From assembly GCA_016744455.1 (NCBI GenBank), contig JADGEI010000013.1, positions 27,809 to 91,808 of the forward strand: a stretch of DNA of 64,000 nucleotides, written 5' to 3'. The notes under the pieces were generated by a model. The model ran no database searches, was not told the origin of the DNA, and worked only from the letters and a program-made list of their open reading frames with translations. The DNA is from Alcanivoracaceae bacterium (GTDB lineage Bacteria > Pseudomonadota > Gammaproteobacteria > Xanthomonadales > Marinicellaceae). This document shows positions 1 to 64,000 of the stretch, piece after piece (the first letter of the stretch is position 1; every line of letters begins with the position of its first letter). The position numbers and the translations under genes are program-made.

Positions 1-1
1 T

Positions 2-2164
2 GCCTTTCCTGATTCAAAAGGAGTGTGGCGTTACCCTGTGGAACTTTCAGAAGTTTCACCTTTATATTTACAGGCCTTAATCAATTACGAAGATCGCTAT
101 TTTTATCAGCATTTTGGTGTTAACCCTTTAGCTATTATTCGTGCATTTGGGCAATGGATTTGGCACGGAGAGTTGGTTTCTGGTGCCTCAACATTAACCA
201 TGCAAGTAGCACGAGTCTTGAAACCTCACAAAAAGTCATTTAGCGGTAAACTGCAACAGATGTTTATGGCATTGCAATTAGAATGGCATTTTGACAAGGA
301 TGAAATTCTTAATTATTACGTAAATTATGCTCCATTTGGTGGGACTATTGAAGGCGTTGAGGCGGCTAGTTTTGCTTATTTTGGAAAAACTTCTGCACAA
401 TTAACACATTCAGAAGCAGCTTTGCTAGCTGTGATGCCACAATCGCCATCACGTTTTCGTCCTGATAGGTATCCTGAACGGGCTAAAAAAGCACGCAACA
501 AATTACTTAGTCGGTTACAAGATTTTGCCATTTGGGATAAAAAAACCATAGAAGACGCAAAACAAGAACAGGTTTGGGCACAATTTAATACTCGACCTAT
601 GATAGCTCCACTACATGCACGATTATTAAGGAAACAATTCCCTAATCAACAGGTAATAAAATCTACCATTGATATATCCTTGCAAACAGAGTTAGAAATG
701 TTAGTCAGTCATTACACTGTAAATATGCCTGAAAAAATGTCTGCTGCGTTGTTATTGGTTAACAACCATGACATGAGTGTTAAAGCCTATATTGGTAGTG
801 CAGATTTTTTAAATAAAACCAGAGGAGGGCATGTTGATATGATACAAGCGATACGCTCCCCTGGTTCAACACTTAAACCTTTTATCTATGGTATGGCAAT
901 TGACCAAGGTATTATTCATTCAGAGTCATTGTTATTCGATGTGCCCCAATCTTTTAATGGTTATAGGCCTAAAAACTTTACTGATACTTTCAATGGGCCG
1001 GTTAGTGTATCTCAAGCATTGGGTCGTTCATTAAATATGCCTGCTGTACAAGTTTTGAATGAATTATCACCTCAAGTATTTTATGCAACACTGAAAAATG
1101 CAGGATTATCCATTAAGCTGCCTGATACGGCAAAGCCAAACTTAACATTGGCTCTTGGTGGTGGTGGGGTTAACTTGCAACAGCTAGTAGGTGTCTTTAG
1201 TAGCTTAGGAAGAAAAGGTTATTCATCGGATGTTAGGTATGTTAAAGATCAAAAGCTTTCTAACTTCCCATTGCTTAGTGAAGGAACTGCGTGGATTGTA
1301 CAAAATATTCTTTCACAAGTTCCTATTAAAACTGTTCGTTCTCGTCATTTTAATCTAGCTAGCCCTATGGCTTATAAAACTGGGACTAGCTATGGTTTTC
1401 GTGATGCATGGGTGATTGCAAGTAATGCTCACTTTACTGTTGGAATTTGGTTGGGGCAAGCTAATGGTTCTTTTTTGGAAAGTAACAGTGGGCGAACTAC
1501 AGCAGTGCCCTTGTTACAACAGGTGTTAGCTATAATGCCTGATAAAATGATGCAAAAACCAAAGCAACCTCTCAATGTTAACAATGAAATAATATGTTGG
1601 CCAACAGGAATGAAGTCAGTTTATACTGAGGGCAAAAATTGTCATCAATCACGAACAGCAACACTTTTAAATGGAACAGCTCCGCCGAGTTTAAAAGACA
1701 CATTAACAAGCGATTTTTCATCAGGTTTAGTGGCAATTCAGTTGGATAAGTTGACAAATAAACGAGTATTGCCAAATTGTTTTCGTGGGGATTTGGTTAC
1801 AACTCAATTGGCCTTATGGCCTATGGTTCTGGACCCGTGGTTGGCCATTCCTTATAGGCGTCAATCATTGTTACCTAAATTTAATGATGAATGCAAAGTT
1901 ATTCAATCAACTAGCAAATTAGAAATCACAGGGATTCATGATAATGCAATTTTATATCCTGAAGCTAATACAAACACAATGCCTGATGTGTCATTACAAG
2001 TCAATGGTGCAGTTGGCCAATCTTATTGGTTTGTGAATGGTGTTTTACAAAAACAAACAGATGAAAAACTCACACTTAAAAACCTCGAGTCAGGTAAGTA
2101 TACGATTATTGTTATTGATAACAGTGGTAATTATTCTGAAACTGGATTTAGTGTCAGGATGTAA
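2..2164 (+). CDS. pbpC: Penicillin-binding protein 1C (transglycosylase/transpeptidase), 5' end lies upstream of the window
   Basis: The frame is open back to nt 2 (AFPDSKGVWRYPV...), so the listed GTG at 23 is not the true start. GT51 motif region YEDRYFYQHFGVNP; transpeptidase motifs STLK (SxxK), SLN (SxN), KTGTS (KTG); C-terminal PBP1C-type extension. Confidence 0.85.
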   Translation, partial: AFPDSKGVWRYPVELSEVSPLYLQALINYEDRYFYQHFGVNPLAIIRAFGQWIWHGELVSGASTLTMQVARVLKPHKKSFSGKLQQMFMALQLEWHFDKDEILNYYVNYAPFGGTIEGVEAASFAYFGKTSAQLTHSEAALLAVMPQSPSRFRPDRYPERAKKARNKLLSRLQDFAIWDKKTIEDAKQEQVWAQFNTRPMIAPLHARLLRKQFPNQQVIKSTIDISLQTELEMLVSHYTVNMPEKMSAALLLVNNHDMSVKAYIGSADFLNKTRGGHVDMIQAIRSPGSTLKPFIYGMAIDQGIIHSESLLFDVPQSFNGYRPKNFTDTFNGPVSVSQALGRSLNMPAVQVLNELSPQVFYATLKNAGLSIKLPDTAKPNLTLALGGGGVNLQQLVGVFSSLGRKGYSSDVRYVKDQKLSNFPLLSEGTAWIVQNILSQVPIKTVRSRHFNLASPMAYKTGTSYGFRDAWVIASNAHFTVGIWLGQANGSFLESNSGRTTAVPLLQQVLAIMPDKMMQKPKQPLNVNNEIICWPTGMKSVYTEGKNCHQSRTATLLNGTAPPSLKDTLTSDFSSGLVAIQLDKLTNKRVLPNCFRGDLVTTQLALWPMVLDPWLAIPYRRQSLLPKFNDECKVIQSTSKLEITGIHDNAILYPEANTNTMPDVSLQVNGAVGQSYWFVNGVLQKQTDEKLTLKNLESGKYTIIVIDNSGNYSETGFSVRM

Positions 2165-2277
2165 CAATTGTTAACATTCAAATGAAAATGCTTCAATTAT
2201 AATAGACGTTCGTGGGTAAATGCTGCAATTGCAAAAGTTATTCTTAATTTTTCAACCGCAGCTATTTTAGTGGGATT

Positions 2278-2338
2278 GCACAGCTCCACGGCTGTGCCTT
2301 TAGACCGGCATCATCTTTTGGTGATACCGGTTTTTTTT
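2278..2338 (+). terminator. Two consecutive hairpins, the second followed by a T8 run (rho-independent terminator-like)
   Basis: GCACAGC-tccacg-GCTGTGC (2278-2297), then ACCGGCATCA-tcttttgg-TGATACCGGT (2304-2331, one mismatch) followed by TTTTTTTT. It lies 115-175 nt after the pbpC stop, so it may end pbpC or a separate small transcript. Confidence 0.5.
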
Positions 2339-2587
2339 CTAAAAATTTTCTTAAATCCCTCGTAATTCTTCGAAAAAATTCTAGTCAAGTACTTTTTGTT
2401 CCATTCATACGTGGATTGAGACGCTATCAAATGAAACTTAGATATTGATTCAAAATTGGAAGATAAAATAAAGAAGGTGTTAGCTATACTCATTTGATGT
2501 TTGAATTTTAAAGAATCTATTGTAGAATTATCAATTGTCCACAAAACTCTTGGTATTTAATAAACGTTTCTTAGTTACCCGCAATGT

Positions 2588-3493
2588 ATGAAATCAAATA
2601 AAATAAAAACCGGCTTTGTTGTTAAGTTTTCTCAACTATTGATGAAACTGCCTTTAACTGTAATTTTAGCTCTTGGTGGGTTTATTGGCTGGATGACTTG
2701 GAAAATTCCAAACAAAAGAAAAAAAATAGCGACAAGAAATATTGAGTTATGCTTTCCTGAATTATCTAAGCTGGAACACAAAAACCTTGTTAAGGACAAT
2801 CTGATTTCAACTGGTAAAGGGCTTACTGAAACGATGTTATCCTATTGGGCTAAAACGGATAAATTTATAGGAATATATAAATTTTCTGGGTTAGAGCATA
2901 TAGAAAATGCATTAGAACAAGGTCAAGGTTGTATCTTATTAGGGATGCATTGTCATTCAATAGAATTAAATATAAGGGCAATTAATGAAAAGTTAAGTAA
3001 GAAAGGTCACATGTTAGTAAGGCAGCACAACAATAAGGTATATGAAGCCCATGTTGATCATGCTCGGACAAATCACTGTGGTAAAACCATTGACAAGAAA
3101 AATTTAAAAGAGCTTTTTATCTCTTTAAAAAACAATAACCCTGTATTTTACATGCCTGATCAAAATTTTTCATATAAGTTCATGTATATTGATTTTTTCA
3201 AACAACCCGCAGCCACAGTGATCGGTCCATCTCTTTTAGCTCAGTCATGTAGTTCTCCAATAATTCCCTGGTTTGGTTTTAGAAGAAAAGATGAGAAGGG
3301 TCAGTTGTATTGGCAGATAACAGTGCAAAAGCCCATGAATTACCTTAAGCACGATGAGGCTAAAATTGGCCTAACTAAAATGAATAAGATGTTTGAACAA
3401 CAAATCAGGATGTTTCCAGATCAATATTTATGGGCGCATAGACGGTTTAAAAACCACCCTAATGGTACAAATTATATATATAAAGATATCTGA
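2588..3493 (+). CDS. Lipid A biosynthesis late acyltransferase (LpxL/LpxM, HtrB/MsbB family)
   Basis: About 300 aa, N-terminal membrane anchor (LPLTVILALGGFIGWMTW), H-x4-E acyltransferase motif (HCHSIE), family-typical C-terminal FPDQYLWAHRRFK. Confidence 0.75.
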   Translation: MKSNKIKTGFVVKFSQLLMKLPLTVILALGGFIGWMTWKIPNKRKKIATRNIELCFPELSKLEHKNLVKDNLISTGKGLTETMLSYWAKTDKFIGIYKFSGLEHIENALEQGQGCILLGMHCHSIELNIRAINEKLSKKGHMLVRQHNNKVYEAHVDHARTNHCGKTIDKKNLKELFISLKNNNPVFYMPDQNFSYKFMYIDFFKQPAATVIGPSLLAQSCSSPIIPWFGFRRKDEKGQLYWQITVQKPMNYLKHDEAKIGLTKMNKMFEQQIRMFPDQYLWAHRRFKNHPNGTNYIYKDI

Positions 3494-3595
3494 TACTTGG
3501 ATTATTTATAGATCTTGCCACCTAAAGAATAATTTGCAATTGTCAATTAGGAGTGAAAAATAGGCTATAATGTAGTTTTCCCACAGAGAACTCGC

Positions 3596-4558
3596 ATGAC
3601 TATAAATTATTCTACTAATATTAATGACATCAATAAGTCTAAAGTTTTATTGCTGATAGAAGCGAGCCTCCAAGCTTACAATGCCTTTGATAAATCACAA
3701 TCAACAACTTGCCAAAAAGTAAAAATCTCACCTCCATCATCAGACTATGAATTTGTTGAGTGTTGGTCAGGAGTTGATTCTTTGTTTCATCAAGACGGCA
3801 CTGAAGAGGTTTATGGTGTAGTATTCAGATCGTACCAAGCGCCTCACAGTTACATATTTGCTTTTCGTGGCACAGCATCGATACTAGATATGTTAGATGA
3901 TTTGGGTGTTGAACATTCGCATTTTGCACCTTATGATAAAAGCATAACAGTTGATAAGCAGATAAAAGTTGAAGCTGGGTTTTTTAATGTTTACACCGAG
4001 AGCCTTGGTAATACTCAATCAATGCAAACACAATTGTTTCATTTGTTAGACAAATACACGACATCAGAAAAACCAATTGATGAACTGATGATTACAGGAC
4101 ACTCTCTTGGTTCATCATTGTGTGAATTGTTTACTCTGGATATTGCTTTGTCACGACCCAACATCAAAGCCTCAACAATCAATTATGCTTGTCCACGAAC
4201 AGGTAATAAAGAATATGTCGAGTTTTATGATGCACAATTAGCTCAGCAAGATCCTGGTACTAAAACATTACGAGTGCAAAATACCTATGATAAAGTTCCT
4301 TGTGTGCCCTTGCAAGATATGGGTTACAAGCATACAAGTTATGCATTTTTAGTCGCTTTCTATAAAGGTTTGTGGTTAGGGGAAGCCAACTTGTTATCGT
4401 GTCATTCTGCTTTAAATTATCAAGCCGTTTTAAAATGTGCTGCTGAAAATGGAGAAGGTGTTTGTATAATTGATGGCTTGCCAGTACCAGGAAATGGAAA
4501 GGATTATAAGGTAAAATCAATAAAGCCTGATACAACGGATGTCTGTAGTTTCTGGTGA
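3596..4558 (+). CDS. Class 3 (fungal-type) lipase family alpha/beta hydrolase
   Basis: Nucleophile elbow ITGHSLGSSL, preceding FRGTASILDMLDDL motif typical of Lipase_3. No obvious signal peptide. Confidence 0.7.
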   Translation: MTINYSTNINDINKSKVLLLIEASLQAYNAFDKSQSTTCQKVKISPPSSDYEFVECWSGVDSLFHQDGTEEVYGVVFRSYQAPHSYIFAFRGTASILDMLDDLGVEHSHFAPYDKSITVDKQIKVEAGFFNVYTESLGNTQSMQTQLFHLLDKYTTSEKPIDELMITGHSLGSSLCELFTLDIALSRPNIKASTINYACPRTGNKEYVEFYDAQLAQQDPGTKTLRVQNTYDKVPCVPLQDMGYKHTSYAFLVAFYKGLWLGEANLLSCHSALNYQAVLKCAAENGEGVCIIDGLPVPGNGKDYKVKSIKPDTTDVCSFW

Positions 4559-4730
4559 CATGAAAACTGTTTTATATTTTGAATTAAGCACTGTTTTAAG
4601 TTGCTATCATTTAATGAAAAGACTTGTATTATAAATATAAGGTGTCAAAAGTTGTTTATTTGTACAACAAGATTTTATTTTGGTACATAAATTAGTAAAC
4701 TTCGTTATATGGCAACAATGAATTAAATCA

Positions 4731-5120
4731 ATGAAAGATAACAACATTTTTAAAAAAACACTCAAGGCTCTTGAGATTGTAGGATTAATGATCATAGTTA
4801 TTGCGACTATAATCGCTATAGGTCAAGAAGTCTGGGTTATGGTTCAGCACAGAAAAGTTGAATTGAGTGATTTGTTATTGCTATTCATTTATCTAGAAGT
4901 TATCACCATGATTGGGATCTATTATGAAAAAAATATGTTGCCTGTTCGTTTTCCTATTTATATCGCGATAGTGGCACTAGCACGTTATATCATACTAGGC
5001 TCAAAAGAGCTAAATCCATGGGATATGTTGGGAATAGGTGTGACACTTTTGGTTTTAACTCTATCGGTATTTTTGGTGCGTCTTGGTCATGTTAAGTTCC
5101 CTTATGAAGAAGATAAGTAA
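4731..5120 (+). CDS. psiE: PsiE-family (phosphate-starvation-inducible) small inner membrane protein
   Basis: 129 aa, four hydrophobic helices. The pattern LLLLFIYLEVITMIG...IYIAIVALARYIIL resembles PsiE family proteins. Confidence 0.6.
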   Translation: MKDNNIFKKTLKALEIVGLMIIVIATIIAIGQEVWVMVQHRKVELSDLLLLFIYLEVITMIGIYYEKNMLPVRFPIYIAIVALARYIILGSKELNPWDMLGIGVTLLVLTLSVFLVRLGHVKFPYEEDK

Positions 5121-5397
5121 AACAATTGAATTTGTGTGACGTAATTTGTCATATGGCTTAATTAAATTGCTGCTGTAACTAATAAAACAAAGCACGTGTT
5201 ACACACAAAATATTAAAAACATGTAATTATATTAGCATTTCCTAATATAATTCACCATTAATATTAATTTTTGTAAAATATACATTCTTGGCTATTGAAT
5301 ATTGTTGCTTTCTTTGTTTTAATGTCTATGTTTTATACACTATAGGGCGATGGATGCCCTCCTGTTTTTTTTAAGTTATATTAATTGAGAACCTAAT

Positions 5398-8300
5398 ATG
5401 AATCACTATTTTAGAAATATCTTCACACTGTTCTTTTTCATGAGCATTATTTCAAATGCCCATGCAGAAGGTCCGCACACTTCAACGAAACTCTTAACGG
5501 GAGCTGCCAATGTTTTTGCAGGTGATTTTGTTGAATACCAAATACAATTTGCTTGTAATAGTTTGACTGGAGATTGCGGTAATTTATCCATTACTGATAA
5601 TTTGCCAGCTGAACTTGAGATAATTTCATGTACAGCACCTGTTGGATTTACTGTCACTTGCCCTGTTGGAGGGAATAATGTTACTGTGATAAAAGACACT
5701 GTTTTCGATGGTGGAGATACTTTTCAGCTTTCAATTCGATCTAGAGTGAGATTGGGAACACCTGGCGGTACGATGATAACCAATACTGCGACGACTACAA
5801 TTACAGATGGACCAGGTGGTAATCCACAAACTAATACACCAAGTGCTCCCCCAGTGACAGTTCAGCCGGGTGTTGCTGATTATATTATGCATAAAACAAT
5901 AACTGACCCACCAGCGCCATTAGGACCAGCATTGGATGCTGACGTTATTTATGATGTTCAGATGTGTGCCACTTCAGCTGTTGGTAATGAGAACATGACA
6001 GGTGTAGTTATGGTTGACACTTTTCCTGCCGGTGCATTTGTTTTTGATGCAGATGGTGGAACGATTGCTGGTAACACGATTACTTGGAATATTCCTGATG
6101 CTGAAATTGCTCTCGCAACTCTTTATGCAACAGCATCATTAACATCTGAGCAATGTGTAACTCGTACGATAACTTTGATTTACCCTTCTGCAACGTTTGG
6201 AATCGGAAACCCAGTAAATAATACAATAGTTGGATCTGGTACACCAGCAGGAGGACCTGGAACGGGTTTTGGTCCTGGAAATGATACTGATACAACGATG
6301 AATGTCATTGTCGTTGGAGCCATTGAACCTGGTGCAGGTAAGGTAGCTGATGATGTTATCTCGGGGGCAGGTGAAGGCCCGATGATTTGGGCCATTGATA
6401 TGAATACTGATACGGCCAATGTAGCCGTTTCAGATTTTATTATATACGAAGCTATTCCTAATAATGGCTTGCCTAATGCAAACCCTCCAAATATTTTCCC
6501 GTTATCCATAACAAGTGGTCAATGGAATTCACCAATAAATTTCAATGGTACTACTGACGTTCGAGCGACAATAGAGTTTTCTACAGATGTTGTGGCTACA
6601 CCAGATTTATGTACTACAGCAAGTTATGCTGGTAACATACTAGCTACCAATATCGCAAGTCCTGTAGCAAGTGTTAACTATCCCTTGCCTGCAAATGCTA
6701 CTTGTGTCAGGTGGGTATTAACCGATGTATCAGCAAACCTTGATGCACCAGCCACTCCAAGGCATTGGGCATTTACGACACAACCTCTATTGACTTTGGA
6801 TACCCAAACTGTTCCAGGCCCTTATCCACAAGTGGTGGAGAATTGCCTTGTTACAACATTTACGTTAAATGGAGTGTCTACAATTGATGGACCTGATTGT
6901 TTTACTGCTAATATAGAAGACCCTACGGTTGCTATTGCTTCTGAAAAAATTAGATTAGCACCAAGTGGAGATGCCTTACCTGGCCAAGAAGTGCAAGAAA
7001 GGCTAACTTTTACACACATTGAAGGTGATTCAACAGTTGGTGCTGTTGATCCAGTTGTGGCTGATTTATTACCACCTGAGTTAGAGTTTGTTAGTTGGGA
7101 TGCCTATAATGTTGCTGGTGGGTTAAATCCACCAAATTTAGAAGTGATTCCAAATTATGCAGGAACGGGTCGTACAATGGTGCGATTTAGCTGGAGTACT
7201 GTAGCCGTTGGTGTACAGATTGACGGTTCGCCAGGTGTTGCCAATTCAGAGACTTTTTCTGAGACAACAGCAGATGCAGATATGCCACAAATGGATATTA
7301 CACTTAAAGTGAAAGATGGTACTCCTGCAGGAGTGTATACCAACGAATTAGCTTTTTTCGATAGAAATCCAACAGGTCGTTTCACTTGTGGAGCACCTGC
7401 CAGTGAGCCAGGTGTAGATTTAAGTGGTAATAATAATGATGGAGCTGGTACAAATGCCGATGATTTATTTTGTCGTGGTACAGATCCAGTTGGTGTACTT
7501 AGTTCAGCTGTTTTAGGTGGTAGTAAATGGGTAAAAGGTGACGGCAGTACAGGAGACGGTGTCAATACCAGCTCCGATGACCCCACTAGTGACCCTAGCA
7601 TTATTAATGCGGCATGTCCAGATGTTCCCAATGGTTCAGATTTTACTCGCTTTCCATGTGCTGCATGGACAGATGTCGGTGGAAATTTTGAATATGAGCT
7701 TCGCTTAGTTAATGCTGGCAATATTGGTTTACAAGACTATACCTTATACGATGTTTTACCTAATGTCGGCGATACAGGCGTAGGACCTGCTTTGAGTTTT
7801 ACTGCAAGGGAATCTAGGTGGAGACCTGAATTAGCGGGTGCAATTACCATAGTTCCAGGCACATTGATTGATGGAGTGACTCCATTTAATCCCTTTGGTG
7901 TTGTATTAGAATACTCAACAGCAGCAAACCCATGTCGAGATGATTTGGCAGATCCTTCTATGCCCAATGTTTGTGATGCAGATTACGGCGCATTACCGGG
8001 TGCATTAGATACCGTAACGGCGTATAGAATAAAAGTGCCCTTTGCAACAGCCTGGCCCCCAGGAGCAACATTCACATTAAGAGTGCCTATGGTTGCACCT
8101 GTGAATGCTCCACCCAGTATAGATGCAGATGCGGCAAACTTTAACCCAGCTTGGAATAGTTTTGCGCATGTGGCAAGACAAGAGGGTGCTGCAACTTTCT
8201 TATTGCCTGCTGAGCCTAGAAAAGTAGGAATTGTGGTGCCGCCATCATTCCGTTTAGGTAATTTAGTTTGGGTTGATACCAACCGTAATGGTATAGCTGA

Positions 8301-11300
8301 AGTAGGTGAACCAGGTATACCAAATGTTAATGTTGAACTAAGGCAGGACGATGATGGGTCAGCTGGCCCAACAGCTGGAGACACTATTGTAAATAGTATG
8401 CTTACAGATGTTGATGGTCACTATATGTTTGAAAATTTAGGGCCAAATGACTACTATATTAATATCCCTGTAGGACAAGATGGAGTAGGTGGACCGCTAG
8501 AAAATTATTTCCAAACAGACGTTGGCGAAGAGGCATCACCAAATAGTGATGGAGATAACAATGATAATGGCACACTTACGGTCGCTGGATTAGGTTTAGC
8601 ATCAGGTGTTGTCACGTTAGGACCGATGTTCAATGAACCAACGGGCGAGCAAAATCGGAATGGCTCTGGTTCTGATGAAATTGATTTTTATCCAGATGCA
8701 TTATCAAATTTAACCGTAGATATTGGTTATTGGAGACCGTTTAGTTTAGGTAATCAGGTGTGGTTAGATGATGGACCTGGAGCAGATTTTAATAACGGCA
8801 TATTTGATGTTAGTGAATCAGGTATTGATGGCATAACGGTAAGGTTATTGAACTCAGATGCTACGCCATTTATTGATACATCTACAATGGCAGCAGTTAC
8901 AACTATTACTGCTAATGGTGGCTATTACTTGTTTGAAAATATTCCTGCTAGAAACTATATAGTAGAGTTAGATTTAACTTCTGGTGCAGGTTTTACACAT
9001 TTATCAACATCAACTGGTGCCAATGCAAATACCGGCCCATTTGAAAATCCACCAGATGCTGATGGAAATGCGACTGATGAAGACGATAACGGTCAACGAA
9101 TTAATAATTCAACTATTAGAAGTTTGACTGTAACAATAGGTGCATCAGACGTACCTGCTGAGCCAACTGCTGAAGCTGGGGCAGTAGATGCAACACTTGT
9201 TAATGGTCAAGGTACTGCCCCCGATGGGACAGCTTTGCCTGATATACAGGCCAATGTAACCGTAGATTTTGGTTTGTTTGAGTCTTACTCTGTTGGTAAC
9301 CGTGTTTGGTTTGATGACAATGACAGTGGAACTATTGATGGAATAGAAGCGGGTATAAACAATGTTACCGTTAACCTGTATGATGCAGCTGACCTTAATA
9401 GCATATTAGATACAATGACAACCAATGCCAATGGTTACTATAGATTTGATTTTCTTAGAGCAGGTGATTATGTAGTTGAAGCAGAAACTCCTGCTGGTAC
9501 ACACAGTAGTACGCCAAATGCAGGTGACCCTGATGCGGATTTAGATGAAGATGATGATAACGGTGTAGACATTGCCACTCATGCTGGATTTGCAATGAGT
9601 GATGCTATAACTGTTGGCCCTGGAGCTAGTGAGCAACTTACGGATGTTAAAGATGGACCAGGAGATACAACTTTAGCGGCAGTTGATGATCATAATGATA
9701 TGTCAGTTGATTTTGGTTTTGTTAAAGAATTCAGCCTGGGTAATCGTGTTTGGTTAGATGCCAATAACAATGGTGTAATTGATGCAACAGAGAATGGCAT
9801 TAATGGCGTAACTGTTAATCTATACGAAGATTTTGATACCAATGGTGCACCTGATGGCCCTGTTGTTGCGACTATGGTAACAATTGCTGATGGCCTAGAC
9901 AATGGTTATTATAGATTTGACGATCTATTGACTGGTACTTATATGGTTGAGATTGATGCGACAAACTTTGCTGGACCATTAACAGATTTAATCAGTTCAA
10001 CACCAGATGCAGGAGATCCTGATGCTGATGCCGATGATTCGGATGACAATGGCAGTGATTTAGCCACAACAATGGGTGCGGTATTCTCAGCTCCAGTTAC
10101 TTTAGGTCAAGCTGATGATGAACCTTTAACTGAAGCAGACCTAGGTGTAGGTGGTCAAGGCACAACTCTAGATAGTCGTGCAAATATGACCGTTGATTTT
10201 GGTTTCTTTGAACCTTTAAGTTTAGGTAATTTGGTTTGGATTGACACGGACAATAACGGCACATTAAATGGTGTTGAAATTGGCCATCCACTAGTGACTG
10301 TTCAAGTCTATCGTGATACAGATGCAAATGGTATATTTAATCCTGCCAACGATACGCTGATAGATACTGATATTACTGATGCTAATGGTTTCTATTTATT
10401 TACAGAACTGGGTGCAGATAATTATTTTGTACACATTCCAGTGGCAAACTTTGGCCCAGCTCAAGCACTGGCAGGTTATTCAACTTCCACAGGTGCAGAT
10501 GCTTTATTAGGCCCAAGTGAACCTGCAGCCAGCCCGGAAGACGATGCTGACACTGTTGATGATGGTTCTTTCTCATTAGTAACAAATGGAACCGTATCTC
10601 TGCCGGTAACATTAGCTCCAAATTCAGAAGTTCAAATGGAACTACCCACTGCAACAGGTAACCCTGGAGATGATGGTGCGGGTACTCCAGATAACGACAG
10701 TAATTTAACTGTTGATTTTGGTTTCTATCAATCTGTTAGTATTGGGTCTACAGTATTTGAAGATACAGATAACAGTGGGCACCAAGATGGTGGCGAAGTT
10801 GCTATTGCAAATGTCGATGTAGAACTTTGGCATCCAGGTGTTGATGGTGTTATTGGTGGTGGCGATGATGTCATGATCGATACCACAACGACCAGTGGTA
10901 CTGGAGATTACATTTTTGCGAACCTTCCAGTAGGAGATTATTATGTTGTTGTTCCTGCAATAAACTTCAATGCAGGTAATGCTTTAGAAAATCTTGCATC
11001 GTCTTCTTATCCTACAGTTACTGCGGATGTGATAACCGATGATGGCGATGATCATGGTGAACAGTCTGGTGGTTCTGGTACTGTAACGACTTCTCCGTTA
11101 ATTAATCTAAGTTTAGGTGCGGAGCCAATAGATGGTGTAGATGAAACAGAACAGGGCAATTTACAAGACAATGATATTATTGATGAAAATGGTGATATGA
11201 CTGTCGATTTTGGTTTCTTCAATCCAGTTAATCCAATGAGTCTGGGTTCTACAGTATTTTTGGACCCCAATAACAATGGCCAACATGAAGCAACAGAAGC

Positions 11301-14300
11301 AGGAATACCTGCTGTCGATTTAGAATTATGGTCAACGGGCGCTGACGGTATTATTGGTGGAACTGATGATGTACAAGTAAGTACTACGACAACCGATGGT
11401 GTTGGTGATTATATCTTTACTAATTTAGATGAAGGCAATTACTTCGTTATTATCCCAACGCCTCCTGTGGCTGACCCATTTAGTTCAACACCAACGGCAA
11501 TCATTGATAATAATATTGATGGTAATGATGATGGTGCTCAACCAGGTGGAATAGGTACTCAAGTGACTTCACCAGTGATTAACCTAACTGCTGGAGCTGA
11601 GGTTGATAATACAATTGAAACTGAAATTGGTGTCGGTGGAGCACAAGATGATGCATTAATTGAAACCAATGGTAATATGACAATTGATTTTGGTTTCACA
11701 AACCCAGCCAACCTCGTTAGTATTGGTTCCACTGTATTTGAGGATCCAGATAACTCAGGAACTCAAGCTGCTGTTGGAGAGCCAGGAATACCTGGTGTAG
11801 ATGTAGAACTATGGTTACCAGGTCTTGATGGTGTTATTGGTGGTGGCGATGATTTGTTATTTGCGACTGATACAACCAATGGTACAGGAGATTATTTCTT
11901 TGAAAACTTAGCAGCGAGAGATTATTTTGTAGTTATACCAACAAATAACTTTGCCGTTGCTGGACCGCTAGAATTTTTACCTCTGTCTTCTTCGCCTACA
12001 AGTGTAGCAGATGATCAAACTGATGGTGATGATAATGGCGAACAAGCAGCTGGATCTGGTACACAAACTGTTTCTCCTTTAATTACTCTTGCCGTTGGTG
12101 CAGAACCTCAAGCAGTAGATGAAACGGCTGTATCTGGTGGAAATCAAGATGATGCCTATGAAGATAATGGTGATATGACAATAGATTTTGGTTTCTTCTT
12201 ACCAGCAAATCCAGTGAGCCTTGGTTCAACTTTATTTATTGATATTGATAACGACGGTATACATGAAGTTGGGGACAATGGAATTCCTGCAATCGATGTA
12301 GAGCTTTGGTCACCTGGAGCAGACACGGTTATAGGTGGTGGAGATGATGTGCAAGTTGGTACTGATGTTACGGATGGAAATGGTAATTACTTCTTTGAAA
12401 ATCTAGCTGAAGGAGATTATTTTGTTTTAATACCAACTCCACCTGCTACACATCCGCGTAGTTCAACACCAACATCGAATGCTGATAATGTTGATGGCAA
12501 TGATGATGGAATTCAACTTGGTGGGATTGGCACAGTTGTTAATTCAGAAATTGTCAATCTACAAGCAGGTGCTGAAGTAGATAATACTGTTGAAATAGAG
12601 CTTGGTTTAGGTGGAGCACAAGATGATGCTGCTGATACCAGTGGTAATATGACTGTTGATTTTGGGTTCATCACGCCTGGTGGCTTGGTAAGTATCGGGT
12701 CTACAGTTTATGAAGACATTAATAACTCTGGTACACAAGATATTGGCGAAAATGGTATTCCTGCCGTTATTGTTGAACTGTGGACAACAGGCTCTGATGG
12801 TGTTATTGGTGGAGGTGATGATGTTATGTTTGGAGCCGAAGCTACAGATGGTATTGGTAACTTTATATTTATTAAGCTTCCAAGTGGAAATTATTATTTG
12901 AAAGTTCCTGCAAGTAACTTTACTGGAGCAGGTGCCTTAACCTCAATACCATTATCTTCTGTTCCTACTAGTTTACTAGATGATCAGGATGACATCTTAG
13001 AAAATGGTGTTCAATCAGCAGGTGCAGGTACAGAAACAGTATCACCTGTTATTAACTTATCTGTAGGTTTGGAACCATTAAATATTGATGAGCCTAGTTC
13101 TGGTGGTATGCAGGATGATGATGGAGGTGATGCCAATGGAGATATGACTATAGACTTTGGTTTCTTGGCCCCAGTTATCCCTGTTAGTATTGGTTCAACT
13201 GTATTTTTAGACCCTGATAATAATGGTACTCATGATGTAGGTGAAGCAGGTATTCCTGCCATTGATTTAGAATTGTGGTCACCTGGAATAGACGGTGTAA
13301 AAGGTGGCGGTGATGATTTGCAAATTAGTGTCACTGTAACTGATGGTAATGGTGATTATTTATTCGATAATTTACCTGAGGGTGATTACTATATCGTATT
13401 GCCGACTCCACCAGTTGTTGCTCCTATGAGTTCAACACCAACTACCGGAGGTGATGATCAAACCGATGGTGATGATAATGGCGATCAAGTAAATATTGGT
13501 GATATGGTAATGTCAGTGATTATTAACTTAACACCTGGAGCAGAACCTGATGATGCAGTAGAAGATGAAATAGGTGTTGGTGGTGATCAAGATAATGCGG
13601 GAGATACCAATGGAGATATGACGATTGACTTTGGCTTTACTGACCCAGCAGTATTGGTTAGTCTAGGTTCTACAATCTACCTTGATCCTGATAATTCTGG
13701 TACACAAGCTGTTGCCGAAATAGGTGTTGCAGGTGTCACAGTTGAATTTTGGTCTCCAGGTCTAGATGGTGTCATAGGTGGTGGAGATGACGTACTTGAA
13801 GACAGTATGTTAACCAATGGATCAGGTGATTATTTCTTTAACTTCTACCCTCCTGGTGATTACTTTGTAATAGTTCCAGCATCTAATTTTAATGCAGGAC
13901 AACCGTTAGAAAATACGCCTTTCTCATCAGTTCCTACTATTTTGATTGATAATCAGGTTGATAGTGACGACCATGGAGTGCAACCAAATGGCCCAGGGAC
14001 TATGGTAGTTTCACCATTAATAAATTTAGCTGTTGGAGCTGAACCGTTAAACCCTGATGAAATTGGTATTACTGGTGGAAATCAAGATGATTTATTTGAT
14101 GCTAATGGTGATATGACAGTTGATTTTGGTTTCTTAGCTGTTGGTACTCCTGTCAGTATTGGATCAACCGTATTTGTTGATTTAAATAATAATGGTTTCC
14201 ACGATATCGGCGAGAATGGCATACCTGCAATCGACCTTGAGTTATGGTGGCCTGGTGCTGATGGAGTTAAAGGTGGTGGTGATGATGTGCAAATTGACTC

Positions 14301-15219
14301 TACTACAACTGATGGGAATGGAGATTATATTTTTGATGGTTTACCTCCAGGTGATTATTATGTTGTAATTCCTATACCTCCAGTAGCTATACCTTTAAGT
14401 TCTACACCTCCTACTGGCGGAGATGATCAAACAGATGGTGATGATAATGGTGATCAAGTTAATTCGGGCGATATGGTGATGTCTGTAATTATTAATCTTA
14501 CACCAGGAGCAGAGCCTGATGATATTGATGAAGATGAGCTAGGTGTTGGTGGAGATCAAGATAATGGAGCTGATACTGATGGTGACATGACAATTGATTT
14601 TGGTTTTGTTGACCCAGCTACATTATTGAGTATAGGTAGTACAGTGTTCCACGATCCAAATGATTCTGGTTTCCATGATGCTACTGAAGACCCTATCTCT
14701 GATGTTGCAATAGAACTGTGGTCACCTGGTGTTGATAGTGTGATTGGTGGAGGTGATGATGTTTTACTTGACTCAACTGTGACTGATGCAAATGGGGATT
14801 ATTACTTTGGTTTGTTACCTACAGGTTTATATTTTGTAGTCGTACCAGAGTCAAACTTCTTGCAAGATGCAACCTTGGTGCTATTAAGTAAGTCGTCAGT
14901 ACCAACGTCTATTGCAGATGATGGAGTGGATGGAGATGATAACGGAGCTCAACCCGGTGGCCCTCGTAGCATTGTATATTCACCAATTATTAGTTTGGTT
15001 GTAGATGATGAGCCTGTTAATGCAACAGAAACTGAGCAAGGTAACTTACAAGATGATGCGGATGATGATAATGGTGATATGACTATTGATTTTGGATTTA
15101 AGTCACCAATTCCTGAAATTATTCCTACATTGAATGCTTTGTCATTAGTATTGATGTCTTTACTGATGCTAATACTTGCTTTAATCACTAGCAGAAAATA
15201 TTTGATTGTTAAGCCATGA
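5398..15219 (+). CDS. Giant (3273 aa) secreted surface protein: DUF11-like repeat domains, 14 SdrD-B/CnaB-like Ca-binding modules, IPTL-CTERM sorting tail
   Basis: Signal peptide MNHYFRNIFTLFFFMSIISNAHA. DUF11-type segments such as GDFVEYQIQFACN...ITDNLPAELEIIS and FEYELRLVNAGNIGLQDYTLYDVLPNVGD. Modules start LGNxVWxDxNxNGxxD / IGSTVFxDxDNSG and end (N/D)MT(V/I)DFGF. The C-terminus is IPTLNALSLVLMSLLMLILALITSRKY. It is one uninterrupted ORF. Confidence 0.9.
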   Translation: MNHYFRNIFTLFFFMSIISNAHAEGPHTSTKLLTGAANVFAGDFVEYQIQFACNSLTGDCGNLSITDNLPAELEIISCTAPVGFTVTCPVGGNNVTVIKDTVFDGGDTFQLSIRSRVRLGTPGGTMITNTATTTITDGPGGNPQTNTPSAPPVTVQPGVADYIMHKTITDPPAPLGPALDADVIYDVQMCATSAVGNENMTGVVMVDTFPAGAFVFDADGGTIAGNTITWNIPDAEIALATLYATASLTSEQCVTRTITLIYPSATFGIGNPVNNTIVGSGTPAGGPGTGFGPGNDTDTTMNVIVVGAIEPGAGKVADDVISGAGEGPMIWAIDMNTDTANVAVSDFIIYEAIPNNGLPNANPPNIFPLSITSGQWNSPINFNGTTDVRATIEFSTDVVATPDLCTTASYAGNILATNIASPVASVNYPLPANATCVRWVLTDVSANLDAPATPRHWAFTTQPLLTLDTQTVPGPYPQVVENCLVTTFTLNGVSTIDGPDCFTANIEDPTVAIASEKIRLAPSGDALPGQEVQERLTFTHIEGDSTVGAVDPVVADLLPPELEFVSWDAYNVAGGLNPPNLEVIPNYAGTGRTMVRFSWSTVAVGVQIDGSPGVANSETFSETTADADMPQMDITLKVKDGTPAGVYTNELAFFDRNPTGRFTCGAPASEPGVDLSGNNNDGAGTNADDLFCRGTDPVGVLSSAVLGGSKWVKGDGSTGDGVNTSSDDPTSDPSIINAACPDVPNGSDFTRFPCAAWTDVGGNFEYELRLVNAGNIGLQDYTLYDVLPNVGDTGVGPALSFTARESRWRPELAGAITIVPGTLIDGVTPFNPFGVVLEYSTAANPCRDDLADPSMPNVCDADYGALPGALDTVTAYRIKVPFATAWPPGATFTLRVPMVAPVNAPPSIDADAANFNPAWNSFAHVARQEGAATFLLPAEPRKVGIVVPPSFRLGNLVWVDTNRNGIAEVGEPGIPNVNVELRQDDDGSAGPTAGDTIVNSMLTDVDGHYMFENLGPNDYYINIPVGQDGVGGPLENYFQTDVGEEASPNSDGDNNDNGTLTVAGLGLASGVVTLGPMFNEPTGEQNRNGSGSDEIDFYPDALSNLTVDIGYWRPFSLGNQVWLDDGPGADFNNGIFDVSESGIDGITVRLLNSDATPFIDTSTMAAVTTITANGGYYLFENIPARNYIVELDLTSGAGFTHLSTSTGANANTGPFENPPDADGNATDEDDNGQRINNSTIRSLTVTIGASDVPAEPTAEAGAVDATLVNGQGTAPDGTALPDIQANVTVDFGLFESYSVGNRVWFDDNDSGTIDGIEAGINNVTVNLYDAADLNSILDTMTTNANGYYRFDFLRAGDYVVEAETPAGTHSSTPNAGDPDADLDEDDDNGVDIATHAGFAMSDAITVGPGASEQLTDVKDGPGDTTLAAVDDHNDMSVDFGFVKEFSLGNRVWLDANNNGVIDATENGINGVTVNLYEDFDTNGAPDGPVVATMVTIADGLDNGYYRFDDLLTGTYMVEIDATNFAGPLTDLISSTPDAGDPDADADDSDDNGSDLATTMGAVFSAPVTLGQADDEPLTEADLGVGGQGTTLDSRANMTVDFGFFEPLSLGNLVWIDTDNNGTLNGVEIGHPLVTVQVYRDTDANGIFNPANDTLIDTDITDANGFYLFTELGADNYFVHIPVANFGPAQALAGYSTSTGADALLGPSEPAASPEDDADTVDDGSFSLVTNGTVSLPVTLAPNSEVQMELPTATGNPGDDGAGTPDNDSNLTVDFGFYQSVSIGSTVFEDTDNSGHQDGGEVAIANVDVELWHPGVDGVIGGGDDVMIDTTTTSGTGDYIFANLPVGDYYVVVPAINFNAGNALENLASSSYPTVTADVITDDGDDHGEQSGGSGTVTTSPLINLSLGAEPIDGVDETEQGNLQDNDIIDENGDMTVDFGFFNPVNPMSLGSTVFLDPNNNGQHEATEAGIPAVDLELWSTGADGIIGGTDDVQVSTTTTDGVGDYIFTNLDEGNYFVIIPTPPVADPFSSTPTAIIDNNIDGNDDGAQPGGIGTQVTSPVINLTAGAEVDNTIETEIGVGGAQDDALIETNGNMTIDFGFTNPANLVSIGSTVFEDPDNSGTQAAVGEPGIPGVDVELWLPGLDGVIGGGDDLLFATDTTNGTGDYFFENLAARDYFVVIPTNNFAVAGPLEFLPLSSSPTSVADDQTDGDDNGEQAAGSGTQTVSPLITLAVGAEPQAVDETAVSGGNQDDAYEDNGDMTIDFGFFLPANPVSLGSTLFIDIDNDGIHEVGDNGIPAIDVELWSPGADTVIGGGDDVQVGTDVTDGNGNYFFENLAEGDYFVLIPTPPATHPRSSTPTSNADNVDGNDDGIQLGGIGTVVNSEIVNLQAGAEVDNTVEIELGLGGAQDDAADTSGNMTVDFGFITPGGLVSIGSTVYEDINNSGTQDIGENGIPAVIVELWTTGSDGVIGGGDDVMFGAEATDGIGNFIFIKLPSGNYYLKVPASNFTGAGALTSIPLSSVPTSLLDDQDDILENGVQSAGAGTETVSPVINLSVGLEPLNIDEPSSGGMQDDDGGDANGDMTIDFGFLAPVIPVSIGSTVFLDPDNNGTHDVGEAGIPAIDLELWSPGIDGVKGGGDDLQISVTVTDGNGDYLFDNLPEGDYYIVLPTPPVVAPMSSTPTTGGDDQTDGDDNGDQVNIGDMVMSVIINLTPGAEPDDAVEDEIGVGGDQDNAGDTNGDMTIDFGFTDPAVLVSLGSTIYLDPDNSGTQAVAEIGVAGVTVEFWSPGLDGVIGGGDDVLEDSMLTNGSGDYFFNFYPPGDYFVIVPASNFNAGQPLENTPFSSVPTILIDNQVDSDDHGVQPNGPGTMVVSPLINLAVGAEPLNPDEIGITGGNQDDLFDANGDMTVDFGFLAVGTPVSIGSTVFVDLNNNGFHDIGENGIPAIDLELWWPGADGVKGGGDDVQIDSTTTDGNGDYIFDGLPPGDYYVVIPIPPVAIPLSSTPPTGGDDQTDGDDNGDQVNSGDMVMSVIINLTPGAEPDDIDEDELGVGGDQDNGADTDGDMTIDFGFVDPATLLSIGSTVFHDPNDSGFHDATEDPISDVAIELWSPGVDSVIGGGDDVLLDSTVTDANGDYYFGLLPTGLYFVVVPESNFLQDATLVLLSKSSVPTSIADDGVDGDDNGAQPGGPRSIVYSPIISLVVDDEPVNATETEQGNLQDDADDDNGDMTIDFGFKSPIPEIIPTLNALSLVLMSLLMLILALITSRKYLIVKP
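8248..15099 (+). repeat. Coding tandem repeat: 14 SdrD-B-like modules; the last nine alternate between two subtypes (A/B)
   Basis: Module starts read in frame at nt 8248, 8740, 9286, 9730, 10216, 10735, 11236, 11716, 12214, 12688, 13183, 13657, 14152, 14626; the last module ends at 15099. From 10735 on, units of 474-501 nt alternate: A type (FEDxDNSG.Q ... NF.....LE.....SS.PT) and B type (F.D..NNG.H ... TPPV..P.SSTPT). Confidence 0.85.
15100..15216 (+). other. IPTL-CTERM protein-sorting domain at the C-terminus of the giant protein
   Basis: IPTL (nt 15121-15132), then a hydrophobic helix NALSLVLMSLLMLILALI and the basic residues SRKY. This is the tripartite layout of the IPTL-CTERM family. 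Confidence 0.75.
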
Positions 15220-15246
15220 TAATATCTTTACTTAGGTAGATTGAGT

Positions 15247-15279
15247 AACAAAAAGGGCAATTGATTTGCCCTTTTTGTT
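15247..15279 (+). terminator. Rho-independent terminator after the giant gene
   Basis: Perfect 14-bp stem AACAAAAAGGGCAA / TTGCCCTTTTTGTT with a 5-nt loop and a T-rich 3' arm. Confidence 0.8.
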
Positions 15280-15359
15280 ATGTGTAATTTAATAAAAGTC
15301 AAAAATCATCTGCTAATCTAAGTTAGAATACATCTTCTTATTAATTTAGTTATTATTGC

Positions 15360-17744
15360 ATGAATAATTTATTGTTAATTTTATTGGTTGTGAGTAGTTG
15401 TGGTTATTCAATAGATTCGCCTCGTTTAGATTTAAATCGACACACTAACTTTCCGACCATAATCCGTGTTTATTATAAGAATCAACAACATGTTCAAAAA
15501 CTAAGCGAAATCACAGCATTATGGGAAGTTAATACAAATCAAAACTATGTTCTCATGATGGTTAATGATTATGATGAATTAAGTAAAGTACAATTGTTAG
15601 ATTTGCCAGTTCATATTGACAGTAAAAGGCAAAAGAAATATTTTTCAAAACAGCGACAATCCATAAAATCTATAACTGGGAGCCAAACAATCCCAGGTTT
15701 TAGTTGTTACTCTACAGTTGAAGGGACTTTTACCCGGATGGCTGCTATGGAAACAAATTTTCCTAATTTAGCAGAAATTATAGATATTGGAGATAGTTGG
15801 GAAAAAACCATTGATGTAAACAATGGTTATGACCTTAAAGTCATGAAAATCACCAATCAAAATAATGTAACAGATAAACCTGTTTTGTTTATGACGTCGG
15901 CTATTCACGCACGAGAATACACAACTGCTGAGCTCACTACTCGATTTGCAGAAATGTTATTAGACCAATATGAAACTAATGCAGATGTACGATGGATGCT
16001 TGATCATCAGGAAGTTCATTTACTGTTACATACCAATCCAGATGGTAGGAAAAAAGCAGAAGCAGGTCTCTTGTGGCGTAAAAACACCAATACAGCTTAC
16101 TGCACACCAACAAGCAATGATAGAGGAGCTGATTTAAATAGAAACTATCCTTTTTTTTGGGAATCAAATAATAACCAATGTGCAGCAACTTTCCCTGGTA
16201 GCACTGTGCAATCTGAGCCAGAAGTAGATTTTGTCATGAGTTACCTAAATACAATTTACGATGATAATCGTGGCCCCGGATTGAATGATAGCGCGCCATT
16301 GGATACAGCTGGTGTTTTTTTAGATATACACAGTTTTAGCCAATTGATTTTATGGCCTTGGGGGTTTACAAGTGCTCAACCACCTAACGCCGATCAATTT
16401 AAAGCCTTTGGTAAACGTGTGGCATTGTTTAATAATTATAAACCTGAGCCTGTTAGTGATTTAACCATTGCAAAGGGTGGCTCAATAGATGCTTCATATG
16501 GAGAGCTAGGTGTTGCTTCTCTAGCCTTTGAATTAGGAACGGATTTTTTTCAAGATTGCAATACATTTGAAAACAATATATTGCCTGACAATCTTAAGGC
16601 TTTACTGTATATAAGCCGAATATCTCGAACACCTTATAGTGCACCACTGGGACCTGATATAGAAGATCTCTTGTTGATTCCAAACGTTATAACTTCAGGG
16701 CAAAGCGTTTCAATTAGTGGTAGGGCAAATGATGATAGATACAATCACTCAAATGGTTCCCAAGTAGTAGAACAAGTTGATTCCGTAGATATGTATATCA
16801 ATGATCTGCCTTGGTTGCATACAAATTCACAGAGTGTTAATGCGGAAGATGGTAATTATGATTCATCGCAAGAAAGTTTTAAGCATGTCATTGATACCGA
16901 CTCATTGTCAACTGGTAAAAATCAGGTATTTGTTGTCGCAACAGATAGCAACGATAAAGAAGGAGGGGTTTTTGCAAGGTTCTTAAATGTTGTAGATCCA
17001 GTAAACGTTGGCACAATATCAGGAGTCGTGACAAACGCTGTATCAGGAAATCCAATAAGTGGTTCGCAATTGGTAGTAGAGGAGTCAATGGGTTTGAGCG
17101 ATAATTTTGGAAACTATAGTCTGTTAGTTTTTCCTTCAACATCTGAGTTGTTAATATCTGCAGATGGTTTTGTTTCTAAGACCATTACTAATGTTGAGAT
17201 TATACAACAGCAGACATCAACATTAGATATCGAATTAGAACCTTTTTGTAGTACTTTTTCTGATGATATGGAATCAGGTATTCAGCTATGGTTAGCTGAT
17301 TCCCCTTGGGCTATAGTGGATAATTCTTCAGTTTCACCAACGCATTCATGGACTGATAGCCCTAATGTTAATTATGCTGATAACATAGATATAAAACTTA
17401 CATCTGCTACTATTGATGTTTCAGGAGCAAGTAATATGGAAATTAGTTTTAATAGTTTTTGTGATACGGAATCAGGTTTTGATTTTGGTCATCTTGAAGT
17501 AAGTTTTGATGGCTCGAATTGGGATGAAGTGTTCCGTTGTGATGGCGAGTCAACTTGGAAACATATTGCGCAAAGCGTGGATATTCCTTCGAATAGCCAG
17601 TTGATGAAATTACGATTCAGATTGTCATCAGATGCTTCAGTGACAAGACCTGGTTGGGGTATTGATGATGTTAATGTAAAGGTATCAGGTCAACCCTGTC
17701 ATTTGCTCTCTGAAGATATTATTTATATAAATGGTTTTGAGTAA
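15360..17744 (+). CDS. Secreted M14 zinc carboxypeptidase with CarboxypepD_reg-like and MAM/jelly-roll-like C-terminal domains; ends in ...INGFE
   Basis: Signal/lipobox-like N-terminus MNNLLLILLVVSSCG. Zn ligands HAREYTTAE (HxxE) and FLDIHSFSQ; catalytic Glu region LAFELG. ISGVVTNAVSGNPISG... beta-sandwich. C-terminal domain with RFRLSSDASVTRPGWGIDDVNV. Confidence 0.85.
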   Translation: MNNLLLILLVVSSCGYSIDSPRLDLNRHTNFPTIIRVYYKNQQHVQKLSEITALWEVNTNQNYVLMMVNDYDELSKVQLLDLPVHIDSKRQKKYFSKQRQSIKSITGSQTIPGFSCYSTVEGTFTRMAAMETNFPNLAEIIDIGDSWEKTIDVNNGYDLKVMKITNQNNVTDKPVLFMTSAIHAREYTTAELTTRFAEMLLDQYETNADVRWMLDHQEVHLLLHTNPDGRKKAEAGLLWRKNTNTAYCTPTSNDRGADLNRNYPFFWESNNNQCAATFPGSTVQSEPEVDFVMSYLNTIYDDNRGPGLNDSAPLDTAGVFLDIHSFSQLILWPWGFTSAQPPNADQFKAFGKRVALFNNYKPEPVSDLTIAKGGSIDASYGELGVASLAFELGTDFFQDCNTFENNILPDNLKALLYISRISRTPYSAPLGPDIEDLLLIPNVITSGQSVSISGRANDDRYNHSNGSQVVEQVDSVDMYINDLPWLHTNSQSVNAEDGNYDSSQESFKHVIDTDSLSTGKNQVFVVATDSNDKEGGVFARFLNVVDPVNVGTISGVVTNAVSGNPISGSQLVVEESMGLSDNFGNYSLLVFPSTSELLISADGFVSKTITNVEIIQQQTSTLDIELEPFCSTFSDDMESGIQLWLADSPWAIVDNSSVSPTHSWTDSPNVNYADNIDIKLTSATIDVSGASNMEISFNSFCDTESGFDFGHLEVSFDGSNWDEVFRCDGESTWKHIAQSVDIPSNSQLMKLRFRLSSDASVTRPGWGIDDVNVKVSGQPCHLLSEDIIYINGFE

Positions 17745-17772
17745 ATATTATTACCCTTTATCTATTAGGGTT

Positions 17773-18102
17773 TTATAAGAGTGCTTTATCAGGGCCAGGG
17801 CAGTCCTTAAATTTACAATTATTGTTGTGGTCACGCCCAATAAATGAACCATCAGCACATTGCTTAACATCGGCGGTACATAAGACTTCTTTTTTTGGTG
17901 CCTTCGGACAAGCATTAAATTTACAATTGTTTTTCGGGTTTCTGCCAACAACTGTTCCATCGGGGCATTGTTTTGCTTCTTTCGTACAGGCTTGAGTAGT
18001 TGGTGTTTCTTTGGAATCAGTAGATGAGTCTACGACAGTTTCCTTTGAATTACAACTAACGATAAATAGCCCTACTAATAAGGTTAAACTTAGTTTTTTC
18101 AT
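17773..18102 (-). CDS. Small Cys-rich tandem-repeat lipoprotein (unknown family)
   Basis: Start chosen at MKKLSLTLLVGLFIVSC (lipobox), whose ATG overlaps the upstream GNAT stop as ATGA. Two about 34-aa repeats: CTKEAKQCPDGTVVGRNPKNNCKFNACP and CTADVKQCADGSFIGRDHNNNCKFKDCP. Confidence 0.65.
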   Translation of the reverse strand: MKKLSLTLLVGLFIVSCNSKETVVDSSTDSKETPTTQACTKEAKQCPDGTVVGRNPKNNCKFNACPKAPKKEVLCTADVKQCADGSFIGRDHNNNCKFKDCPGPDKALL

Positions 18103-18581
18103 AATGTTTTCTGCCAAAATTCTGCTTTTCCCATTATAGGATCTAATGCATAACGATTAAAGCCAAATTTTCTATACGAGTTAATGGCGATAAAATTTTT
18201 ATCTAATACTTCTAATGTTAATTTACAACAATTTCTTTCTACGGCAATGTCTTCAACCATTTGTAACATTTTGGTACTTAATCCCATACCTCTGAATTCG
18301 GTCGCAACTATTAAATCATGTATGTTTATTAGTGGTTTGCAATTAAAAGTTGAAAATCCTTCAAAGCAATTTAACAATCCGGCAGGTTGCCCTTCAACAT
18401 AAGCCAGTATACTTACTGCATCTTTACGGTTGGATAATTCATAGACAAGGTTTTGTGCAACAAAATCAGGTAAAGCTTCATTCCCTCCCATTGGGTCATT
18501 AGCATAACAGTCTAACATTTCAATAATATGCCTACCATTTTTCTTGTCATTATAATTAGCTTGTACTATTTTTATAGTCAT
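18099..18581 (-). CDS. GNAT-family N-acetyltransferase
   Basis: Start taken at MTIKIVQANY (ATG 18581, preceded by GGAGAA); the longer listed ORF is an unlikely extension. Acetyl-CoA binding region IHDLIVATEFRGMGLSTKMLQMVEDIA. Confidence 0.75.
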   Translation of the reverse strand: MTIKIVQANYNDKKNGRHIIEMLDCYANDPMGGNEALPDFVAQNLVYELSNRKDAVSILAYVEGQPAGLLNCFEGFSTFNCKPLINIHDLIVATEFRGMGLSTKMLQMVEDIAVERNCCKLTLEVLDKNFIAINSYRKFGFNRYALDPIMGKAEFWQKTL

Positions 18582-18852
18582 AACAATTCTCCGATTTATG
18601 GTTGCTAGAATTATGTTAGAATGCATCATACCACTATTATATATCATATGGAATATTACCATGACAATACTTACTTTAGATCGCAAGGTGGATAAATGAT
18701 TAAACATGGCTAGGCACTAAATTCTTGTTCCACGGATTTTATAGGCTTTAAAGTTATACATAGCTTCAAAAGCCTGTTTGGTATCTGATCTTCTCAAAAT
18801 CTTCGGTTGAGCCTATAACAAAATTTATATAAGTATTCTTGAACAAAATGTT

Positions 18853-19080
18853 GTGATACACTATGAGAAGTACCAAGTAGAAATCTTTTTAAGTTTGCAA
18901 TCGCAACATGAACTCACCGCATTACCTACCGATGAATTAGATATTGACAATGATGGTGGTTTTTCTGAAATTTTACCGATTGACCTAGACGGAAACTCAA
19001 GAGTTTCCAAGACATTGGTAGATATAGGGCCTTATGAGCGAGTTTTTTTAGAATTGGTGTTTACTGATGGGTTTGAATGA
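18853..19080 (+). pseudogene. 3' remnant of a paralog of the 19291-20556 beta-helix gene
   Basis: Only the last about 50 codons (LPTDELDIDNDGGFSEILPIDLDGNSRVSKTLVDIGPYERVFLELVFTDGFE) align to the C-terminus of the neighbour (LPLDDFDIDNDGDFGETIPLDLDSNLRISGASVDIGAYEFQVLVFYDGFE). There is no signal peptide or beta-helix part. The 3' flanks also share GGTTTTAGGT(G/A)ACAG. Confidence 0.7.
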
Positions 19081-19227
19081 TAAATTAGGTTTGAGGTAAC
19101 TGGAAACAGGTTTTAGGTGACAGGTAAAACAATACGGGCGAGAATTATAGTCTCGATTCTGATAGTGCAAAAAAGCGTCGACTAAAGCCGATAATCCATA
19201 TGAGTATAGCTTGATAAACAGATTGTT

Positions 19228-19236
19228 TGGTATAAT
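19228..19236 (+). promoter_or_regulatory. Candidate extended -10 promoter element for the beta-helix gene
   Basis: TGGTATAAT (TGnTATAAT) 55 nt upstream of the ATG at 19291. The context is AT-rich, so chance occurrence is possible. Confidence 0.3.
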
Positions 19237-19290
19237 CAGACCTATAAGCAATTATCACTGTATAATCAAAGAAAACATAATGAGAAGATT

Positions 19291-20556
19291 ATGAAAATAA
19301 TATTGATATTGATTTTAACCAGTACTTTTGTAGTCAAAGCAAGTGTTGTATTTGTGGATAAAAACGCCACAGGCAATAATGACGGCAGCAGTTGGGCTGA
19401 TGCTGTAATCAGTATCAGCCCTGCTGTGACAATAGCAGCAAGTGGCGATGAAATACATATTGCTCAAGGAACCTATCTTGAGGGAATACAAATTGATATA
19501 ACCAAAAGCCTTAGCTTGATTGGAGGTTTTTCAACTGGTGGAGGTGCTCAAAATACGGTTCAATTTGAAACCATAATTAATGGCAATGATAGCCATAGGG
19601 TAATTAATAGTCACACCGCAGGTGGATTAACTATTGTACTGGATGGGTTAACAATCAGGCATGGGAACAGCACCACACTTGGGGGTGGGGTATTGATTGG
19701 TACCAGTATGGGAGTAAATACATTAAGCATAAACAACGTTCAAATAATGAGTAATCAAACAACTCAATATGGAGGTGGAATTTTTGTATCGAATACAAAT
19801 ACAAGTATAACTAAATCATTAATTTTTGGAAATACAGCTTCCTCAATATCTTCTGTTGATGCAAAGGGAGGAGGGATTTACTTTGAAAATAGTGATTTAA
19901 TCATAAGCAATAGCAGGATACTTGGCAATAAATCAGGTTCGTCTAACACGAACAATTCGTATGGTGCTGGAATTTATATCGGCGATCTTGCTAATGTGAA
20001 AATTACGAATAGTGTCATAAATGGTAACAATTTATCCTGTAAACAGGCTTGCAATGGCCTAGCATTTGCATCGGGAAGTGATGTTACCTTAGTAAACAGC
20101 AATGTAACTTTCAACACATATACATCTATATCTTCAGTTATAAATGGCTCAATATTTATGTCTGAAAATACGATTGAATTCTTTAACTCAATCATTTCAC
20201 ATAATAATTTTGATGATATTCATCTAGAAAATGGTGCTGTACAAGTCGTAAATAACAGCTACATTCGCTACGCAAATCCAGTAGGCAACAACAATATTGA
20301 TGCAACGGTTATTGGCTTTGATGCTGGTTTTGTAGGTTCTAATATTAGTAATTTTCATTTGTTATCAACTTCTATCCTTGTAGGTGCTGGTGATGATAGC
20401 TTATTGCCGTTGGATGATTTTGATATTGATAATGATGGTGATTTTGGTGAAACCATACCTTTAGATTTAGATAGTAATTTGAGAATTTCAGGTGCATCAG
20501 TTGATATTGGCGCTTATGAATTTCAAGTATTGGTGTTTTACGATGGGTTTGAGTGA
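19291..20556 (+). CDS. Secreted right-handed parallel beta-helix / polymorphic-membrane-protein-like repeat protein; ends in ...YDGFE
   Basis: Signal peptide MKIILILILTSTFVVKA. Repeated GGG(V/I) ... N motifs (GGGVLIG, GGGIFVSN, GGGIYFEN, GAGIYIGD) with about 22-25 aa spacing. C-terminal DIDNDGD dockerin/Ca-like segment. Confidence 0.75.
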   Translation: MKIILILILTSTFVVKASVVFVDKNATGNNDGSSWADAVISISPAVTIAASGDEIHIAQGTYLEGIQIDITKSLSLIGGFSTGGGAQNTVQFETIINGNDSHRVINSHTAGGLTIVLDGLTIRHGNSTTLGGGVLIGTSMGVNTLSINNVQIMSNQTTQYGGGIFVSNTNTSITKSLIFGNTASSISSVDAKGGGIYFENSDLIISNSRILGNKSGSSNTNNSYGAGIYIGDLANVKITNSVINGNNLSCKQACNGLAFASGSDVTLVNSNVTFNTYTSISSVINGSIFMSENTIEFFNSIISHNNFDDIHLENGAVQVVNNSYIRYANPVGNNNIDATVIGFDAGFVGSNISNFHLLSTSILVGAGDDSLLPLDDFDIDNDGDFGETIPLDLDSNLRISGASVDIGAYEFQVLVFYDGFE

Positions 20557-20677
20557 TGAATGAGGATAGGGTTTTAGGTAACAGATTATAGATTGTAAAG
20601 AACAGAAGAGTTTGGAATCGGGGCTTTAGTCCTGTTTTCTCATTGATTTTGGCGCGATTTAAGTAGCGATTCCGGCA

Positions 20678-20704
20678 TTCAAAAGGGCTCTATTTAAGCC
20701 CTTT
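20678..20704 (-). terminator. Rho-independent terminator of etfBA
   Basis: Stem AAAGGGCT / AGCCCTTT with a 7-nt loop. On the minus strand it is followed by TTTTGAA, 35 nt after the etfA stop. Confidence 0.6.
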
Positions 20705-20737
20705 CTAATATATTCGTGCTGTTACAGGTGGCAAAAA

Positions 20738-21673
20738 TCAAAGTTTTTCCATTAATTCTGGAACAATTTTAAATAAATCACCAACGAGTCCAATATCAGC
20801 AACTTCGTAAATTGGAGCATCACCGTCTTTATTAATGGCTACAATTGTACCGGCATCTTTTATCCCTGTTAAGTGCTGTATTGCACCTGAAATACCAAAC
20901 GACATGTAGAGTTCTGGAGCTATGATTTTACCCGTTTGGCCGACTTGCATTTCATTAGGGCAATAGCCTGCGTCAACGGCAGCGCGTGATGCACCTGTTG
21001 CAGCACCGATTTTATCAGCAAGGTTGTACATTAGTTCAAAATTCTCTTCACTGCCTAATCCTCGACCACCTGATATAACTTTGGCTGCAGTTTGTAAATC
21101 AGGGCGTTCTGTATTGCCTGATTGTAGTTCAATAAATTTAGTGTCAGTTTGTGTATTGCTATTTTCATGATTTTGGATAGTAGCAGATCCAGTAGTCATG
21201 TCGTTTGTTTTAAATGAAGCAGTACGTATTGTTGCAACAATTTTGTCTTGTGGGGCGTTGACAGTAATGACTGCATTACCTGCATAGATAGGGCGCTTAA
21301 ATGTTTTGGCATCAATAACCTGCATTACGTCGCTTATTTGATTTAAACCGAGTATGGCAGCAATACAAGGCATGACATCTTTACCAAATGTGGTTGATGG
21401 GCCAAATACATGAGTGTATTCAGATGCTAATTCAGCAATTTTAGTTGAAATGCCTGTAGCGAGTTTCCATTGATTGCTTTCTGTTGATACAGCATGTACC
21501 GTATGAACATCGGCTAATTTGCATGCTTGTGTAGCTATTGTGTCGATATTATCTGAAAAAACTATCAAATCTATTGACGCTCCTTCAATTTGTTTTGCAG
21601 CAGTTACCGCTTTGGCTGTAGCTTGATTGATTGTAACACCGTCATGTTGTGCTAATATAAGTATTTTGCTCAT
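20738..21673 (-). CDS. etfA: Electron transfer flavoprotein alpha subunit
   Basis: 311 aa. FAD-binding C-terminal region VISGGRGLGS...MQVGQTGKIIAPELYMSFGISGAIQHLTG. Confidence 0.9.
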   Translation of the reverse strand: MSKILILAQHDGVTINQATAKAVTAAKQIEGASIDLIVFSDNIDTIATQACKLADVHTVHAVSTESNQWKLATGISTKIAELASEYTHVFGPSTTFGKDVMPCIAAILGLNQISDVMQVIDAKTFKRPIYAGNAVITVNAPQDKIVATIRTASFKTNDMTTGSATIQNHENSNTQTDTKFIELQSGNTERPDLQTAAKVISGGRGLGSEENFELMYNLADKIGAATGASRAAVDAGYCPNEMQVGQTGKIIAPELYMSFGISGAIQHLTGIKDAGTIVAINKDGDAPIYEVADIGLVGDLFKIVPELMEKL

Positions 21674-22422
21674 TATGCTAACCCCTTCTCTTTTAGTAAT
21701 GCGACTAACTCATCTACTGATTCAACCATTATGCCTTTTTGGCGTGCCTGTGGTGTTTCATATTTTTGAATAGTTAATTCTTTATCTTCAAAACCTGATA
21801 GGGTTTCATCTATTGCAATTATATCTAATGGTTTTCTTTTGGCTTTCATGATATCTGGTAATTTAACAAAACGAGGTTCATTTAGCCTTAAATCTGTAGA
21901 AATCACTGCAGGTAACCTCACTTCTATGGTTTCTAGTCCTTCATCAACTTCTCTCGTGGCAAGTAAAGTGTCGTCGTTAATTTCAAGTTTAGATACAAAT
22001 GTAGCTTGTGGACGTTTCCATAAAGTAGCTAACATTTGTGGTGTTTGATTGTTATCACCATCAATGGCTTGTTTCCCCATGATAACCATGCCAGGCTGTT
22101 CTTTTTCAACTACATTTAAGAGGCTTGTTGCAGCTTTTAATGATTGAAGTTCACTTTCTGTTTCAATTAGAATTGCACGATCTGCTCCCATAGCTAAGGC
22201 TGTGCGTAATTGTTGTTGTGCAGAATTGTTTCCAATTGTTACAACGATAACTTCATCAGCTTTGCCTGCTTCTTTAATTCGTAGTGCTTCTTCAACAGCG
22301 ATTTCGTCAAATGGATTGATGCTCATTTTGACACCATCAGTGGCCACGCCACTTCCATCAGGTTTAACTTGTACGCGCACATTGAAGTCAACAACACGTT
22401 TAATAGCGACCAATATTTTCAT
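21673..22422 (-). CDS. etfB: Electron transfer flavoprotein beta subunit
   Basis: MKILVAIKRVVDFNVRVQVKPDG... typical EtfB N-terminus. Its stop overlaps the etfA start (TAATG). Confidence 0.9.
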   Translation of the reverse strand: MKILVAIKRVVDFNVRVQVKPDGSGVATDGVKMSINPFDEIAVEEALRIKEAGKADEVIVVTIGNNSAQQQLRTALAMGADRAILIETESELQSLKAATSLLNVVEKEQPGMVIMGKQAIDGDNNQTPQMLATLWKRPQATFVSKLEINDDTLLATREVDEGLETIEVRLPAVISTDLRLNEPRFVKLPDIMKAKRKPLDIIAIDETLSGFEDKELTIQKYETPQARQKGIMVESVDELVALLKEKGLA

Positions 22423-22592
22423 ATGTATTTTCTCGAATAAATTAGATTTTTTTACTTTGACTATAAGTTACTTGATCTTATAGATTAGATTTGTTGCAAT
22501 TATATCATTTGATGATGATAAAGCCACTAATTATGCGAATTATACTTTAAGTCTATGTGGAGTTTTTGGTATAATTTTCGCTAATAAAAATA

Positions 22593-23405
22593 ATGGGCAA
22601 AGATATGAAATTGGTTTTTCCACATAAAGAGCACAAAGATTTTGAATTAATAGGTGATAAATTTACCATTGGTAAATCTGATGATGCGGACATCCAGATT
22701 GATGCTATAGGGATGAGTGACGTGCATGCAACCTTAACTCAAGATGGCCAGGATTTTTCATTGATTATTGAAAACCCAGCTGCTATGGCATCAGTAAATG
22801 GTCGTTTGGTTAAAGGAGAAAAGGAAGTCAGGGAAGGTGACTTGATGATTATTGCCCAAGTGCATTGTAAAATTGTTGGTGAAACAAAAGTGCAAGCAGA
22901 TGATAACCGTACTCGTATTCGAATGGCTTTGCCTAAATATGTTCTTCGAGGTGTATCAGGTGTTTATTTTGGAAAGACGTTTCCATTGCGAGGTAAAACC
23001 AGTCTTGGAAGACATTCCGATAATGATATATTTGTAAATGTTGATGGGATTTCACGGAAACATGCTGTGATTTCGGTTGTTGCAGATGGATTGGAAATAG
23101 AAGATTTAGGATCATCTAATGGTACATATGTTAATGGGGAAAAGATTAGCACAGAGTCAATAGATATCGGTGATGAAGTTAAATTGGACAATATTCGTTT
23201 TTTAATTCAGTCACCAGGTATGCCAGATAAAACGCCAAAACAAAAAGGAAATTCTACTCAAAAAACCGAAGTAAGTACACCAGTCTTGCAACCTCAATCA
23301 GGTTCAACTGGATCAGGGCTAAAGTGGGTTGTATCAATTTTAGTATTAACGGGGGCGGCTGTAGCAGGTGCTTGGTATATGGGGTACTTAGATAAGTTTT
23401 TATAA
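22593..23405 (+). CDS. Tail-anchored protein with two FHA domains
   Basis: FHA-like 1: FTIGKSDDADIQIDAIGMSDVHATL. FHA 2: SLGRHSDNDIFVNVDGISRKHAVISV...GSSNGTYVNGEKI. Then an S/T/P/Q-rich linker and a C-terminal TM segment WVVSILVLTGAAVAGAWYMGYL. An alternative ATG lies at 22605. Confidence 0.75.
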   Translation: MGKDMKLVFPHKEHKDFELIGDKFTIGKSDDADIQIDAIGMSDVHATLTQDGQDFSLIIENPAAMASVNGRLVKGEKEVREGDLMIIAQVHCKIVGETKVQADDNRTRIRMALPKYVLRGVSGVYFGKTFPLRGKTSLGRHSDNDIFVNVDGISRKHAVISVVADGLEIEDLGSSNGTYVNGEKISTESIDIGDEVKLDNIRFLIQSPGMPDKTPKQKGNSTQKTEVSTPVLQPQSGSTGSGLKWVVSILVLTGAAVAGAWYMGYLDKFL

Positions 23406-23409
23406 TAAT

Positions 23410-24750
23410 ATGACAATGAATAACGATAATATCACAGTAGAACAAGTTCAAGAGCACTTGAAAAAAGGTCACTTTAATGAAGCAATTGGTGTTGCAAAAC
23501 AAATATTAGATACTAACCCAAATGATGTTTTCTGTTTGTCTATCGTTGCTCAGAATGATTTTAATCAAGGGAATTTTGAAGAAGCTACAAACAATTTGAA
23601 AAAAGCACTTGATTTAAAGCCGAAGGAACTAAATTTAAATAGAAATTTAGGAATAATTTATAATAAACAAGGGAAATTTAAAGAGTCAGTCGAAGCATTT
23701 TCTCAAGGTATAGAAAATAACAAAGAGCATCCGGGGATATTGTTAGACGTTCTTTTATTAGGTATTTCTATGGATAAGATATCAAAGCCTAAAGCAGCTA
23801 GAATAATCGAATTTGTCTTTCATAAGGCAAAAAAATTACGTTCAGCCTATATGAATCGTCAAGAACTACCCTTTATTGCAGAAACATCTATGATTGGAAA
23901 TGGGATTATTCGAGATGCTCGATTTGCTCTGCAAAAACAAGCAGTCGATGAAATATCTTTAGGGTTTGAAGAGGGTGAAAAATCAAGACTCTATGATTTT
24001 TTAGATTCGTTTCATGGCTTACAACAACCTAAATACGCACACGAACAACAAAAGCCATCTTATCATGTTTTTCCAGATTTAGAGCCTATAACTTTTTATA
24101 ATAATGAGCAGTTTTCTTGGGTAAAATTATTAGAAGAAAACGCTGATGAAATTAAAAATGAACTCAATCAGCTGTATTTAAATAATGTGGAGATCAAGCC
24201 TTATGTGTCTGGAAGTTCAACAACTGGGAATACAGGGTTAGATGTGTTGGTTGATTCACTTGATTGGTCTTCTATCCATTTAATTCAGGCAGGCAATTAT
24301 AAAAATGACATATTAGATAAATGCCCTATTACTCACAGTATTTTAAAGCAATTACCTATGCCTGTTTTAGCTGGTAATGGACCTGAAGTTTTTCTTTCTG
24401 TTCTAAAACCAGGAACAGAAATCAAGCCACATTATGGTCTGTCTAACATTAAGCTAACTGTTCACCTTGGCCTAGAAATTCCCGATAATTGTGCCATTAA
24501 AGTAGGTAATGATATACAAAGTTGGTCTAATGGCAAAGTTACTGTTTTTGATGATAGCTTTGAACATTCTGCTTGGAATCGATCTGATGAAGAACGAAAA
24601 GTGTTGATTATTGAGGTATGGAACCCTTATTTGTCACCTCTTGAAATTCAAGGCATACAAAAAATTATGGAGCTTCAACACAATACATCACTGGTTGCTC
24701 AAACCGACAACCTAGAGACGCTTGTTTTTAATTCTGACTTATTAGCATAA
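23410..24750 (+). CDS. TPR-repeat protein fused to an aspartyl/asparaginyl beta-hydroxylase-type 2OG/Fe(II) oxygenase domain
   Basis: N-terminal TPR-like helices (HFNEAIGVAKQILDTNPND..., FEEATNNLKKALDLKP). C-terminal Asp_Arg_Hydrox signature FPDLEPITFY...KPHYGLSNIKLTVHLGLEIP...VFDDSFEHSAWN. Begins 4 nt after the FHA gene stop. Confidence 0.75.
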   Translation: MTMNNDNITVEQVQEHLKKGHFNEAIGVAKQILDTNPNDVFCLSIVAQNDFNQGNFEEATNNLKKALDLKPKELNLNRNLGIIYNKQGKFKESVEAFSQGIENNKEHPGILLDVLLLGISMDKISKPKAARIIEFVFHKAKKLRSAYMNRQELPFIAETSMIGNGIIRDARFALQKQAVDEISLGFEEGEKSRLYDFLDSFHGLQQPKYAHEQQKPSYHVFPDLEPITFYNNEQFSWVKLLEENADEIKNELNQLYLNNVEIKPYVSGSSTTGNTGLDVLVDSLDWSSIHLIQAGNYKNDILDKCPITHSILKQLPMPVLAGNGPEVFLSVLKPGTEIKPHYGLSNIKLTVHLGLEIPDNCAIKVGNDIQSWSNGKVTVFDDSFEHSAWNRSDEERKVLIIEVWNPYLSPLEIQGIQKIMELQHNTSLVAQTDNLETLVFNSDLLA

Positions 24751-24830
24751 TTTTCAATTTAAAAATTGGAAATTTTAATCTAATATAGTCTGTTTTTGTC
24801 AACACGATAAATCTGAGGGGATTTTAGTTA

Positions 24831-26603
24831 ATGAAAGAAACCAATATAAAAGATTACAACTATTTTCATAAAGTAATTGATTGCCAGTACGCCTGTCCAG
24901 CTCATACACCAGTTCCTGAATACATTCGTATGATTGCTGCAGGTAGGTACGATGATGCTTATATGATTAATTGGGAATCAAATGTATTTCCAGGTGTATT
25001 GGGCCGTACTTGTGATCGGCCTTGTGAACCTGCATGCCGACGAGGTAGAGTAGATGAAGAGCCTGTAGCTATTTGTCGATTAAAGAGAGTAGCGGCAGAT
25101 AATAAAAATAATATTACAAATCGTTTGCCTAAAATCCCTAGCCAAAAAAACGGCAAAAAAATCGCCCTCATTGGTGGAGGACCCGCCTCTTTAACAGTTG
25201 CCAGAGATTTAATGCCACTAGGTTATGATGTTGAATTATATGACGATCAGTTTAAGGCAGGTGGTTTTATGCGAAGTCAAATTCCATCATTTAGATTGCC
25301 TGAAACTGTATTGGATGAAGAGGTTAACTATATTCTAGATATGGGTGTAACAACACATCTTAAAGAAACGGTTACTAGTTTGAAGTCAATGTTAGATAAA
25401 GACTATGATGCTATATTTATTGGCACTGGTGCACCAAGAGCGAGAGATTTACCTAAACTAGAAGGAAGAAAAACAGCGGATGCTAATGTGCATTTAGGCA
25501 TTGATTGGTTGGCCAATGTTGCATTTGAACATACTGAAGAAATAGGAAAAAAGGTATTGGTACTTGGTGGTGGTAATACAGCAATGGACTGTTGTCGAAC
25601 AGCAAGGCGTATTGGCGGTATAGACGTGAGAATTGTTGTGCGATCACCAAAGGCTGATATGAAAGCATCACCTTGGGAAATTGAAGATGCCGAACATGAA
25701 GGCATTCCAATGTATGAAAACCATGTTCCCAAAGCCTTTGTTTGTGAAAAAGGAAAATTAGTGGGTATGACTTTTGAGCGTGTAAAGGCAGAATACGCAG
25801 AAAATGGCAGGAGAACATTAGTACCAACAGGTGAACCAGATGTCTTAATGGAATGTGATGATGTACTGATGGCATTAGGGCAAATGAATGCTTTTCCTTG
25901 GATTGAACGTGATTTAGGTATTGAGTTTAATGATTGGGATATGCCTGAAGTTGATAAAACTACATTTCAAACATCATTAAGTAATGTTTTTGTTGGTGGA
26001 GATGCAGCTTGGGGACCTGAAAATGTGATTACAGCTGTTGCCCATGGTCATCAAGCAGCTATATCTATTGATAAATTCTGCAAAGATGAAGATACGTCTA
26101 AACGCCCAATACCTGGCACGACTCTAATTAGTCAAAAGATGGGCTTTCATGATTGGTTATATAATGCACCAGTTTCGGATGATTTGCGTTATGTAGTCCC
26201 ACAAGTTGATACCGATTTAGCTTTATCAAACAGGAAAATAGAAGTCGAGAAAGGCTTCACTTTAGAACAAGGTTTGAAAGAAGTGCAAAGGTGCCTGAAT
26301 TGTGATGTTCAGACAGTTTTTACTCAAGATTTATGTATTGAATGCGATGCTTGTGAAGATATTTGCCCAACTAATTGCATTAATTTTGTTGATAATGCAG
26401 ATGAAGATATTTTGCGCAACAATCTAAAAATGCCTGCAGATAATTTAGAGCAAAGTCTGCAAGTTTCGGGTGAATTAAAAACTAAAAGAGTTATGGTAAA
26501 AGATGAAAATGTTTGTTTACATTGTGGTTTATGTTCAGAACGCTGTCCAACTGGGGCTTGGGATATGCGTAAATTTCTTCTTAATGAAGCAAAGGCAGGT
26601 TGA
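24831..26603 (+). CDS. GltD/NfnB-like NAD(P)H-dependent FAD oxidoreductase fused to a 2x[4Fe-4S] ferredoxin domain
   Basis: N-terminal Fe-S region CQYACPAHTPVPEY...CDRPCEPACRRG. Dinucleotide folds IALIGGGPASL and VLVLGGGNTAMDC. C-terminal CIECDACEDICPTNC and CLHCGLCSERCPTGA. Confidence 0.8.
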   Translation: MKETNIKDYNYFHKVIDCQYACPAHTPVPEYIRMIAAGRYDDAYMINWESNVFPGVLGRTCDRPCEPACRRGRVDEEPVAICRLKRVAADNKNNITNRLPKIPSQKNGKKIALIGGGPASLTVARDLMPLGYDVELYDDQFKAGGFMRSQIPSFRLPETVLDEEVNYILDMGVTTHLKETVTSLKSMLDKDYDAIFIGTGAPRARDLPKLEGRKTADANVHLGIDWLANVAFEHTEEIGKKVLVLGGGNTAMDCCRTARRIGGIDVRIVVRSPKADMKASPWEIEDAEHEGIPMYENHVPKAFVCEKGKLVGMTFERVKAEYAENGRRTLVPTGEPDVLMECDDVLMALGQMNAFPWIERDLGIEFNDWDMPEVDKTTFQTSLSNVFVGGDAAWGPENVITAVAHGHQAAISIDKFCKDEDTSKRPIPGTTLISQKMGFHDWLYNAPVSDDLRYVVPQVDTDLALSNRKIEVEKGFTLEQGLKEVQRCLNCDVQTVFTQDLCIECDACEDICPTNCINFVDNADEDILRNNLKMPADNLEQSLQVSGELKTKRVMVKDENVCLHCGLCSERCPTGAWDMRKFLLNEAKAG

Positions 26604-26605
26604 TT

Positions 26606-28432
26606 ATGAATAAGATTAAAACAATCAATGATTTTGTCATTCTATTTGCAAATATAAATGGCTCAGGTTCAGCATCTGCCAATAATTTATTTGCAAAAGC
26701 TGTCTTTCGTTTGGGTATACCTGTCTCAGCTAAAAACATTTTTCCATCTAATATCCAAGGATTGCCCACTTGGTTTGAGGTTCGCATTAGTGAGAAAGGC
26801 TATCTAGGTAGAAGAGCTGGCTATGATTTTGTTGTCGCTACAAATGGACAAACCATTGCTAAAGATTATAATGAATTGGCTACTGGAGGGTATTTTTTTT
26901 ATGATTCATCGAGAAGACTTCCTGACAACTTAAATCGCGACGATATAACAGAAATTGGCATTCCACTTACTACTATTTGTAATGAAAATTATAGTAATCC
27001 ACGTTTACGTCAAATATTTAAAAACATTATTTACGTTGGTGCATTGGCTTATTTATTTGATATGGATTTTACTGTTTTTGAAGATTCCATTAAAACTCAG
27101 TTCGTTAAAAAAGCTAAATTGATAGAGCCAAATATTAAGGCACTAAAACTTGGGTTTAATTATGCCAAGGAACATTATAGTAATGCTTGTGAAATTAAAA
27201 TTCAGAGACGTGACCTTGTTGGTGACAAAATAATGATGGAAGGTAATGCTGCAATAGGTCTTGGTGCTGTATATGCTGGCGCGACAGTGGCGGGTTGGTA
27301 TCCTATTACACCATCGACTTCAGTGATAGAAGCTTTTGAAAAATATTGCCATATTTACCGTAAAGATCAAGAAACAGGTAAAAATAAATTTGCGATTGTA
27401 CAAGCTGAAGATGAGCTTGCTGCAATTGGTATTGTGATTGGTGCGGCATGGAATGGAGCACGTTCATTTACAGCAACATCTGGACCTGGAGTTTCGTTAA
27501 TGGGTGAGTTTTTAGGCTTGGCTTATTTTGCGGAAATTCCAGTATTTTTGGCGGATATTCAGCGCTCAGGCCCTAGTACAGGGATGCCTACAAGAACCCA
27601 GCAATCTGATTTGTTGTCAACAGCTTATCTATCACATGGAGATACTAAAAACGTTCTCTTGTTTCCTTCTACACCAACTGAATGTTTTGAAATGACTGTG
27701 ATGGGTATGGATTTATCCGAAAGGTTACAAACCCCGGTTATTATGATGAGTGATTTAGATCTTGGAATGAACACTCATATGACCGATAAGATTGAATGGG
27801 ACGATAATCAGACTTATGACCGAGGAAAAGTTTTGGATTATGATGACTTGGAAAATAGAAAAGAGCGTTGGGGAAGATATGTAGATGTTGATGGTGATGG
27901 TATTCCGTATCGTACAATTCCCGGGACTCACCCTACAAAAGGGTCGTACTTTACTCGAGGTTCATCCCATGATGAATTTGCTGCTTATACAGAAGATGGA
28001 GAAATTTATGCAAAAGGAATGTATCGATTATTGAAAAAATGGGAAACTGCAAAAGAGATGGTTCCAAAAGCATCGGTTCATATGGCTGACAATGATTTTG
28101 GCGTTATTTACTATGGTACAAGTAGTTATTCTGCTAAAGAAGCTGAAGCTATTTTAGCAGAAAATGGCATAAAATTTGATGAATTGCGTATTAAGGCTTT
28201 TCCTTTTGGAAAAGAAGTTGAAAAGTTTGTAAAGTCTCATTCTAAAATATATGTTATTGAACAAAATCGTGACGCTCAAATGAAAACATTGCTTGTTAAT
28301 GAATTACAAGTTGATCCAAGTATATTTATCCCAGTGACGAACATTGATGGAATGCCGATTACTGCCCAGTATATTGCAGATATTATTCTTGATTCGTTAA
28401 ATAATTCCCCTAAACTTGAGGTGGTAAAATGA
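26606..28432 (+). CDS. korA: 2-oxoacid:ferredoxin (acceptor) oxidoreductase alpha subunit (gamma+alpha fusion type)
   Basis: N-terminal gamma-like domain (ILFANINGSGSASANNLFAKA) followed by the alpha domain (MEGNAAIGLGAVYAGATVAGWYPITPST). ATG is 3 nt after the upstream stop; a TTG at 26600 is an alternative start. Confidence 0.8.
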   Translation: MNKIKTINDFVILFANINGSGSASANNLFAKAVFRLGIPVSAKNIFPSNIQGLPTWFEVRISEKGYLGRRAGYDFVVATNGQTIAKDYNELATGGYFFYDSSRRLPDNLNRDDITEIGIPLTTICNENYSNPRLRQIFKNIIYVGALAYLFDMDFTVFEDSIKTQFVKKAKLIEPNIKALKLGFNYAKEHYSNACEIKIQRRDLVGDKIMMEGNAAIGLGAVYAGATVAGWYPITPSTSVIEAFEKYCHIYRKDQETGKNKFAIVQAEDELAAIGIVIGAAWNGARSFTATSGPGVSLMGEFLGLAYFAEIPVFLADIQRSGPSTGMPTRTQQSDLLSTAYLSHGDTKNVLLFPSTPTECFEMTVMGMDLSERLQTPVIMMSDLDLGMNTHMTDKIEWDDNQTYDRGKVLDYDDLENRKERWGRYVDVDGDGIPYRTIPGTHPTKGSYFTRGSSHDEFAAYTEDGEIYAKGMYRLLKKWETAKEMVPKASVHMADNDFGVIYYGTSSYSAKEAEAILAENGIKFDELRIKAFPFGKEVEKFVKSHSKIYVIEQNRDAQMKTLLVNELQVDPSIFIPVTNIDGMPITAQYIADIILDSLNNSPKLEVVK

Positions 28433-29481
28433 GTTATATTAAATCTAATTTTCGGCACCCAAATGCAAAGGTTAATGATCTAGGTTTTACAATGCGTGAA
28501 TACGAAGGTGCTTTGTCAACATTGTGTGCAGGGTGTGGACATGATTCAATTAGTGCCGCAATTTCAAAAGCATACTTTGAAATGAATATTGAACCTCACA
28601 GAATTGCTAAAACTTCAGGTATTGGTTGTTCTTCAAAAACACCAGCATATTACTTAAATAAAGCCCATGGTTTCAACTCTGTTCATGGTCGCATGCCCTC
28701 TGTAACAACAGGGGCGAATATGGCGAATCGAGATTTGCAATACATAGGTGTTTCTGGTGATGGCGATACAGCATCAATAGGTATGGGGCAATTTGCACAT
28801 GTCGTACGCCGTAATCTTAATATGATTTATATTGTTATGAATAATGGTTGTTATGGACTTACAAAAGGGCAAGATTCTGCAACTGCAGACATTGGTTCCG
28901 CAAGTAAAAAAGGACTGCCAAATCAGTTCTCCTCAATTGATTTGTGTCAGCTGGCATTGCAATTAGGTGCAGGGTATGTGGCACGTAGTTTTTCAGGCGA
29001 TAAAAACCAATTAATCCCATTGATCAAAGGGGCAATAGAACACAAAGGATTTGCAATTATTGATGTCATTTCTCCGTGTGTAACGTTTAATAATACGGCT
29101 GCTTCAACTAAAGGGTACGAATATGTTCGTGATCATTTAGATGCAACTGGAACAATCGACTTTGTTCCTGAAAGGCAAGAGTTGAAAATTATCCACCCTG
29201 AGGGTACTGCAAAAGAAGTTCAATTGCATGATGGTAGTAAGTTGGTATTAAAAAAGAATACCCATGATTATGATTTATCTTCAAAGCGTGAAGCAATGGA
29301 TGTAATTGAATCAGTAAGGGAAGAGAATAAGATATTAACTGGCTTGATTTATTTACATGAGGACCCAACTGACACCCATGAAAAGATTAATAGTGTTGAT
29401 AAACCTCTAAATAGTTTGTCTCAAGAAGAGTTATGTCCAGGCTCTAATAAACTTGATGCTTTGAATGAGGCAATGCGATAG
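28429..29481 (+). CDS. korB: 2-oxoacid:ferredoxin oxidoreductase beta subunit (TPP-binding)
   Basis: CAGCGHDSI cluster motif, TPP motif GVSGDGDTASIGMGQF...NNGCYGLTKGQ. ATGA overlap with the korA stop. Confidence 0.8.
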   Translation: MSYIKSNFRHPNAKVNDLGFTMREYEGALSTLCAGCGHDSISAAISKAYFEMNIEPHRIAKTSGIGCSSKTPAYYLNKAHGFNSVHGRMPSVTTGANMANRDLQYIGVSGDGDTASIGMGQFAHVVRRNLNMIYIVMNNGCYGLTKGQDSATADIGSASKKGLPNQFSSIDLCQLALQLGAGYVARSFSGDKNQLIPLIKGAIEHKGFAIIDVISPCVTFNNTAASTKGYEYVRDHLDATGTIDFVPERQELKIIHPEGTAKEVQLHDGSKLVLKKNTHDYDLSSKREAMDVIESVREENKILTGLIYLHEDPTDTHEKINSVDKPLNSLSQEELCPGSNKLDALNEAMR

Positions 29482-29551
29482 CACGTATTTCTTGCTTTTA
29501 GATATGTACTAGCCAAAACGTTGTTGACATTCTGGGTTTAGGTACTCAATA

Positions 29552-29578
29552 AAAAAGGGCATGTAATATGCCCTTTTT
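29552..29578. terminator. Bidirectional rho-independent terminator between korB (+) and htpG (-)
   Basis: Perfect stem AAAAAGGGCAT / ATGCCCTTTTT, 5-nt loop, A/T runs on both sides. Confidence 0.8.
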
Positions 29579-29600
29579 ACATGGTTTAAAAAAATGGTGT

Positions 29601-31499
29601 TTATAGCATTAATTTATTCATGCGTTTTACAAAACCAGATGGGTCTTCTAATTGGCCGCCTTCCGATAATAAGGCTTGGTCAAATATTAATGAAGTCCAA
29701 TCAGAAAACTTTTCATCATTTTTTTCAGCTTGTAATTTCTTGAAAATTGCATGGTCAATATTAATTTCAAGCGTTGGCTTACTGTTTGGCATTTCTTGAC
29801 CGGCTTGTTTCATGAGCTGTTGCATATACAAAGCCATGTCCTGTTCATTTAATACAATACAGGCAGCTGAGTCAGTTAAACGTGAAGATATTTTAATTTT
29901 TTCAACTTTCTCGTCTAAGATTTTTTGCATTTTTTCAATAACACTCTTGTTATCTTTTTCAGCCTTTTTAGTGGCTTTTTTGTCTTTTTCTGTATCTAAT
30001 TTATCTAAATCACCTTTAGCAACTGATTGCATTTTTTTGCCGTTAAACTCGGTTAAGCCATTTACGAGCCACTCATCAATGCGATCTGATAATAAGATAA
30101 CTTCGATGCCTTTTTTCTTGAAAACTTCCAGATGGGGACTGTTTTTAGCGGTACTATAGCTGTCAGCAGTAATGTAATAAATGTTCTCTTGCTCTGCTCC
30201 CATACGAGAAACATAATCTTCAAGAGATATGTTTTTTGTATCGTTGTCATTGTGTGTTGAAGCAAAACGTAATAATTTAGACAAGTCTTCTTTATTACTC
30301 ATGTCTTCTTGGATTCCTTCTTTCATCACTGTACCAAATTCATCCCAAAAGGTTTGATATTGTTCAGCATCTGAATTTGCCATTCTTTTCAACAAAGTTA
30401 ATACTTTCTTAGTTGAAGCTCGTTTGATTGAATCAATAACTTTATTGCTTTGGAGGATCTCTCGGCTTACATTCAATGGTAAATCGTTAGAGTCAATAAC
30501 ACCCTTAATAAAACGTAAGTAGCGTGGCAAAAGGTTTTTACTATCATCCATAATGAAAGTACGCTGAACGTATAGTTTTAAGCCGTGCTGTGCATCAGGT
30601 TCCCATAAGTCAAATGGTGCTTTAGAAGGAAGGTAGAGTAATGAAGTGTAATCGTATTTACCTTCAACTTGACTATGAACCCATTTCATTGGTTCATTCC
30701 AATCATGAGAAACAGTTTTATAAAATTCTTTGTATTCTTCTTCTTTAATTTCAGATTTTGGTAAAGTCCATAAAGCTTGAGCTTTATTCACTTGTTTCCA
30801 TTCACTTACTGTAGCTTTTTCTTTTTTATCGTCGTCTTTGTCATCCTCATCACTCTCAACTTCGGTGGTCTCAAGCATCATTATTGGGACTTGAATATGA
30901 TCAGCATATTTAGTAATAATTGATTTTAAACGAAATTCTGCGGCAAACTCCTTAGCATCTTCTTTTAAATGCAGAACTATTTCAGTGCCTTTTTGTTCCT
31001 TTTTTACTTCTTCAATAGTGAAGTCACCTTCTCCAGTTGATTCCCACATCACAGCTGTTTTCTTACCAGCTTTACGCGTTGTTAAAGATACTTTATCAGC
31101 AACAATAAATGAAGAATAGAAACCAACACCAAACTGTCCAATCATTTGTGAATCTTTAGCATCATCACCTGACAATTTGCTTAAGAATTCTTTTGTGCCT
31201 GACTTCGCAATTGTACCAATGTTTTCAATCACTTCACTACGTGTCATGCCAATACCATTATCGCGTATTGTTATTGTATTTGCTCCTAAATCAAAATCTA
31301 TTTCGATTTTTAGCTCTTTATCGCCTTCATTTAGTGAGTCATCTTTAACAGCTGCAAAACGTAATTTGTCACAGGCATCATTTGCATTTGAAATTAATTC
31401 ACGTAAAAATATTTCTTTGTTAGAATACAAAGAGTGAATCATTAATTGTAATAGTTGGTTTACTTCAGTTTGAAACTGTAGGTTTTCTTTTTTTGCCAT
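29601..31499 (-). CDS. htpG: Molecular chaperone HtpG (Hsp90)
   Basis: N-terminus FQTEVNQLLQLMIHSLYSNKEIFLRELISNANDACDKLR, GQFGVGFYS ATPase motif, 632 aa. Confidence 0.95.
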   Translation of the reverse strand: MAKKENLQFQTEVNQLLQLMIHSLYSNKEIFLRELISNANDACDKLRFAAVKDDSLNEGDKELKIEIDFDLGANTITIRDNGIGMTRSEVIENIGTIAKSGTKEFLSKLSGDDAKDSQMIGQFGVGFYSSFIVADKVSLTTRKAGKKTAVMWESTGEGDFTIEEVKKEQKGTEIVLHLKEDAKEFAAEFRLKSIITKYADHIQVPIMMLETTEVESDEDDKDDDKKEKATVSEWKQVNKAQALWTLPKSEIKEEEYKEFYKTVSHDWNEPMKWVHSQVEGKYDYTSLLYLPSKAPFDLWEPDAQHGLKLYVQRTFIMDDSKNLLPRYLRFIKGVIDSNDLPLNVSREILQSNKVIDSIKRASTKKVLTLLKRMANSDAEQYQTFWDEFGTVMKEGIQEDMSNKEDLSKLLRFASTHNDNDTKNISLEDYVSRMGAEQENIYYITADSYSTAKNSPHLEVFKKKGIEVILLSDRIDEWLVNGLTEFNGKKMQSVAKGDLDKLDTEKDKKATKKAEKDNKSVIEKMQKILDEKVEKIKISSRLTDSAACIVLNEQDMALYMQQLMKQAGQEMPNSKPTLEINIDHAIFKKLQAEKNDEKFSDWTSLIFDQALLSEGGQLEDPSGFVKRMNKLML

Positions 31500-31575
31500 A
31501 ATTCTGTATGTGTATTTAAAGTTGCATACAATATGAGGCCTTGAAACTATTATTCAAGTTAGTAATTTGAATAAT

Positions 31576-32853
31576 TTAGTCGACAGTTATTCGTGCTCGT
31601 TTTACCAAATTATCATCATCAATACTAAGAATAGTAATTTTGTACTTGCCTAGTTTTAGTGCTGTGCCTTTGTTGGGGATATCACCGAGGTGCACGGTTA
31701 TTAATCCACTTAATGTGCTCGCATCATCAAGAGGTAAATTCCATTGCATTCTTCGATTGAGTGAGCGTAATTGGATTCTACCATCGACTATAAATTTGTT
31801 GTCGTTTTGCTTAATTATATGGCGGCCTCGGTTTTTTGGTTCGGATGTAAAGTCGCCGACAATTTCTTCCAATATATCGTCTATAGTTACTAACCCTTGT
31901 ATGTCACCATATTCATCAACAACTAACCCCATTCTGCGTTCACATTTTTGAAATTCCTGTAGTTGTATAATTAAATTTGCACCTTCTGGAACAAAATAAG
32001 GTTTTCTCAAAACTTTGCGTAACCCGCGTAAATCCAGTGAACTTTTTGAAAGTTGTGGCAAAATTGTGCGTATGTGTAACGTTCCAATTACATTGTTGAT
32101 GTCTTCTTTGTATACGGGTAATCGAGTTAAGTAAGTGTTTTCTAATTGATTTAAAATACTTGGCCAATCATCTGTAATGTCAATTCCAACCACTTCATTT
32201 TTCGGAACCATAATATCATCAACATCAATATTTTCCAGATCAAGAATGTTAATCATCATTTGCTGTTTTGTGTCAGGCTTAAGGCTTTGGTTCTCAATCA
32301 TAAGTGTTCTGAGTTCCTCACGAGACAAGGCCTGGTGAGCGACCTCTTTTGGAACGCCTAACATGCGTAAAATCCCGTTGGTAAGTAGATTTGTTGTCCA
32401 CACTAATGGGTACAGTATTTTTAATAGTGGCGTAAGAATATAAGCAGCAGGAAAAGCAATGCGTTCAGGGTGAAGAGCAGCATATGTCTTTGGGGTTACC
32501 TCAGCAAAAATTAAAATGAGTAGCGTTAATAATACCGTTCCATATGCCGCGGCTGCTTCAGGGCTAATTGAGTGATCGTTGGCGATCTTAAAAGCGGCAA
32601 ATGTCGTTACGGTTGATGCGGCAATGTTAATAAAATTATTGCCAATCAGAATTAAACCTATCAAACGGTCAGGTTGTTGTAATAATTTTTCAGCCAGTTG
32701 AGCAGATTTGTTGGTTTTAGATTTGTTTTTTAACCGTATTCTATTTAACGTCATCAGTGCCGTTTCAGAACTGGAAAAAAAGGCCGAAAGAAAGAGTAAA
32801 ACAACTAACACCGTTAATAAAGCACTTAAGGGAATGTCGTTCAAATAACCCAC
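31576..32853 (-). CDS. HlyC/CorC-family membrane protein (DUF21-CBS pair-CorC_HlyC)
   Basis: N-terminal DUF21 helices with SSSETALMTL, a CBS pair region, and a C-terminal transporter-associated domain. Sits next to ffh like E. coli yfjD. Confidence 0.8.
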   Translation of the reverse strand: MGYLNDIPLSALLTVLVVLLFLSAFFSSSETALMTLNRIRLKNKSKTNKSAQLAEKLLQQPDRLIGLILIGNNFINIAASTVTTFAAFKIANDHSISPEAAAAYGTVLLTLLILIFAEVTPKTYAALHPERIAFPAAYILTPLLKILYPLVWTTNLLTNGILRMLGVPKEVAHQALSREELRTLMIENQSLKPDTKQQMMINILDLENIDVDDIMVPKNEVVGIDITDDWPSILNQLENTYLTRLPVYKEDINNVIGTLHIRTILPQLSKSSLDLRGLRKVLRKPYFVPEGANLIIQLQEFQKCERRMGLVVDEYGDIQGLVTIDDILEEIVGDFTSEPKNRGRHIIKQNDNKFIVDGRIQLRSLNRRMQWNLPLDDASTLSGLITVHLGDIPNKGTALKLGKYKITILSIDDDNLVKRARITVD

Positions 32854-33593
32854 TCCAATACAACTTTGCTTCCTAAATAGCCTGTTGCCAGCAATGTCAT
32901 GCCTATGATAGTTAAAAGTATCAATTTTTCGCCACGCCAGCCTTTAATAAGGCGTCCAATTATTATTAGGCCAAAAACCAGCCAAGCCAAAAGTGAAAAA
33001 ACAATTTTATGTCCTAAGTGTTGGTCGACAAAATTTTCAATGAATACCACTCCAGAAAGAAGTGAAGTAGAAAGAATAAGCCAACCAAGAAAGATAAGGT
33101 AAAACAACTTTTTCTCTTCATCAATAAGTGACATCAATCCAGTGTTGTCAGCGGTGAAAGTGGTGTTTTTAATTCTGACGATATGCACATACAATGAGAT
33201 TGCGTATAAAGATGCGACACTCAAAATTGCATATGCAAGCATAGATAAACTAATATGCAAATCCAACTGCCAAGAAAAAACTTTGTATTGACTATAGCCC
33301 TGCATTGTGGAATTTGGGTTGTTTAATAACAATGCAGCCAGAACAAATATAACAATTGGGACTTTCACCCAACGGCTATTGAGGTTGAATAAAAATACCA
33401 CTAATACAGACAACCATGAAACCAATAATATGGCGTTGGCAATGTGTAACTTCCAGCCATTGTCATCAAATAAGCTATAAAAACAAATCACAGCTTGCAA
33501 TAACCATGCTAAAAAACCAAGGTACTTTCCTTTAGATAGGATTGCAGTCCATGAAATATAAAGTGCTGCGGTTGCAATTATAACGACAGTCAT
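32841..33593 (-). CDS. Cytochrome c assembly family inner membrane protein (YpjD-like)
   Basis: 250 aa polytopic membrane protein divergent from ffh, matching the conserved ffh/ypjD/yfjD arrangement. Overlaps the downstream gene by 13 nt. Confidence 0.65.
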   Translation of the reverse strand: MTVVIIATAALYISWTAILSKGKYLGFLAWLLQAVICFYSLFDDNGWKLHIANAILLVSWLSVLVVFLFNLNSRWVKVPIVIFVLAALLLNNPNSTMQGYSQYKVFSWQLDLHISLSMLAYAILSVASLYAISLYVHIVRIKNTTFTADNTGLMSLIDEEKKLFYLIFLGWLILSTSLLSGVVFIENFVDQHLGHKIVFSLLAWLVFGLIIIGRLIKGWRGEKLILLTIIGMTLLATGYLGSKVVLEWVI

Positions 33594-33670
33594 TGGATAT
33601 TTGATTGAGATTTACACATAGGAAGTATTATAATGAACAGTTCGTAAAATACCAAGTGAAAAGAAAACAC

Positions 33671-35029
33671 ATGTTTGATAATTTAAAAGACAATTTAGCT
33701 AAATCCATACAAAAGATAAAAGGCCAGGCCACATTAAGCGAAAATAACATTAAAGATGCTTTGCGCGAAGTCCGAATTGCTTTATTGGAAGCAGATGTAG
33801 CATTGCCAGTTGTAAAAGAATTTGTTCAGCAAGTGAAAACTCGTGCGCTTGGTGAAGATGTGTTAACAAGCTTGAAACCTGATCAAGTCTTAATAAAAAT
33901 TGTAAATGAAGAGTTAACTAATACTTTGGGGGCATCTACTGAAGGATTAAATTTGTCGGCTCAACCGCCTGCGGTCATATTGATGGCTGGTTTGCAAGGT
34001 GCAGGTAAAACGACTTCAACCGCGAAATTGGCTAAATATCTCATTGAGCGTGAACGCAAAAAAGTCATGGTTGTGAGTGCCGATGTTTACCGACCTGCAG
34101 CTATTGAACAACTCCAAACTGTAGCTGAACAAGTGGGTGCAGAGTTTTTCCCTTCATCAGTTATTGATGACCCCAAATCAATTGGTAAAAATGCCGTTAC
34201 TGCAGCCAAAAAAGGTTTTTTTGATGTCTTGATTGTTGATACAGCGGGTCGATTAGCTGTAGACGATGCCATGATGCAAGAAATCAAAGGAATGCAGCAG
34301 CTATTAAACCCGATTGAAACTTTATTTGTCGTTGATGCTATGACCGGTCAAGATGCTGCCAATACAGCTAAAGCTTTTTCTGAAATCCTTGATTTGACAG
34401 GTGTGATTCTTACCAAGCTAGATGGTGATGCTCGTGGCGGTGCTGCATTATCAGTAAAAAGTATCGTAGGAAAGCCAATTAAATTTATGGGTGTGGGTGA
34501 AAAAATGGATGCACTTGAGCCATTTCACCCAGATAGAATAGCTTCAAGTATCTTAGGAATGGGCGACGTCTTAACTCTAGTTGAGGAAATCGAACGTAAA
34601 GTTGATAAGAAAAAAGCCGATAAACTTGCTAGTAAAGTTAAAAAAGGTCAGAGATTTTCCTTGATTGATTTTAAAGAGCAATTAGAACAAATGCAAAACA
34701 TGGGTGGTATGTCAGCGATGATGGATAAAATGCCAGGCATGGGCAATATCCCTGATGCGGTAAAAGGTAAAATGAATGATAAATTAACCGATAAAAAAAT
34801 TGCCATAATTAACTCCATGACCAAAAAAGAGCGCAAGTTTCCACAACTTATCAAAGGTTCAAGAAAACGTCGAATAGCCACAGGATCTGGTAACACTATT
34901 CAAGAAGTAACCCGTATGCTCAAAGAGTTCAGTCAGATGCAAAAAATGATGAAAAAATTCTCAGGCAAAGGCATGATGCGCATGATGAAACGCATGGGTG
35001 GAAAAATGCCAGGTGGCATGGGGTTTTAA
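33671..35029 (+). CDS. ffh: Signal recognition particle protein Ffh
   Basis: Start taken at MFDNLKDNL (ATG 33671); the upstream extension is implausible. GTPase motifs GLQGAGKTT, DTAGR, TKLDGD; Met-rich M domain. Confidence 0.95.
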   Translation: MFDNLKDNLAKSIQKIKGQATLSENNIKDALREVRIALLEADVALPVVKEFVQQVKTRALGEDVLTSLKPDQVLIKIVNEELTNTLGASTEGLNLSAQPPAVILMAGLQGAGKTTSTAKLAKYLIERERKKVMVVSADVYRPAAIEQLQTVAEQVGAEFFPSSVIDDPKSIGKNAVTAAKKGFFDVLIVDTAGRLAVDDAMMQEIKGMQQLLNPIETLFVVDAMTGQDAANTAKAFSEILDLTGVILTKLDGDARGGAALSVKSIVGKPIKFMGVGEKMDALEPFHPDRIASSILGMGDVLTLVEEIERKVDKKKADKLASKVKKGQRFSLIDFKEQLEQMQNMGGMSAMMDKMPGMGNIPDAVKGKMNDKLTDKKIAIINSMTKKERKFPQLIKGSRKRRIATGSGNTIQEVTRMLKEFSQMQKMMKKFSGKGMMRMMKRMGGKMPGGMGF

Positions 35030-35250
35030 AAAAAACAATTAATTAGTCTACAGATTTGATTGTCGTCTGATATAATCATGTGCAAATTTTCAAGAGCATA
35101 GTGTTTTTGAAGGTTAATATGAGACAGTTTCAAGTTAATTTAAATTATATTTTTCTAAATAATAACGTAGTCTAAATCATAGGAAATACCACATGGGGTA
35201 AGTGGGAAATTTAAATTATTATATTTTATATTTATAGAGAGAGGAAAATA

Positions 35251-38001
35251 ATGAATAGAGTTCTACTAATTTTGATAGTATTTTCAAATTTGACTATGGC
35301 ACGAGTAGGTAAGCAACCACCAAGTCAAATGTACAATTTGCTAACAAAGAATCAAATGCAATCATATCAACTAAAATCAGTTGATGTTCAAGAGTTATTA
35401 ACAACCTATCAACCAAAAGACTTTGAATCCAAGCCGGTAAGGTTTGCTGTTCCTAATGAAACAACAATTAATATGAACACTCATGGAAGTTGGACTGATG
35501 TACCTGGTGGTAAAATATGGAACTTGCGGTTTCAGTCAGAAAACGCAACAGACATAAATTTTGGATTTACCAAATTTCATTTACCTAAAGGTGCAGAATT
35601 ATATTTACTCAGTTTTGCGGATGATCCGGTTTATTATGATGGGCCATATACAGCAGAAGATAATCAAAATTACAAACAATTTTGGTCAGCTCCCTTACCA
35701 GGTGGCGATGTTGCGCTTGAATTATTTGTTCCTAGTAAAGTAAATGATGAAATTGAGCTAGAGCTGACTAGAGTGTCAACAGGGTTTAGAGACGTATTTA
35801 AAAGATACAATGGTGATGGTTTGATTCCCAGGCAGGGCTCGTGTAATAATGATGTGGTATGTCCTGAAGGTGAACCATGGAGAGATGAAATTAGGTCTGT
35901 AGCTGCATACACTATGGGAGGTGCTGATACATGTACCGGTACTATGGTGATGGATGCTGATCGTAGTTTTACACCTTATTTCCTAACTGCGGCCCATTGT
36001 AATGTTACTGCAGCTAATGCTGCTACGATGGTTACTATTTGGAATTATGAATCAGTAAATTGTGGAGATTTGAGTGGTGGCTCAAGGATGGATACAGTAA
36101 GTGGTTCAATATTTAAAGCAAGGCGTGTAAATGTGGATGTTGGTTTAGTTGAACTTTCTAGTACACCGCCTGAGGATTTTGGCGTTTATTGGGCTGGTTG
36201 GGATAAGTCAGGTATGGTCCCAAATGGTAGTGTGGGTATTCACCATCCAGGCGTGGATGAAAAAGCAATTAGTTTTAACTCAGATGCATTAACCACAATT
36301 AATAGTTGTATTGGTACTGGTGGAGTAGATTCTCATTGGCGAGTTGATGATTGGGAAGATGGAACGACTGAACCTGGTTCTTCGGGTTCGGGTTTATGGG
36401 ATCCAGATACACATTTGGTTGTTGGGTTTTTATCAGGCGGAACTGCATCATGTTCAAGCATTACTAATGACTGTTATGGTAAGGTATCTGAAGCGTGGGA
36501 TGATGGAAGCGGAGCTGCGTTTAATTTGAAACCTTGGTTAGATCCAAGTAATACTGGTGTCGATACTGTGGCTGGTTCTGACCCAAATCCATTTTCGTTA
36601 ACACTTAATGATTCATCTATTCAAGTGTGTAATGCTGATACAAATGTTGGGACTACTGTAAATGTTGTTACAAATGGTGTTTTTACTAGTAGCGTAACAC
36701 TATCAACGCCAACAACCCCCGCTTTTGTAAGTAATTTTACCTTTGCGAATAACCCAATTAACACAACACCTGGTTCTACTGCTTTTACATTTAATGTCGG
36801 TGCAGGCGGTACAACTGGGAATAATATATTAACTATTCAAGGTGACGGAATGGATATGGGTGTTCCTGTATCTACAAGCGTTGATTTGAGCATCTTGTAC
36901 TCAGGTGGTACTACTTCAGCAACTACATTAACTGCACCAGCTAATAACGCTACAGATGTATCTATCTCAACAACTTTTTCTTGGGCTTCTGATCCAAACG
37001 CTACTAGTTATCGTTTGATGGTGTCAGCAGATCCGGGATTTGGCAGTTTGTTAATTGATGAAACAGTAGAAGTAACTACATTTGATGCATCTGGCTTACC
37101 AGGTGCCACTCAGCTTTATTGGAAAGTAGCTACACAATCAGCTTGTAATGGAATTGATGTTGAGTCCAATGTATTCTCCTTTTCGACAGTTGAAGTATTT
37201 TGTACAACTGTACCTGTTGCAATTCCAGACAATAATCCAAATGGTGTGAACGTTACACTTCCAGTCGCAGTTAATGGTATGTTAGACTCAATAACAGTTA
37301 GTGTTAAATCAGCTCATACATACCCTGGAGACCTAATATTCACTTTATCTCATTCTGGTACAAATGTAACATTGATGGATAGGCCTAATGGATGTTCTGT
37401 AGCTGGTGTTGATGTTGTGTTCGACGACAATAGTGGGACACCAGTTGAAGGTTCTTGTGCAGCCTCATCTCCAGGAATAGGCGGTGTAGTTGCTCCTGAA
37501 CAACCTCTATCGGCATTCTCTGGCCTGAATTTCGGAGGAGATTGGGTATTAAATGCTTCAGATAATGCGGGTGTAGATACAGGTAATATTGATGAGTTTT
37601 GTATAATACCAGTTACTGTAAATAATACTGCAGAATTAGAAGTATCAAAGCTAGCAACAATTACAACAGACAATGGCCATATAGGTGAAGCTGATTTAAA
37701 TGATGTCATTACATTTAGTGTTAGTGTTGAAAATACGGGTAATGTGACATTGGATGGTTTGGTTGTCATGGATTCAATGGAAGGTATGTTGACTTGTATG
37801 CCTACAACGTTGATGCCTGCTCAAATTGCTATGTGCACAGATTATACTTACATGGTACAACAACCGGATATTGATAATGGCGTGCCAATTACCAATACAG
37901 CTGATGCAATAATGCAAGATCCAGATATGAACAATGTTATGGGTAGCGCATCAACTCAAACAGTTGTTAATCTTGCCTTATTTAAAGATGGTTTTGAATA
38001 A
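35251..38001 (+). CDS. Secreted S1 (trypsin-fold, lysyl-endopeptidase-like) serine protease with proprotein-convertase P-domain and DUF11-like domain; ends in ...KDGFE
   Basis: Signal peptide MNRVLLILIVFSNLTMA, His motif LTAAHC, Ser motif EPGSSGSGLW. P-domain HTYPGDLIFTLSHSGTNVTLMDRPNG...FGGDWVLNASDNAGVDTGNIDEFCI. DUF11-like ITFSVSVENTGNVTLDGLVVMD. Confidence 0.85.
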   Translation: MNRVLLILIVFSNLTMARVGKQPPSQMYNLLTKNQMQSYQLKSVDVQELLTTYQPKDFESKPVRFAVPNETTINMNTHGSWTDVPGGKIWNLRFQSENATDINFGFTKFHLPKGAELYLLSFADDPVYYDGPYTAEDNQNYKQFWSAPLPGGDVALELFVPSKVNDEIELELTRVSTGFRDVFKRYNGDGLIPRQGSCNNDVVCPEGEPWRDEIRSVAAYTMGGADTCTGTMVMDADRSFTPYFLTAAHCNVTAANAATMVTIWNYESVNCGDLSGGSRMDTVSGSIFKARRVNVDVGLVELSSTPPEDFGVYWAGWDKSGMVPNGSVGIHHPGVDEKAISFNSDALTTINSCIGTGGVDSHWRVDDWEDGTTEPGSSGSGLWDPDTHLVVGFLSGGTASCSSITNDCYGKVSEAWDDGSGAAFNLKPWLDPSNTGVDTVAGSDPNPFSLTLNDSSIQVCNADTNVGTTVNVVTNGVFTSSVTLSTPTTPAFVSNFTFANNPINTTPGSTAFTFNVGAGGTTGNNILTIQGDGMDMGVPVSTSVDLSILYSGGTTSATTLTAPANNATDVSISTTFSWASDPNATSYRLMVSADPGFGSLLIDETVEVTTFDASGLPGATQLYWKVATQSACNGIDVESNVFSFSTVEVFCTTVPVAIPDNNPNGVNVTLPVAVNGMLDSITVSVKSAHTYPGDLIFTLSHSGTNVTLMDRPNGCSVAGVDVVFDDNSGTPVEGSCAASSPGIGGVVAPEQPLSAFSGLNFGGDWVLNASDNAGVDTGNIDEFCIIPVTVNNTAELEVSKLATITTDNGHIGEADLNDVITFSVSVENTGNVTLDGLVVMDSMEGMLTCMPTTLMPAQIAMCTDYTYMVQQPDIDNGVPITNTADAIMQDPDMNNVMGSASTQTVVNLALFKDGFE

Positions 38002-38028
38002 TGAAGTGAAAATTTAGTAATTTAATTT

Positions 38029-38057
38029 AAAAGCGGCTTTTTAAGGCCGCTTTTTTT
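38029..38057 (+). terminator. Rho-independent terminator after the S1 protease gene
   Basis: AAAAGCGGC-tttttaag-GCCGCTTTT followed by additional Ts. Confidence 0.75.
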
Positions 38058-38102
38058 GTAGTATGATAAGGTAATTTCAATTTGAAAATATATGGTATAT
38101 TT

Positions 38103-40373
38103 ATGAAAAAAATAAAATTTATAGGTTTAATAATTTTATTTAGTATTAGTATAGGAGTTGTTAACGCTAAGAATGAGACTTGGCTTCGGTTGGAGCACCC
38201 GAACACTCAGTTGTTAAATGATTTACCTAAAAGTGCGGTCAACTATGGTAATTTTGTCTGGGTAAATGAGTCTCAAATTAGTTTCCAACATCGTGAATAT
38301 GCCCAAAATGAAGTGGTATTTTCTAACCCGTATAATTTAATTGTAGGTGATCAATCTTTTGATCCTGTTGATGAGACGCTAGAAGATACGTTGTGGTTTA
38401 ATGATTTATCATCAAATGAAAAAGGTTTCTATATAGTCCAATTTGTAGGTCCAATGAAACCTGAATGGTTAGACCAACTTAAACAACTGGGTATAAAACC
38501 TTTAAAAGCAATGGCACCATTTTCTTACATTGTTTGGGCAAATGCACAAATGATAGAACAAAGTCAGAATTTGACTACTGTACGTTGGGGAGGTTACTTC
38601 TATTCCGCTTTTCGTGTGCAATCAGCTAATAGAAATTTATCACCTGATATTACTCCTACAATGGCACTTATTTACCATGAAGACCAAGAAGTGACACTTA
38701 ATGCTATGAAAAATATTGGTGCATACGCAATTACTGTACAAAAAATTGACAGTAATTTTGACGCAGTTACATTTAAAATGGCTGGAAATCTCTATTCTGA
38801 ATTATCGCGTCTTTCAGGATTATTAACTGTACAACAAATACCTCAGGATGCAGGTAGCAGAGGAGAGATGAGTCAGCAATCAATTGTGGGAAATTATGAC
38901 ATGAACAACACCATTTTTCCGGGTTATCAATCGTGGTTAGACGCTGCTGGATTGGATGGAACAGGTGTTACAGTTGGCGTGGTTGACGGTGGTATTTTTG
39001 AAAATCACCCTGATTTAACTGATAATATGATTGCCTGTACAGGTCTTGGCCCAAGTTGCGGGAATTCTACAGATAGTCATGGAACACATGTTGCTGGTGC
39101 AATAGCAGGCTCTGCAGCTTCTGGAACTACAGATTCTAATGGTTTTCTACGTGGTCAAGGTGTTGCTCCAGGTACTTCTATTGTTGAACAACTATATAGC
39201 CCTCTTTTAGGTGGTGGCCCAGGTGGGATGGTTGCTGGTGGTATGTTATCAATCTACAAAGATTCATCAGTTAGTGGTGCGATGTTAACCAATAACTCTT
39301 GGGGGCCAACAGGAACTCCACAAGGGTATGATATTCCAACTATGGAAATTGATATGATCAGTCGTGATGCAGATCCAGATACAATTGGGGCACAACCAGT
39401 TCTTGCAGTTTGGTCCATTATGAATGGTAATGGAGACAGTGGTGGAAACTGTAGCCCAAGTTCACTAGGGTCTCCTGATGAAGCTAAAAATTTATTTGCT
39501 GTTGGTTCTACCAAAATGCAAACAGGCAGCGGTAATCAAATCGCAGAAATTTTCGATGTTTCTGCAAATAGTGCACATGGACCAGCTTGCGATGGCAGGC
39601 AAGTGCCACATATAGTGGCTCCAGGCTGTTCTACAGATTCACCTGATAGCGCAACTGGTTATGGATTTAAATGTGGGACGTCAATGGCTTCTCCGGTTAT
39701 TTCAGGATCTGTGTCGCTATTTTGGCAATGGTATAAGAGTACATTTTTGATTGATCCAAGCCCAGCTATGGTAAAAGCAACATTTACGGCGGTAGCAAAA
39801 AACTTGAGTGGTTTTGAAGATGCTGATGGTGGGATTATGGGAAATGCACCTGATAGAAAGCAAGGTTGGGGGCGTGTTGATCTTGATAGTGTGATTAATC
39901 CTGATACTAACGTTTTGTTTTATGATCAACAATTTATTATGACTGCAACAGGTCAACAATGGAGTCAAGAGTTTGAAGCTGATAATGCTACCAAGCCCGT
40001 ACGGCTAATGTTGGTGTGGACCGATGCGCCAGGTGCGGGGTTAGGTGGTACAACGCCTGCATGGATAAATGATCTTGATTTATCTCTGGCAACAATGGCT
40101 GATACTTATTTGGGTAATGTATTTGGTGTAGATGGTTTCTCAGCATCAGGAGGAGTAGTTGATAGCATGAACAATATGGAAGGGTTGTTTGTTAAAGCAA
40201 ACCAACATAACGGAAATAGCTTCACTGTTTCTGTGTTGGCAGCAAATATTGCTGCAGATGCTTTGAATCCACATATTCCAGGTACACCTGCTCAAGATTT
40301 TGCCTTAGTCTGTTATAATTGTAAAGAATATGTAGATGTCGGCTTAATATATAAAGATAGTTTTGAAAATTGA
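38103..40373 (+). CDS. Secreted S8 subtilisin-family serine protease; ends in ...KDSFEN
   Basis: Start taken at MKKIKFIGLIILFSISIGVVNA (the listed ORF starts at an upstream TTG, 38082). Catalytic triad motifs VGVVDGG, HGTHVAG, GTSMASP. N-terminal propeptide-like region and a C-terminal beta domain (LVWTDAPG...NDLDLSL...NNMEG). Confidence 0.85.
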   Translation: MKKIKFIGLIILFSISIGVVNAKNETWLRLEHPNTQLLNDLPKSAVNYGNFVWVNESQISFQHREYAQNEVVFSNPYNLIVGDQSFDPVDETLEDTLWFNDLSSNEKGFYIVQFVGPMKPEWLDQLKQLGIKPLKAMAPFSYIVWANAQMIEQSQNLTTVRWGGYFYSAFRVQSANRNLSPDITPTMALIYHEDQEVTLNAMKNIGAYAITVQKIDSNFDAVTFKMAGNLYSELSRLSGLLTVQQIPQDAGSRGEMSQQSIVGNYDMNNTIFPGYQSWLDAAGLDGTGVTVGVVDGGIFENHPDLTDNMIACTGLGPSCGNSTDSHGTHVAGAIAGSAASGTTDSNGFLRGQGVAPGTSIVEQLYSPLLGGGPGGMVAGGMLSIYKDSSVSGAMLTNNSWGPTGTPQGYDIPTMEIDMISRDADPDTIGAQPVLAVWSIMNGNGDSGGNCSPSSLGSPDEAKNLFAVGSTKMQTGSGNQIAEIFDVSANSAHGPACDGRQVPHIVAPGCSTDSPDSATGYGFKCGTSMASPVISGSVSLFWQWYKSTFLIDPSPAMVKATFTAVAKNLSGFEDADGGIMGNAPDRKQGWGRVDLDSVINPDTNVLFYDQQFIMTATGQQWSQEFEADNATKPVRLMLVWTDAPGAGLGGTTPAWINDLDLSLATMADTYLGNVFGVDGFSASGGVVDSMNNMEGLFVKANQHNGNSFTVSVLAANIAADALNPHIPGTPAQDFALVCYNCKEYVDVGLIYKDSFEN

Positions 40374-40477
40374 ATGTTAGATGACATTAGCCTGTTTTTT
40401 TAAATACAACTCTTAAAAAGTTAGAGTAAATTTAGATTGGTAGGTGTGTTTATTATCTCTCTTTTTCAACAAAAGAA

Positions 40478-40512
40478 AGATTTGGATGCTAATGTAATAA
40501 AAATCCAAATCT
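40478..40512. terminator. Hairpin between convergent genes (possible terminator)
   Basis: 10-bp perfect stem AGATTTGGAT / ATCCAAATCT with a 15-nt loop. There is no strong T-run, so function is uncertain. Confidence 0.35.
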
Positions 40513-40565
40513 ATCTTGTGTTGTAAAGCATTGGTTACTGCTCGTTTTCACCCGATCAATGACTC

Positions 40566-41660
40566 TTAAAATATCAGTAATGTAACCCTCTCTGCTACTA
40601 TGACTGTACTATTGGTTTCAATATTATACATGCGACATATGGTAACCTGTGTGCCAGCACCACCACCTTGAGTACCTTTGTTGCAAGCACCTGCTATGGG
40701 TGTGGAGCCATTAAATTCTACTGTAGTTTGGTAATATAAATCATCATAATCAAAAGGCAAGTTAACACTGCAGCTTCCGAAGAACACTCCATTCGAAACA
40801 GTTATTTCTGAATTGTTTATATTATTAAAATATTTTTGTCTTACGGTACCTGCATTTCCACATGAAAACTCGATTCCTGCTTTGGCAAAACCATAACTGT
40901 CCATTTGAGTATGTTTTGCATTTTTTTGTACCAATAAATCATCTGTTATTGTTGTTGTATTATTTAATTCTACTTCTCCCGAAACGTAAAGTCCATTACT
41001 TGGGGGAGGTGCAACATTGACATTTGATCCCACAGAAACACCACCGTTGCTAGCTACTTGAAGTTTTGGCTGGCCATTGATATTTGTGGAAAATGGTGCA
41101 GTACCTGCTGGAGATGATATAGCAAGTGAAAAAGCAGTAGATGATCCGCCGCCAATCCCAATATGGTCATCATAGAAAGCACCATTACTATCACTTTGCC
41201 AAACAGTACTTGTATCATCATTTCCAGCAGTCCATTCTGAGCCATTGAACTTTAAGACTTGACCAGTTAAGGCGCCATTAGCCGCTAAAAAATCTGCCTG
41301 TATTGCATAAGGTGTGGCATTGATACGTTGTTTTGGGAATAAAGCAGTGTAACTTCCTGTCGTGCTTCCTTCCCTTACTTGAATTTTTAAGAAAACATCG
41401 TCTCCCATAAAGGTTGCATCACCAAAATCTAATTCTACAGTGAAAATACCTTTAGTCACTTCTATGTCTTCAAGAATAATTGCTGAGCCTATGATTCCGC
41501 CACCTGTTTCTTGTGACCATGCTTCAAACTTTAAATCATAGATGCCATTGACTGGTGTGTCGTTTAACTCTAACTTGCCTTGGTAACTAAAACGAGATCC
41601 AACCGGGCTGGAATTAACAGTCATAGATAAAAATGTGCTTAGTAATAGTATAAATTTCAT
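40566..41660 (-). CDS. Secreted protein of unknown function with a tail-fibre-like N-terminal domain
   Basis: Signal peptide MKFILLLSTFLSMTVNS. FSYQGKLELNDTPVNGIYDLKFEAW ... PKQRINATPYAIQA is a pattern I associate with tail-fibre-like surface proteins. AGGAG RBS 10 nt after the upstream stop. Confidence 0.55.
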   Translation of the reverse strand: MKFILLLSTFLSMTVNSSPVGSRFSYQGKLELNDTPVNGIYDLKFEAWSQETGGGIIGSAIILEDIEVTKGIFTVELDFGDATFMGDDVFLKIQVREGSTTGSYTALFPKQRINATPYAIQADFLAANGALTGQVLKFNGSEWTAGNDDTSTVWQSDSNGAFYDDHIGIGGGSSTAFSLAISSPAGTAPFSTNINGQPKLQVASNGGVSVGSNVNVAPPPSNGLYVSGEVELNNTTTITDDLLVQKNAKHTQMDSYGFAKAGIEFSCGNAGTVRQKYFNNINNSEITVSNGVFFGSCSVNLPFDYDDLYYQTTVEFNGSTPIAGACNKGTQGGGAGTQVTICRMYNIETNSTVIVAERVTLLIF

Positions 41661-41670
41661 GTACTTCTCC

Positions 41671-41955
41671 TTATTGTTCGAAACTATTTTTAAAAATCAA
41701 TTCTTGACTAGTGGAAGGTGTATGCCAGAAACCAGAGTTTATTGTGTAGTCACCACCTATTGATTTTGCCGTTACAACTTGTGCAATACTACCATTAATT
41801 TTATAGTTTCCACTTGTGCTCTTTCCACCTCCATTAGCTACACTATATTCTGAGATAGTGTATGCATTTCCTGCATAGGATGTTTGATAGAATAGACTTA
41901 TCATTATTACCATTAGTGTTTCTGAACAAATAAAATTTGATTTTTTCCAATGCAT
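41671..41955 (-). CDS. 94-aa secreted miniprotein; ends in ...FKNSFEQ
   Basis: Hydrophobic N-terminus (LMVIMISLFYQTSYAG). The mature part has two NY-x-I-N-(G)S repeats ending in SGFW, then the shared C-terminal motif. It is the first gene of a two-gene operon. Confidence 0.55.
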   Translation of the reverse strand: MHWKKSNFICSETLMVIMISLFYQTSYAGNAYTISEYSVANGGGKSTSGNYKINGSIAQVVTAKSIGGDYTINSGFWHTPSTSQELIFKNSFEQ

Positions 41956-42073
41956 TAAATTCTCTACTGCTATAAAGTGCTCACAGTGTATAAAATTAAA
42001 ATTGACATTGCATGAAACTTACAAGACAATTATCAGACATTATTAAGACAAGAAACAATGTGTAATTTTATCT

Positions 42074-44431
42074 ATGCAAAATAATAAGAAATCGACAATT
42101 TATTCATTTGATGGTTATCAAGTCTTCCCTTTACAAAGAGAAGTGTATAAAAAGGGTGAAATTGATAAAATTACTATTAGTAAAAAAAGTTTTGATTTAT
42201 TAATGTTATTAATCAAAAGAAATGGGCATGTCGTAACAAAACAAGAAATGATAAAATCTGTGTGGCCTAATCAAATTGTTACTGATGCCGCATTAAGTAA
42301 GCAAATAACACGTTTACGAAATGATTTATTCAACGGAAATTCAGGTAATCAGGCACTTATTGAAACTGTTCGTGGTGTGGGTGTAAGGTTGGTTCCAGTC
42401 GTTCAAGAAAGCACGCCAAAGAAAAACTCAAAATTTACCAGCAACTTTTTTAAATTTTGTATACTTATTGGATTGATACTCATTGCTATGGTTTTATATA
42501 AGTATTCAAATCAAAAAAAATCAAGTGAAGATTTTACCTCTAATCAAAAAACTTTGGCTTTAAAAAAGCCTGTTAACCTGGCATTGGTTTCAAATAACAA
42601 CTCAGAAAATTGGTTAACTATTGGCGGGGTAAATTATATTCTTGAACGACTGCAAAATCATTCAGAAATAAATACATTACCTCCAAATTCAAAATGGTTT
42701 GAAAATCAAAACCAAAACCATAAAACAGTTGCAATTCAAATGTCAAAATTTGATGGAATAGATTATGTGTTAGAAATTGAAAACTTTAAAAAAGGCAGTA
42801 GTTATTTTGTTGATATAATTTTAAGGCAGCATGATGGTTTGCTAGCAAAAAAAACTATTCATGCAAAAAGCCTATCTGTTATATTTGACAAAATTGATGA
42901 TTGGGTCACCAAGGAAATTAATATAAAGTCTCAATTAAAAGAGGGGGGATTTTCAAATTATCAGACGACAGACTATGTGCTTGAGACCTATTTAAGAGGG
43001 AAGGAAGTTGCCATCCATGAAAGTTTTGCAAAGGCTTCACAATTTTATCAAACTGCGACAAATCAAGACAAGAGATTTTTACCTGGGTGGATTGGATTAG
43101 CAGAAGTTGAAGCAAAAGTGGGGAACTATAAAAAAGCCTTAGCATTATTACAAATCATAGAATCTTCAAGTAATTTTGATCACAATAGCAAAGATGATAT
43201 GTTGGTATTGAAAGCAAAGTATTTGGTAGGGTTAAATCAACTAGAAGAAGCAGGATTTTTACTTGATAACGTTATGAATAACTCAACGCCAATCTCTAGT
43301 TATTCTGCATTAATAGATGCTATTACTATAAAAATACAAATTCATTTTAACACGGGGAAAATTGGCGAGCAAACTGTCAAACTATTAGACAAACAAAGTA
43401 TGTTGCTCAAAAAACATAAACCAGATCCTTATCTCATAGCACTATCAAAATATAATTTAGCAGGTGTGTATCATCAATTAGGGAGAATTGATGAGGCGAT
43501 TGAGGCAATAAAGGCATGCATAAAAATTTATACAAAAACCAATAACTCTCGTGGAATTGTTGTAAGCAATAGTTTGTTAGCTCGAATTTACAAAGATAAT
43601 GGAGAATCTGGAAAAGCATTGTTGATTTTAGAGAACTTAGATGGTCTCTTTGAGGAAATTGATGGCATCAGTGAACAACAAATTTATCTTCAATACAAAA
43701 CAGAAAACCAGATATATTATGGATTGAAGGAAGAAGCTATTGAAACAATAAACAAAATAAAGGCATTAGACCTTGAAAGCGAAAGCTTAGAGTTGAAAAT
43801 AGTAGCTCTGAGTTTAAGTTTTGAATTGAATCAAATTCATAAAAATTATCAACAGTCAAAGGTAAATATTGATCAAATGAAGGTGCTTATTGAAAATGAG
43901 CAAAATGATTACCCTCCTATTTATAATGATTTAATACTGACCTACGATATGTTTATTGCAGCATTAACTGAAAAGCCGGAAATGGCTAAACTAGTAATGA
44001 AACAAAATTTAGAATCTAATCCAAATATATCTTCGTTATTTGAAAAAGAAGTCAGGATGATTAATGCAATAATTTTGGTCAAGGAAAACAAGAAAATTTT
44101 AGCGTTAGAAATCTATAAAAACTTATTAAATGAATACATAAATACGCATAAAATCCAAGATGCTTTATATTACGCAGGTTACCCAATGTTGGATTTGTTA
44201 TGGGAAAGTAATAAAACCGAATATTCTCAAACAATGAACTACCTGTCTGAAATTGCTACTTTTAGCTATCCAATTAATAAATACAAAGCTCAATATTTGG
44301 CCTTTAAAATGGATTATGTAAATGCATACTTGATGATGGTTGATTTAAAAAGCAAAGCCAATCAATTTTGGACTGCTTCAGATCAGTTGTTATTGGAGCA
44401 TTATCAGCAAAAATCTATAGTTGATGATTAG
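42074..44431 (+). CDS. ToxR/CadC-like membrane-anchored transcriptional regulator (OmpR-type winged helix, TM segment, large TPR-like periplasmic domain)
   Basis: N-terminal trans_reg_C pattern (FDLLMLLIKRNGHVVTKQEMIKSVWPNQIVTDAALSKQITRLRNDL...IETVRGVGVRL), TM FFKFCILIGLILIAMVLY, then about 640 aa helical repeat region. Confidence 0.75.
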   Translation: MQNNKKSTIYSFDGYQVFPLQREVYKKGEIDKITISKKSFDLLMLLIKRNGHVVTKQEMIKSVWPNQIVTDAALSKQITRLRNDLFNGNSGNQALIETVRGVGVRLVPVVQESTPKKNSKFTSNFFKFCILIGLILIAMVLYKYSNQKKSSEDFTSNQKTLALKKPVNLALVSNNNSENWLTIGGVNYILERLQNHSEINTLPPNSKWFENQNQNHKTVAIQMSKFDGIDYVLEIENFKKGSSYFVDIILRQHDGLLAKKTIHAKSLSVIFDKIDDWVTKEINIKSQLKEGGFSNYQTTDYVLETYLRGKEVAIHESFAKASQFYQTATNQDKRFLPGWIGLAEVEAKVGNYKKALALLQIIESSSNFDHNSKDDMLVLKAKYLVGLNQLEEAGFLLDNVMNNSTPISSYSALIDAITIKIQIHFNTGKIGEQTVKLLDKQSMLLKKHKPDPYLIALSKYNLAGVYHQLGRIDEAIEAIKACIKIYTKTNNSRGIVVSNSLLARIYKDNGESGKALLILENLDGLFEEIDGISEQQIYLQYKTENQIYYGLKEEAIETINKIKALDLESESLELKIVALSLSFELNQIHKNYQQSKVNIDQMKVLIENEQNDYPPIYNDLILTYDMFIAALTEKPEMAKLVMKQNLESNPNISSLFEKEVRMINAIILVKENKKILALEIYKNLLNEYINTHKIQDALYYAGYPMLDLLWESNKTEYSQTMNYLSEIATFSYPINKYKAQYLAFKMDYVNAYLMMVDLKSKANQFWTASDQLLLEHYQQKSIVDD

Positions 44432-44510
44432 ATCGATAAATAAATGAACTGCAAATGCTAATTGCTCTCATACCAGGCAGTGTCTTTTTTAATACCGGTT
44501 CATTAAGCAA

Positions 44511-44534
44511 AAAAGGCTTCCGAAGAAGCCTTTT
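44511..44534. terminator. Bidirectional terminator between the regulator (+) and the 983-aa gene (-)
   Basis: AAAAGGCTTC-cgaa-GAAGCCTTTT, a perfect 10-bp stem flanked by A/T. Confidence 0.75.
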
Positions 44535-44553
44535 AATCCAATTAATAAATGTT

Positions 44554-47505
44554 TTACTCAAAGCTATTTTTAAATACAATATCTGCAGCTAAGCACATTC
44601 CAAATAAACCAGAATTGGAAATAATAATATCATCAACTTTCCAATCTCCACCACCAACTGAGGCATCTGATCCTGATCTCCATCGTACTTGTACAAGTTG
44701 AGAATCATAAGCAGCTAATGGGACTGTTACTTCTGTGTAAGTCGCAAGTGTTCCTGTCCATGCAGGTCTTCCAGAAATTGGATTAGGACTTGATTGAAGT
44801 GATCCATTATAATTACCATTGGTCATTAATGGGCCTAAATCTATCCAGTTTAATCCATTGTCTATACTTATTTCAAGTACACCACCATCCCATGTATTTT
44901 CGAATGCAAATTTGTGATGAAAACTAAGTACTGTTGTCGCAGTTGGAGAGAACTGTCTTGTAATAACAGATTTATCTGTCGTGTGATCAACATCTGTTGA
45001 GACAAAAGCATTTGTTGTACCTGTAGTGTTATCATCACCTGATTCAATGCGCCAGATTCCAGTTTCTACGATAGATTCTATATGTGACCAGCCATTGGCT
45101 ACAGCAGCAGCAGTATCGGCATAACCATCGAGGTTTTCATCAAAAGGTAATAAGGTTAATGGTCCAGTTGGGAAAACAGAAGTAATTACAGTGTTATTAT
45201 CTGATAGATTGTTGTCTAAATCCTCAGATCTGACTATATAATAATAGTCGGTATCAGACTGTAAAAGTCCATCGGTGTCATTATAAGAAAGAGAGTTAAC
45301 ACCACTAATGATAAGAGTACTCGGATCTGGAGTAAAGGCACTATTGGTAGAACGGTAAACTGAATACCTTATATCACCAGCACCATTTGGACACTGTGAA
45401 GAGGCACTTGGCCAATTAACAGTTAAAGAACAACTTGCATTTGCATCATTGGTTGCAGAAGCCACTCCGCTGAAAGTAGGTGCAAGTGTACACAATCCTG
45501 TTGCTGTTGCAGAGACTTCATTTGAGTCAGTTGTTAGGCAAGAACCACCATCAGAAGCTTTAACAATATAGTAATAGGTGGTACCATCGGATACTGTTGG
45601 GTCATCATAAGTATAACTACCTGATCCACCTACACCCATAGATGTATCACTTACAACTGCAATTTGCGTATAGCCAGTTCCCATTGTTGTTGATCGGTAG
45701 ACTTTGTATTCTGTAATTTCAGCAGTAGTTGAATCATTCCAACTGACTTGAATATTGTTATCTACATTTGCGACAGCTCCAGTTACATTGATAACATCAA
45801 GAGATAACAAACAACCACATTGTTCAAACTTGAAAGACCCTACGCGAGTATTCCAATTTGATGTGGGGTTATATTGAGCGGTATACCAAAATGTACATTC
45901 ATCCACAGGGTCAACGTTTAATGACGTATAGTCGCCGTATCGGCTTGAACTATTTGATGCACTGCCTTCAATAATGGAATTTTCACCTCTTGGCATGGTG
46001 CCTGGAGGGTCATCTTTTAATCGCCCTGCATATCTCATACCAGCATAGATAGACGAACTTGATGTGTTGTAACCTAGTGCAATATTTCCATCGCCATCCA
46101 TCGCTGCTGATGCCATCCAACGGTGCACACCATCGTTTAATGTATATGTTCCTTCATCTTTCAATGTCCATCCTCCATTAGTCGTTGCAGCGGCTCTTTC
46201 TAGTTGCCACCATCTAACACCATGATAATCATTGCCATCAACATCTGTTACCATATTGCCCACAAGATATTGTTTGTTATCAATAGTTCTGTGTTGGACG
46301 CGCCACATCAATGGTTGTTTGAGTGGAAATAAATTAGTGGCACCATCTGGTTGTGGTACCGACAAGTCACCAAATCCTGTGCCACCTAAATGCGTATCAA
46401 ATTCACTGGTTTCAATGTTGATTGGACCTGTTATGGCACTGTTTGATGGAGTATCAAAGTCAGTTGAAAATTCCCAAATTTCTAATACATCAGGTAATGC
46501 CCCACTATCATGGTAATCACCATCTCTATGGCGCATAAATATACCAGGTGAACCTGAAGGAGGTAGCGTTTCACCATCCGCATCTGCTGGCATCATGTGT
46601 TGAAAACCAAATCCAGGTAATCCTACTGTTGTAAATACTTGATAACCACGAGCAGTTGCACCATTTAACATGTTAGTTCTGTCAAAAGCATATTGTCTAT
46701 TTGATTCATTAGCCCCAACATAATAAGCATCTTGCCAAACACCAAATTTTGGATAGTCTGGTAATCCGCCCGTGGCTGAAGTAAATTCATAGATATACCA
46801 TGTGCTACTTGTTGTTCCTAAAGGGTCGCTTGTTTTAGAAATGTAAACACAAAAGGATGTGCTTGTAAACTCGGTTAGAACCCAACGCCCTTTTGGCTGC
46901 CCTGCGCCGTTATCTGCAAATTGGTCAAATAAAACCACCGGGTCTCCTCTACCACCTCCACAGCCTGTCCCAGAACCACTGGCTATGGTGTCCATAACAA
47001 ATTGACTTGCTATTGAACCGTCGGATTTATTTAGTATGATCACTCCAGAACTGCTGCTGTTATTGATTGACTGAATATAATAATCATTACCAACATCACC
47101 ATTGGTGTCTGAAGGATTGACTCCAGAAAAACCAAGCCCATCAACATTAACAATAGTATCATCAAATGCACTTACTGCTAGAGTTGATGCTGAATCTATT
47201 TGTTTTTGAGCTAATGGATCAAACCCAAAACCCCTATCAGCTGCTTCTGGTCTTACCCAATCTTTCGGGCGATTAAATCTGAAAGGTATTTCTTTTATAG
47301 GGTCGCCGGGTTGCCATACCTTTGGTGCTGAAAATGTTCTTAAGTTTACTGTGACTGTTGCGGGTATAACTTCTTCACCAACAAAGTCAGCTCCTACCCG
47401 CGTAATGGGCTCTGCATTTAATAATGACGTTGCCATTACTGATGCTGTAAGTATTAATTTTTTATATTTCAATGTATGCCTCTCTCTATAGTTTTTCAAT
47501 TTCAA
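44554..47505 (-). CDS. 983-aa secreted multidomain protein (unassigned N-terminal about 560-aa domain, 2 FN3-like domains, MAM/jelly-roll-like domain); ends in ...FKNSFE
   Basis: Signal peptide KKLILTASVMATSLLNA. FN3-like segments (VSWNDSTTAEITEYKVYRS...TTYYYIVKA; YSVYRSTNSAFTP...TDYYYIVRS). The C-terminal domain VRWRSGSDASVGGGDWKVDD resembles the C-terminal domain of the M14 enzyme. Confidence 0.7.
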   Translation of the reverse strand: MKLKNYRERHTLKYKKLILTASVMATSLLNAEPITRVGADFVGEEVIPATVTVNLRTFSAPKVWQPGDPIKEIPFRFNRPKDWVRPEAADRGFGFDPLAQKQIDSASTLAVSAFDDTIVNVDGLGFSGVNPSDTNGDVGNDYYIQSINNSSSSGVIILNKSDGSIASQFVMDTIASGSGTGCGGGRGDPVVLFDQFADNGAGQPKGRWVLTEFTSTSFCVYISKTSDPLGTTSSTWYIYEFTSATGGLPDYPKFGVWQDAYYVGANESNRQYAFDRTNMLNGATARGYQVFTTVGLPGFGFQHMMPADADGETLPPSGSPGIFMRHRDGDYHDSGALPDVLEIWEFSTDFDTPSNSAITGPINIETSEFDTHLGGTGFGDLSVPQPDGATNLFPLKQPLMWRVQHRTIDNKQYLVGNMVTDVDGNDYHGVRWWQLERAAATTNGGWTLKDEGTYTLNDGVHRWMASAAMDGDGNIALGYNTSSSSIYAGMRYAGRLKDDPPGTMPRGENSIIEGSASNSSSRYGDYTSLNVDPVDECTFWYTAQYNPTSNWNTRVGSFKFEQCGCLLSLDVINVTGAVANVDNNIQVSWNDSTTAEITEYKVYRSTTMGTGYTQIAVVSDTSMGVGGSGSYTYDDPTVSDGTTYYYIVKASDGGSCLTTDSNEVSATATGLCTLAPTFSGVASATNDANASCSLTVNWPSASSQCPNGAGDIRYSVYRSTNSAFTPDPSTLIISGVNSLSYNDTDGLLQSDTDYYYIVRSEDLDNNLSDNNTVITSVFPTGPLTLLPFDENLDGYADTAAAVANGWSHIESIVETGIWRIESGDDNTTGTTNAFVSTDVDHTTDKSVITRQFSPTATTVLSFHHKFAFENTWDGGVLEISIDNGLNWIDLGPLMTNGNYNGSLQSSPNPISGRPAWTGTLATYTEVTVPLAAYDSQLVQVRWRSGSDASVGGGDWKVDDIIISNSGLFGMCLAADIVFKNSFE

Positions 47506-48226
47506 TCAGTTGGATATCGCCAGTATCAGTTTGAATGCTTGCGTTACCAAATGAGTTTTTTGGGTTGTAAATTTTTGTGCGATTTTGTTTCTTCTGTGAT
47601 CTCAATAAATCAATGGAATTAGTAGTGGTAACGCCTCCGCTTATGACGTCAACTTTAGGGGGTTGTTTAGTGTGATAATTTATTCTAATGTTACCTTGAT
47701 GGGATTTTAGGTTAATGTCTTTTGATTTTTTGTCTGGGATTAAGGTTAAATTAATGTTTCCAAGTTTGCTAAATAAGTTGACAGAATTTGAAGTTTTGAT
47801 AGATATGTTCGAGTCTTGGCTTTTGGCTATGACTTTATTCTTAATCTTTTTGCTCGATAAATTACCCTTTTCAATTTCAATATCTAACGTTACATGTCCT
47901 GGCATAATAATAGCTACATCAACTCTTTCTAGTGCATTTGTTAGTGGGGGTTTGTCGTATTTTATTTCCAGAGTAAGAGTGCTATCTTCAATAGTGCTAT
48001 ATAATTTCGCTTTGTGGTTATCTGAATACTGAGAAACAGCAAGGTAGGTAAGGTGGTCTTGCTTGGTTTTTCGGATTCTAATATCTCCATATTTATTATA
48101 TATTTTGACTAGTTTGACAGATTCAATGTTTTTATCGTAGTGAAGCCGTTCTAGTTTAATAGTGCTATCACTAGCTATTGTGATGAAACTTATGAAAGAT
48201 AAGGTAAGAGAATGTAGAAATTTCAA
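47486..48226 (-). CDS. Secreted DUF4097-like (putative beta-helical adhesin) protein
   Basis: Signal-like N-terminus KFLHSLTLSFISFITIASD and a repetitive G(N/D)I.(I/L) strand pattern. Non-ATG (TTG) start, so the 5' end is uncertain. Overlaps the downstream 983-aa gene by 20 nt. Confidence 0.5.
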   Translation of the reverse strand: MKFLHSLTLSFISFITIASDSTIKLERLHYDKNIESVKLVKIYNKYGDIRIRKTKQDHLTYLAVSQYSDNHKAKLYSTIEDSTLTLEIKYDKPPLTNALERVDVAIIMPGHVTLDIEIEKGNLSSKKIKNKVIAKSQDSNISIKTSNSVNLFSKLGNINLTLIPDKKSKDINLKSHQGNIRINYHTKQPPKVDVISGGVTTTNSIDLLRSQKKQNRTKIYNPKNSFGNASIQTDTGDIQLIEIEKL

Positions 48227-48322
48227 AGATGTAACTCAAAAAACGTTACATCATACACTAATCTTCTTATTCAGGCAAAAAATACAAGCAATCACATTTA
48301 GTTCTTGAAAATACACGTTAAA

Positions 48323-48355
48323 TGAAATATATTTCAACTATTGAAAATAATTTCA
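48323..48355. promoter_or_regulatory. Two tandem TGAAA-N4-TTTCA palindromes (candidate operator) just upstream of the SorC-family regulator gene
   Basis: TGAAATATATTTCA (48323-48336, perfect 14-bp palindrome) and TGAAAATAATTTCA (48342-48355), centres 19 nt apart, ending 4 nt before the ATG at 48359. Confidence 0.35.
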
Positions 48356-48358
48356 TTT

Positions 48359-49297
48359 ATGAAAACAACTAATCAGCTCAATTTAGCCACAAAAGCAGCA
48401 TGGTTATCCTATATTGGAGGCTATACACAAACGCAAGTTGCTAAACGTTTAAATGTTTCAACGGCAAAAGCAAATCGTTTAATTGCCTTCGCCCATGCAA
48501 ATAATGTGGTAAAGATATTTATTGAAGGCGAGATTGTTGAATGTGTTGAACTGGAAGAAAAACTTATTGAAAAATACCAATTAAATTCTTGTTCGGTAGT
48601 GCCGTTAATCGATAATGAAATTGATGAATTTAATGCCATAGGAACAGTTGCAGCAAATTTTATACATCAATTATTTAAACAAATTCAAGATAAAGTTATT
48701 GGTATTGGTAAGGGACGCTCCTTATCTTCTATGGTTGGTCATTTACCGCATACGAGATGTGATCATTTACAGTTTGTATCGGTTTCTGGTGGTTTGACAC
48801 GTAAATTTTCAACCAACCCTTATGATGTAATTCATCAAATTTCAGAACGCACTCATTCGGATGCATTTTTTTTGCCTGTGCCCTATATGGCAAAGGATAA
48901 ACAAGAAAAACAAATTTTATTATCACAGCAAGGCGTAATACATATGTTGAATTTTGCTAAGACAGCAGATATTTATATTGTTGGTATTGGTTCCATCAAA
49001 AGCAATGCACATGTTCATGAAACGGGCCTTGTTGAGGAATCAACATGGAATACTATGGTTGCTAAGGGCGCTGTTGGTGATTTTATGGGGGAATTCCTAG
49101 ATAAAAAAGGTGAAAACATTATTGACCCAAGTAATAAACTGGCCTTGGGTTTGAGTCATAATGACATAAAAGGCAAGCAAGTTATCGCTATTGTCGGCGG
49201 CAGAGATAAGGGTGTTGCTACACGTGCTGCATTAAAAACAAATACAATCACAGATTTAATCATCAGTGAAGAATCAGCTAAACAGATAATGTGTTAG
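48359..49297 (+). CDS. SorC/DeoR(Bacillus-type)-family sugar-binding transcriptional regulator
   Basis: N-terminal HTH (AAWLSYIGGYTQTQVAKRLNVSTAKANRLIA) followed by a sugar-phosphate-binding domain. Adjacent to deoC. The listed ORF begins at an upstream TTG (48341). Confidence 0.75.
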   Translation: MKTTNQLNLATKAAWLSYIGGYTQTQVAKRLNVSTAKANRLIAFAHANNVVKIFIEGEIVECVELEEKLIEKYQLNSCSVVPLIDNEIDEFNAIGTVAANFIHQLFKQIQDKVIGIGKGRSLSSMVGHLPHTRCDHLQFVSVSGGLTRKFSTNPYDVIHQISERTHSDAFFLPVPYMAKDKQEKQILLSQQGVIHMLNFAKTADIYIVGIGSIKSNAHVHETGLVEESTWNTMVAKGAVGDFMGEFLDKKGENIIDPSNKLALGLSHNDIKGKQVIAIVGGRDKGVATRAALKTNTITDLIISEESAKQIMC

Positions 49298-49310
49298 CTG
49301 AAATTAGGCA

Positions 49311-49455
49311 CTAGGAGCTTGCCCGAGAACAGGAATCGTAGCGTAAGAAAGTTGATTTGAGGCGAATAGCACGGTTATTTAACGAAAAATAGGTGATGAA
49401 CTGTCCAAAATCAGCTTTTTCGGAGTAGGTTTTCTATTCTCGGACAAGCTCCTAG
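49311..49455. repeat. 145-bp element bounded by 19-bp inverted repeats (MITE-like, long-stem RNA, or split operator)
   Basis: CTAGGAGCTTGCCCGAGAA (49311-49329) versus TTCTCGGACAAGCTCCTAG (49437-49455): 18/19 complementary. It lies between the regulator stop and the deoC start. Confidence 0.5.
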
Positions 49456-49476
49456 TTAATTAAGAAGAGTAATATT

Positions 49477-50433
49477 ATGAGTAAAACAGAAAGAAACCCA
49501 GGTATGCCACTCAATTTAGATTGGGTCGAAGGTATTCAGGTTAATACATCAGCGGTGGAACGACGTGCCAAATCTTTTTCTGGCAGAAGGTCAATAAAGA
49601 AAAAACATCAAGCAGCCTGGTTGTTAAAAGCATTGAGTTGTATTGATTTAACGACACTTGCTGGTGATGATACAACACGTCGTGTAAAACGACTATGTAA
49701 TAAGGCCAAGTCTCCAGTTCGTAAAGACATTCTCAAAGCATTAGGTGTTGAAAAACTAAATATAACAACTGGTGCTGTTTGTGTTTATCATGAAATGTTA
49801 GAAGCGGCCAATGGTTTTTTGAAAGGTTCTGGAGTGGAATTGGCGGCAGTTTCAACCGGCTTTCCTGCAGGCTTAACACCCTTTGATATGCGTGTTGAAG
49901 AGATTAAAAGGTCGGTTGCTGCAGGAGCAACAGAAATTGATATTGTCATCTCGCGGCGATTGGTTTTTGCTCAAGATTGGCAAGCATTATATGATGAAAC
50001 TAAAGCTTATCGAGAAGCTTGTGGTGATGCCCATTTAAAGACCATTCTTGCAACAGGTGAGTTAGCTACCTTTAGAAATGTTGCAAAAGCATCGATGGTC
50101 TGCATGATGGCAGGCGCTGACTTTATTAAGACTTCTACAGGTAAAGAATCTGTCAACGCAACTTTACCTGTAAGCTTGGTAATGGTGAGGCAAATTAGAG
50201 AATATTATCAGCGAACTGGTTATAAAATTGGCTATAAACCTGCTGGTGGAATTAGTACAGCTAAAGAGAGCTTGTTGTATTTAATTTTAATGAAAGAAGA
50301 ATTGGGACGTGATTGGTTAGAGCCAGAATTATTTAGATTTGGTGCATCAAGCCTATTAGGTGATATTGAAAGACAATTGGAACACCATGTGACTGGCAAA
50401 TATTCTGCTGGTTTTAGGCATGCAATAGGATAA
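49477..50433 (+). CDS. deoC: Deoxyribose-phosphate aldolase, long (DERA-like) form
   Basis: IDLTTLAGDDT substrate-site motif, Schiff-base lysine context ADFIKTSTGK, 318 aa. Confidence 0.8.
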   Translation: MSKTERNPGMPLNLDWVEGIQVNTSAVERRAKSFSGRRSIKKKHQAAWLLKALSCIDLTTLAGDDTTRRVKRLCNKAKSPVRKDILKALGVEKLNITTGAVCVYHEMLEAANGFLKGSGVELAAVSTGFPAGLTPFDMRVEEIKRSVAAGATEIDIVISRRLVFAQDWQALYDETKAYREACGDAHLKTILATGELATFRNVAKASMVCMMAGADFIKTSTGKESVNATLPVSLVMVRQIREYYQRTGYKIGYKPAGGISTAKESLLYLILMKEELGRDWLEPELFRFGASSLLGDIERQLEHHVTGKYSAGFRHAIG

Positions 50434-50534
50434 ATAGTTAATTGTTTCCCTCGATAATTGGCGACTTAGAGTCTTAATTTAAAATAGATTGCCACTTTTG
50501 GGAATGACAAAGCAACAGAATAAGAGAGTTTAAA

Positions 50535-52910
50535 ATGAATATTATGACAATACTTAAAACGATGGATTATGGTGTCGCTCCAGAAAACACTGATGAAGCA
50601 ATAGCATGGTTGAGCGAACACAAAAATAAATTTGGGTTATTTATTAATGGAGAGTTTTTAAAGGAAAAAAAAGCAAAATACTTTAATACTTATAATCCGG
50701 CTAATGGTAAAAAGTTGGCACAAATCACTCAAGGTACAAAAAGAGATGTTGATATGGCTGTGACTTCTGCCACTATTGCACAACAATCTTGGGCAAAATT
50801 ATCAGGTTTTAAAAGGGCTAAGTATTTGTATTCAATAGCCAGATTAATCCAAAAACATTCCCGTTTATTTGCGGTATTGGAGAGTTTGGATAATGGTAAA
50901 CCCATACGTGAATCTCGTGATGTTGATGTGCCAGTGGTTGTGAGGCATTTCTATCACCATGCTGGTTGGGCACAGTTGATGGAAGATAAATTGGATGATT
51001 ATGAAGCCATTGGTGTAGCTGGCCAGGTTATCCCGTGGAATTTTCCACTGTTGATGTTGGCATGGAAGGTTGCACCTGCACTTGCTGCTGGTAATTGTGT
51101 TGTATTGAAGCCAGCAGAATACACCAGTTTAACAGCATTATTGTTTGCTGAAATTTGTATTCAAGCAGGGTTGCCCAAAGGTGTTGTGAACATTGTAACC
51201 GGCGATGGAAATACAGGGTCGTTAATTGTTAATCACGAAGAAATTAATAAGGTAGCTTTTACTGGATCTACGGCTGTTGGTCGTTTGATTCGTGAGCAAA
51301 CGGCTGGAACAGGCAAAAAACTAACCCTTGAGCTAGGTGGAAAATCAGCTTATATTGTATTTGATGATGCTGATATAGATTCTGCTATTGAAGGTTTGAT
51401 TGATGCTATTTGGTTTAATCAAGGGCAAGTTTGCTGTGCTGGTTCACGTTTATTGGTGCAAGAGAGTATAGCCGATAGGTTTCATGAGAAACTGAAAGCG
51501 CGAATGCAAAAACTACGGGTAGGTGATCCATTAGATAAATCCGTTGATATTGGTGCCATTATTGATGAGTCACAAAAACAACAAATTACCAAACTTGTTA
51601 AAATTGGCGTGGAAGAAGGAGCAGATTTATTTCAACCCAATATCACATTGCCTGAATGTGGCTGCTTTTATCCGCCTACGTTACTCACTGATGTTGATAC
51701 ATCACATCATTTGGCTCAAGAAGAAATATTTGGCCCGGTACTTGTTTCTATGACGTTTAGAACACCAGCTGAAGCTGTTGCTTTAGCCAATAATACTCGC
51801 TATGGCTTAGCTTGTTCTATTTGGAGTGAAAATATTAATTTGGCTATGGACCTTGCGCCTAAGGTTATTGCTGGTGTGGTTTGGATAAATTGTACCAATC
51901 AATTTGATGCAGCCGCAGGGTTTGGCGGTAAAAAAGAATCTGGCTTTGGAAGGGAAGGTGGCATTGAAGGGATGTATGCCTATTTAAAGCCTAAGTACGA
52001 AAACAAACTTAAGGCCTGTAAAGCACAAGTGCCATTTGAACTAAAACATAAACACAGTTTGGCGACAGTCGATAGAACGCCTAAGTTTTATATTGGTGGA
52101 AAACAAGTACGTCCAGATGGTGGTTATTCTCATGCAGTTGTTTCTGCTAAAGGTGAATTACTTGCCCATATTGGCAAAGGTAACCGAAAAGATATTCGAA
52201 ATGCGGTCGAAGCGGCGCGTAAAGCCAAAGGTTGGACTGATACTACGGCACATAATCGCGCACAAGTCATGTACTTTATTGCGGAAAATTTAGCGTTGCG
52301 ATCTGAAGAATTTGCTACGCATATTCATTCATTAACAGGTGTTAGCAAAAAATTGGCAGAGAATGAAGTGTATGCCAGTATCGAAAGACTATTTTATTAT
52401 GCTGCATATGCTGATAAATTAGATGGTGCAGTACATGCTGTTCCTGTTCGTGGTGTAGTGTTAGCTATGCCTGAAGCCAATGGAATTATGGGGATTATTT
52501 GCCCGAATGAAAATCCATTATTAGGACTTATTTCATTAATGGCGGCAAGTATAGCCATGGGTAATAGGGTCGTAATCGTACCATCACAAACTTCAGCTTT
52601 AATGGCACTAGAATTTTATCAAATTTTAGAAACATCAGATCTTCCAGGTGGTGTAGTAAATATAGTCACTGGAAAGAAAAATGAATTGGCACAAGTATTA
52701 GCTGACCATTATGAAGTTGAATCTGTGTGGTATTTTGGTGATCGTAAAGGTTCTGAAATGGTAGAAAAATCATCCGCATCCAGTTTGAAACGAACGTGGG
52801 TGAATAATGGCAAAGCCAGGGATTGGTTCGATAAGTCTCAAGCTCAAGGGCAAGAATTTTTAAACCAAGCCACGGATGTGAAAAATATTTGGACCCCTTA
52901 CGGTGAATAG
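50535..52910 (+). CDS. Didomain aldehyde dehydrogenase: complete ALDH followed by a second, truncated ALDH-like domain
   Basis: First about 490 aa have VIPWNFPLLM, catalytic Glu LELGGKSA and Cys FNQGQVCCAGSR. The last about 300 aa repeat the NAD-binding half (GIICPNENPLLG..., VVNIVTGKKNEL) without recognisable catalytic Cys/Glu motifs. Confidence 0.8.
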   Translation: MNIMTILKTMDYGVAPENTDEAIAWLSEHKNKFGLFINGEFLKEKKAKYFNTYNPANGKKLAQITQGTKRDVDMAVTSATIAQQSWAKLSGFKRAKYLYSIARLIQKHSRLFAVLESLDNGKPIRESRDVDVPVVVRHFYHHAGWAQLMEDKLDDYEAIGVAGQVIPWNFPLLMLAWKVAPALAAGNCVVLKPAEYTSLTALLFAEICIQAGLPKGVVNIVTGDGNTGSLIVNHEEINKVAFTGSTAVGRLIREQTAGTGKKLTLELGGKSAYIVFDDADIDSAIEGLIDAIWFNQGQVCCAGSRLLVQESIADRFHEKLKARMQKLRVGDPLDKSVDIGAIIDESQKQQITKLVKIGVEEGADLFQPNITLPECGCFYPPTLLTDVDTSHHLAQEEIFGPVLVSMTFRTPAEAVALANNTRYGLACSIWSENINLAMDLAPKVIAGVVWINCTNQFDAAAGFGGKKESGFGREGGIEGMYAYLKPKYENKLKACKAQVPFELKHKHSLATVDRTPKFYIGGKQVRPDGGYSHAVVSAKGELLAHIGKGNRKDIRNAVEAARKAKGWTDTTAHNRAQVMYFIAENLALRSEEFATHIHSLTGVSKKLAENEVYASIERLFYYAAYADKLDGAVHAVPVRGVVLAMPEANGIMGIICPNENPLLGLISLMAASIAMGNRVVIVPSQTSALMALEFYQILETSDLPGGVVNIVTGKKNELAQVLADHYEVESVWYFGDRKGSEMVEKSSASSLKRTWVNNGKARDWFDKSQAQGQEFLNQATDVKNIWTPYGE

Positions 52911-52929
52911 TATGTAACGAATGAATGTT

Positions 52930-53550
52930 CTAATTGGCGCGTTTTAAAAGTTCAGCAGTTTCAACCAGTAATTTTCTCTTAAATAGTAATTGCCATTGTG
53001 TGCCACCCATCTGAGACCATAATACTGATGAGCGAATTCCGGCCAATAATACGGTTCGAATTTTTTCAGTAATATGACTTTGTTTTAGATGTTCTGGTTT
53101 GCCACTTAGTATGATGCGAGGTTGTAACAAGCTAACGGTTGAACTGTATGTGTTGGCAAGTTTGGTATAAACAGCTGGAGAAAACTTTTCATTGTGAGCT
53201 TGTAGCATTTTTGAATCTGTAATGCCTTTTTGAATTTTATCAAGATAGTCAGGAATTTTATTTAATTTACGTTCTAAAGTGAGTAATGTCAGTGTATATT
53301 TAAGCACTGTAATGTAATCGTTGTCGCGGTTAAATGCATAGGTTAAGGTTTTTAACCCTGTATTCAGATTATACATGTCATTTCCATAGACTTCACTAAT
53401 ATCGTCGCAATCGAAAATATAAAGGCTGTTTAATAGGGTTTCATAGCCATTTTGATCACGCACTTTTCCTGTACTAGCAAGTTCGTTGGCAAAAAAGGCA
53501 GCTTGGCAAACGCCAGCTAGTGCAATAGTTCTACTTTGCATAAAATTCAC
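52930..53550 (-). CDS. hflD: High frequency of lysogenization protein HflD homolog
   Basis: TIALAGVCQAAFFANELASTG N-terminus, about 206 aa, immediately downstream of mnmA as in enterobacteria. Confidence 0.8.
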   Translation of the reverse strand: MNFMQSRTIALAGVCQAAFFANELASTGKVRDQNGYETLLNSLYIFDCDDISEVYGNDMYNLNTGLKTLTYAFNRDNDYITVLKYTLTLLTLERKLNKIPDYLDKIQKGITDSKMLQAHNEKFSPAVYTKLANTYSSTVSLLQPRIILSGKPEHLKQSHITEKIRTVLLAGIRSSVLWSQMGGTQWQLLFKRKLLVETAELLKRAN

Positions 53551-54664
53551 ATTTCTCGTTTAGTGTATTAGTGTGTTGAATTATACCACCACCAAGACAA
53601 ATATCATCAGTATAAAAAACGACCGATTGTCCAGGGGTAACAGCTCTTTGTTTTTGGTTAAACTCTACTTTGACTTGACCGTTATCGCCTGCATATATGG
53701 TACAGTCTTGGTCACTTTGTCGGTAGCGAGTTTTGGCTTTGCAGGTTAAAGGTAGCTCAGGCTCATTTCCTGATACCCAGCTTAAATCTGAAGCTATTAG
53801 CCATTGAGATTGCAATAAAGTGTTATCCCCACCTTGAATGGCAATCAATTTGTTTTCATTGTGGTTTTTGGCCACGACAAACCAAGGCAAGGGAGGAGCG
53901 TTTTTAACTCCTCCGATTCCAAGTCCTTGTCTTTGGCCTATGGTGTAATACATTAAACCTGTGTGCCTACCGATGATTTTGTTAGTATCATCAACAATCG
54001 CTCCTGGGTTGGGTTCAATGTAACTGGTTAAAAATTTCTGAAAATCCTTTTCTCCAATAAAACAAATGCCAACAGAGTCTTTTTTATCAGCAACAATCAG
54101 ATCTAAATTTTGCGCGATTTCTCTCACCTTGGGCTTGGAAATTTTTCCCAGTGGGAATAATGAATACGCTAGTTGCTCTTGGGTGATGGTGTATAGAAAG
54201 TAACTTTGGTCTTTATTTTGATCTTTGCCTTTAAGTAAACGGTATTTTCCTTGATGAAAATCTTTGTCGACATAGTGGCCTGTTGCCATGTAATCGGCCT
54301 GTAAATCTTGGGCATTATCTAAAAAAGTTTTAAATTTTATTTCGCGGTTGCACAGTATGTCTGGATTAGGTGTTCTGCCGATTCGGTATTCGTTTAGAAA
54401 ATTTTCAAATACATAGTCCCAATACTCACTGGCAAAGTTACGTAAATGTATTCTGACCTTAAGTTTATCTGCCACACTCATGGCATCTTGAGCATCTTCT
54501 GCAGCTGTACAAGTTTCTTGGGTGTCATCTTCTTCCCAGTTTTTCATAAACATGCCTTCAACAGCATAACCTTGCTCTTGAAGAAGAGCTACGCTCACAG
54601 AAGAGTCAACACCTCCAGACATGCCAACGATTACTTTTTGAGATTTATTTTTGTTCTTTGTCAT
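53531..54664 (-). CDS. mnmA: tRNA 2-thiouridine(34) synthase
   Basis: PP-loop VIVGMSGGVDSSV, conserved CFIGE and GQRQGLGIGG motifs. Confidence 0.95.
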   Translation of the reverse strand: MTKNKNKSQKVIVGMSGGVDSSVSVALLQEQGYAVEGMFMKNWEEDDTQETCTAAEDAQDAMSVADKLKVRIHLRNFASEYWDYVFENFLNEYRIGRTPNPDILCNREIKFKTFLDNAQDLQADYMATGHYVDKDFHQGKYRLLKGKDQNKDQSYFLYTITQEQLAYSLFPLGKISKPKVREIAQNLDLIVADKKDSVGICFIGEKDFQKFLTSYIEPNPGAIVDDTNKIIGRHTGLMYYTIGQRQGLGIGGVKNAPPLPWFVVAKNHNENKLIAIQGGDNTLLQSQWLIASDLSWVSGNEPELPLTCKAKTRYRQSDQDCTIYAGDNGQVKVEFNQKQRAVTPGQSVVFYTDDICLGGGIIQHTNTLNEKCEFYAK

Positions 54665-55109
54665 AATAACTAAAAAAGTTTAAATCAAATTTCTTGCCTG
54701 CTATATAGTGGTCGATATGTTCTAAAACAAGAGGGCTGCGTAATCGGTGGCTATTTTGTTCAACTTCATCACGGCTCATCCAAAGAGCTCGAATTATGCC
54801 ATCGTCTAATTTTTGTCCTGGAAAGTGTTTAATAGCAGTGCCTGCAAAACAAGCTCGTAGAAAATGCGTGTCACTATTTGGTGAAGTCCATTGTGCAAAC
54901 TCTATTAAGTGATCTATTTTAACTTGCCAAGCCGTTTCTTCTAAAGTTTCTCGTATCGCTGCGTTAACCAGTGTTTCACCTTCATCTAAATGTCCAGCAG
55001 GTTGATTAATTAATTGCTTATCATGCAAGTCTTCTTCAACCATTAAAAATTTTCTGTCTTTTTCGACTATGGTAGCAACTGTAACGTGCGGAATCCAAGG
55101 TGTGTTCAT
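54645..55109 (-). CDS. NUDIX hydrolase (NudJ-like by position upstream of mnmA)
   Basis: Nudix box GHLDEGETLVNAAIRETLEETAW; overlaps the mnmA start. Confidence 0.8.
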   Translation of the reverse strand: MNTPWIPHVTVATIVEKDRKFLMVEEDLHDKQLINQPAGHLDEGETLVNAAIRETLEETAWQVKIDHLIEFAQWTSPNSDTHFLRACFAGTAIKHFPGQKLDDGIIRALWMSRDEVEQNSHRLRSPLVLEHIDHYIAGKKFDLNFFSYYDKEQK

Positions 55110-55147
55110 TGGCTGTTTAACATGTGTTGATTTAAAATTGTGGGCAA

Positions 55148-55831
55148 TTATAACGAGGCTTTTAATTTTTTACAATCCTTGTTAATAGCTGTTAGGCGCT
55201 CTATGGTGCCTATATCATCCCATTTTCCTTGATGTAATTCTCCAGTAACCAAGCCTTTTGCCATTGCTTTTTTTAAAAGGGGTACTATTGAAAATACACC
55301 TATTTGGCATTTTTCTAAAAGTTTAGGATGGTAAATTCCCACACCGCTATAGGTGTATTTTTTTTCATTGTGTTGAAAATCAAGTTGACCTGATTTAAGT
55401 ATACTAAAGTCTCCAGTAATGTTGTGTTTGGGATTGTCTACTAAAGTTAAATGAGCAAGGGAGCCTGGTTGAATCCTTAGTTTTTTAAAGTCAATATCTG
55501 TTTTTATATCTCCATTGACGACTAAAAAGGGAGTATCTCCTAACAATGGTAAAGCTTTTAACATTCCACCTCCTGTTTCTAGGGGTTCTTGACCTTCAGC
55601 AGAATAGCGAATTTTTACACCATACTGAGCACCATTGCCAAGTTTTTGCATTATTTGTTGGCCAAGCCAACTTATATTAATGATGATGTCATCGAACCCT
55701 GCTGTTTTAAGGTTGTTGATGTGGTGCTCTATAAGAGTTGTGCCACAGACTTCGAGCAAGGGTTTGGGTTTAATAAGTGTTAAGGGGCGCATTCTTTCGC
55801 CCTTGCCAGCCGCAAGAATCATTGCTCGCAT
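55148..55831 (-). CDS. murU: N-acetylmuramate alpha-1-phosphate uridylyltransferase (sugar nucleotidyltransferase)
   Basis: MILAAGKGERMRPLT nucleotidyltransferase N-terminus, about 227 aa, directly downstream of and overlapping an AmgK-like kinase gene. Confidence 0.7.
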   Translation of the reverse strand: MRAMILAAGKGERMRPLTLIKPKPLLEVCGTTLIEHHINNLKTAGFDDIIINISWLGQQIMQKLGNGAQYGVKIRYSAEGQEPLETGGGMLKALPLLGDTPFLVVNGDIKTDIDFKKLRIQPGSLAHLTLVDNPKHNITGDFSILKSGQLDFQHNEKKYTYSGVGIYHPKLLEKCQIGVFSIVPLLKKAMAKGLVTGELHQGKWDDIGTIERLTAINKDCKKLKASL

Positions 55832-56808
55832 AATGATTCCATGGTCGGAGAAATAGAGTCTATCAATTGAATAAAATCTTTTAGTTCAGAATAGTTGGCT
55901 CCGATAGTTTTGATGTAACATAATGTCAGATTGATGTCTTTTAAATAACCTGGTTTCTTGTCTCGGTAGTTTAATCGGCAAAAAATTCCTACAGCTTTCA
56001 TGTGTCTTTGTATGCCCATTAAATCAAACCACCTTTGCCACTGCTCAGCAGAAATATTACTGTTATTTAATTGATTAAATTTTTGTCTAAATTCATCTGA
56101 TAACTGGCAAACAAACTGATTGTCCCAAGCAATATAGCAATCTCTCAATAGTGAAACTAAATCATAGGTTACGGGGCCAATTACGGCATCTTGGAAGTCT
56201 AATACACCAGGGTTATTGGTTTTAGTTTTCATTAAATTGCGGGAATGGTAATCTCGGTGTACAAATGTCTGGGGTTGTTCTAAAGCGTTGGTTACCAATA
56301 AGTGTTGGCAATTTTGAACAATTGTTTTTTGATTGGCATTTAGTTCAATAGCAAGATGCTTTTTAATAAACCAATCAGTAAATAGTTCTAGCTCTTGTTT
56401 TAACAATGTCACGTCGTAGATTGGCAAGTTGTTTTGTGCAGTCTTTTCTTGCATATCATGTAATGAGTTTATAGCATCTAAATACAGTTCTTGAGATGAG
56501 TGTATGTTTAATACAGAAAGGTATTGAACAGCTCCAAGATCATTTAATAATAAAAACCCTTGTGTTAATTCTTGTTTCAAGACTTTTGCAACATTTATAC
56601 CTGATTTAACTAATCTTTCTGAAATGTCAATAAACGGTTTGCAGTCCTCGTGTTCTGTTGGTGCATCCATCACTATATAGGTGGTACCTCTTGAAAAGAC
56701 ACGCCAATAGCTACGAAAACTTGCATCATTTGATGCCGGTTTAACATAGCATTCTGAGTCGTTAAGAATCTCTTGAGTCCAAGCTATTAAGGCTTGTTTT
56801 CTTTCCAT
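55819..56808 (-). CDS. amgK: Anomeric MurNAc/GlcNAc kinase (aminoglycoside-phosphotransferase fold)
   Basis: APH-type catalytic loop FVHRDYHSRNLM and DFQDAVIGPVTYDL; paired with murU. Confidence 0.7.
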   Translation of the reverse strand: MERKQALIAWTQEILNDSECYVKPASNDASFRSYWRVFSRGTTYIVMDAPTEHEDCKPFIDISERLVKSGINVAKVLKQELTQGFLLLNDLGAVQYLSVLNIHSSQELYLDAINSLHDMQEKTAQNNLPIYDVTLLKQELELFTDWFIKKHLAIELNANQKTIVQNCQHLLVTNALEQPQTFVHRDYHSRNLMKTKTNNPGVLDFQDAVIGPVTYDLVSLLRDCYIAWDNQFVCQLSDEFRQKFNQLNNSNISAEQWQRWFDLMGIQRHMKAVGIFCRLNYRDKKPGYLKDINLTLCYIKTIGANYSELKDFIQLIDSISPTMESLCEQ

Positions 56809-56886
56809 AATTTGTTAGTAGATTTGTAGATATGTACTCAGTTTACTTAGCCTATAGTTACTTTTCAATAAATATTAAAAATTATC

Positions 56887-56913
56887 GGAACCTTTTTATG
56901 CTGTTATGCATCT
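56887..56913 (+). promoter_or_regulatory. Candidate ECF-sigma-type promoter upstream of the DUF4142-cupredoxin-sigma operon
   Basis: GGAAC (56887-56891), a 16-nt spacer, then GCATCT, about 60 nt upstream of the first ATG. ECF operons are commonly autoregulated from GGAAC-type -35 boxes. The -10 is not a strong match. Confidence 0.25.
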
Positions 56914-56970
56914 TGATGGTAATTGGCGAATAACTCGCTTCAGTAATGAAATTAAAAATAGGAATTAAAT

Positions 56971-57519
56971 ATGAATACAATTATAAAGAAATCTTTAGTC
57001 ATATTAATCGTGGCTGTGGTTGGAATAAGTTGTTCAACTACAAAATCCATTAAAGTAGTTAAAAAAGATGTTTTAACTGATGCTAATATAGCTGCTATCG
57101 TTGTCGGCGCTAACACAATTGATATTTCAGCAGGCTCTATTGCGTTAAAACGTTCTAACAACAATGACGTGAAAAAATTTGCCAATAGAATGATTGTTGA
57201 TCATAAATCTGTATTGGCTTCTGCTGTAGAATTGGTTACAAAATTAGGTGTGACACCGGTTGATAATGACTTGGTTTTTACTCTTGCGGAACAAGCTAAA
57301 AGTCATGAAGCTAATTTAAAAACACTTAGCGGAGTAGCGTTTGATCAAGCCTATATAGATAACGAAGTGGCCTATCATGAAGCAGTCATTGGTGTTATTG
57401 AAGGACAATTGATTCCTTCTGCGCAAAATGCAGAATTGAAATCACTGTTAGTATCAGTATTGCCAGCATTTAAGGCCCATTTGAAACATTGTCAAATGAT
57501 TCAGAAGGCACTTTCATGA
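56971..57519 (+). CDS. DUF4142-domain periplasmic (lipo)protein
   Basis: Signal/lipobox LVILIVAVVGISC. Two DUF4142-like helical halves (ALKRSNNNDVKKFANRMIVDHKS; FDQAYIDNEVAYHEAV). Confidence 0.6.
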   Translation: MNTIIKKSLVILIVAVVGISCSTTKSIKVVKKDVLTDANIAAIVVGANTIDISAGSIALKRSNNNDVKKFANRMIVDHKSVLASAVELVTKLGVTPVDNDLVFTLAEQAKSHEANLKTLSGVAFDQAYIDNEVAYHEAVIGVIEGQLIPSAQNAELKSLLVSVLPAFKAHLKHCQMIQKALS

Positions 57520-57875
57520 GAACGCTAGTAATTGCAGTGATTGTCGCAATAATTTCCTATTCAAACAGTAATGCTTGTGAAGAAAGCAATGTACATACTG
57601 TAGAAATTAAAGGGTTTGAGTTTGTGCCAGCTACCTTAACGGTAAAAAAGGGAGATAAAGTGGTTTGGGTGAATAGGGATACTATTCCTCATAACATTGT
57701 TGATAAAATGAATGAGAAGGTGTTATCTACTACGCTTGTAAAAGGCGATAGTTTTAGCTATATTGTTGAAGGAAATTTGAATTATTTTTGCGGTTTCCAC
57801 CCGTCAATGCAAGCTAAAATCATGTTGGATAAAAATGAAAATAAAATAAAGTTAGCGCATAATTACCCTAAATGA
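57516..57875 (+). CDS. Small blue-copper (cupredoxin, amicyanin/plastocyanin-like) protein
   Basis: Start at MRTLVIAV (ATGA overlap with the upstream stop). Cu ligands PHN...FCGFHPSM (C-x2-H-x2-M). Signal peptide. Confidence 0.75.
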   Translation: MRTLVIAVIVAIISYSNSNACEESNVHTVEIKGFEFVPATLTVKKGDKVVWVNRDTIPHNIVDKMNEKVLSTTLVKGDSFSYIVEGNLNYFCGFHPSMQAKIMLDKNENKIKLAHNYPK

Positions 57876-57916
57876 TTTTTTGAATAACCACCGCTTTTAA
57901 TAAATGAGAAAGATAC

Positions 57917-58624
57917 ATGAAGCTACAACCAAAAATACCTAATATTGATGAAATTAGCCTTCCTGCTGAACATATATCCGATGAAGAACTCGTTGAGAAG
58001 GTTAAAGTCGATGGATTTATTGCTTATGGAAGCCTTGTTAGGCGTTATAACCAACGTTTATACCGTGTAGCACGCAGCATTGTTACAGACGATGCTGCTG
58101 CGATGGATGTTGTTCAAGAAGCGCATATTAAAGCATTTACAAAAATCGATACATTTAAAGGAGAAAGTACATTTGCTGCATGGGTTGCCAGTATTGCTCG
58201 TAATGAATCGTTGATGTATTTAAGAAAATATAAAAATGAGGTAACTATGGGGGATAAGGAGCAATCAATTATGGAATCGTTAGAATCTAACAATTTAAAT
58301 GAAGTTAATCAAAATCGCCCTGATAACTTACTGCAAAATTCACAGGTAAAAGGGCTGGTTAATCAGAATATTGATAAACTTTCTGATAAATTTAGATCGG
58401 TGTTTCTTCTTCGTGCAGTTGAACAATTTAGCACCAAAGAAACTGCAAAAATACTCAAATTAAATGAGATTACAGTCAAAACACGTTACTTTAGGGCCAA
58501 GCGTTTTTTACGCAATGAAATCCAGGATTATTTAGACTCATCAAATTTGAATATTTATGAATTTGGTCATAAAAAATGCGATATTGTTCTTCAAAACGTA
58601 CTCGTAGCTATATCAAAATTATGA
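57917..58624 (+). CDS. ECF-family RNA polymerase sigma-70 factor
   Basis: Region 2 (YRVARSIVTDDAAAMDVVQEAHIKAF...FAAWVASIARNESLMYLRK) and region 4 (FRSVFLLRAVEQFSTKETAKILKLNEITVKTRYFRAKRFLR). Confidence 0.85.
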   Translation: MKLQPKIPNIDEISLPAEHISDEELVEKVKVDGFIAYGSLVRRYNQRLYRVARSIVTDDAAAMDVVQEAHIKAFTKIDTFKGESTFAAWVASIARNESLMYLRKYKNEVTMGDKEQSIMESLESNNLNEVNQNRPDNLLQNSQVKGLVNQNIDKLSDKFRSVFLLRAVEQFSTKETAKILKLNEITVKTRYFRAKRFLRNEIQDYLDSSNLNIYEFGHKKCDIVLQNVLVAISKL

Positions 58625-59487
58625 ATCAAATAAAATCAATTTACATGTTTTTTTTGCCCTTTTTGTTGGTGGCAATTATTGGCATTTCAGCCTATCAACT
58701 AATCCTTTTCCCTGTAAATTTATCTTGGTTAGCAAGTATTATGACTTCCATGCCTTTGTTGGTATTTTTACTAGCTGTCATTATTTTTAAATCGAAACCT
58801 CGAACAAGTGAAATTTTATTAACATACACACTTGTAGCAATTATTGGATTGTTATTGGCTTTGATAGTCGCAATCTTTCCTCAGTTACAGTATCAAGTTG
58901 AGCCAAATTATACAGCTTTAGCTTTGGCGGAATTTGGTTTTGTCTTGCATGTGTCTTACGTGTTTTGGTATTCTTCGCTACAAAGGCCTATTCAAAATAA
59001 GTTAAGGGTTGATGGTGAGTTACCAGCATTTTCAGTCTTTAAAGGTGATGTTGAGGTGCTCTCTCAATCTTTCTTAGGTTTTCCAACAATTATTATATTC
59101 TTCCGCGGTAACTGGTGTCCTTTTTGTATGGCACAAATCAAAGAGTTGGCACAGCAATACAGGCAGTTGGTTTTGAGTGGCATTAAAATTGTGTTAATTT
59201 CACCACAGCCGGAAAGAATAACTGAAAATCTAGCAAAGCGCTTTAATGTGCCATTTATCTTTTTAGTGGATAAAGGTAATAAATCAGCAGATATGCTTGG
59301 TTTAAATCATAAAAGTGGATTGCCCAAAGGGCTGAAGTTGTATGGGTACAATTCTGATACGGTTTATCCAACTGTTATTGTAACTAACAAAACAGGAAAG
59401 ATAATCTATTTAGATGAAACACCTAGTTTTCGAAATAGGCCAGAGCCTAAACAATACCTTAATATTTTATTAAGCAACACTGTTTGA
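58621..59487 (+). CDS. Polytopic membrane protein with C-terminal AhpC/TSA (redoxin/thioredoxin-fold) domain
   Basis: Start at MNQIKSIY (ATGA overlap with the sigma stop). About 4 TM helices, then IIIFFRGNWCPFCMAQIKEL (WCPFC redox motif). Confidence 0.75.
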   Translation: MNQIKSIYMFFLPFLLVAIIGISAYQLILFPVNLSWLASIMTSMPLLVFLLAVIIFKSKPRTSEILLTYTLVAIIGLLLALIVAIFPQLQYQVEPNYTALALAEFGFVLHVSYVFWYSSLQRPIQNKLRVDGELPAFSVFKGDVEVLSQSFLGFPTIIIFFRGNWCPFCMAQIKELAQQYRQLVLSGIKIVLISPQPERITENLAKRFNVPFIFLVDKGNKSADMLGLNHKSGLPKGLKLYGYNSDTVYPTVIVTNKTGKIIYLDETPSFRNRPEPKQYLNILLSNTV

Positions 59488-59542
59488 TGCAGTTTTTTTT
59501 ACTACTTTTTATTTGTTGAATATGGTTTTTTGAATGTTCTTA

Positions 59543-60916
59543 TCAGTTTTTAACTGAAAAATAGAGTGTCAAAATAATTGCTCCAATAAGATTGAGGAAT
59601 AATCCAGTTCGCATCATTCGTTTAATCGGCACATGTCCACTGCTAAAAATGATGGCATTAGGTGCTGTTGCAACTGGCATCATAAATGCAAAACTTGCAC
59701 TTATTGTAGCTGGTAGCATTAACATCATTGGCTCAATATCAAGGGCTGTTGCAGTAGACAATAATATGGGCATAAGAACTGCTGTGGTTGCAGTATTGCT
59801 TGTGATTTCAGTCAAAAATGTGACAAACAGGCAGATGAAACCAACTATCATCCATGTGGGGAAGTTGTTTAGGAAGGTAAGGTTGTCAGCAATAGATGCA
59901 CTTAATCCAGTTTGTTTGAAAGCAGATGCAATAGTAATGCCACCAGCAAATAATAATAGAATGCCCCAAGGGATTTTATTAATGGCATTCCATGTAATGA
60001 TTGATTCCTTGTCGTTATCCTTTAAAGTAAATAATAAAACAACTGATAGTAGTGCGACAGATGCATCATTGGCATAAGGCAAATTCAGTAATGATTTCCA
60101 ACCACCGAAAGGTTCGACACGTGTAATCCATAATAAAGCAGTTAGGGTAAATACAATTAATACTTTAATTTGAGATGAGGTAATGGCGACTTGTTCTATT
60201 TTATAATTTATTGGTTTATTCTCTAATTGTCTAGATAAGTAGAAATATGCTACAGGAAAAATAATTAATAAGATGGGTAGTACCTGTTGCATCCAGCCCA
60301 AAAAGCCGATTTCAGGTAGGTTGGCATTTTCAATAGATTGCATTAGTATAAGGTTGGGAGGTGTGCCAATTGGGGTTGCAATTCCACCGATGCTAGCAGC
60401 ATAAGCAATACCTAGTAATAATAGAATAGCAAATTTTTTCGAGTCGTTGTTTTCTAGGATTGCCATGGCAATGGGTAATAACATCAACGTTGTAGCTGTA
60501 TTTGAAATCCACATGCTTAATAATGATGAGGTTAACATAAAACTTAATAAAATTTTGGCTTGTGAGTTTGTGCCTATGGTCTTAATAATTTTATTGGCAA
60601 TTAATTTATGCGTATTTGTGTGAGACATAGCTGTAGAAAGCATAAAGCCGCCAAGTAATAATAAGATTAACGGGCTTCCGTAGGCTTGTGCAACCATTTT
60701 GCTGTCTAGTACCCCAAGTAATGGAAAGGAGGCAATGGGGATTAGCGAACTTATTGGAATTGGTAATTTTTCAGTTACCCATAGGCTTGCTGTTAGTAAA
60801 GTGATAAATAGTGTATGAGACTCTTTTATTGATAAATTTGAATTGTAAATGATAACTGCTATTGTTACCATTATCATAGTAAAGGTTAGGTTATTCAGAT
60901 TGAGTTTATTTTTCAT
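59543..60916 (-). CDS. SLC13/DASS-family Na+-coupled anion (sulfate/di-tricarboxylate) symporter
   Basis: Polytopic. Duplicated SNTAT hairpin motifs (WISNTATTLMLLPIA; EITSNTATTAVLMPI). Start taken at MKNKLNL (60916); an upstream ATG at 60973 is possible. Confidence 0.8.
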   Translation of the reverse strand: MKNKLNLNNLTFTMIMVTIAVIIYNSNLSIKESHTLFITLLTASLWVTEKLPIPISSLIPIASFPLLGVLDSKMVAQAYGSPLILLLLGGFMLSTAMSHTNTHKLIANKIIKTIGTNSQAKILLSFMLTSSLLSMWISNTATTLMLLPIAMAILENNDSKKFAILLLLGIAYAASIGGIATPIGTPPNLILMQSIENANLPEIGFLGWMQQVLPILLIIFPVAYFYLSRQLENKPINYKIEQVAITSSQIKVLIVFTLTALLWITRVEPFGGWKSLLNLPYANDASVALLSVVLLFTLKDNDKESIITWNAINKIPWGILLLFAGGITIASAFKQTGLSASIADNLTFLNNFPTWMIVGFICLFVTFLTEITSNTATTAVLMPILLSTATALDIEPMMLMLPATISASFAFMMPVATAPNAIIFSSGHVPIKRMMRTGLFLNLIGAIILTLYFSVKN

Positions 60917-61037
60917 AAGATGATTGTATCTCTGTCTATTCAAACAATCGTTTAAATAACGTATTTTTAACATTAAAGCTTGAAATTATACCCCTAAAAA
61001 ATTTATCATAGTACTAATTTAATCAGGGGACCAATAA

Positions 61038-63143
61038 ATGCGTCTAAAATATCTCATCTTAACAATAATAACAATCGTTGTATTACAGGCTTGTAGTAGT
61101 TCTTCCAATGCGCCAAGAGCTGTTGAAACAGGACCCGCAACTAATCCAGATGGTGGAGTAGTCACTAAAGTAATAACAGCTCGATTTGATCCAACTAATG
61201 GAATCATACCTTTTCCAAGCAATTTACTTTTACTTGGAACTACAGATTTAACATTGAATCCTCCAACGGCAGATGCATCGGATTTTAGTGATCCTGCTGT
61301 TGCCCTAAGTGCTTTAGATGGTTTTTCTACAGTAGCTCCATGGGGTACTTCTTTTTCTGCTAATGTTGAGGCAGCAACTGTTGTACCAGGCCAAACAGTC
61401 CGAGTTTTTGAAGTCACTCTTTCAAGTCCTGGCGGTGGTGTAACAGGTGTTACAAAAGAATTGCAAGCAGGTGTTGATTTTATTGCTGTGAGTACTGGAG
61501 CAGGTGTTGGAATTGTGCCTCTCAAAGCGTTAAAACAAATCACTAGTTATATGGCTGTGATAACCAATGGCATAACTGACGATGAAGGTAATGCTGCTAC
61601 ACCAGATCAAACCTATTTCTTGTCGAAACGAACCAGTCCTTTGGTTGATGCTAGTGGCAATAGTACCGATTCATTGATAGACAATGCAACAGCTCAAGCT
61701 TTAGAGCCTTTGCGTCAATTAACTAACTCTCAAGAAGCGGCGGCATCATCACAAGGCATAAACCCAGATGATATTGTGGTTTCATTTGTTATGACAACTC
61801 AGTCTATTACACCAGTTCTTCAGGCGGTAAAAGCAGTGACTGGGCCAGGAGCTAGTACACTTGCACCAACAAACTTAAATACTTCAGCACCCGGTATAGG
61901 TGGTGCTGGAATTGCAGATATTTGGATTGGTGTTCAAAGTAGTCCTTATTACTTGTCTGCACCTAGTGCGGCAAATCCAATTGCGCCTTTAAATAGTTTT
62001 TGGAAAGCGACTCCAGGAAATTATGTAGCACCATTTGATGCTCTAGGACTCGATCCGACTTCAACAAATTTAACCTTTGCTAATCCATTTCCAATGGCAA
62101 CAGGTGTACAAACTTATCCAGTTATGTTGACATTGCCGAATGCAAACAGTGGGCATACTAAACCTCCAACGGGTTGGCCGATAGTTATCTTTCAACATGG
62201 TATTACTAGAAATAGGACTGACATGTTGGCTGTTGCTGACACATTGGCATCGATTGGCTATGCAGTGATTTCACAAGACTTGGTTCTACATGGTGTTGAT
62301 GAAACGAGTCCTTTTCATGTTGAAGGAACACCTTTTGCCCCGATCGCTAATGAACGAACATTTGATGTTGATTATGTTGATAACGCAACAGGAGCACCTG
62401 GTTCGGACGATATAACTGATGCATCCGGTACTCATTTTATTAACCTTGGAAATTTATTAGTGTCACGAGATAACTTGCGACAAGGTATATCAGATTTGTT
62501 TTCATTGGCTGCTACAATTCCTACAATGGATTATGATGCAGATGGTGCTCCAGACTTTGATGGGTCGCGTATCGGTTTTGTATCTCAATCATTGGGCTCA
62601 ATTCATGGGGCAACATTCTTGGCTCTTGATGATACAGTTAATACAGCAGTTTTATCAGTAGGTGGTGGTGGTATTGCTCAATTACTTAATGGTTCGCCAT
62701 CATTTGGACCAAGGATTCGTGCGGGCCTTGCGGCGGCAGGTGTTGAAGCCGGTACAGCAGATTTCGAACAATTTATGGTTGTAACTCAAACTGTAATTGA
62801 TTCAGGTGATCCAATTAATTTTGCAGCATTAACAGCAGCAAATAATAATATTCTTTTTCATGAAGTTTTAGGTGATCAAGTTGTTCCTAATACTGTTGCA
62901 GGTGCCCCGTTATCTGGAACAGAACCACTTCTGGCTGCAATGGGCTTACCTAGTATTTCTACTACAACTTCTAATGCTACAGGCCTTGATGGTGTGGTTA
63001 GGTTCACTGCTGGAGATCATGGTAGCTTACTTAGCCCTGAAGATTCACTTGCGGCCACTGTAGAGATGCAGTCACAAATGGCAAGTATGATAGCAACTGT
63101 CGGAACCACAGTCGTGGTAACTGATGATTCAGTGGTTCAATAA
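61038..63143 (+). CDS. VolA/Pla-1-like extracellular lipoprotein lipase (bacterial virulence-factor lipase N-terminal domain plus alpha/beta hydrolase)
   Basis: Lipobox VLQACSSS; ARFDPTNGIIPFPSNLLL N-domain signature; hydrolase core IVIFQHGITRNRTD and nucleophile-elbow-like FVSQSLGSIHG. Confidence 0.65.
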   Translation: MRLKYLILTIITIVVLQACSSSSNAPRAVETGPATNPDGGVVTKVITARFDPTNGIIPFPSNLLLLGTTDLTLNPPTADASDFSDPAVALSALDGFSTVAPWGTSFSANVEAATVVPGQTVRVFEVTLSSPGGGVTGVTKELQAGVDFIAVSTGAGVGIVPLKALKQITSYMAVITNGITDDEGNAATPDQTYFLSKRTSPLVDASGNSTDSLIDNATAQALEPLRQLTNSQEAAASSQGINPDDIVVSFVMTTQSITPVLQAVKAVTGPGASTLAPTNLNTSAPGIGGAGIADIWIGVQSSPYYLSAPSAANPIAPLNSFWKATPGNYVAPFDALGLDPTSTNLTFANPFPMATGVQTYPVMLTLPNANSGHTKPPTGWPIVIFQHGITRNRTDMLAVADTLASIGYAVISQDLVLHGVDETSPFHVEGTPFAPIANERTFDVDYVDNATGAPGSDDITDASGTHFINLGNLLVSRDNLRQGISDLFSLAATIPTMDYDADGAPDFDGSRIGFVSQSLGSIHGATFLALDDTVNTAVLSVGGGGIAQLLNGSPSFGPRIRAGLAAAGVEAGTADFEQFMVVTQTVIDSGDPINFAALTAANNNILFHEVLGDQVVPNTVAGAPLSGTEPLLAAMGLPSISTTTSNATGLDGVVRFTAGDHGSLLSPEDSLAATVEMQSQMASMIATVGTTVVVTDDSVVQ

Positions 63144-63157
63144 AGAGGAGAGATAAA

Positions 63158-64000
63158 ATGAAACTAAATAAAAAACACAATAAATTAAATAACGCATTGA
63201 AAATTGCAATGTTATCCTCTTCTTTTGGTCTTGTTTCCTTGGCTAATGCAGTGAGTTTTAATAAGGGTGACTTCTCGGCCAGTTGGGATACCACAGTATC
63301 TTATGGTATAGGAGTACGTGCGGAAGAGCGCGATAACGGATTGGTAGGTAAAGCAAATTTGAACCCCTCTGTAGGAGGTTTAAGTTTGAATGATCAAATA
63401 ACATCTCCAGGTCGTTGGTCAATCAATTCGGATAATGGTAACTTAAATTATGATCAATGGGATAAAATTTCTAATGCATTAAAAATCACCTCTGAATTTG
63501 GCTTTAGCTATAACAGTTTTGGTGGTTTTTTCAGAGCAACATCTTTTTATGATTTCACTAATGATTCAAAGGAAGGTTTATCTGATACAGCAAAAGAATT
63601 TGTAGGTCATAGAACCCGCCTATTAGATGCTTATCTTTATAAAGATTTTGAGGTTGGGTCACATGCTGGTACTGTTCGACTAGGACGTCAAGTGGTGAGT
63701 TGGGGTGAAAGTACTTTTATCCAACAAGGGATAAATATTATTAATCCAGTTGATGTGTCCAAATTACGTGTTGCTGGTGCAGAATTAAAAGAAGTGTTTT
63801 TGCCTATAGATATGGTATTTGGGTCAATAGATATTACCAATAATTTATCAGTTGAAGCACTTTATATGCTCGAGTTTGAACAAATTGATCCGGATCCAGA
63901 AGGAACTTATTTTTCCACCAATGATTTTGCGACTCCTGGTGCTGAATATGTGATGTTAGGCTTTGGTTTAGTCCCTGAATTTGCAGATTTAGCACAATTC
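63158..64000 (+). CDS. DUF1302-family outer membrane protein, 3' end beyond the window
   Basis: ATG at 63158 preceded by AGGAG. Signal peptide ...SSSFGLVSLANA; FSASWDTTVSYGIGVRAEERD start typical of DUF1302. The frame is open to the window end (281 codons). Confidence 0.6.
   Translation, partial: MKLNKKHNKLNNALKIAMLSSSFGLVSLANAVSFNKGDFSASWDTTVSYGIGVRAEERDNGLVGKANLNPSVGGLSLNDQITSPGRWSINSDNGNLNYDQWDKISNALKITSEFGFSYNSFGGFFRATSFYDFTNDSKEGLSDTAKEFVGHRTRLLDAYLYKDFEVGSHAGTVRLGRQVVSWGESTFIQQGINIINPVDVSKLRVAGAELKEVFLPIDMVFGSIDITNNLSVEALYMLEFEQIDPDPEGTYFSTNDFATPGAEYVMLGFGLVPEFADLAQF

Follow-up and report, generated by a model that had tools for sequence, protein, structure and literature searches.

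Tailed genes of the window

The DNA analyzed here (the window, 64 kb in full) contains seven genes that share an eight-residue C-terminal tail of the form hydrophobic-hydrophobic-F-x-D/N-G/S-F-E. A six-frame search with [LIVMA]x[FYW]x[DN][GSA]FE returns exactly seven matches. At most one residue separates each of them (7/7) from a stop codon, and no match is internal. The matches are those that an earlier note had read by eye; translation confirms all seven C-termini, and the scan bears out its remark that internal copies are lacking in the window. A rough composition estimate gives a chance expectation of ~0.2 matches in the ~128,000 six-frame positions, with no position favored.

The first carrier on the forward strand (15360–17744) encodes, by Pfam and translation, an M14 carboxypeptidase with CarboxypepD_reg and an InhA-like MAM domain, and ends in DIIYINGFE (motif match 17718–17741). 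The second (18853–19080, forward) is recognized from its translation and upstream stops as the 3' remnant of a choice-of-anchor-Q paralogue; it lacks a signal peptide, ends in LVFTDGFE (19054–19077), and its downstream DNA resembles that of the next gene. That gene (19291–20556, forward) encodes a right-handed beta-helix with a choice-of-anchor Q domain and ends in LVFYDGFE (20530–20553). In its product, the NF041518 match spans residues 350–412 and the tail residues 413–421; Marinicella homologues retain the tail. Two proteases follow on the same strand: a trypsin-like S1 protease with a P-domain and DUF7507 (35251–38001; tail ALFKDGFE, 37975–37998), assigned from Trypsin_2 (below the Pfam cut-off), P_proprotein, and DUF7507, and an S8 subtilase (38103–40373) that ends in LIYKDSFEN (40344–40370; motif match 40344–40367).

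The remaining carriers are on the reverse strand. A 94-aa miniprotein with a signal peptide (41671–41955), read by translation, ends in LIFKNSFEQ (41674–41700; motif match 41677–41700). Its gene leads a pair that is completed by a 364-aa ORF at 40566–41660, and a Marinicella MAG has a homologous pair of miniprotein and downstream gene, with the tail ...DIIFKDGFE. The last carrier (44554–47505) has 983 aa, a MAM/Reelin-B-like domain in its C-terminal part, and the tail IVFKNSFE (44557–44580).

Signal-peptide-like N-termini are present in all six intact carriers, as previously proposed: five are positive in a crude test, and the S1 protease is so by eye. The same crude test is positive in ~10 of the 34 other genes of the window. 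Profile matches also uphold the folds that had been assigned (M14/MAM, beta-helix, S1, and S8). The description of the carriers as unrelated was overstated: the remnant at 18853–19080 is what is left of the 3' part of a paralogue of the beta-helix gene, a MAM-like domain stands directly before the tail in both the M14 and the 983-aa protein, and the S1 and 983-aa proteins share one BLAST cluster. What stands is that the tail follows at least 5 different preceding domains.

The carriers are clustered within 32 kb, and this is all that speaks for an origin at the DNA level, as a repeat element, a terminator-associated sequence, or a gene-calling error. The tail codons vary synonymously between copies (GGT, GGG, AGT, or AGC; GAA or GAG; TTT or TTC), the stop codons vary as well, and the DNA 3' of the stops is unrelated between copies, except for the paralogues at 19077 and 20553. 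Since codons and downstream DNA differ, it is the peptide that has been under selection; the codon and flank comparison excludes a DNA repeat. In addition, the tail is conserved in many genomes of very different G+C content. Two of the tail-bearing ORFs are seen to stop at genuine gene ends: a strong intrinsic terminator (38029–38054) follows the S1 gene, and a GC hairpin with a T-run lies 3' of the 983-aa gene. We therefore give an artifact of this kind a negligible probability.

Conservation and spread of the tail

The tail of the M14 carboxypeptidase is kept in ~75 orthologues at 40–59% identity. In an alignment of 81 proteins (39–59% identity), 76 match the motif, and the mean column identity is 53%. 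Among the 76 motif-matching sequences, position -7 is I, L, or V in every one, position -6 is F in 68, position -2 is F in 74, and position -1 is E or D in 74. This conservation equals that of the catalytic residues, and the alignment points to purifying selection on the tail. The consensus is [LVI]-[IL]-F-x-[DN]-[GS]-F-[ED] plus 0–5 residues, often with D or N before it and, in some families, with a nearby Cys. Two kinds of variation limit the ways in which the tail could be read: position -4 is H, T, or S in 12 of the 76 orthologues, and the 0–5 residues that follow the motif are variable. Together, these make it less likely that the tail is a strict cleavage site or that its C-terminal carboxylate is strictly recognized. 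The substitutions at -4 also weaken a reading of [DN]-G-F as the target of an Asx-specific transpeptidase (legumain/butelase-like).

To follow the tail beyond the window, we scanned reference genomes for [LIVMF][LIVMF]FxDGFE followed by a stop; the figures are drawn from the matches listed. Among these, the tail ends at least 73 further long ORFs, nearly all from Lysobacterales (Marinicella, Dokdonella, Chiayiivirga, Tahibacter, Wenzhouxiangellaceae, and others) or from unclassified Gammaproteobacteria MAGs. With few exceptions, the listed matches in other phyla fall in ORFs shorter than ~120 aa, as chance predicts. At least 60 Pfam families, of kinds that are usual in secreted or surface proteins, are represented among the listed carriers, many of which are adhesin-like repeat proteins and several of which are proteases; 48 of the 60 complete ones pass the crude signal-peptide test, and more do so by eye. 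The ORFs that neighbor tailed genes, which were not chosen by the pattern, add 8 further variant tails and no internal copy. Adjacent signal-peptide proteins (M28, trypsin, and Endonuclease_1) have no tail, so the tag marks a subset of exported proteins. As a lineage-restricted suffix shared by many signal-peptide proteins that are otherwise unrelated, the tail answers to the criteria of Haft for C-terminal sorting signals (PMC3237569).

Structure prediction and the likeness to jelly-roll domains

AF2 models of two unrelated carriers have a mean pLDDT of 85–86 and tails at 29–60 that pair with no strand: in the M14 protein, the tail scores 48–60 against 85 overall, and in the beta-helix protein, residues 413–421 fall below 50. 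In these models, the tail is predicted not to be part of the preceding fold. Its sequence nonetheless has a structural counterpart, as the first strand of MAM, LamG, and Reelin-B jelly rolls follows a like pattern, hF-x-D-G/D-F/M-E, and the MAM domain of the M14 protein itself begins CSTFSDDMESGIQLW. In a domain of this kind, the motif would be followed by ~170–300 residues, whereas the tail meets the stop codon directly.

This likeness raises the question of whether the tail is simply a structural cap: a beta-strand or plug that acts in cis to stabilize the last domain and has no role in sorting. Besides the shared strand pattern, two carriers have the tail after a MAM-like domain, 7 residues past a conserved Cys, as a cap would have it. 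A cap is, however, hard to reconcile with a tail that follows at least 5 unrelated folds in the window and at least 60 Pfam families elsewhere, or with models in which it stays unpaired and poorly scored even with the 81-sequence alignment. Moreover, no tail is seen between domains in the neighboring ORFs of tail-bearing lineages. We consider a cap decidedly unlikely.

Longer relatives of the motif occur in two settings. FxDGFEsGdxsxW is internal; it opens ~170–300-aa MAM/Reelin-B-like domains that are repeated along large proteins. A 20-residue cousin, hFxDGFE[SAT]G[DN]T[ST]xWSxxVP-COOH, stands at the extreme C-termini of other proteins, where it follows unrelated domains (M36, S8+MAM, CAP, CHRD, and DUF11); no Pfam or NCBIfam model covers this sequence. 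A doubled profile of the 20-residue tail matches only gene fragments of 36–73 aa, all of which end in the long tail. The Lysobacterales tail has only the first half, up to F-E, and not the SG...W...VP part, and intermediate variants exist, such as ...GFDVVP and ...GFESAQP.

Such forms could be taken to mean that the tails are what remains of lost C-terminal jelly-roll domains, cut at the motif that once opened them and without function now. The internal FxDGFEsGdxsxW motif provides the source that this requires, and some short variants (among them ...GFDVVP and ...SFEAMP) resemble the long tail ...WSxxVP after a deletion. Yet a neutral leftover would decay, and both the tail and its stop position are kept in ~75 M14 orthologues, and the tail also persists in numerous unrelated protein families throughout an order. 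A functionless remnant is thus very improbable; an origin as a domain start is compatible with a present function.

Known C-terminal signals and a candidate docking tag

The earlier note could put no name to the tail and advised a comparison with curated C-terminal signals. No Pfam or NCBIfam model matches the tail of any carrier in the window, and we found no description of it in literature on sorting signals and on the motif. A 12-residue HMM of the tail scores at most 18 bits (E ~1e3) against a database of 5.8 billion proteins.

Among the nearest parallels are the tripartite signals: PEP-CTERM/exosortase, GlyGly-CTERM/rhombosortase, MYXO-CTERM/myxosortase, IPTL-CTERM, and LPXTG/sortase. Like the tail, they are extreme C-terminal suffixes found on several proteins per genome sampled; they sit on proteins with N-terminal signal peptides, are specific to lineages, and occur on selected members of homologous families. 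Cargo is also held in common, namely nucleases, trypsin-like and InhA/M36-type peptidases, and choice-of-anchor domains. GlyGly-CTERM cargo includes an extracellular nuclease, a trypsin-like protease, and an InhA-like peptidase (PMC3237569), and the cargo classes of the tail match these. The tripartite signals have a TM segment and a basic cluster, and the tail has neither; only 0–5 residues follow the motif (0–1 in the window and 0–4 in the 76 M14 orthologues), as the earlier observation of no TM helix or basic tail would have it. Without a TM helix, there is no inner-membrane retention and no cutting by an intramembrane enzyme. The last residues of tail-bearing sequences are E, D, EN, EQ, and the like, unlike those of tripartite signals. 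Models of these signals (e.g., TIGR04174, TIGR02595, and TIGR03501) match none of the carriers; the giant protein encoded nearby matches TIGR04174 (IPTL-CTERM) and serves as a positive control.

Other C-terminal signals share some properties with the tail. The T9SS CTD (PF18962/TIGR04183), a folded beta-sandwich of 70–100 residues, is likewise a TM-less signal on Sec-exported cargo, and it stands at the tail position in Bacteroidota homologues of the beta-helix protein. The tail-bearing taxa are instead Gammaproteobacteria, and the note's exclusion of a T9SS CTD holds: the tail has 8–9 residues and no PF18962 or TIGR04183 match. The OMP beta-signal resembles the tail in being C-terminal and in its alternating hydrophobic and aromatic residues. 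It has an aromatic last residue and belongs to beta-barrel proteins, whereas the carriers here are soluble multidomain enzymes and adhesins (peptidase, beta-helix, and MAM proteins). The last conserved residue of the tail is E or D, not aromatic, again as first noted, and the terminal residues in the window are E, D, N, or Q. A T1SS C-terminal signal was rejected, as the carriers have Sec-type signal peptides and no RTX-type Pfam or NCBIfam match. Dockerins are duplicated, Ca-binding, EF-hand-like folds of ~60–70 residues (PF00404) that dock non-covalently onto a partner without a membrane anchor, the mode that we favor for the tail. The tail differs from them in having 8 residues and no Ca-binding pattern, and PF00404 matches no carrier in the window.

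Homologues show what else can occupy the position of the tail. Distant M14 homologues (40–44% identity), most of which have M14, CarboxypepD_reg, and/or MAM domains, end in dockerin-like/PPGPSG, dockerin, or YLPxV-type tails, and choice-of-anchor-Q homologues carry T9SS CTDs, dockerin-like motifs, or Chloroflexi-type tails there. In this position, the tail and known sorting or docking modules thus replace one another.

The same substitutions count against a tag for processing or quality control, through which a periplasmic protease or PDZ reader (Prc/Ctp, DegP/Q, or the T2SS GspC PDZ) would govern the degradation, activation, or hand-over of secreted hydrolases and not their anchoring. Readers of C-terminal peptides would suit the strict closeness of the motif to the free C-terminus, and several carriers are proteases, with a carboxypeptidase among the cargo. 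Known PDZ and Prc ligands, such as DegS YxF and the LAA of ssrA tags, end in hydrophobic residues; the tail ends acidic, with 0–5 variable residues after the motif, and many carriers are not enzymes at all but adhesin-like repeat proteins. Such a tag seems to us quite unlikely.

The reading that we prefer, and which we hold to be on balance the probable one, is that the tail is an undescribed, TM-less, short linear tag for C-terminal localization (sorting or docking) that is recognized in trans. It upholds the original proposal of a new sorting, secretion, or docking tag, with conservation, restriction to C-termini, signal-peptide carriers, and module replacement in its support, and a function that we infer. 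Carriers would traverse the inner membrane by the Sec pathway, as their signal peptides suggest. In the periplasm or at the outer membrane, the flexible, exposed tail would be bound by a lineage-specific partner, which would set the fate of the protein: export, retention, or docking at the cell surface. The likeliest mode of binding would be beta-strand augmentation or complementation, since in sequence the tail corresponds to the strand that opens a MAM/LamG jelly roll. A bolder form of this proposal places the 8- and 20-residue tails in one anchor-free docking class: free first strands of a jelly roll that would complement a surface or outer-membrane receptor in a tag/catcher- or dockerin-like manner, with dedicated machinery co-distributed in Lysobacterales. 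We regard this extension as speculative and rather unlikely. The giant IPTL-CTERM neighbor was considered as the jelly-roll receptor and rejected, as it has only SdrD_B/DUF11 repeats and no MAM or LamG domain.

A dedicated machine came to light through each of LPXTG, PEP-CTERM, GlyGly-CTERM, MYXO-CTERM, and the T9SS CTD. To our knowledge, all described short C-terminal sorting signals have a motif-TM-basic architecture, and we know of no precedent for a membrane-anchor-free, 8-residue signal among described Gram-negative sorting signals; the analogy with known signals may for its part mislead. If true, a TM-less 8-residue tag on several proteins of each genome sampled, throughout a gammaproteobacterial order, would imply that recognition in the periplasm or at the outer membrane relies on a system of different design. 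The order includes kin of plant pathogens, predatory Lysobacter, and abundant marine Marinicella. With the tag, a simple sequence rule could predict which proteins make up one defined part of the secretome or surface proteome. It would also serve as a query for phylogenetic profiling of the partner and perhaps, being very small, as a transferable label for surface display.

An all-vs-all BLAST of 1,204 ORFs from the neighborhoods of carriers found no gene for a cognate enzyme. ABC-transporter matches in neighboring ORFs are generic paralogues. The only recurrent neighbors without a tail are regulators: pairs of an ECF sigma factor and a Ser/Thr kinase, and CadC-like wHTH-TPR proteins.

A shared ending in the window

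Seven genes of the window encode proteins that end in the same eight-residue motif, [LVI]-[IL]-F-x-[DN]-[GS]-F-[ED], here called the tail. Translation gives the C-termini on which the earlier note had based its candidate sorting, secretion or docking tag. A six-frame scan of the 64 kb finds exactly seven matches to [LIVMA]x[FYW]x[DN][GSA]FE, each with a stop codon 0 or 1 residue later; a rough composition estimate gives about 0.2 chance matches per ~128,000 six-frame positions, with no position favoured. The scan finds 0 internal copies, as had been claimed, and the sole near-miss (VTVFDDSFEH at 24553) lies within a TPR/hydroxylase ORF without a signal peptide. Synonymous codons vary between copies (GGT/GGG/AGT/AGC, GAA/GAG, TTT/TTC), stop codons differ, and 3' flanks are unrelated except in a paralogous pair at 19077 and 20553; a DNA repeat or other DNA artefact is therefore refuted as the source of the tail. 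The S1 gene is followed by a terminator with an 11-bp stem at 38029-38054 and the 983-aa gene by a GC hairpin and T-run, and given these both gene ends are real.

The domain content of the tailed proteins, or carriers, agrees with the first description. On the forward strand lie the M14 protein (15360-17744; M14, CarboxypepD_reg and InhA-like MAM), a gene remnant (18853-19080), the beta-helix protein (19291-20556; beta-helix and choice-of-anchor Q, with NF041518 over residues 350-412 and the tail at 413-421), the S1 protein (35251-38001; Trypsin_2, P-domain and DUF7507) and the S8 protein (38103-40373; S8); on the reverse strand lie a 94-aa miniprotein (41671-41955) and the 983-aa protein (44554-47505; MAM/Reelin-B-like end). 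All six intact carriers have the signal-peptide-like start ascribed to them, against about 10 of 34 other window genes. The carriers had also been called unrelated; their domain contents do differ, but the word is too strong, since there are three kinships among the seven. The remnant is what is left of a paralogue of the beta-helix gene; a MAM-like domain precedes the tail in both the M14 and the 983-aa protein; and the S1 and 983-aa proteins group together in BLAST clustering.

Two carrier genes have features of their own. The remnant still has its choice-of-anchor-Q end and tail, and its 3' flank (19081-19290) resembles that of the intact paralogue at 19291-20556, which indicates a recent tandem duplication followed by 5' loss. 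The signal peptide of the M14 carrier, MNNLLLILLVVSSC followed by GYS, at 15360-15410 (+), fits a lipobox; because the consensus of the orthologues does not conserve its Cys, lipidation may be peculiar to this genome, or the match coincidental.

The surroundings are gammaproteobacterial housekeeping genes (PbpC, LpxL, EtfAB, 2-oxoacid:ferredoxin oxidoreductase, HtpG, Ffh), and two carriers have their nearest homologues in Marinicella species and MAGs; in the NCBI taxonomy Marinicella belongs to the family Marinicellaceae of Lysobacterales. A giant surface protein of 3,273 aa (5398-15219, +) is encoded immediately upstream of the M14 carrier and has an N-terminal DUF11, at least 14 SdrD B-like repeats and an IPTL-CTERM sorting domain (TIGR04174); no jelly-roll domain was found in this adhesin. 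The genome therefore employs at least two distinct C-terminal signals side by side. The miniprotein, composed of a signal peptide, S-x-NY-x-[IV]-N-[GS] repeats and the tail, forms a two-gene unit (40566-41955, -) with a 364-aa secreted protein that follows after 10 nt and starts ...FSYQGKLELNDTPVNGIYDLKFEAW. Neither has a Pfam match, and the miniprotein weakly matches the CPR pilus protein PamT (E 4e-5). This arrangement is also conserved in one Marinicella MAG (L052, 2319-3584), where the miniprotein ends ...DIIFKDGFE.

Conservation and distribution of the tail

Full-length orthologues of the M14 protein number about 75, at 40-59% identity, and every one of them ends in C-x7-[LVI]-[IL]-F-x-[DN]-[GSDN]-F-[ED] plus 0-4 residues; their sources are Marinicella litoralis, sediminis, meishanensis, marina and W31, Wenzhouxiangellaceae and many MAGs. 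Over 76 sequences, position -7 is I/L/V in 76, -6 is F in 68, -4 is D/N in 64, -2 is F in 74 and -1 is E/D in 74; mean column identity over the whole alignment is 53%. The motif is followed by no residue in 48 sequences, one in 18 and 2-4 in 10. Beta-helix homologues in Marinicella, at just 35-39% identity, nonetheless keep the tail (...LIFADGFEW, ...LIFRDGFD, ...LIFADGFD, ...LIFKDGFDITE). These alignments show the tail to be under selection, and such conservation disfavours the notion that it is a neutral remnant.

In AF2 models the tail is not part of the fold of either carrier modelled. The M14 protein (81 sequences, mean pLDDT 85) has a confident MAM-like domain at 630-777, and its tail region lacks secondary structure, with pLDDT 60 at residues 781-790 and 48 at 791-794; in the beta-helix protein (40 sequences, mean pLDDT 85.7) residues 413-421, the tail, fall below 50. 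A terminal peptide that is conserved yet predicted to be unpacked is the pattern expected of a motif read in trans. That the tail caps its own protein in cis is disfavoured by these models and by the fold diversity of the carriers.

One genome per bacterial and archaeal species was scanned for [LIVMF][LIVMF]FxDGFE followed by TAA or TGA, giving at least 120 matches; a rough estimate at uniform composition is ~140 by chance in the whole collection. The matches fall into two clear sets. At least 73 end long ORFs (~180-1,650 aa, a number of them cut off by the contig end). Among the matches listed, these belong to Marinicella, Dokdonella, Chiayiivirga, Tahibacter, Aquimonas, Pseudofulvimonas, Rudaea, Rhodanobacteraceae, Lysobacteraceae, Wenzhouxiangellaceae, 'Lysobacterales bacterium' MAGs and unclassified Gammaproteobacteria MAGs; three are in the complete Marinicella genome NZ_CP171822.1, and among the 120 listed none is from Xanthomonas, Stenotrophomonas or Lysobacter. 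Listed matches in other phyla end ORFs of 4-123 aa, with four exceptions (two haloarchaeal, one Rhodopirellula, one 'Ca. Angelobacter') set aside as chance. An identical short frame, ...HHRPILMFSDGFE, recurs in assemblies of Streptomyces, Micromonospora, Flavobacterium and a 'Bacillus' MAG (L029, L033, L042, L053, L077, L088, L106, L121), on small contigs of which three measure exactly 7,682 bp; it resembles contaminating or vector DNA common to these assemblies, not a biological feature.

The 73 listed carriers match 60 Pfam families, including Beta_helix, Calx-beta, Exo_endo_phos, FG-GAP, DUF7452, ThuA, GSDH, cadherin-like, M36, choice-of-anchor I, M14, S8 and phytase-like; of the 60 that are complete, 48 pass a crude test for signal peptides, and in several others one is plain on inspection. 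ORFs flanking carrier loci, chosen independently of the search pattern, hold eight further variants, among them ...IFKNGFEIIEE, ...IFRDSYE, ...LFSDSFELPVLR, ...IFINGFE, ...IFTDAFE, ...VFSNGFE and ...IFADGLE, and no internal copies; still more tails were seen in other neighbourhoods. The sole tandem tail end in these ORFs is ...DLIFKNGFESDIIFKDGFE; one Marinicella protein (L035, 2653-4968) ends in two tandem copies, ...PLPDLIFKNGFESDIIFKDGFE. Flanks yield about one extra tail per 60 kb, which extrapolates to tens per genome only roughly, because carriers cluster. Signal-peptide proteins adjoining carriers (M28 peptidase, trypsin, Endonuclease_1) have no tail, so the tail marks a subset of exported proteins.

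Relatives and replacements of the tail

A longer form, ...LFxDGFExG[DN]TxxWSxxV..., ends three distant choice-of-anchor-Q proteins. A profile search with it recovered 18 gene fragments, all 18 with the motif at the C-terminus or no more than about 10 residues from it, most ending hF[SEA]DGFE[SAT]G[DN]T[ST]xWSxxVP after MAM, CHRD, M8, DUF11 or beta-helix sequence. At E <= 1e-3, an exhaustive HMM search gives 3,544 cluster representatives. In the best 150, internal copies recur every ~170-300 residues, the last ~170-195 from the end, and are the start of a MAM/Reelin-B-like jelly-roll domain; orphan copies lie 5-6 residues from the C-terminus after M36, S8+MAM, CAP or BNR. The 20-residue tail hFxDGFE[SAT]G[DN]T[ST]xWSxxVP follows unrelated domains in many metagenomic proteins (P0130-P0147, P0278-P0388). 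Since the M14 protein's own MAM domain begins CSTFSDDMESGIQLW and internal long-form copies start such domains, the Lysobacterales tail looks like the first strand of that jelly roll used alone; variants such as ...GFDVVP, ...SFEAMP and ...GFESAQP bridge the short and long forms.

The choice-of-anchor Q domain family is named for the variable C-terminal anchors it precedes. The family members found end in T9SS CTDs (PF18962), dockerin-like D-x-D-G repeats, Chloroflexi-type ...YLPLVLRN tails or the long form, and in Marinicella the short tail. In M14 homologues below ~44% identity, mostly retaining M14 with CarboxypepD_reg and/or MAM domains, the tail is replaced by dockerin-like modules ending PPGPSG..., dockerins (PF00404), ...YLYLPVIxR-type tails or, once, a hydrophobic TM-type tail. 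Two of these endings recur (P0017, P0026, P0046, P0060, P0072, P0074, P0085, P0094, P0104, P0241-P0266): the short TM-less ...[FY]LPL[VI]xR/K-x(0-3), on homologues partly annotated as Chloroflexi (Anaerolineae, Promineifilaceae) and mostly unnamed, and a dockerin-like module followed by ...PPGPSGxxxP, whose named bearers are Gammaproteobacteria/Pseudomonadota MAGs.

The earlier note had not recognised the tail as a named signal, and Pfam and NCBIfam release 20 indeed leave it uncovered, even at E <= 10, as they do the 20-residue form; the literature searched holds no match to the motif strings. In reviews of sorting signals, the designs described are tripartite motif-TM-basic ones and the T9SS CTD only. 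The tail, as first judged, is unlike these: eight residues, no TM segment, no folded domain, and the defining features of no known family. It shares its cargo classes with GlyGly-CTERM (extracellular nuclease, trypsin-like protease, InhA/M36-type peptidase), and shows the general hallmarks of a sorting signal: it is a lineage-restricted suffix that some family members have, in every case together with a signal peptide (PMC3237569). The tail is thus a real and apparently undescribed tag, of the broad class of C-terminal protein-sorting or docking signals.

Proposed recognition in trans and the search for a partner

On a subset of Sec-exported enzymes and adhesins, then, the tail is a peptide that is conserved, exposed and specific to the C-terminus; it is largely restricted to one order and interchangeable by position with sorting and docking modules. 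We consider a trans-recognised localisation tag somewhat the likelier reading: after export, a lineage-specific periplasmic or outer-membrane partner would read the tail and set the protein's final location. The acidic, variable end and the adhesins among the cargo speak against a protease or PDZ quality-control tag. The favoured mode would be non-covalent docking by beta-strand augmentation or complementation, because the tail resembles a first strand, gives way to dockerin-like modules in homologues, can be followed by a few extra residues and has no strictly conserved cleavage residue; a specific strand-complementation system is, as such, rather unlikely. The tail may also be cleaved with transpeptidation, as with PorU or sortase, or may be an outer-membrane export signal.

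When 1,204 ORFs of the window and of carrier loci were compared all against all, no recurrent envelope protein emerged. Three groups recur near carriers: pairs of an ECF sigma factor (PF07638) and a Ser/Thr-kinase-TPR protein at 5-6 loci, again in M. litoralis; CadC-like wHTH+TPR regulators at four loci, including window 42074-44431 (+); and generic ABC paralogues. Regulators adjoin tailed genes at that window locus and at L009, L016, L067, L069, L079, L084, L126 and L130, a hint that transcription of the tagged secretome may be under dedicated control.
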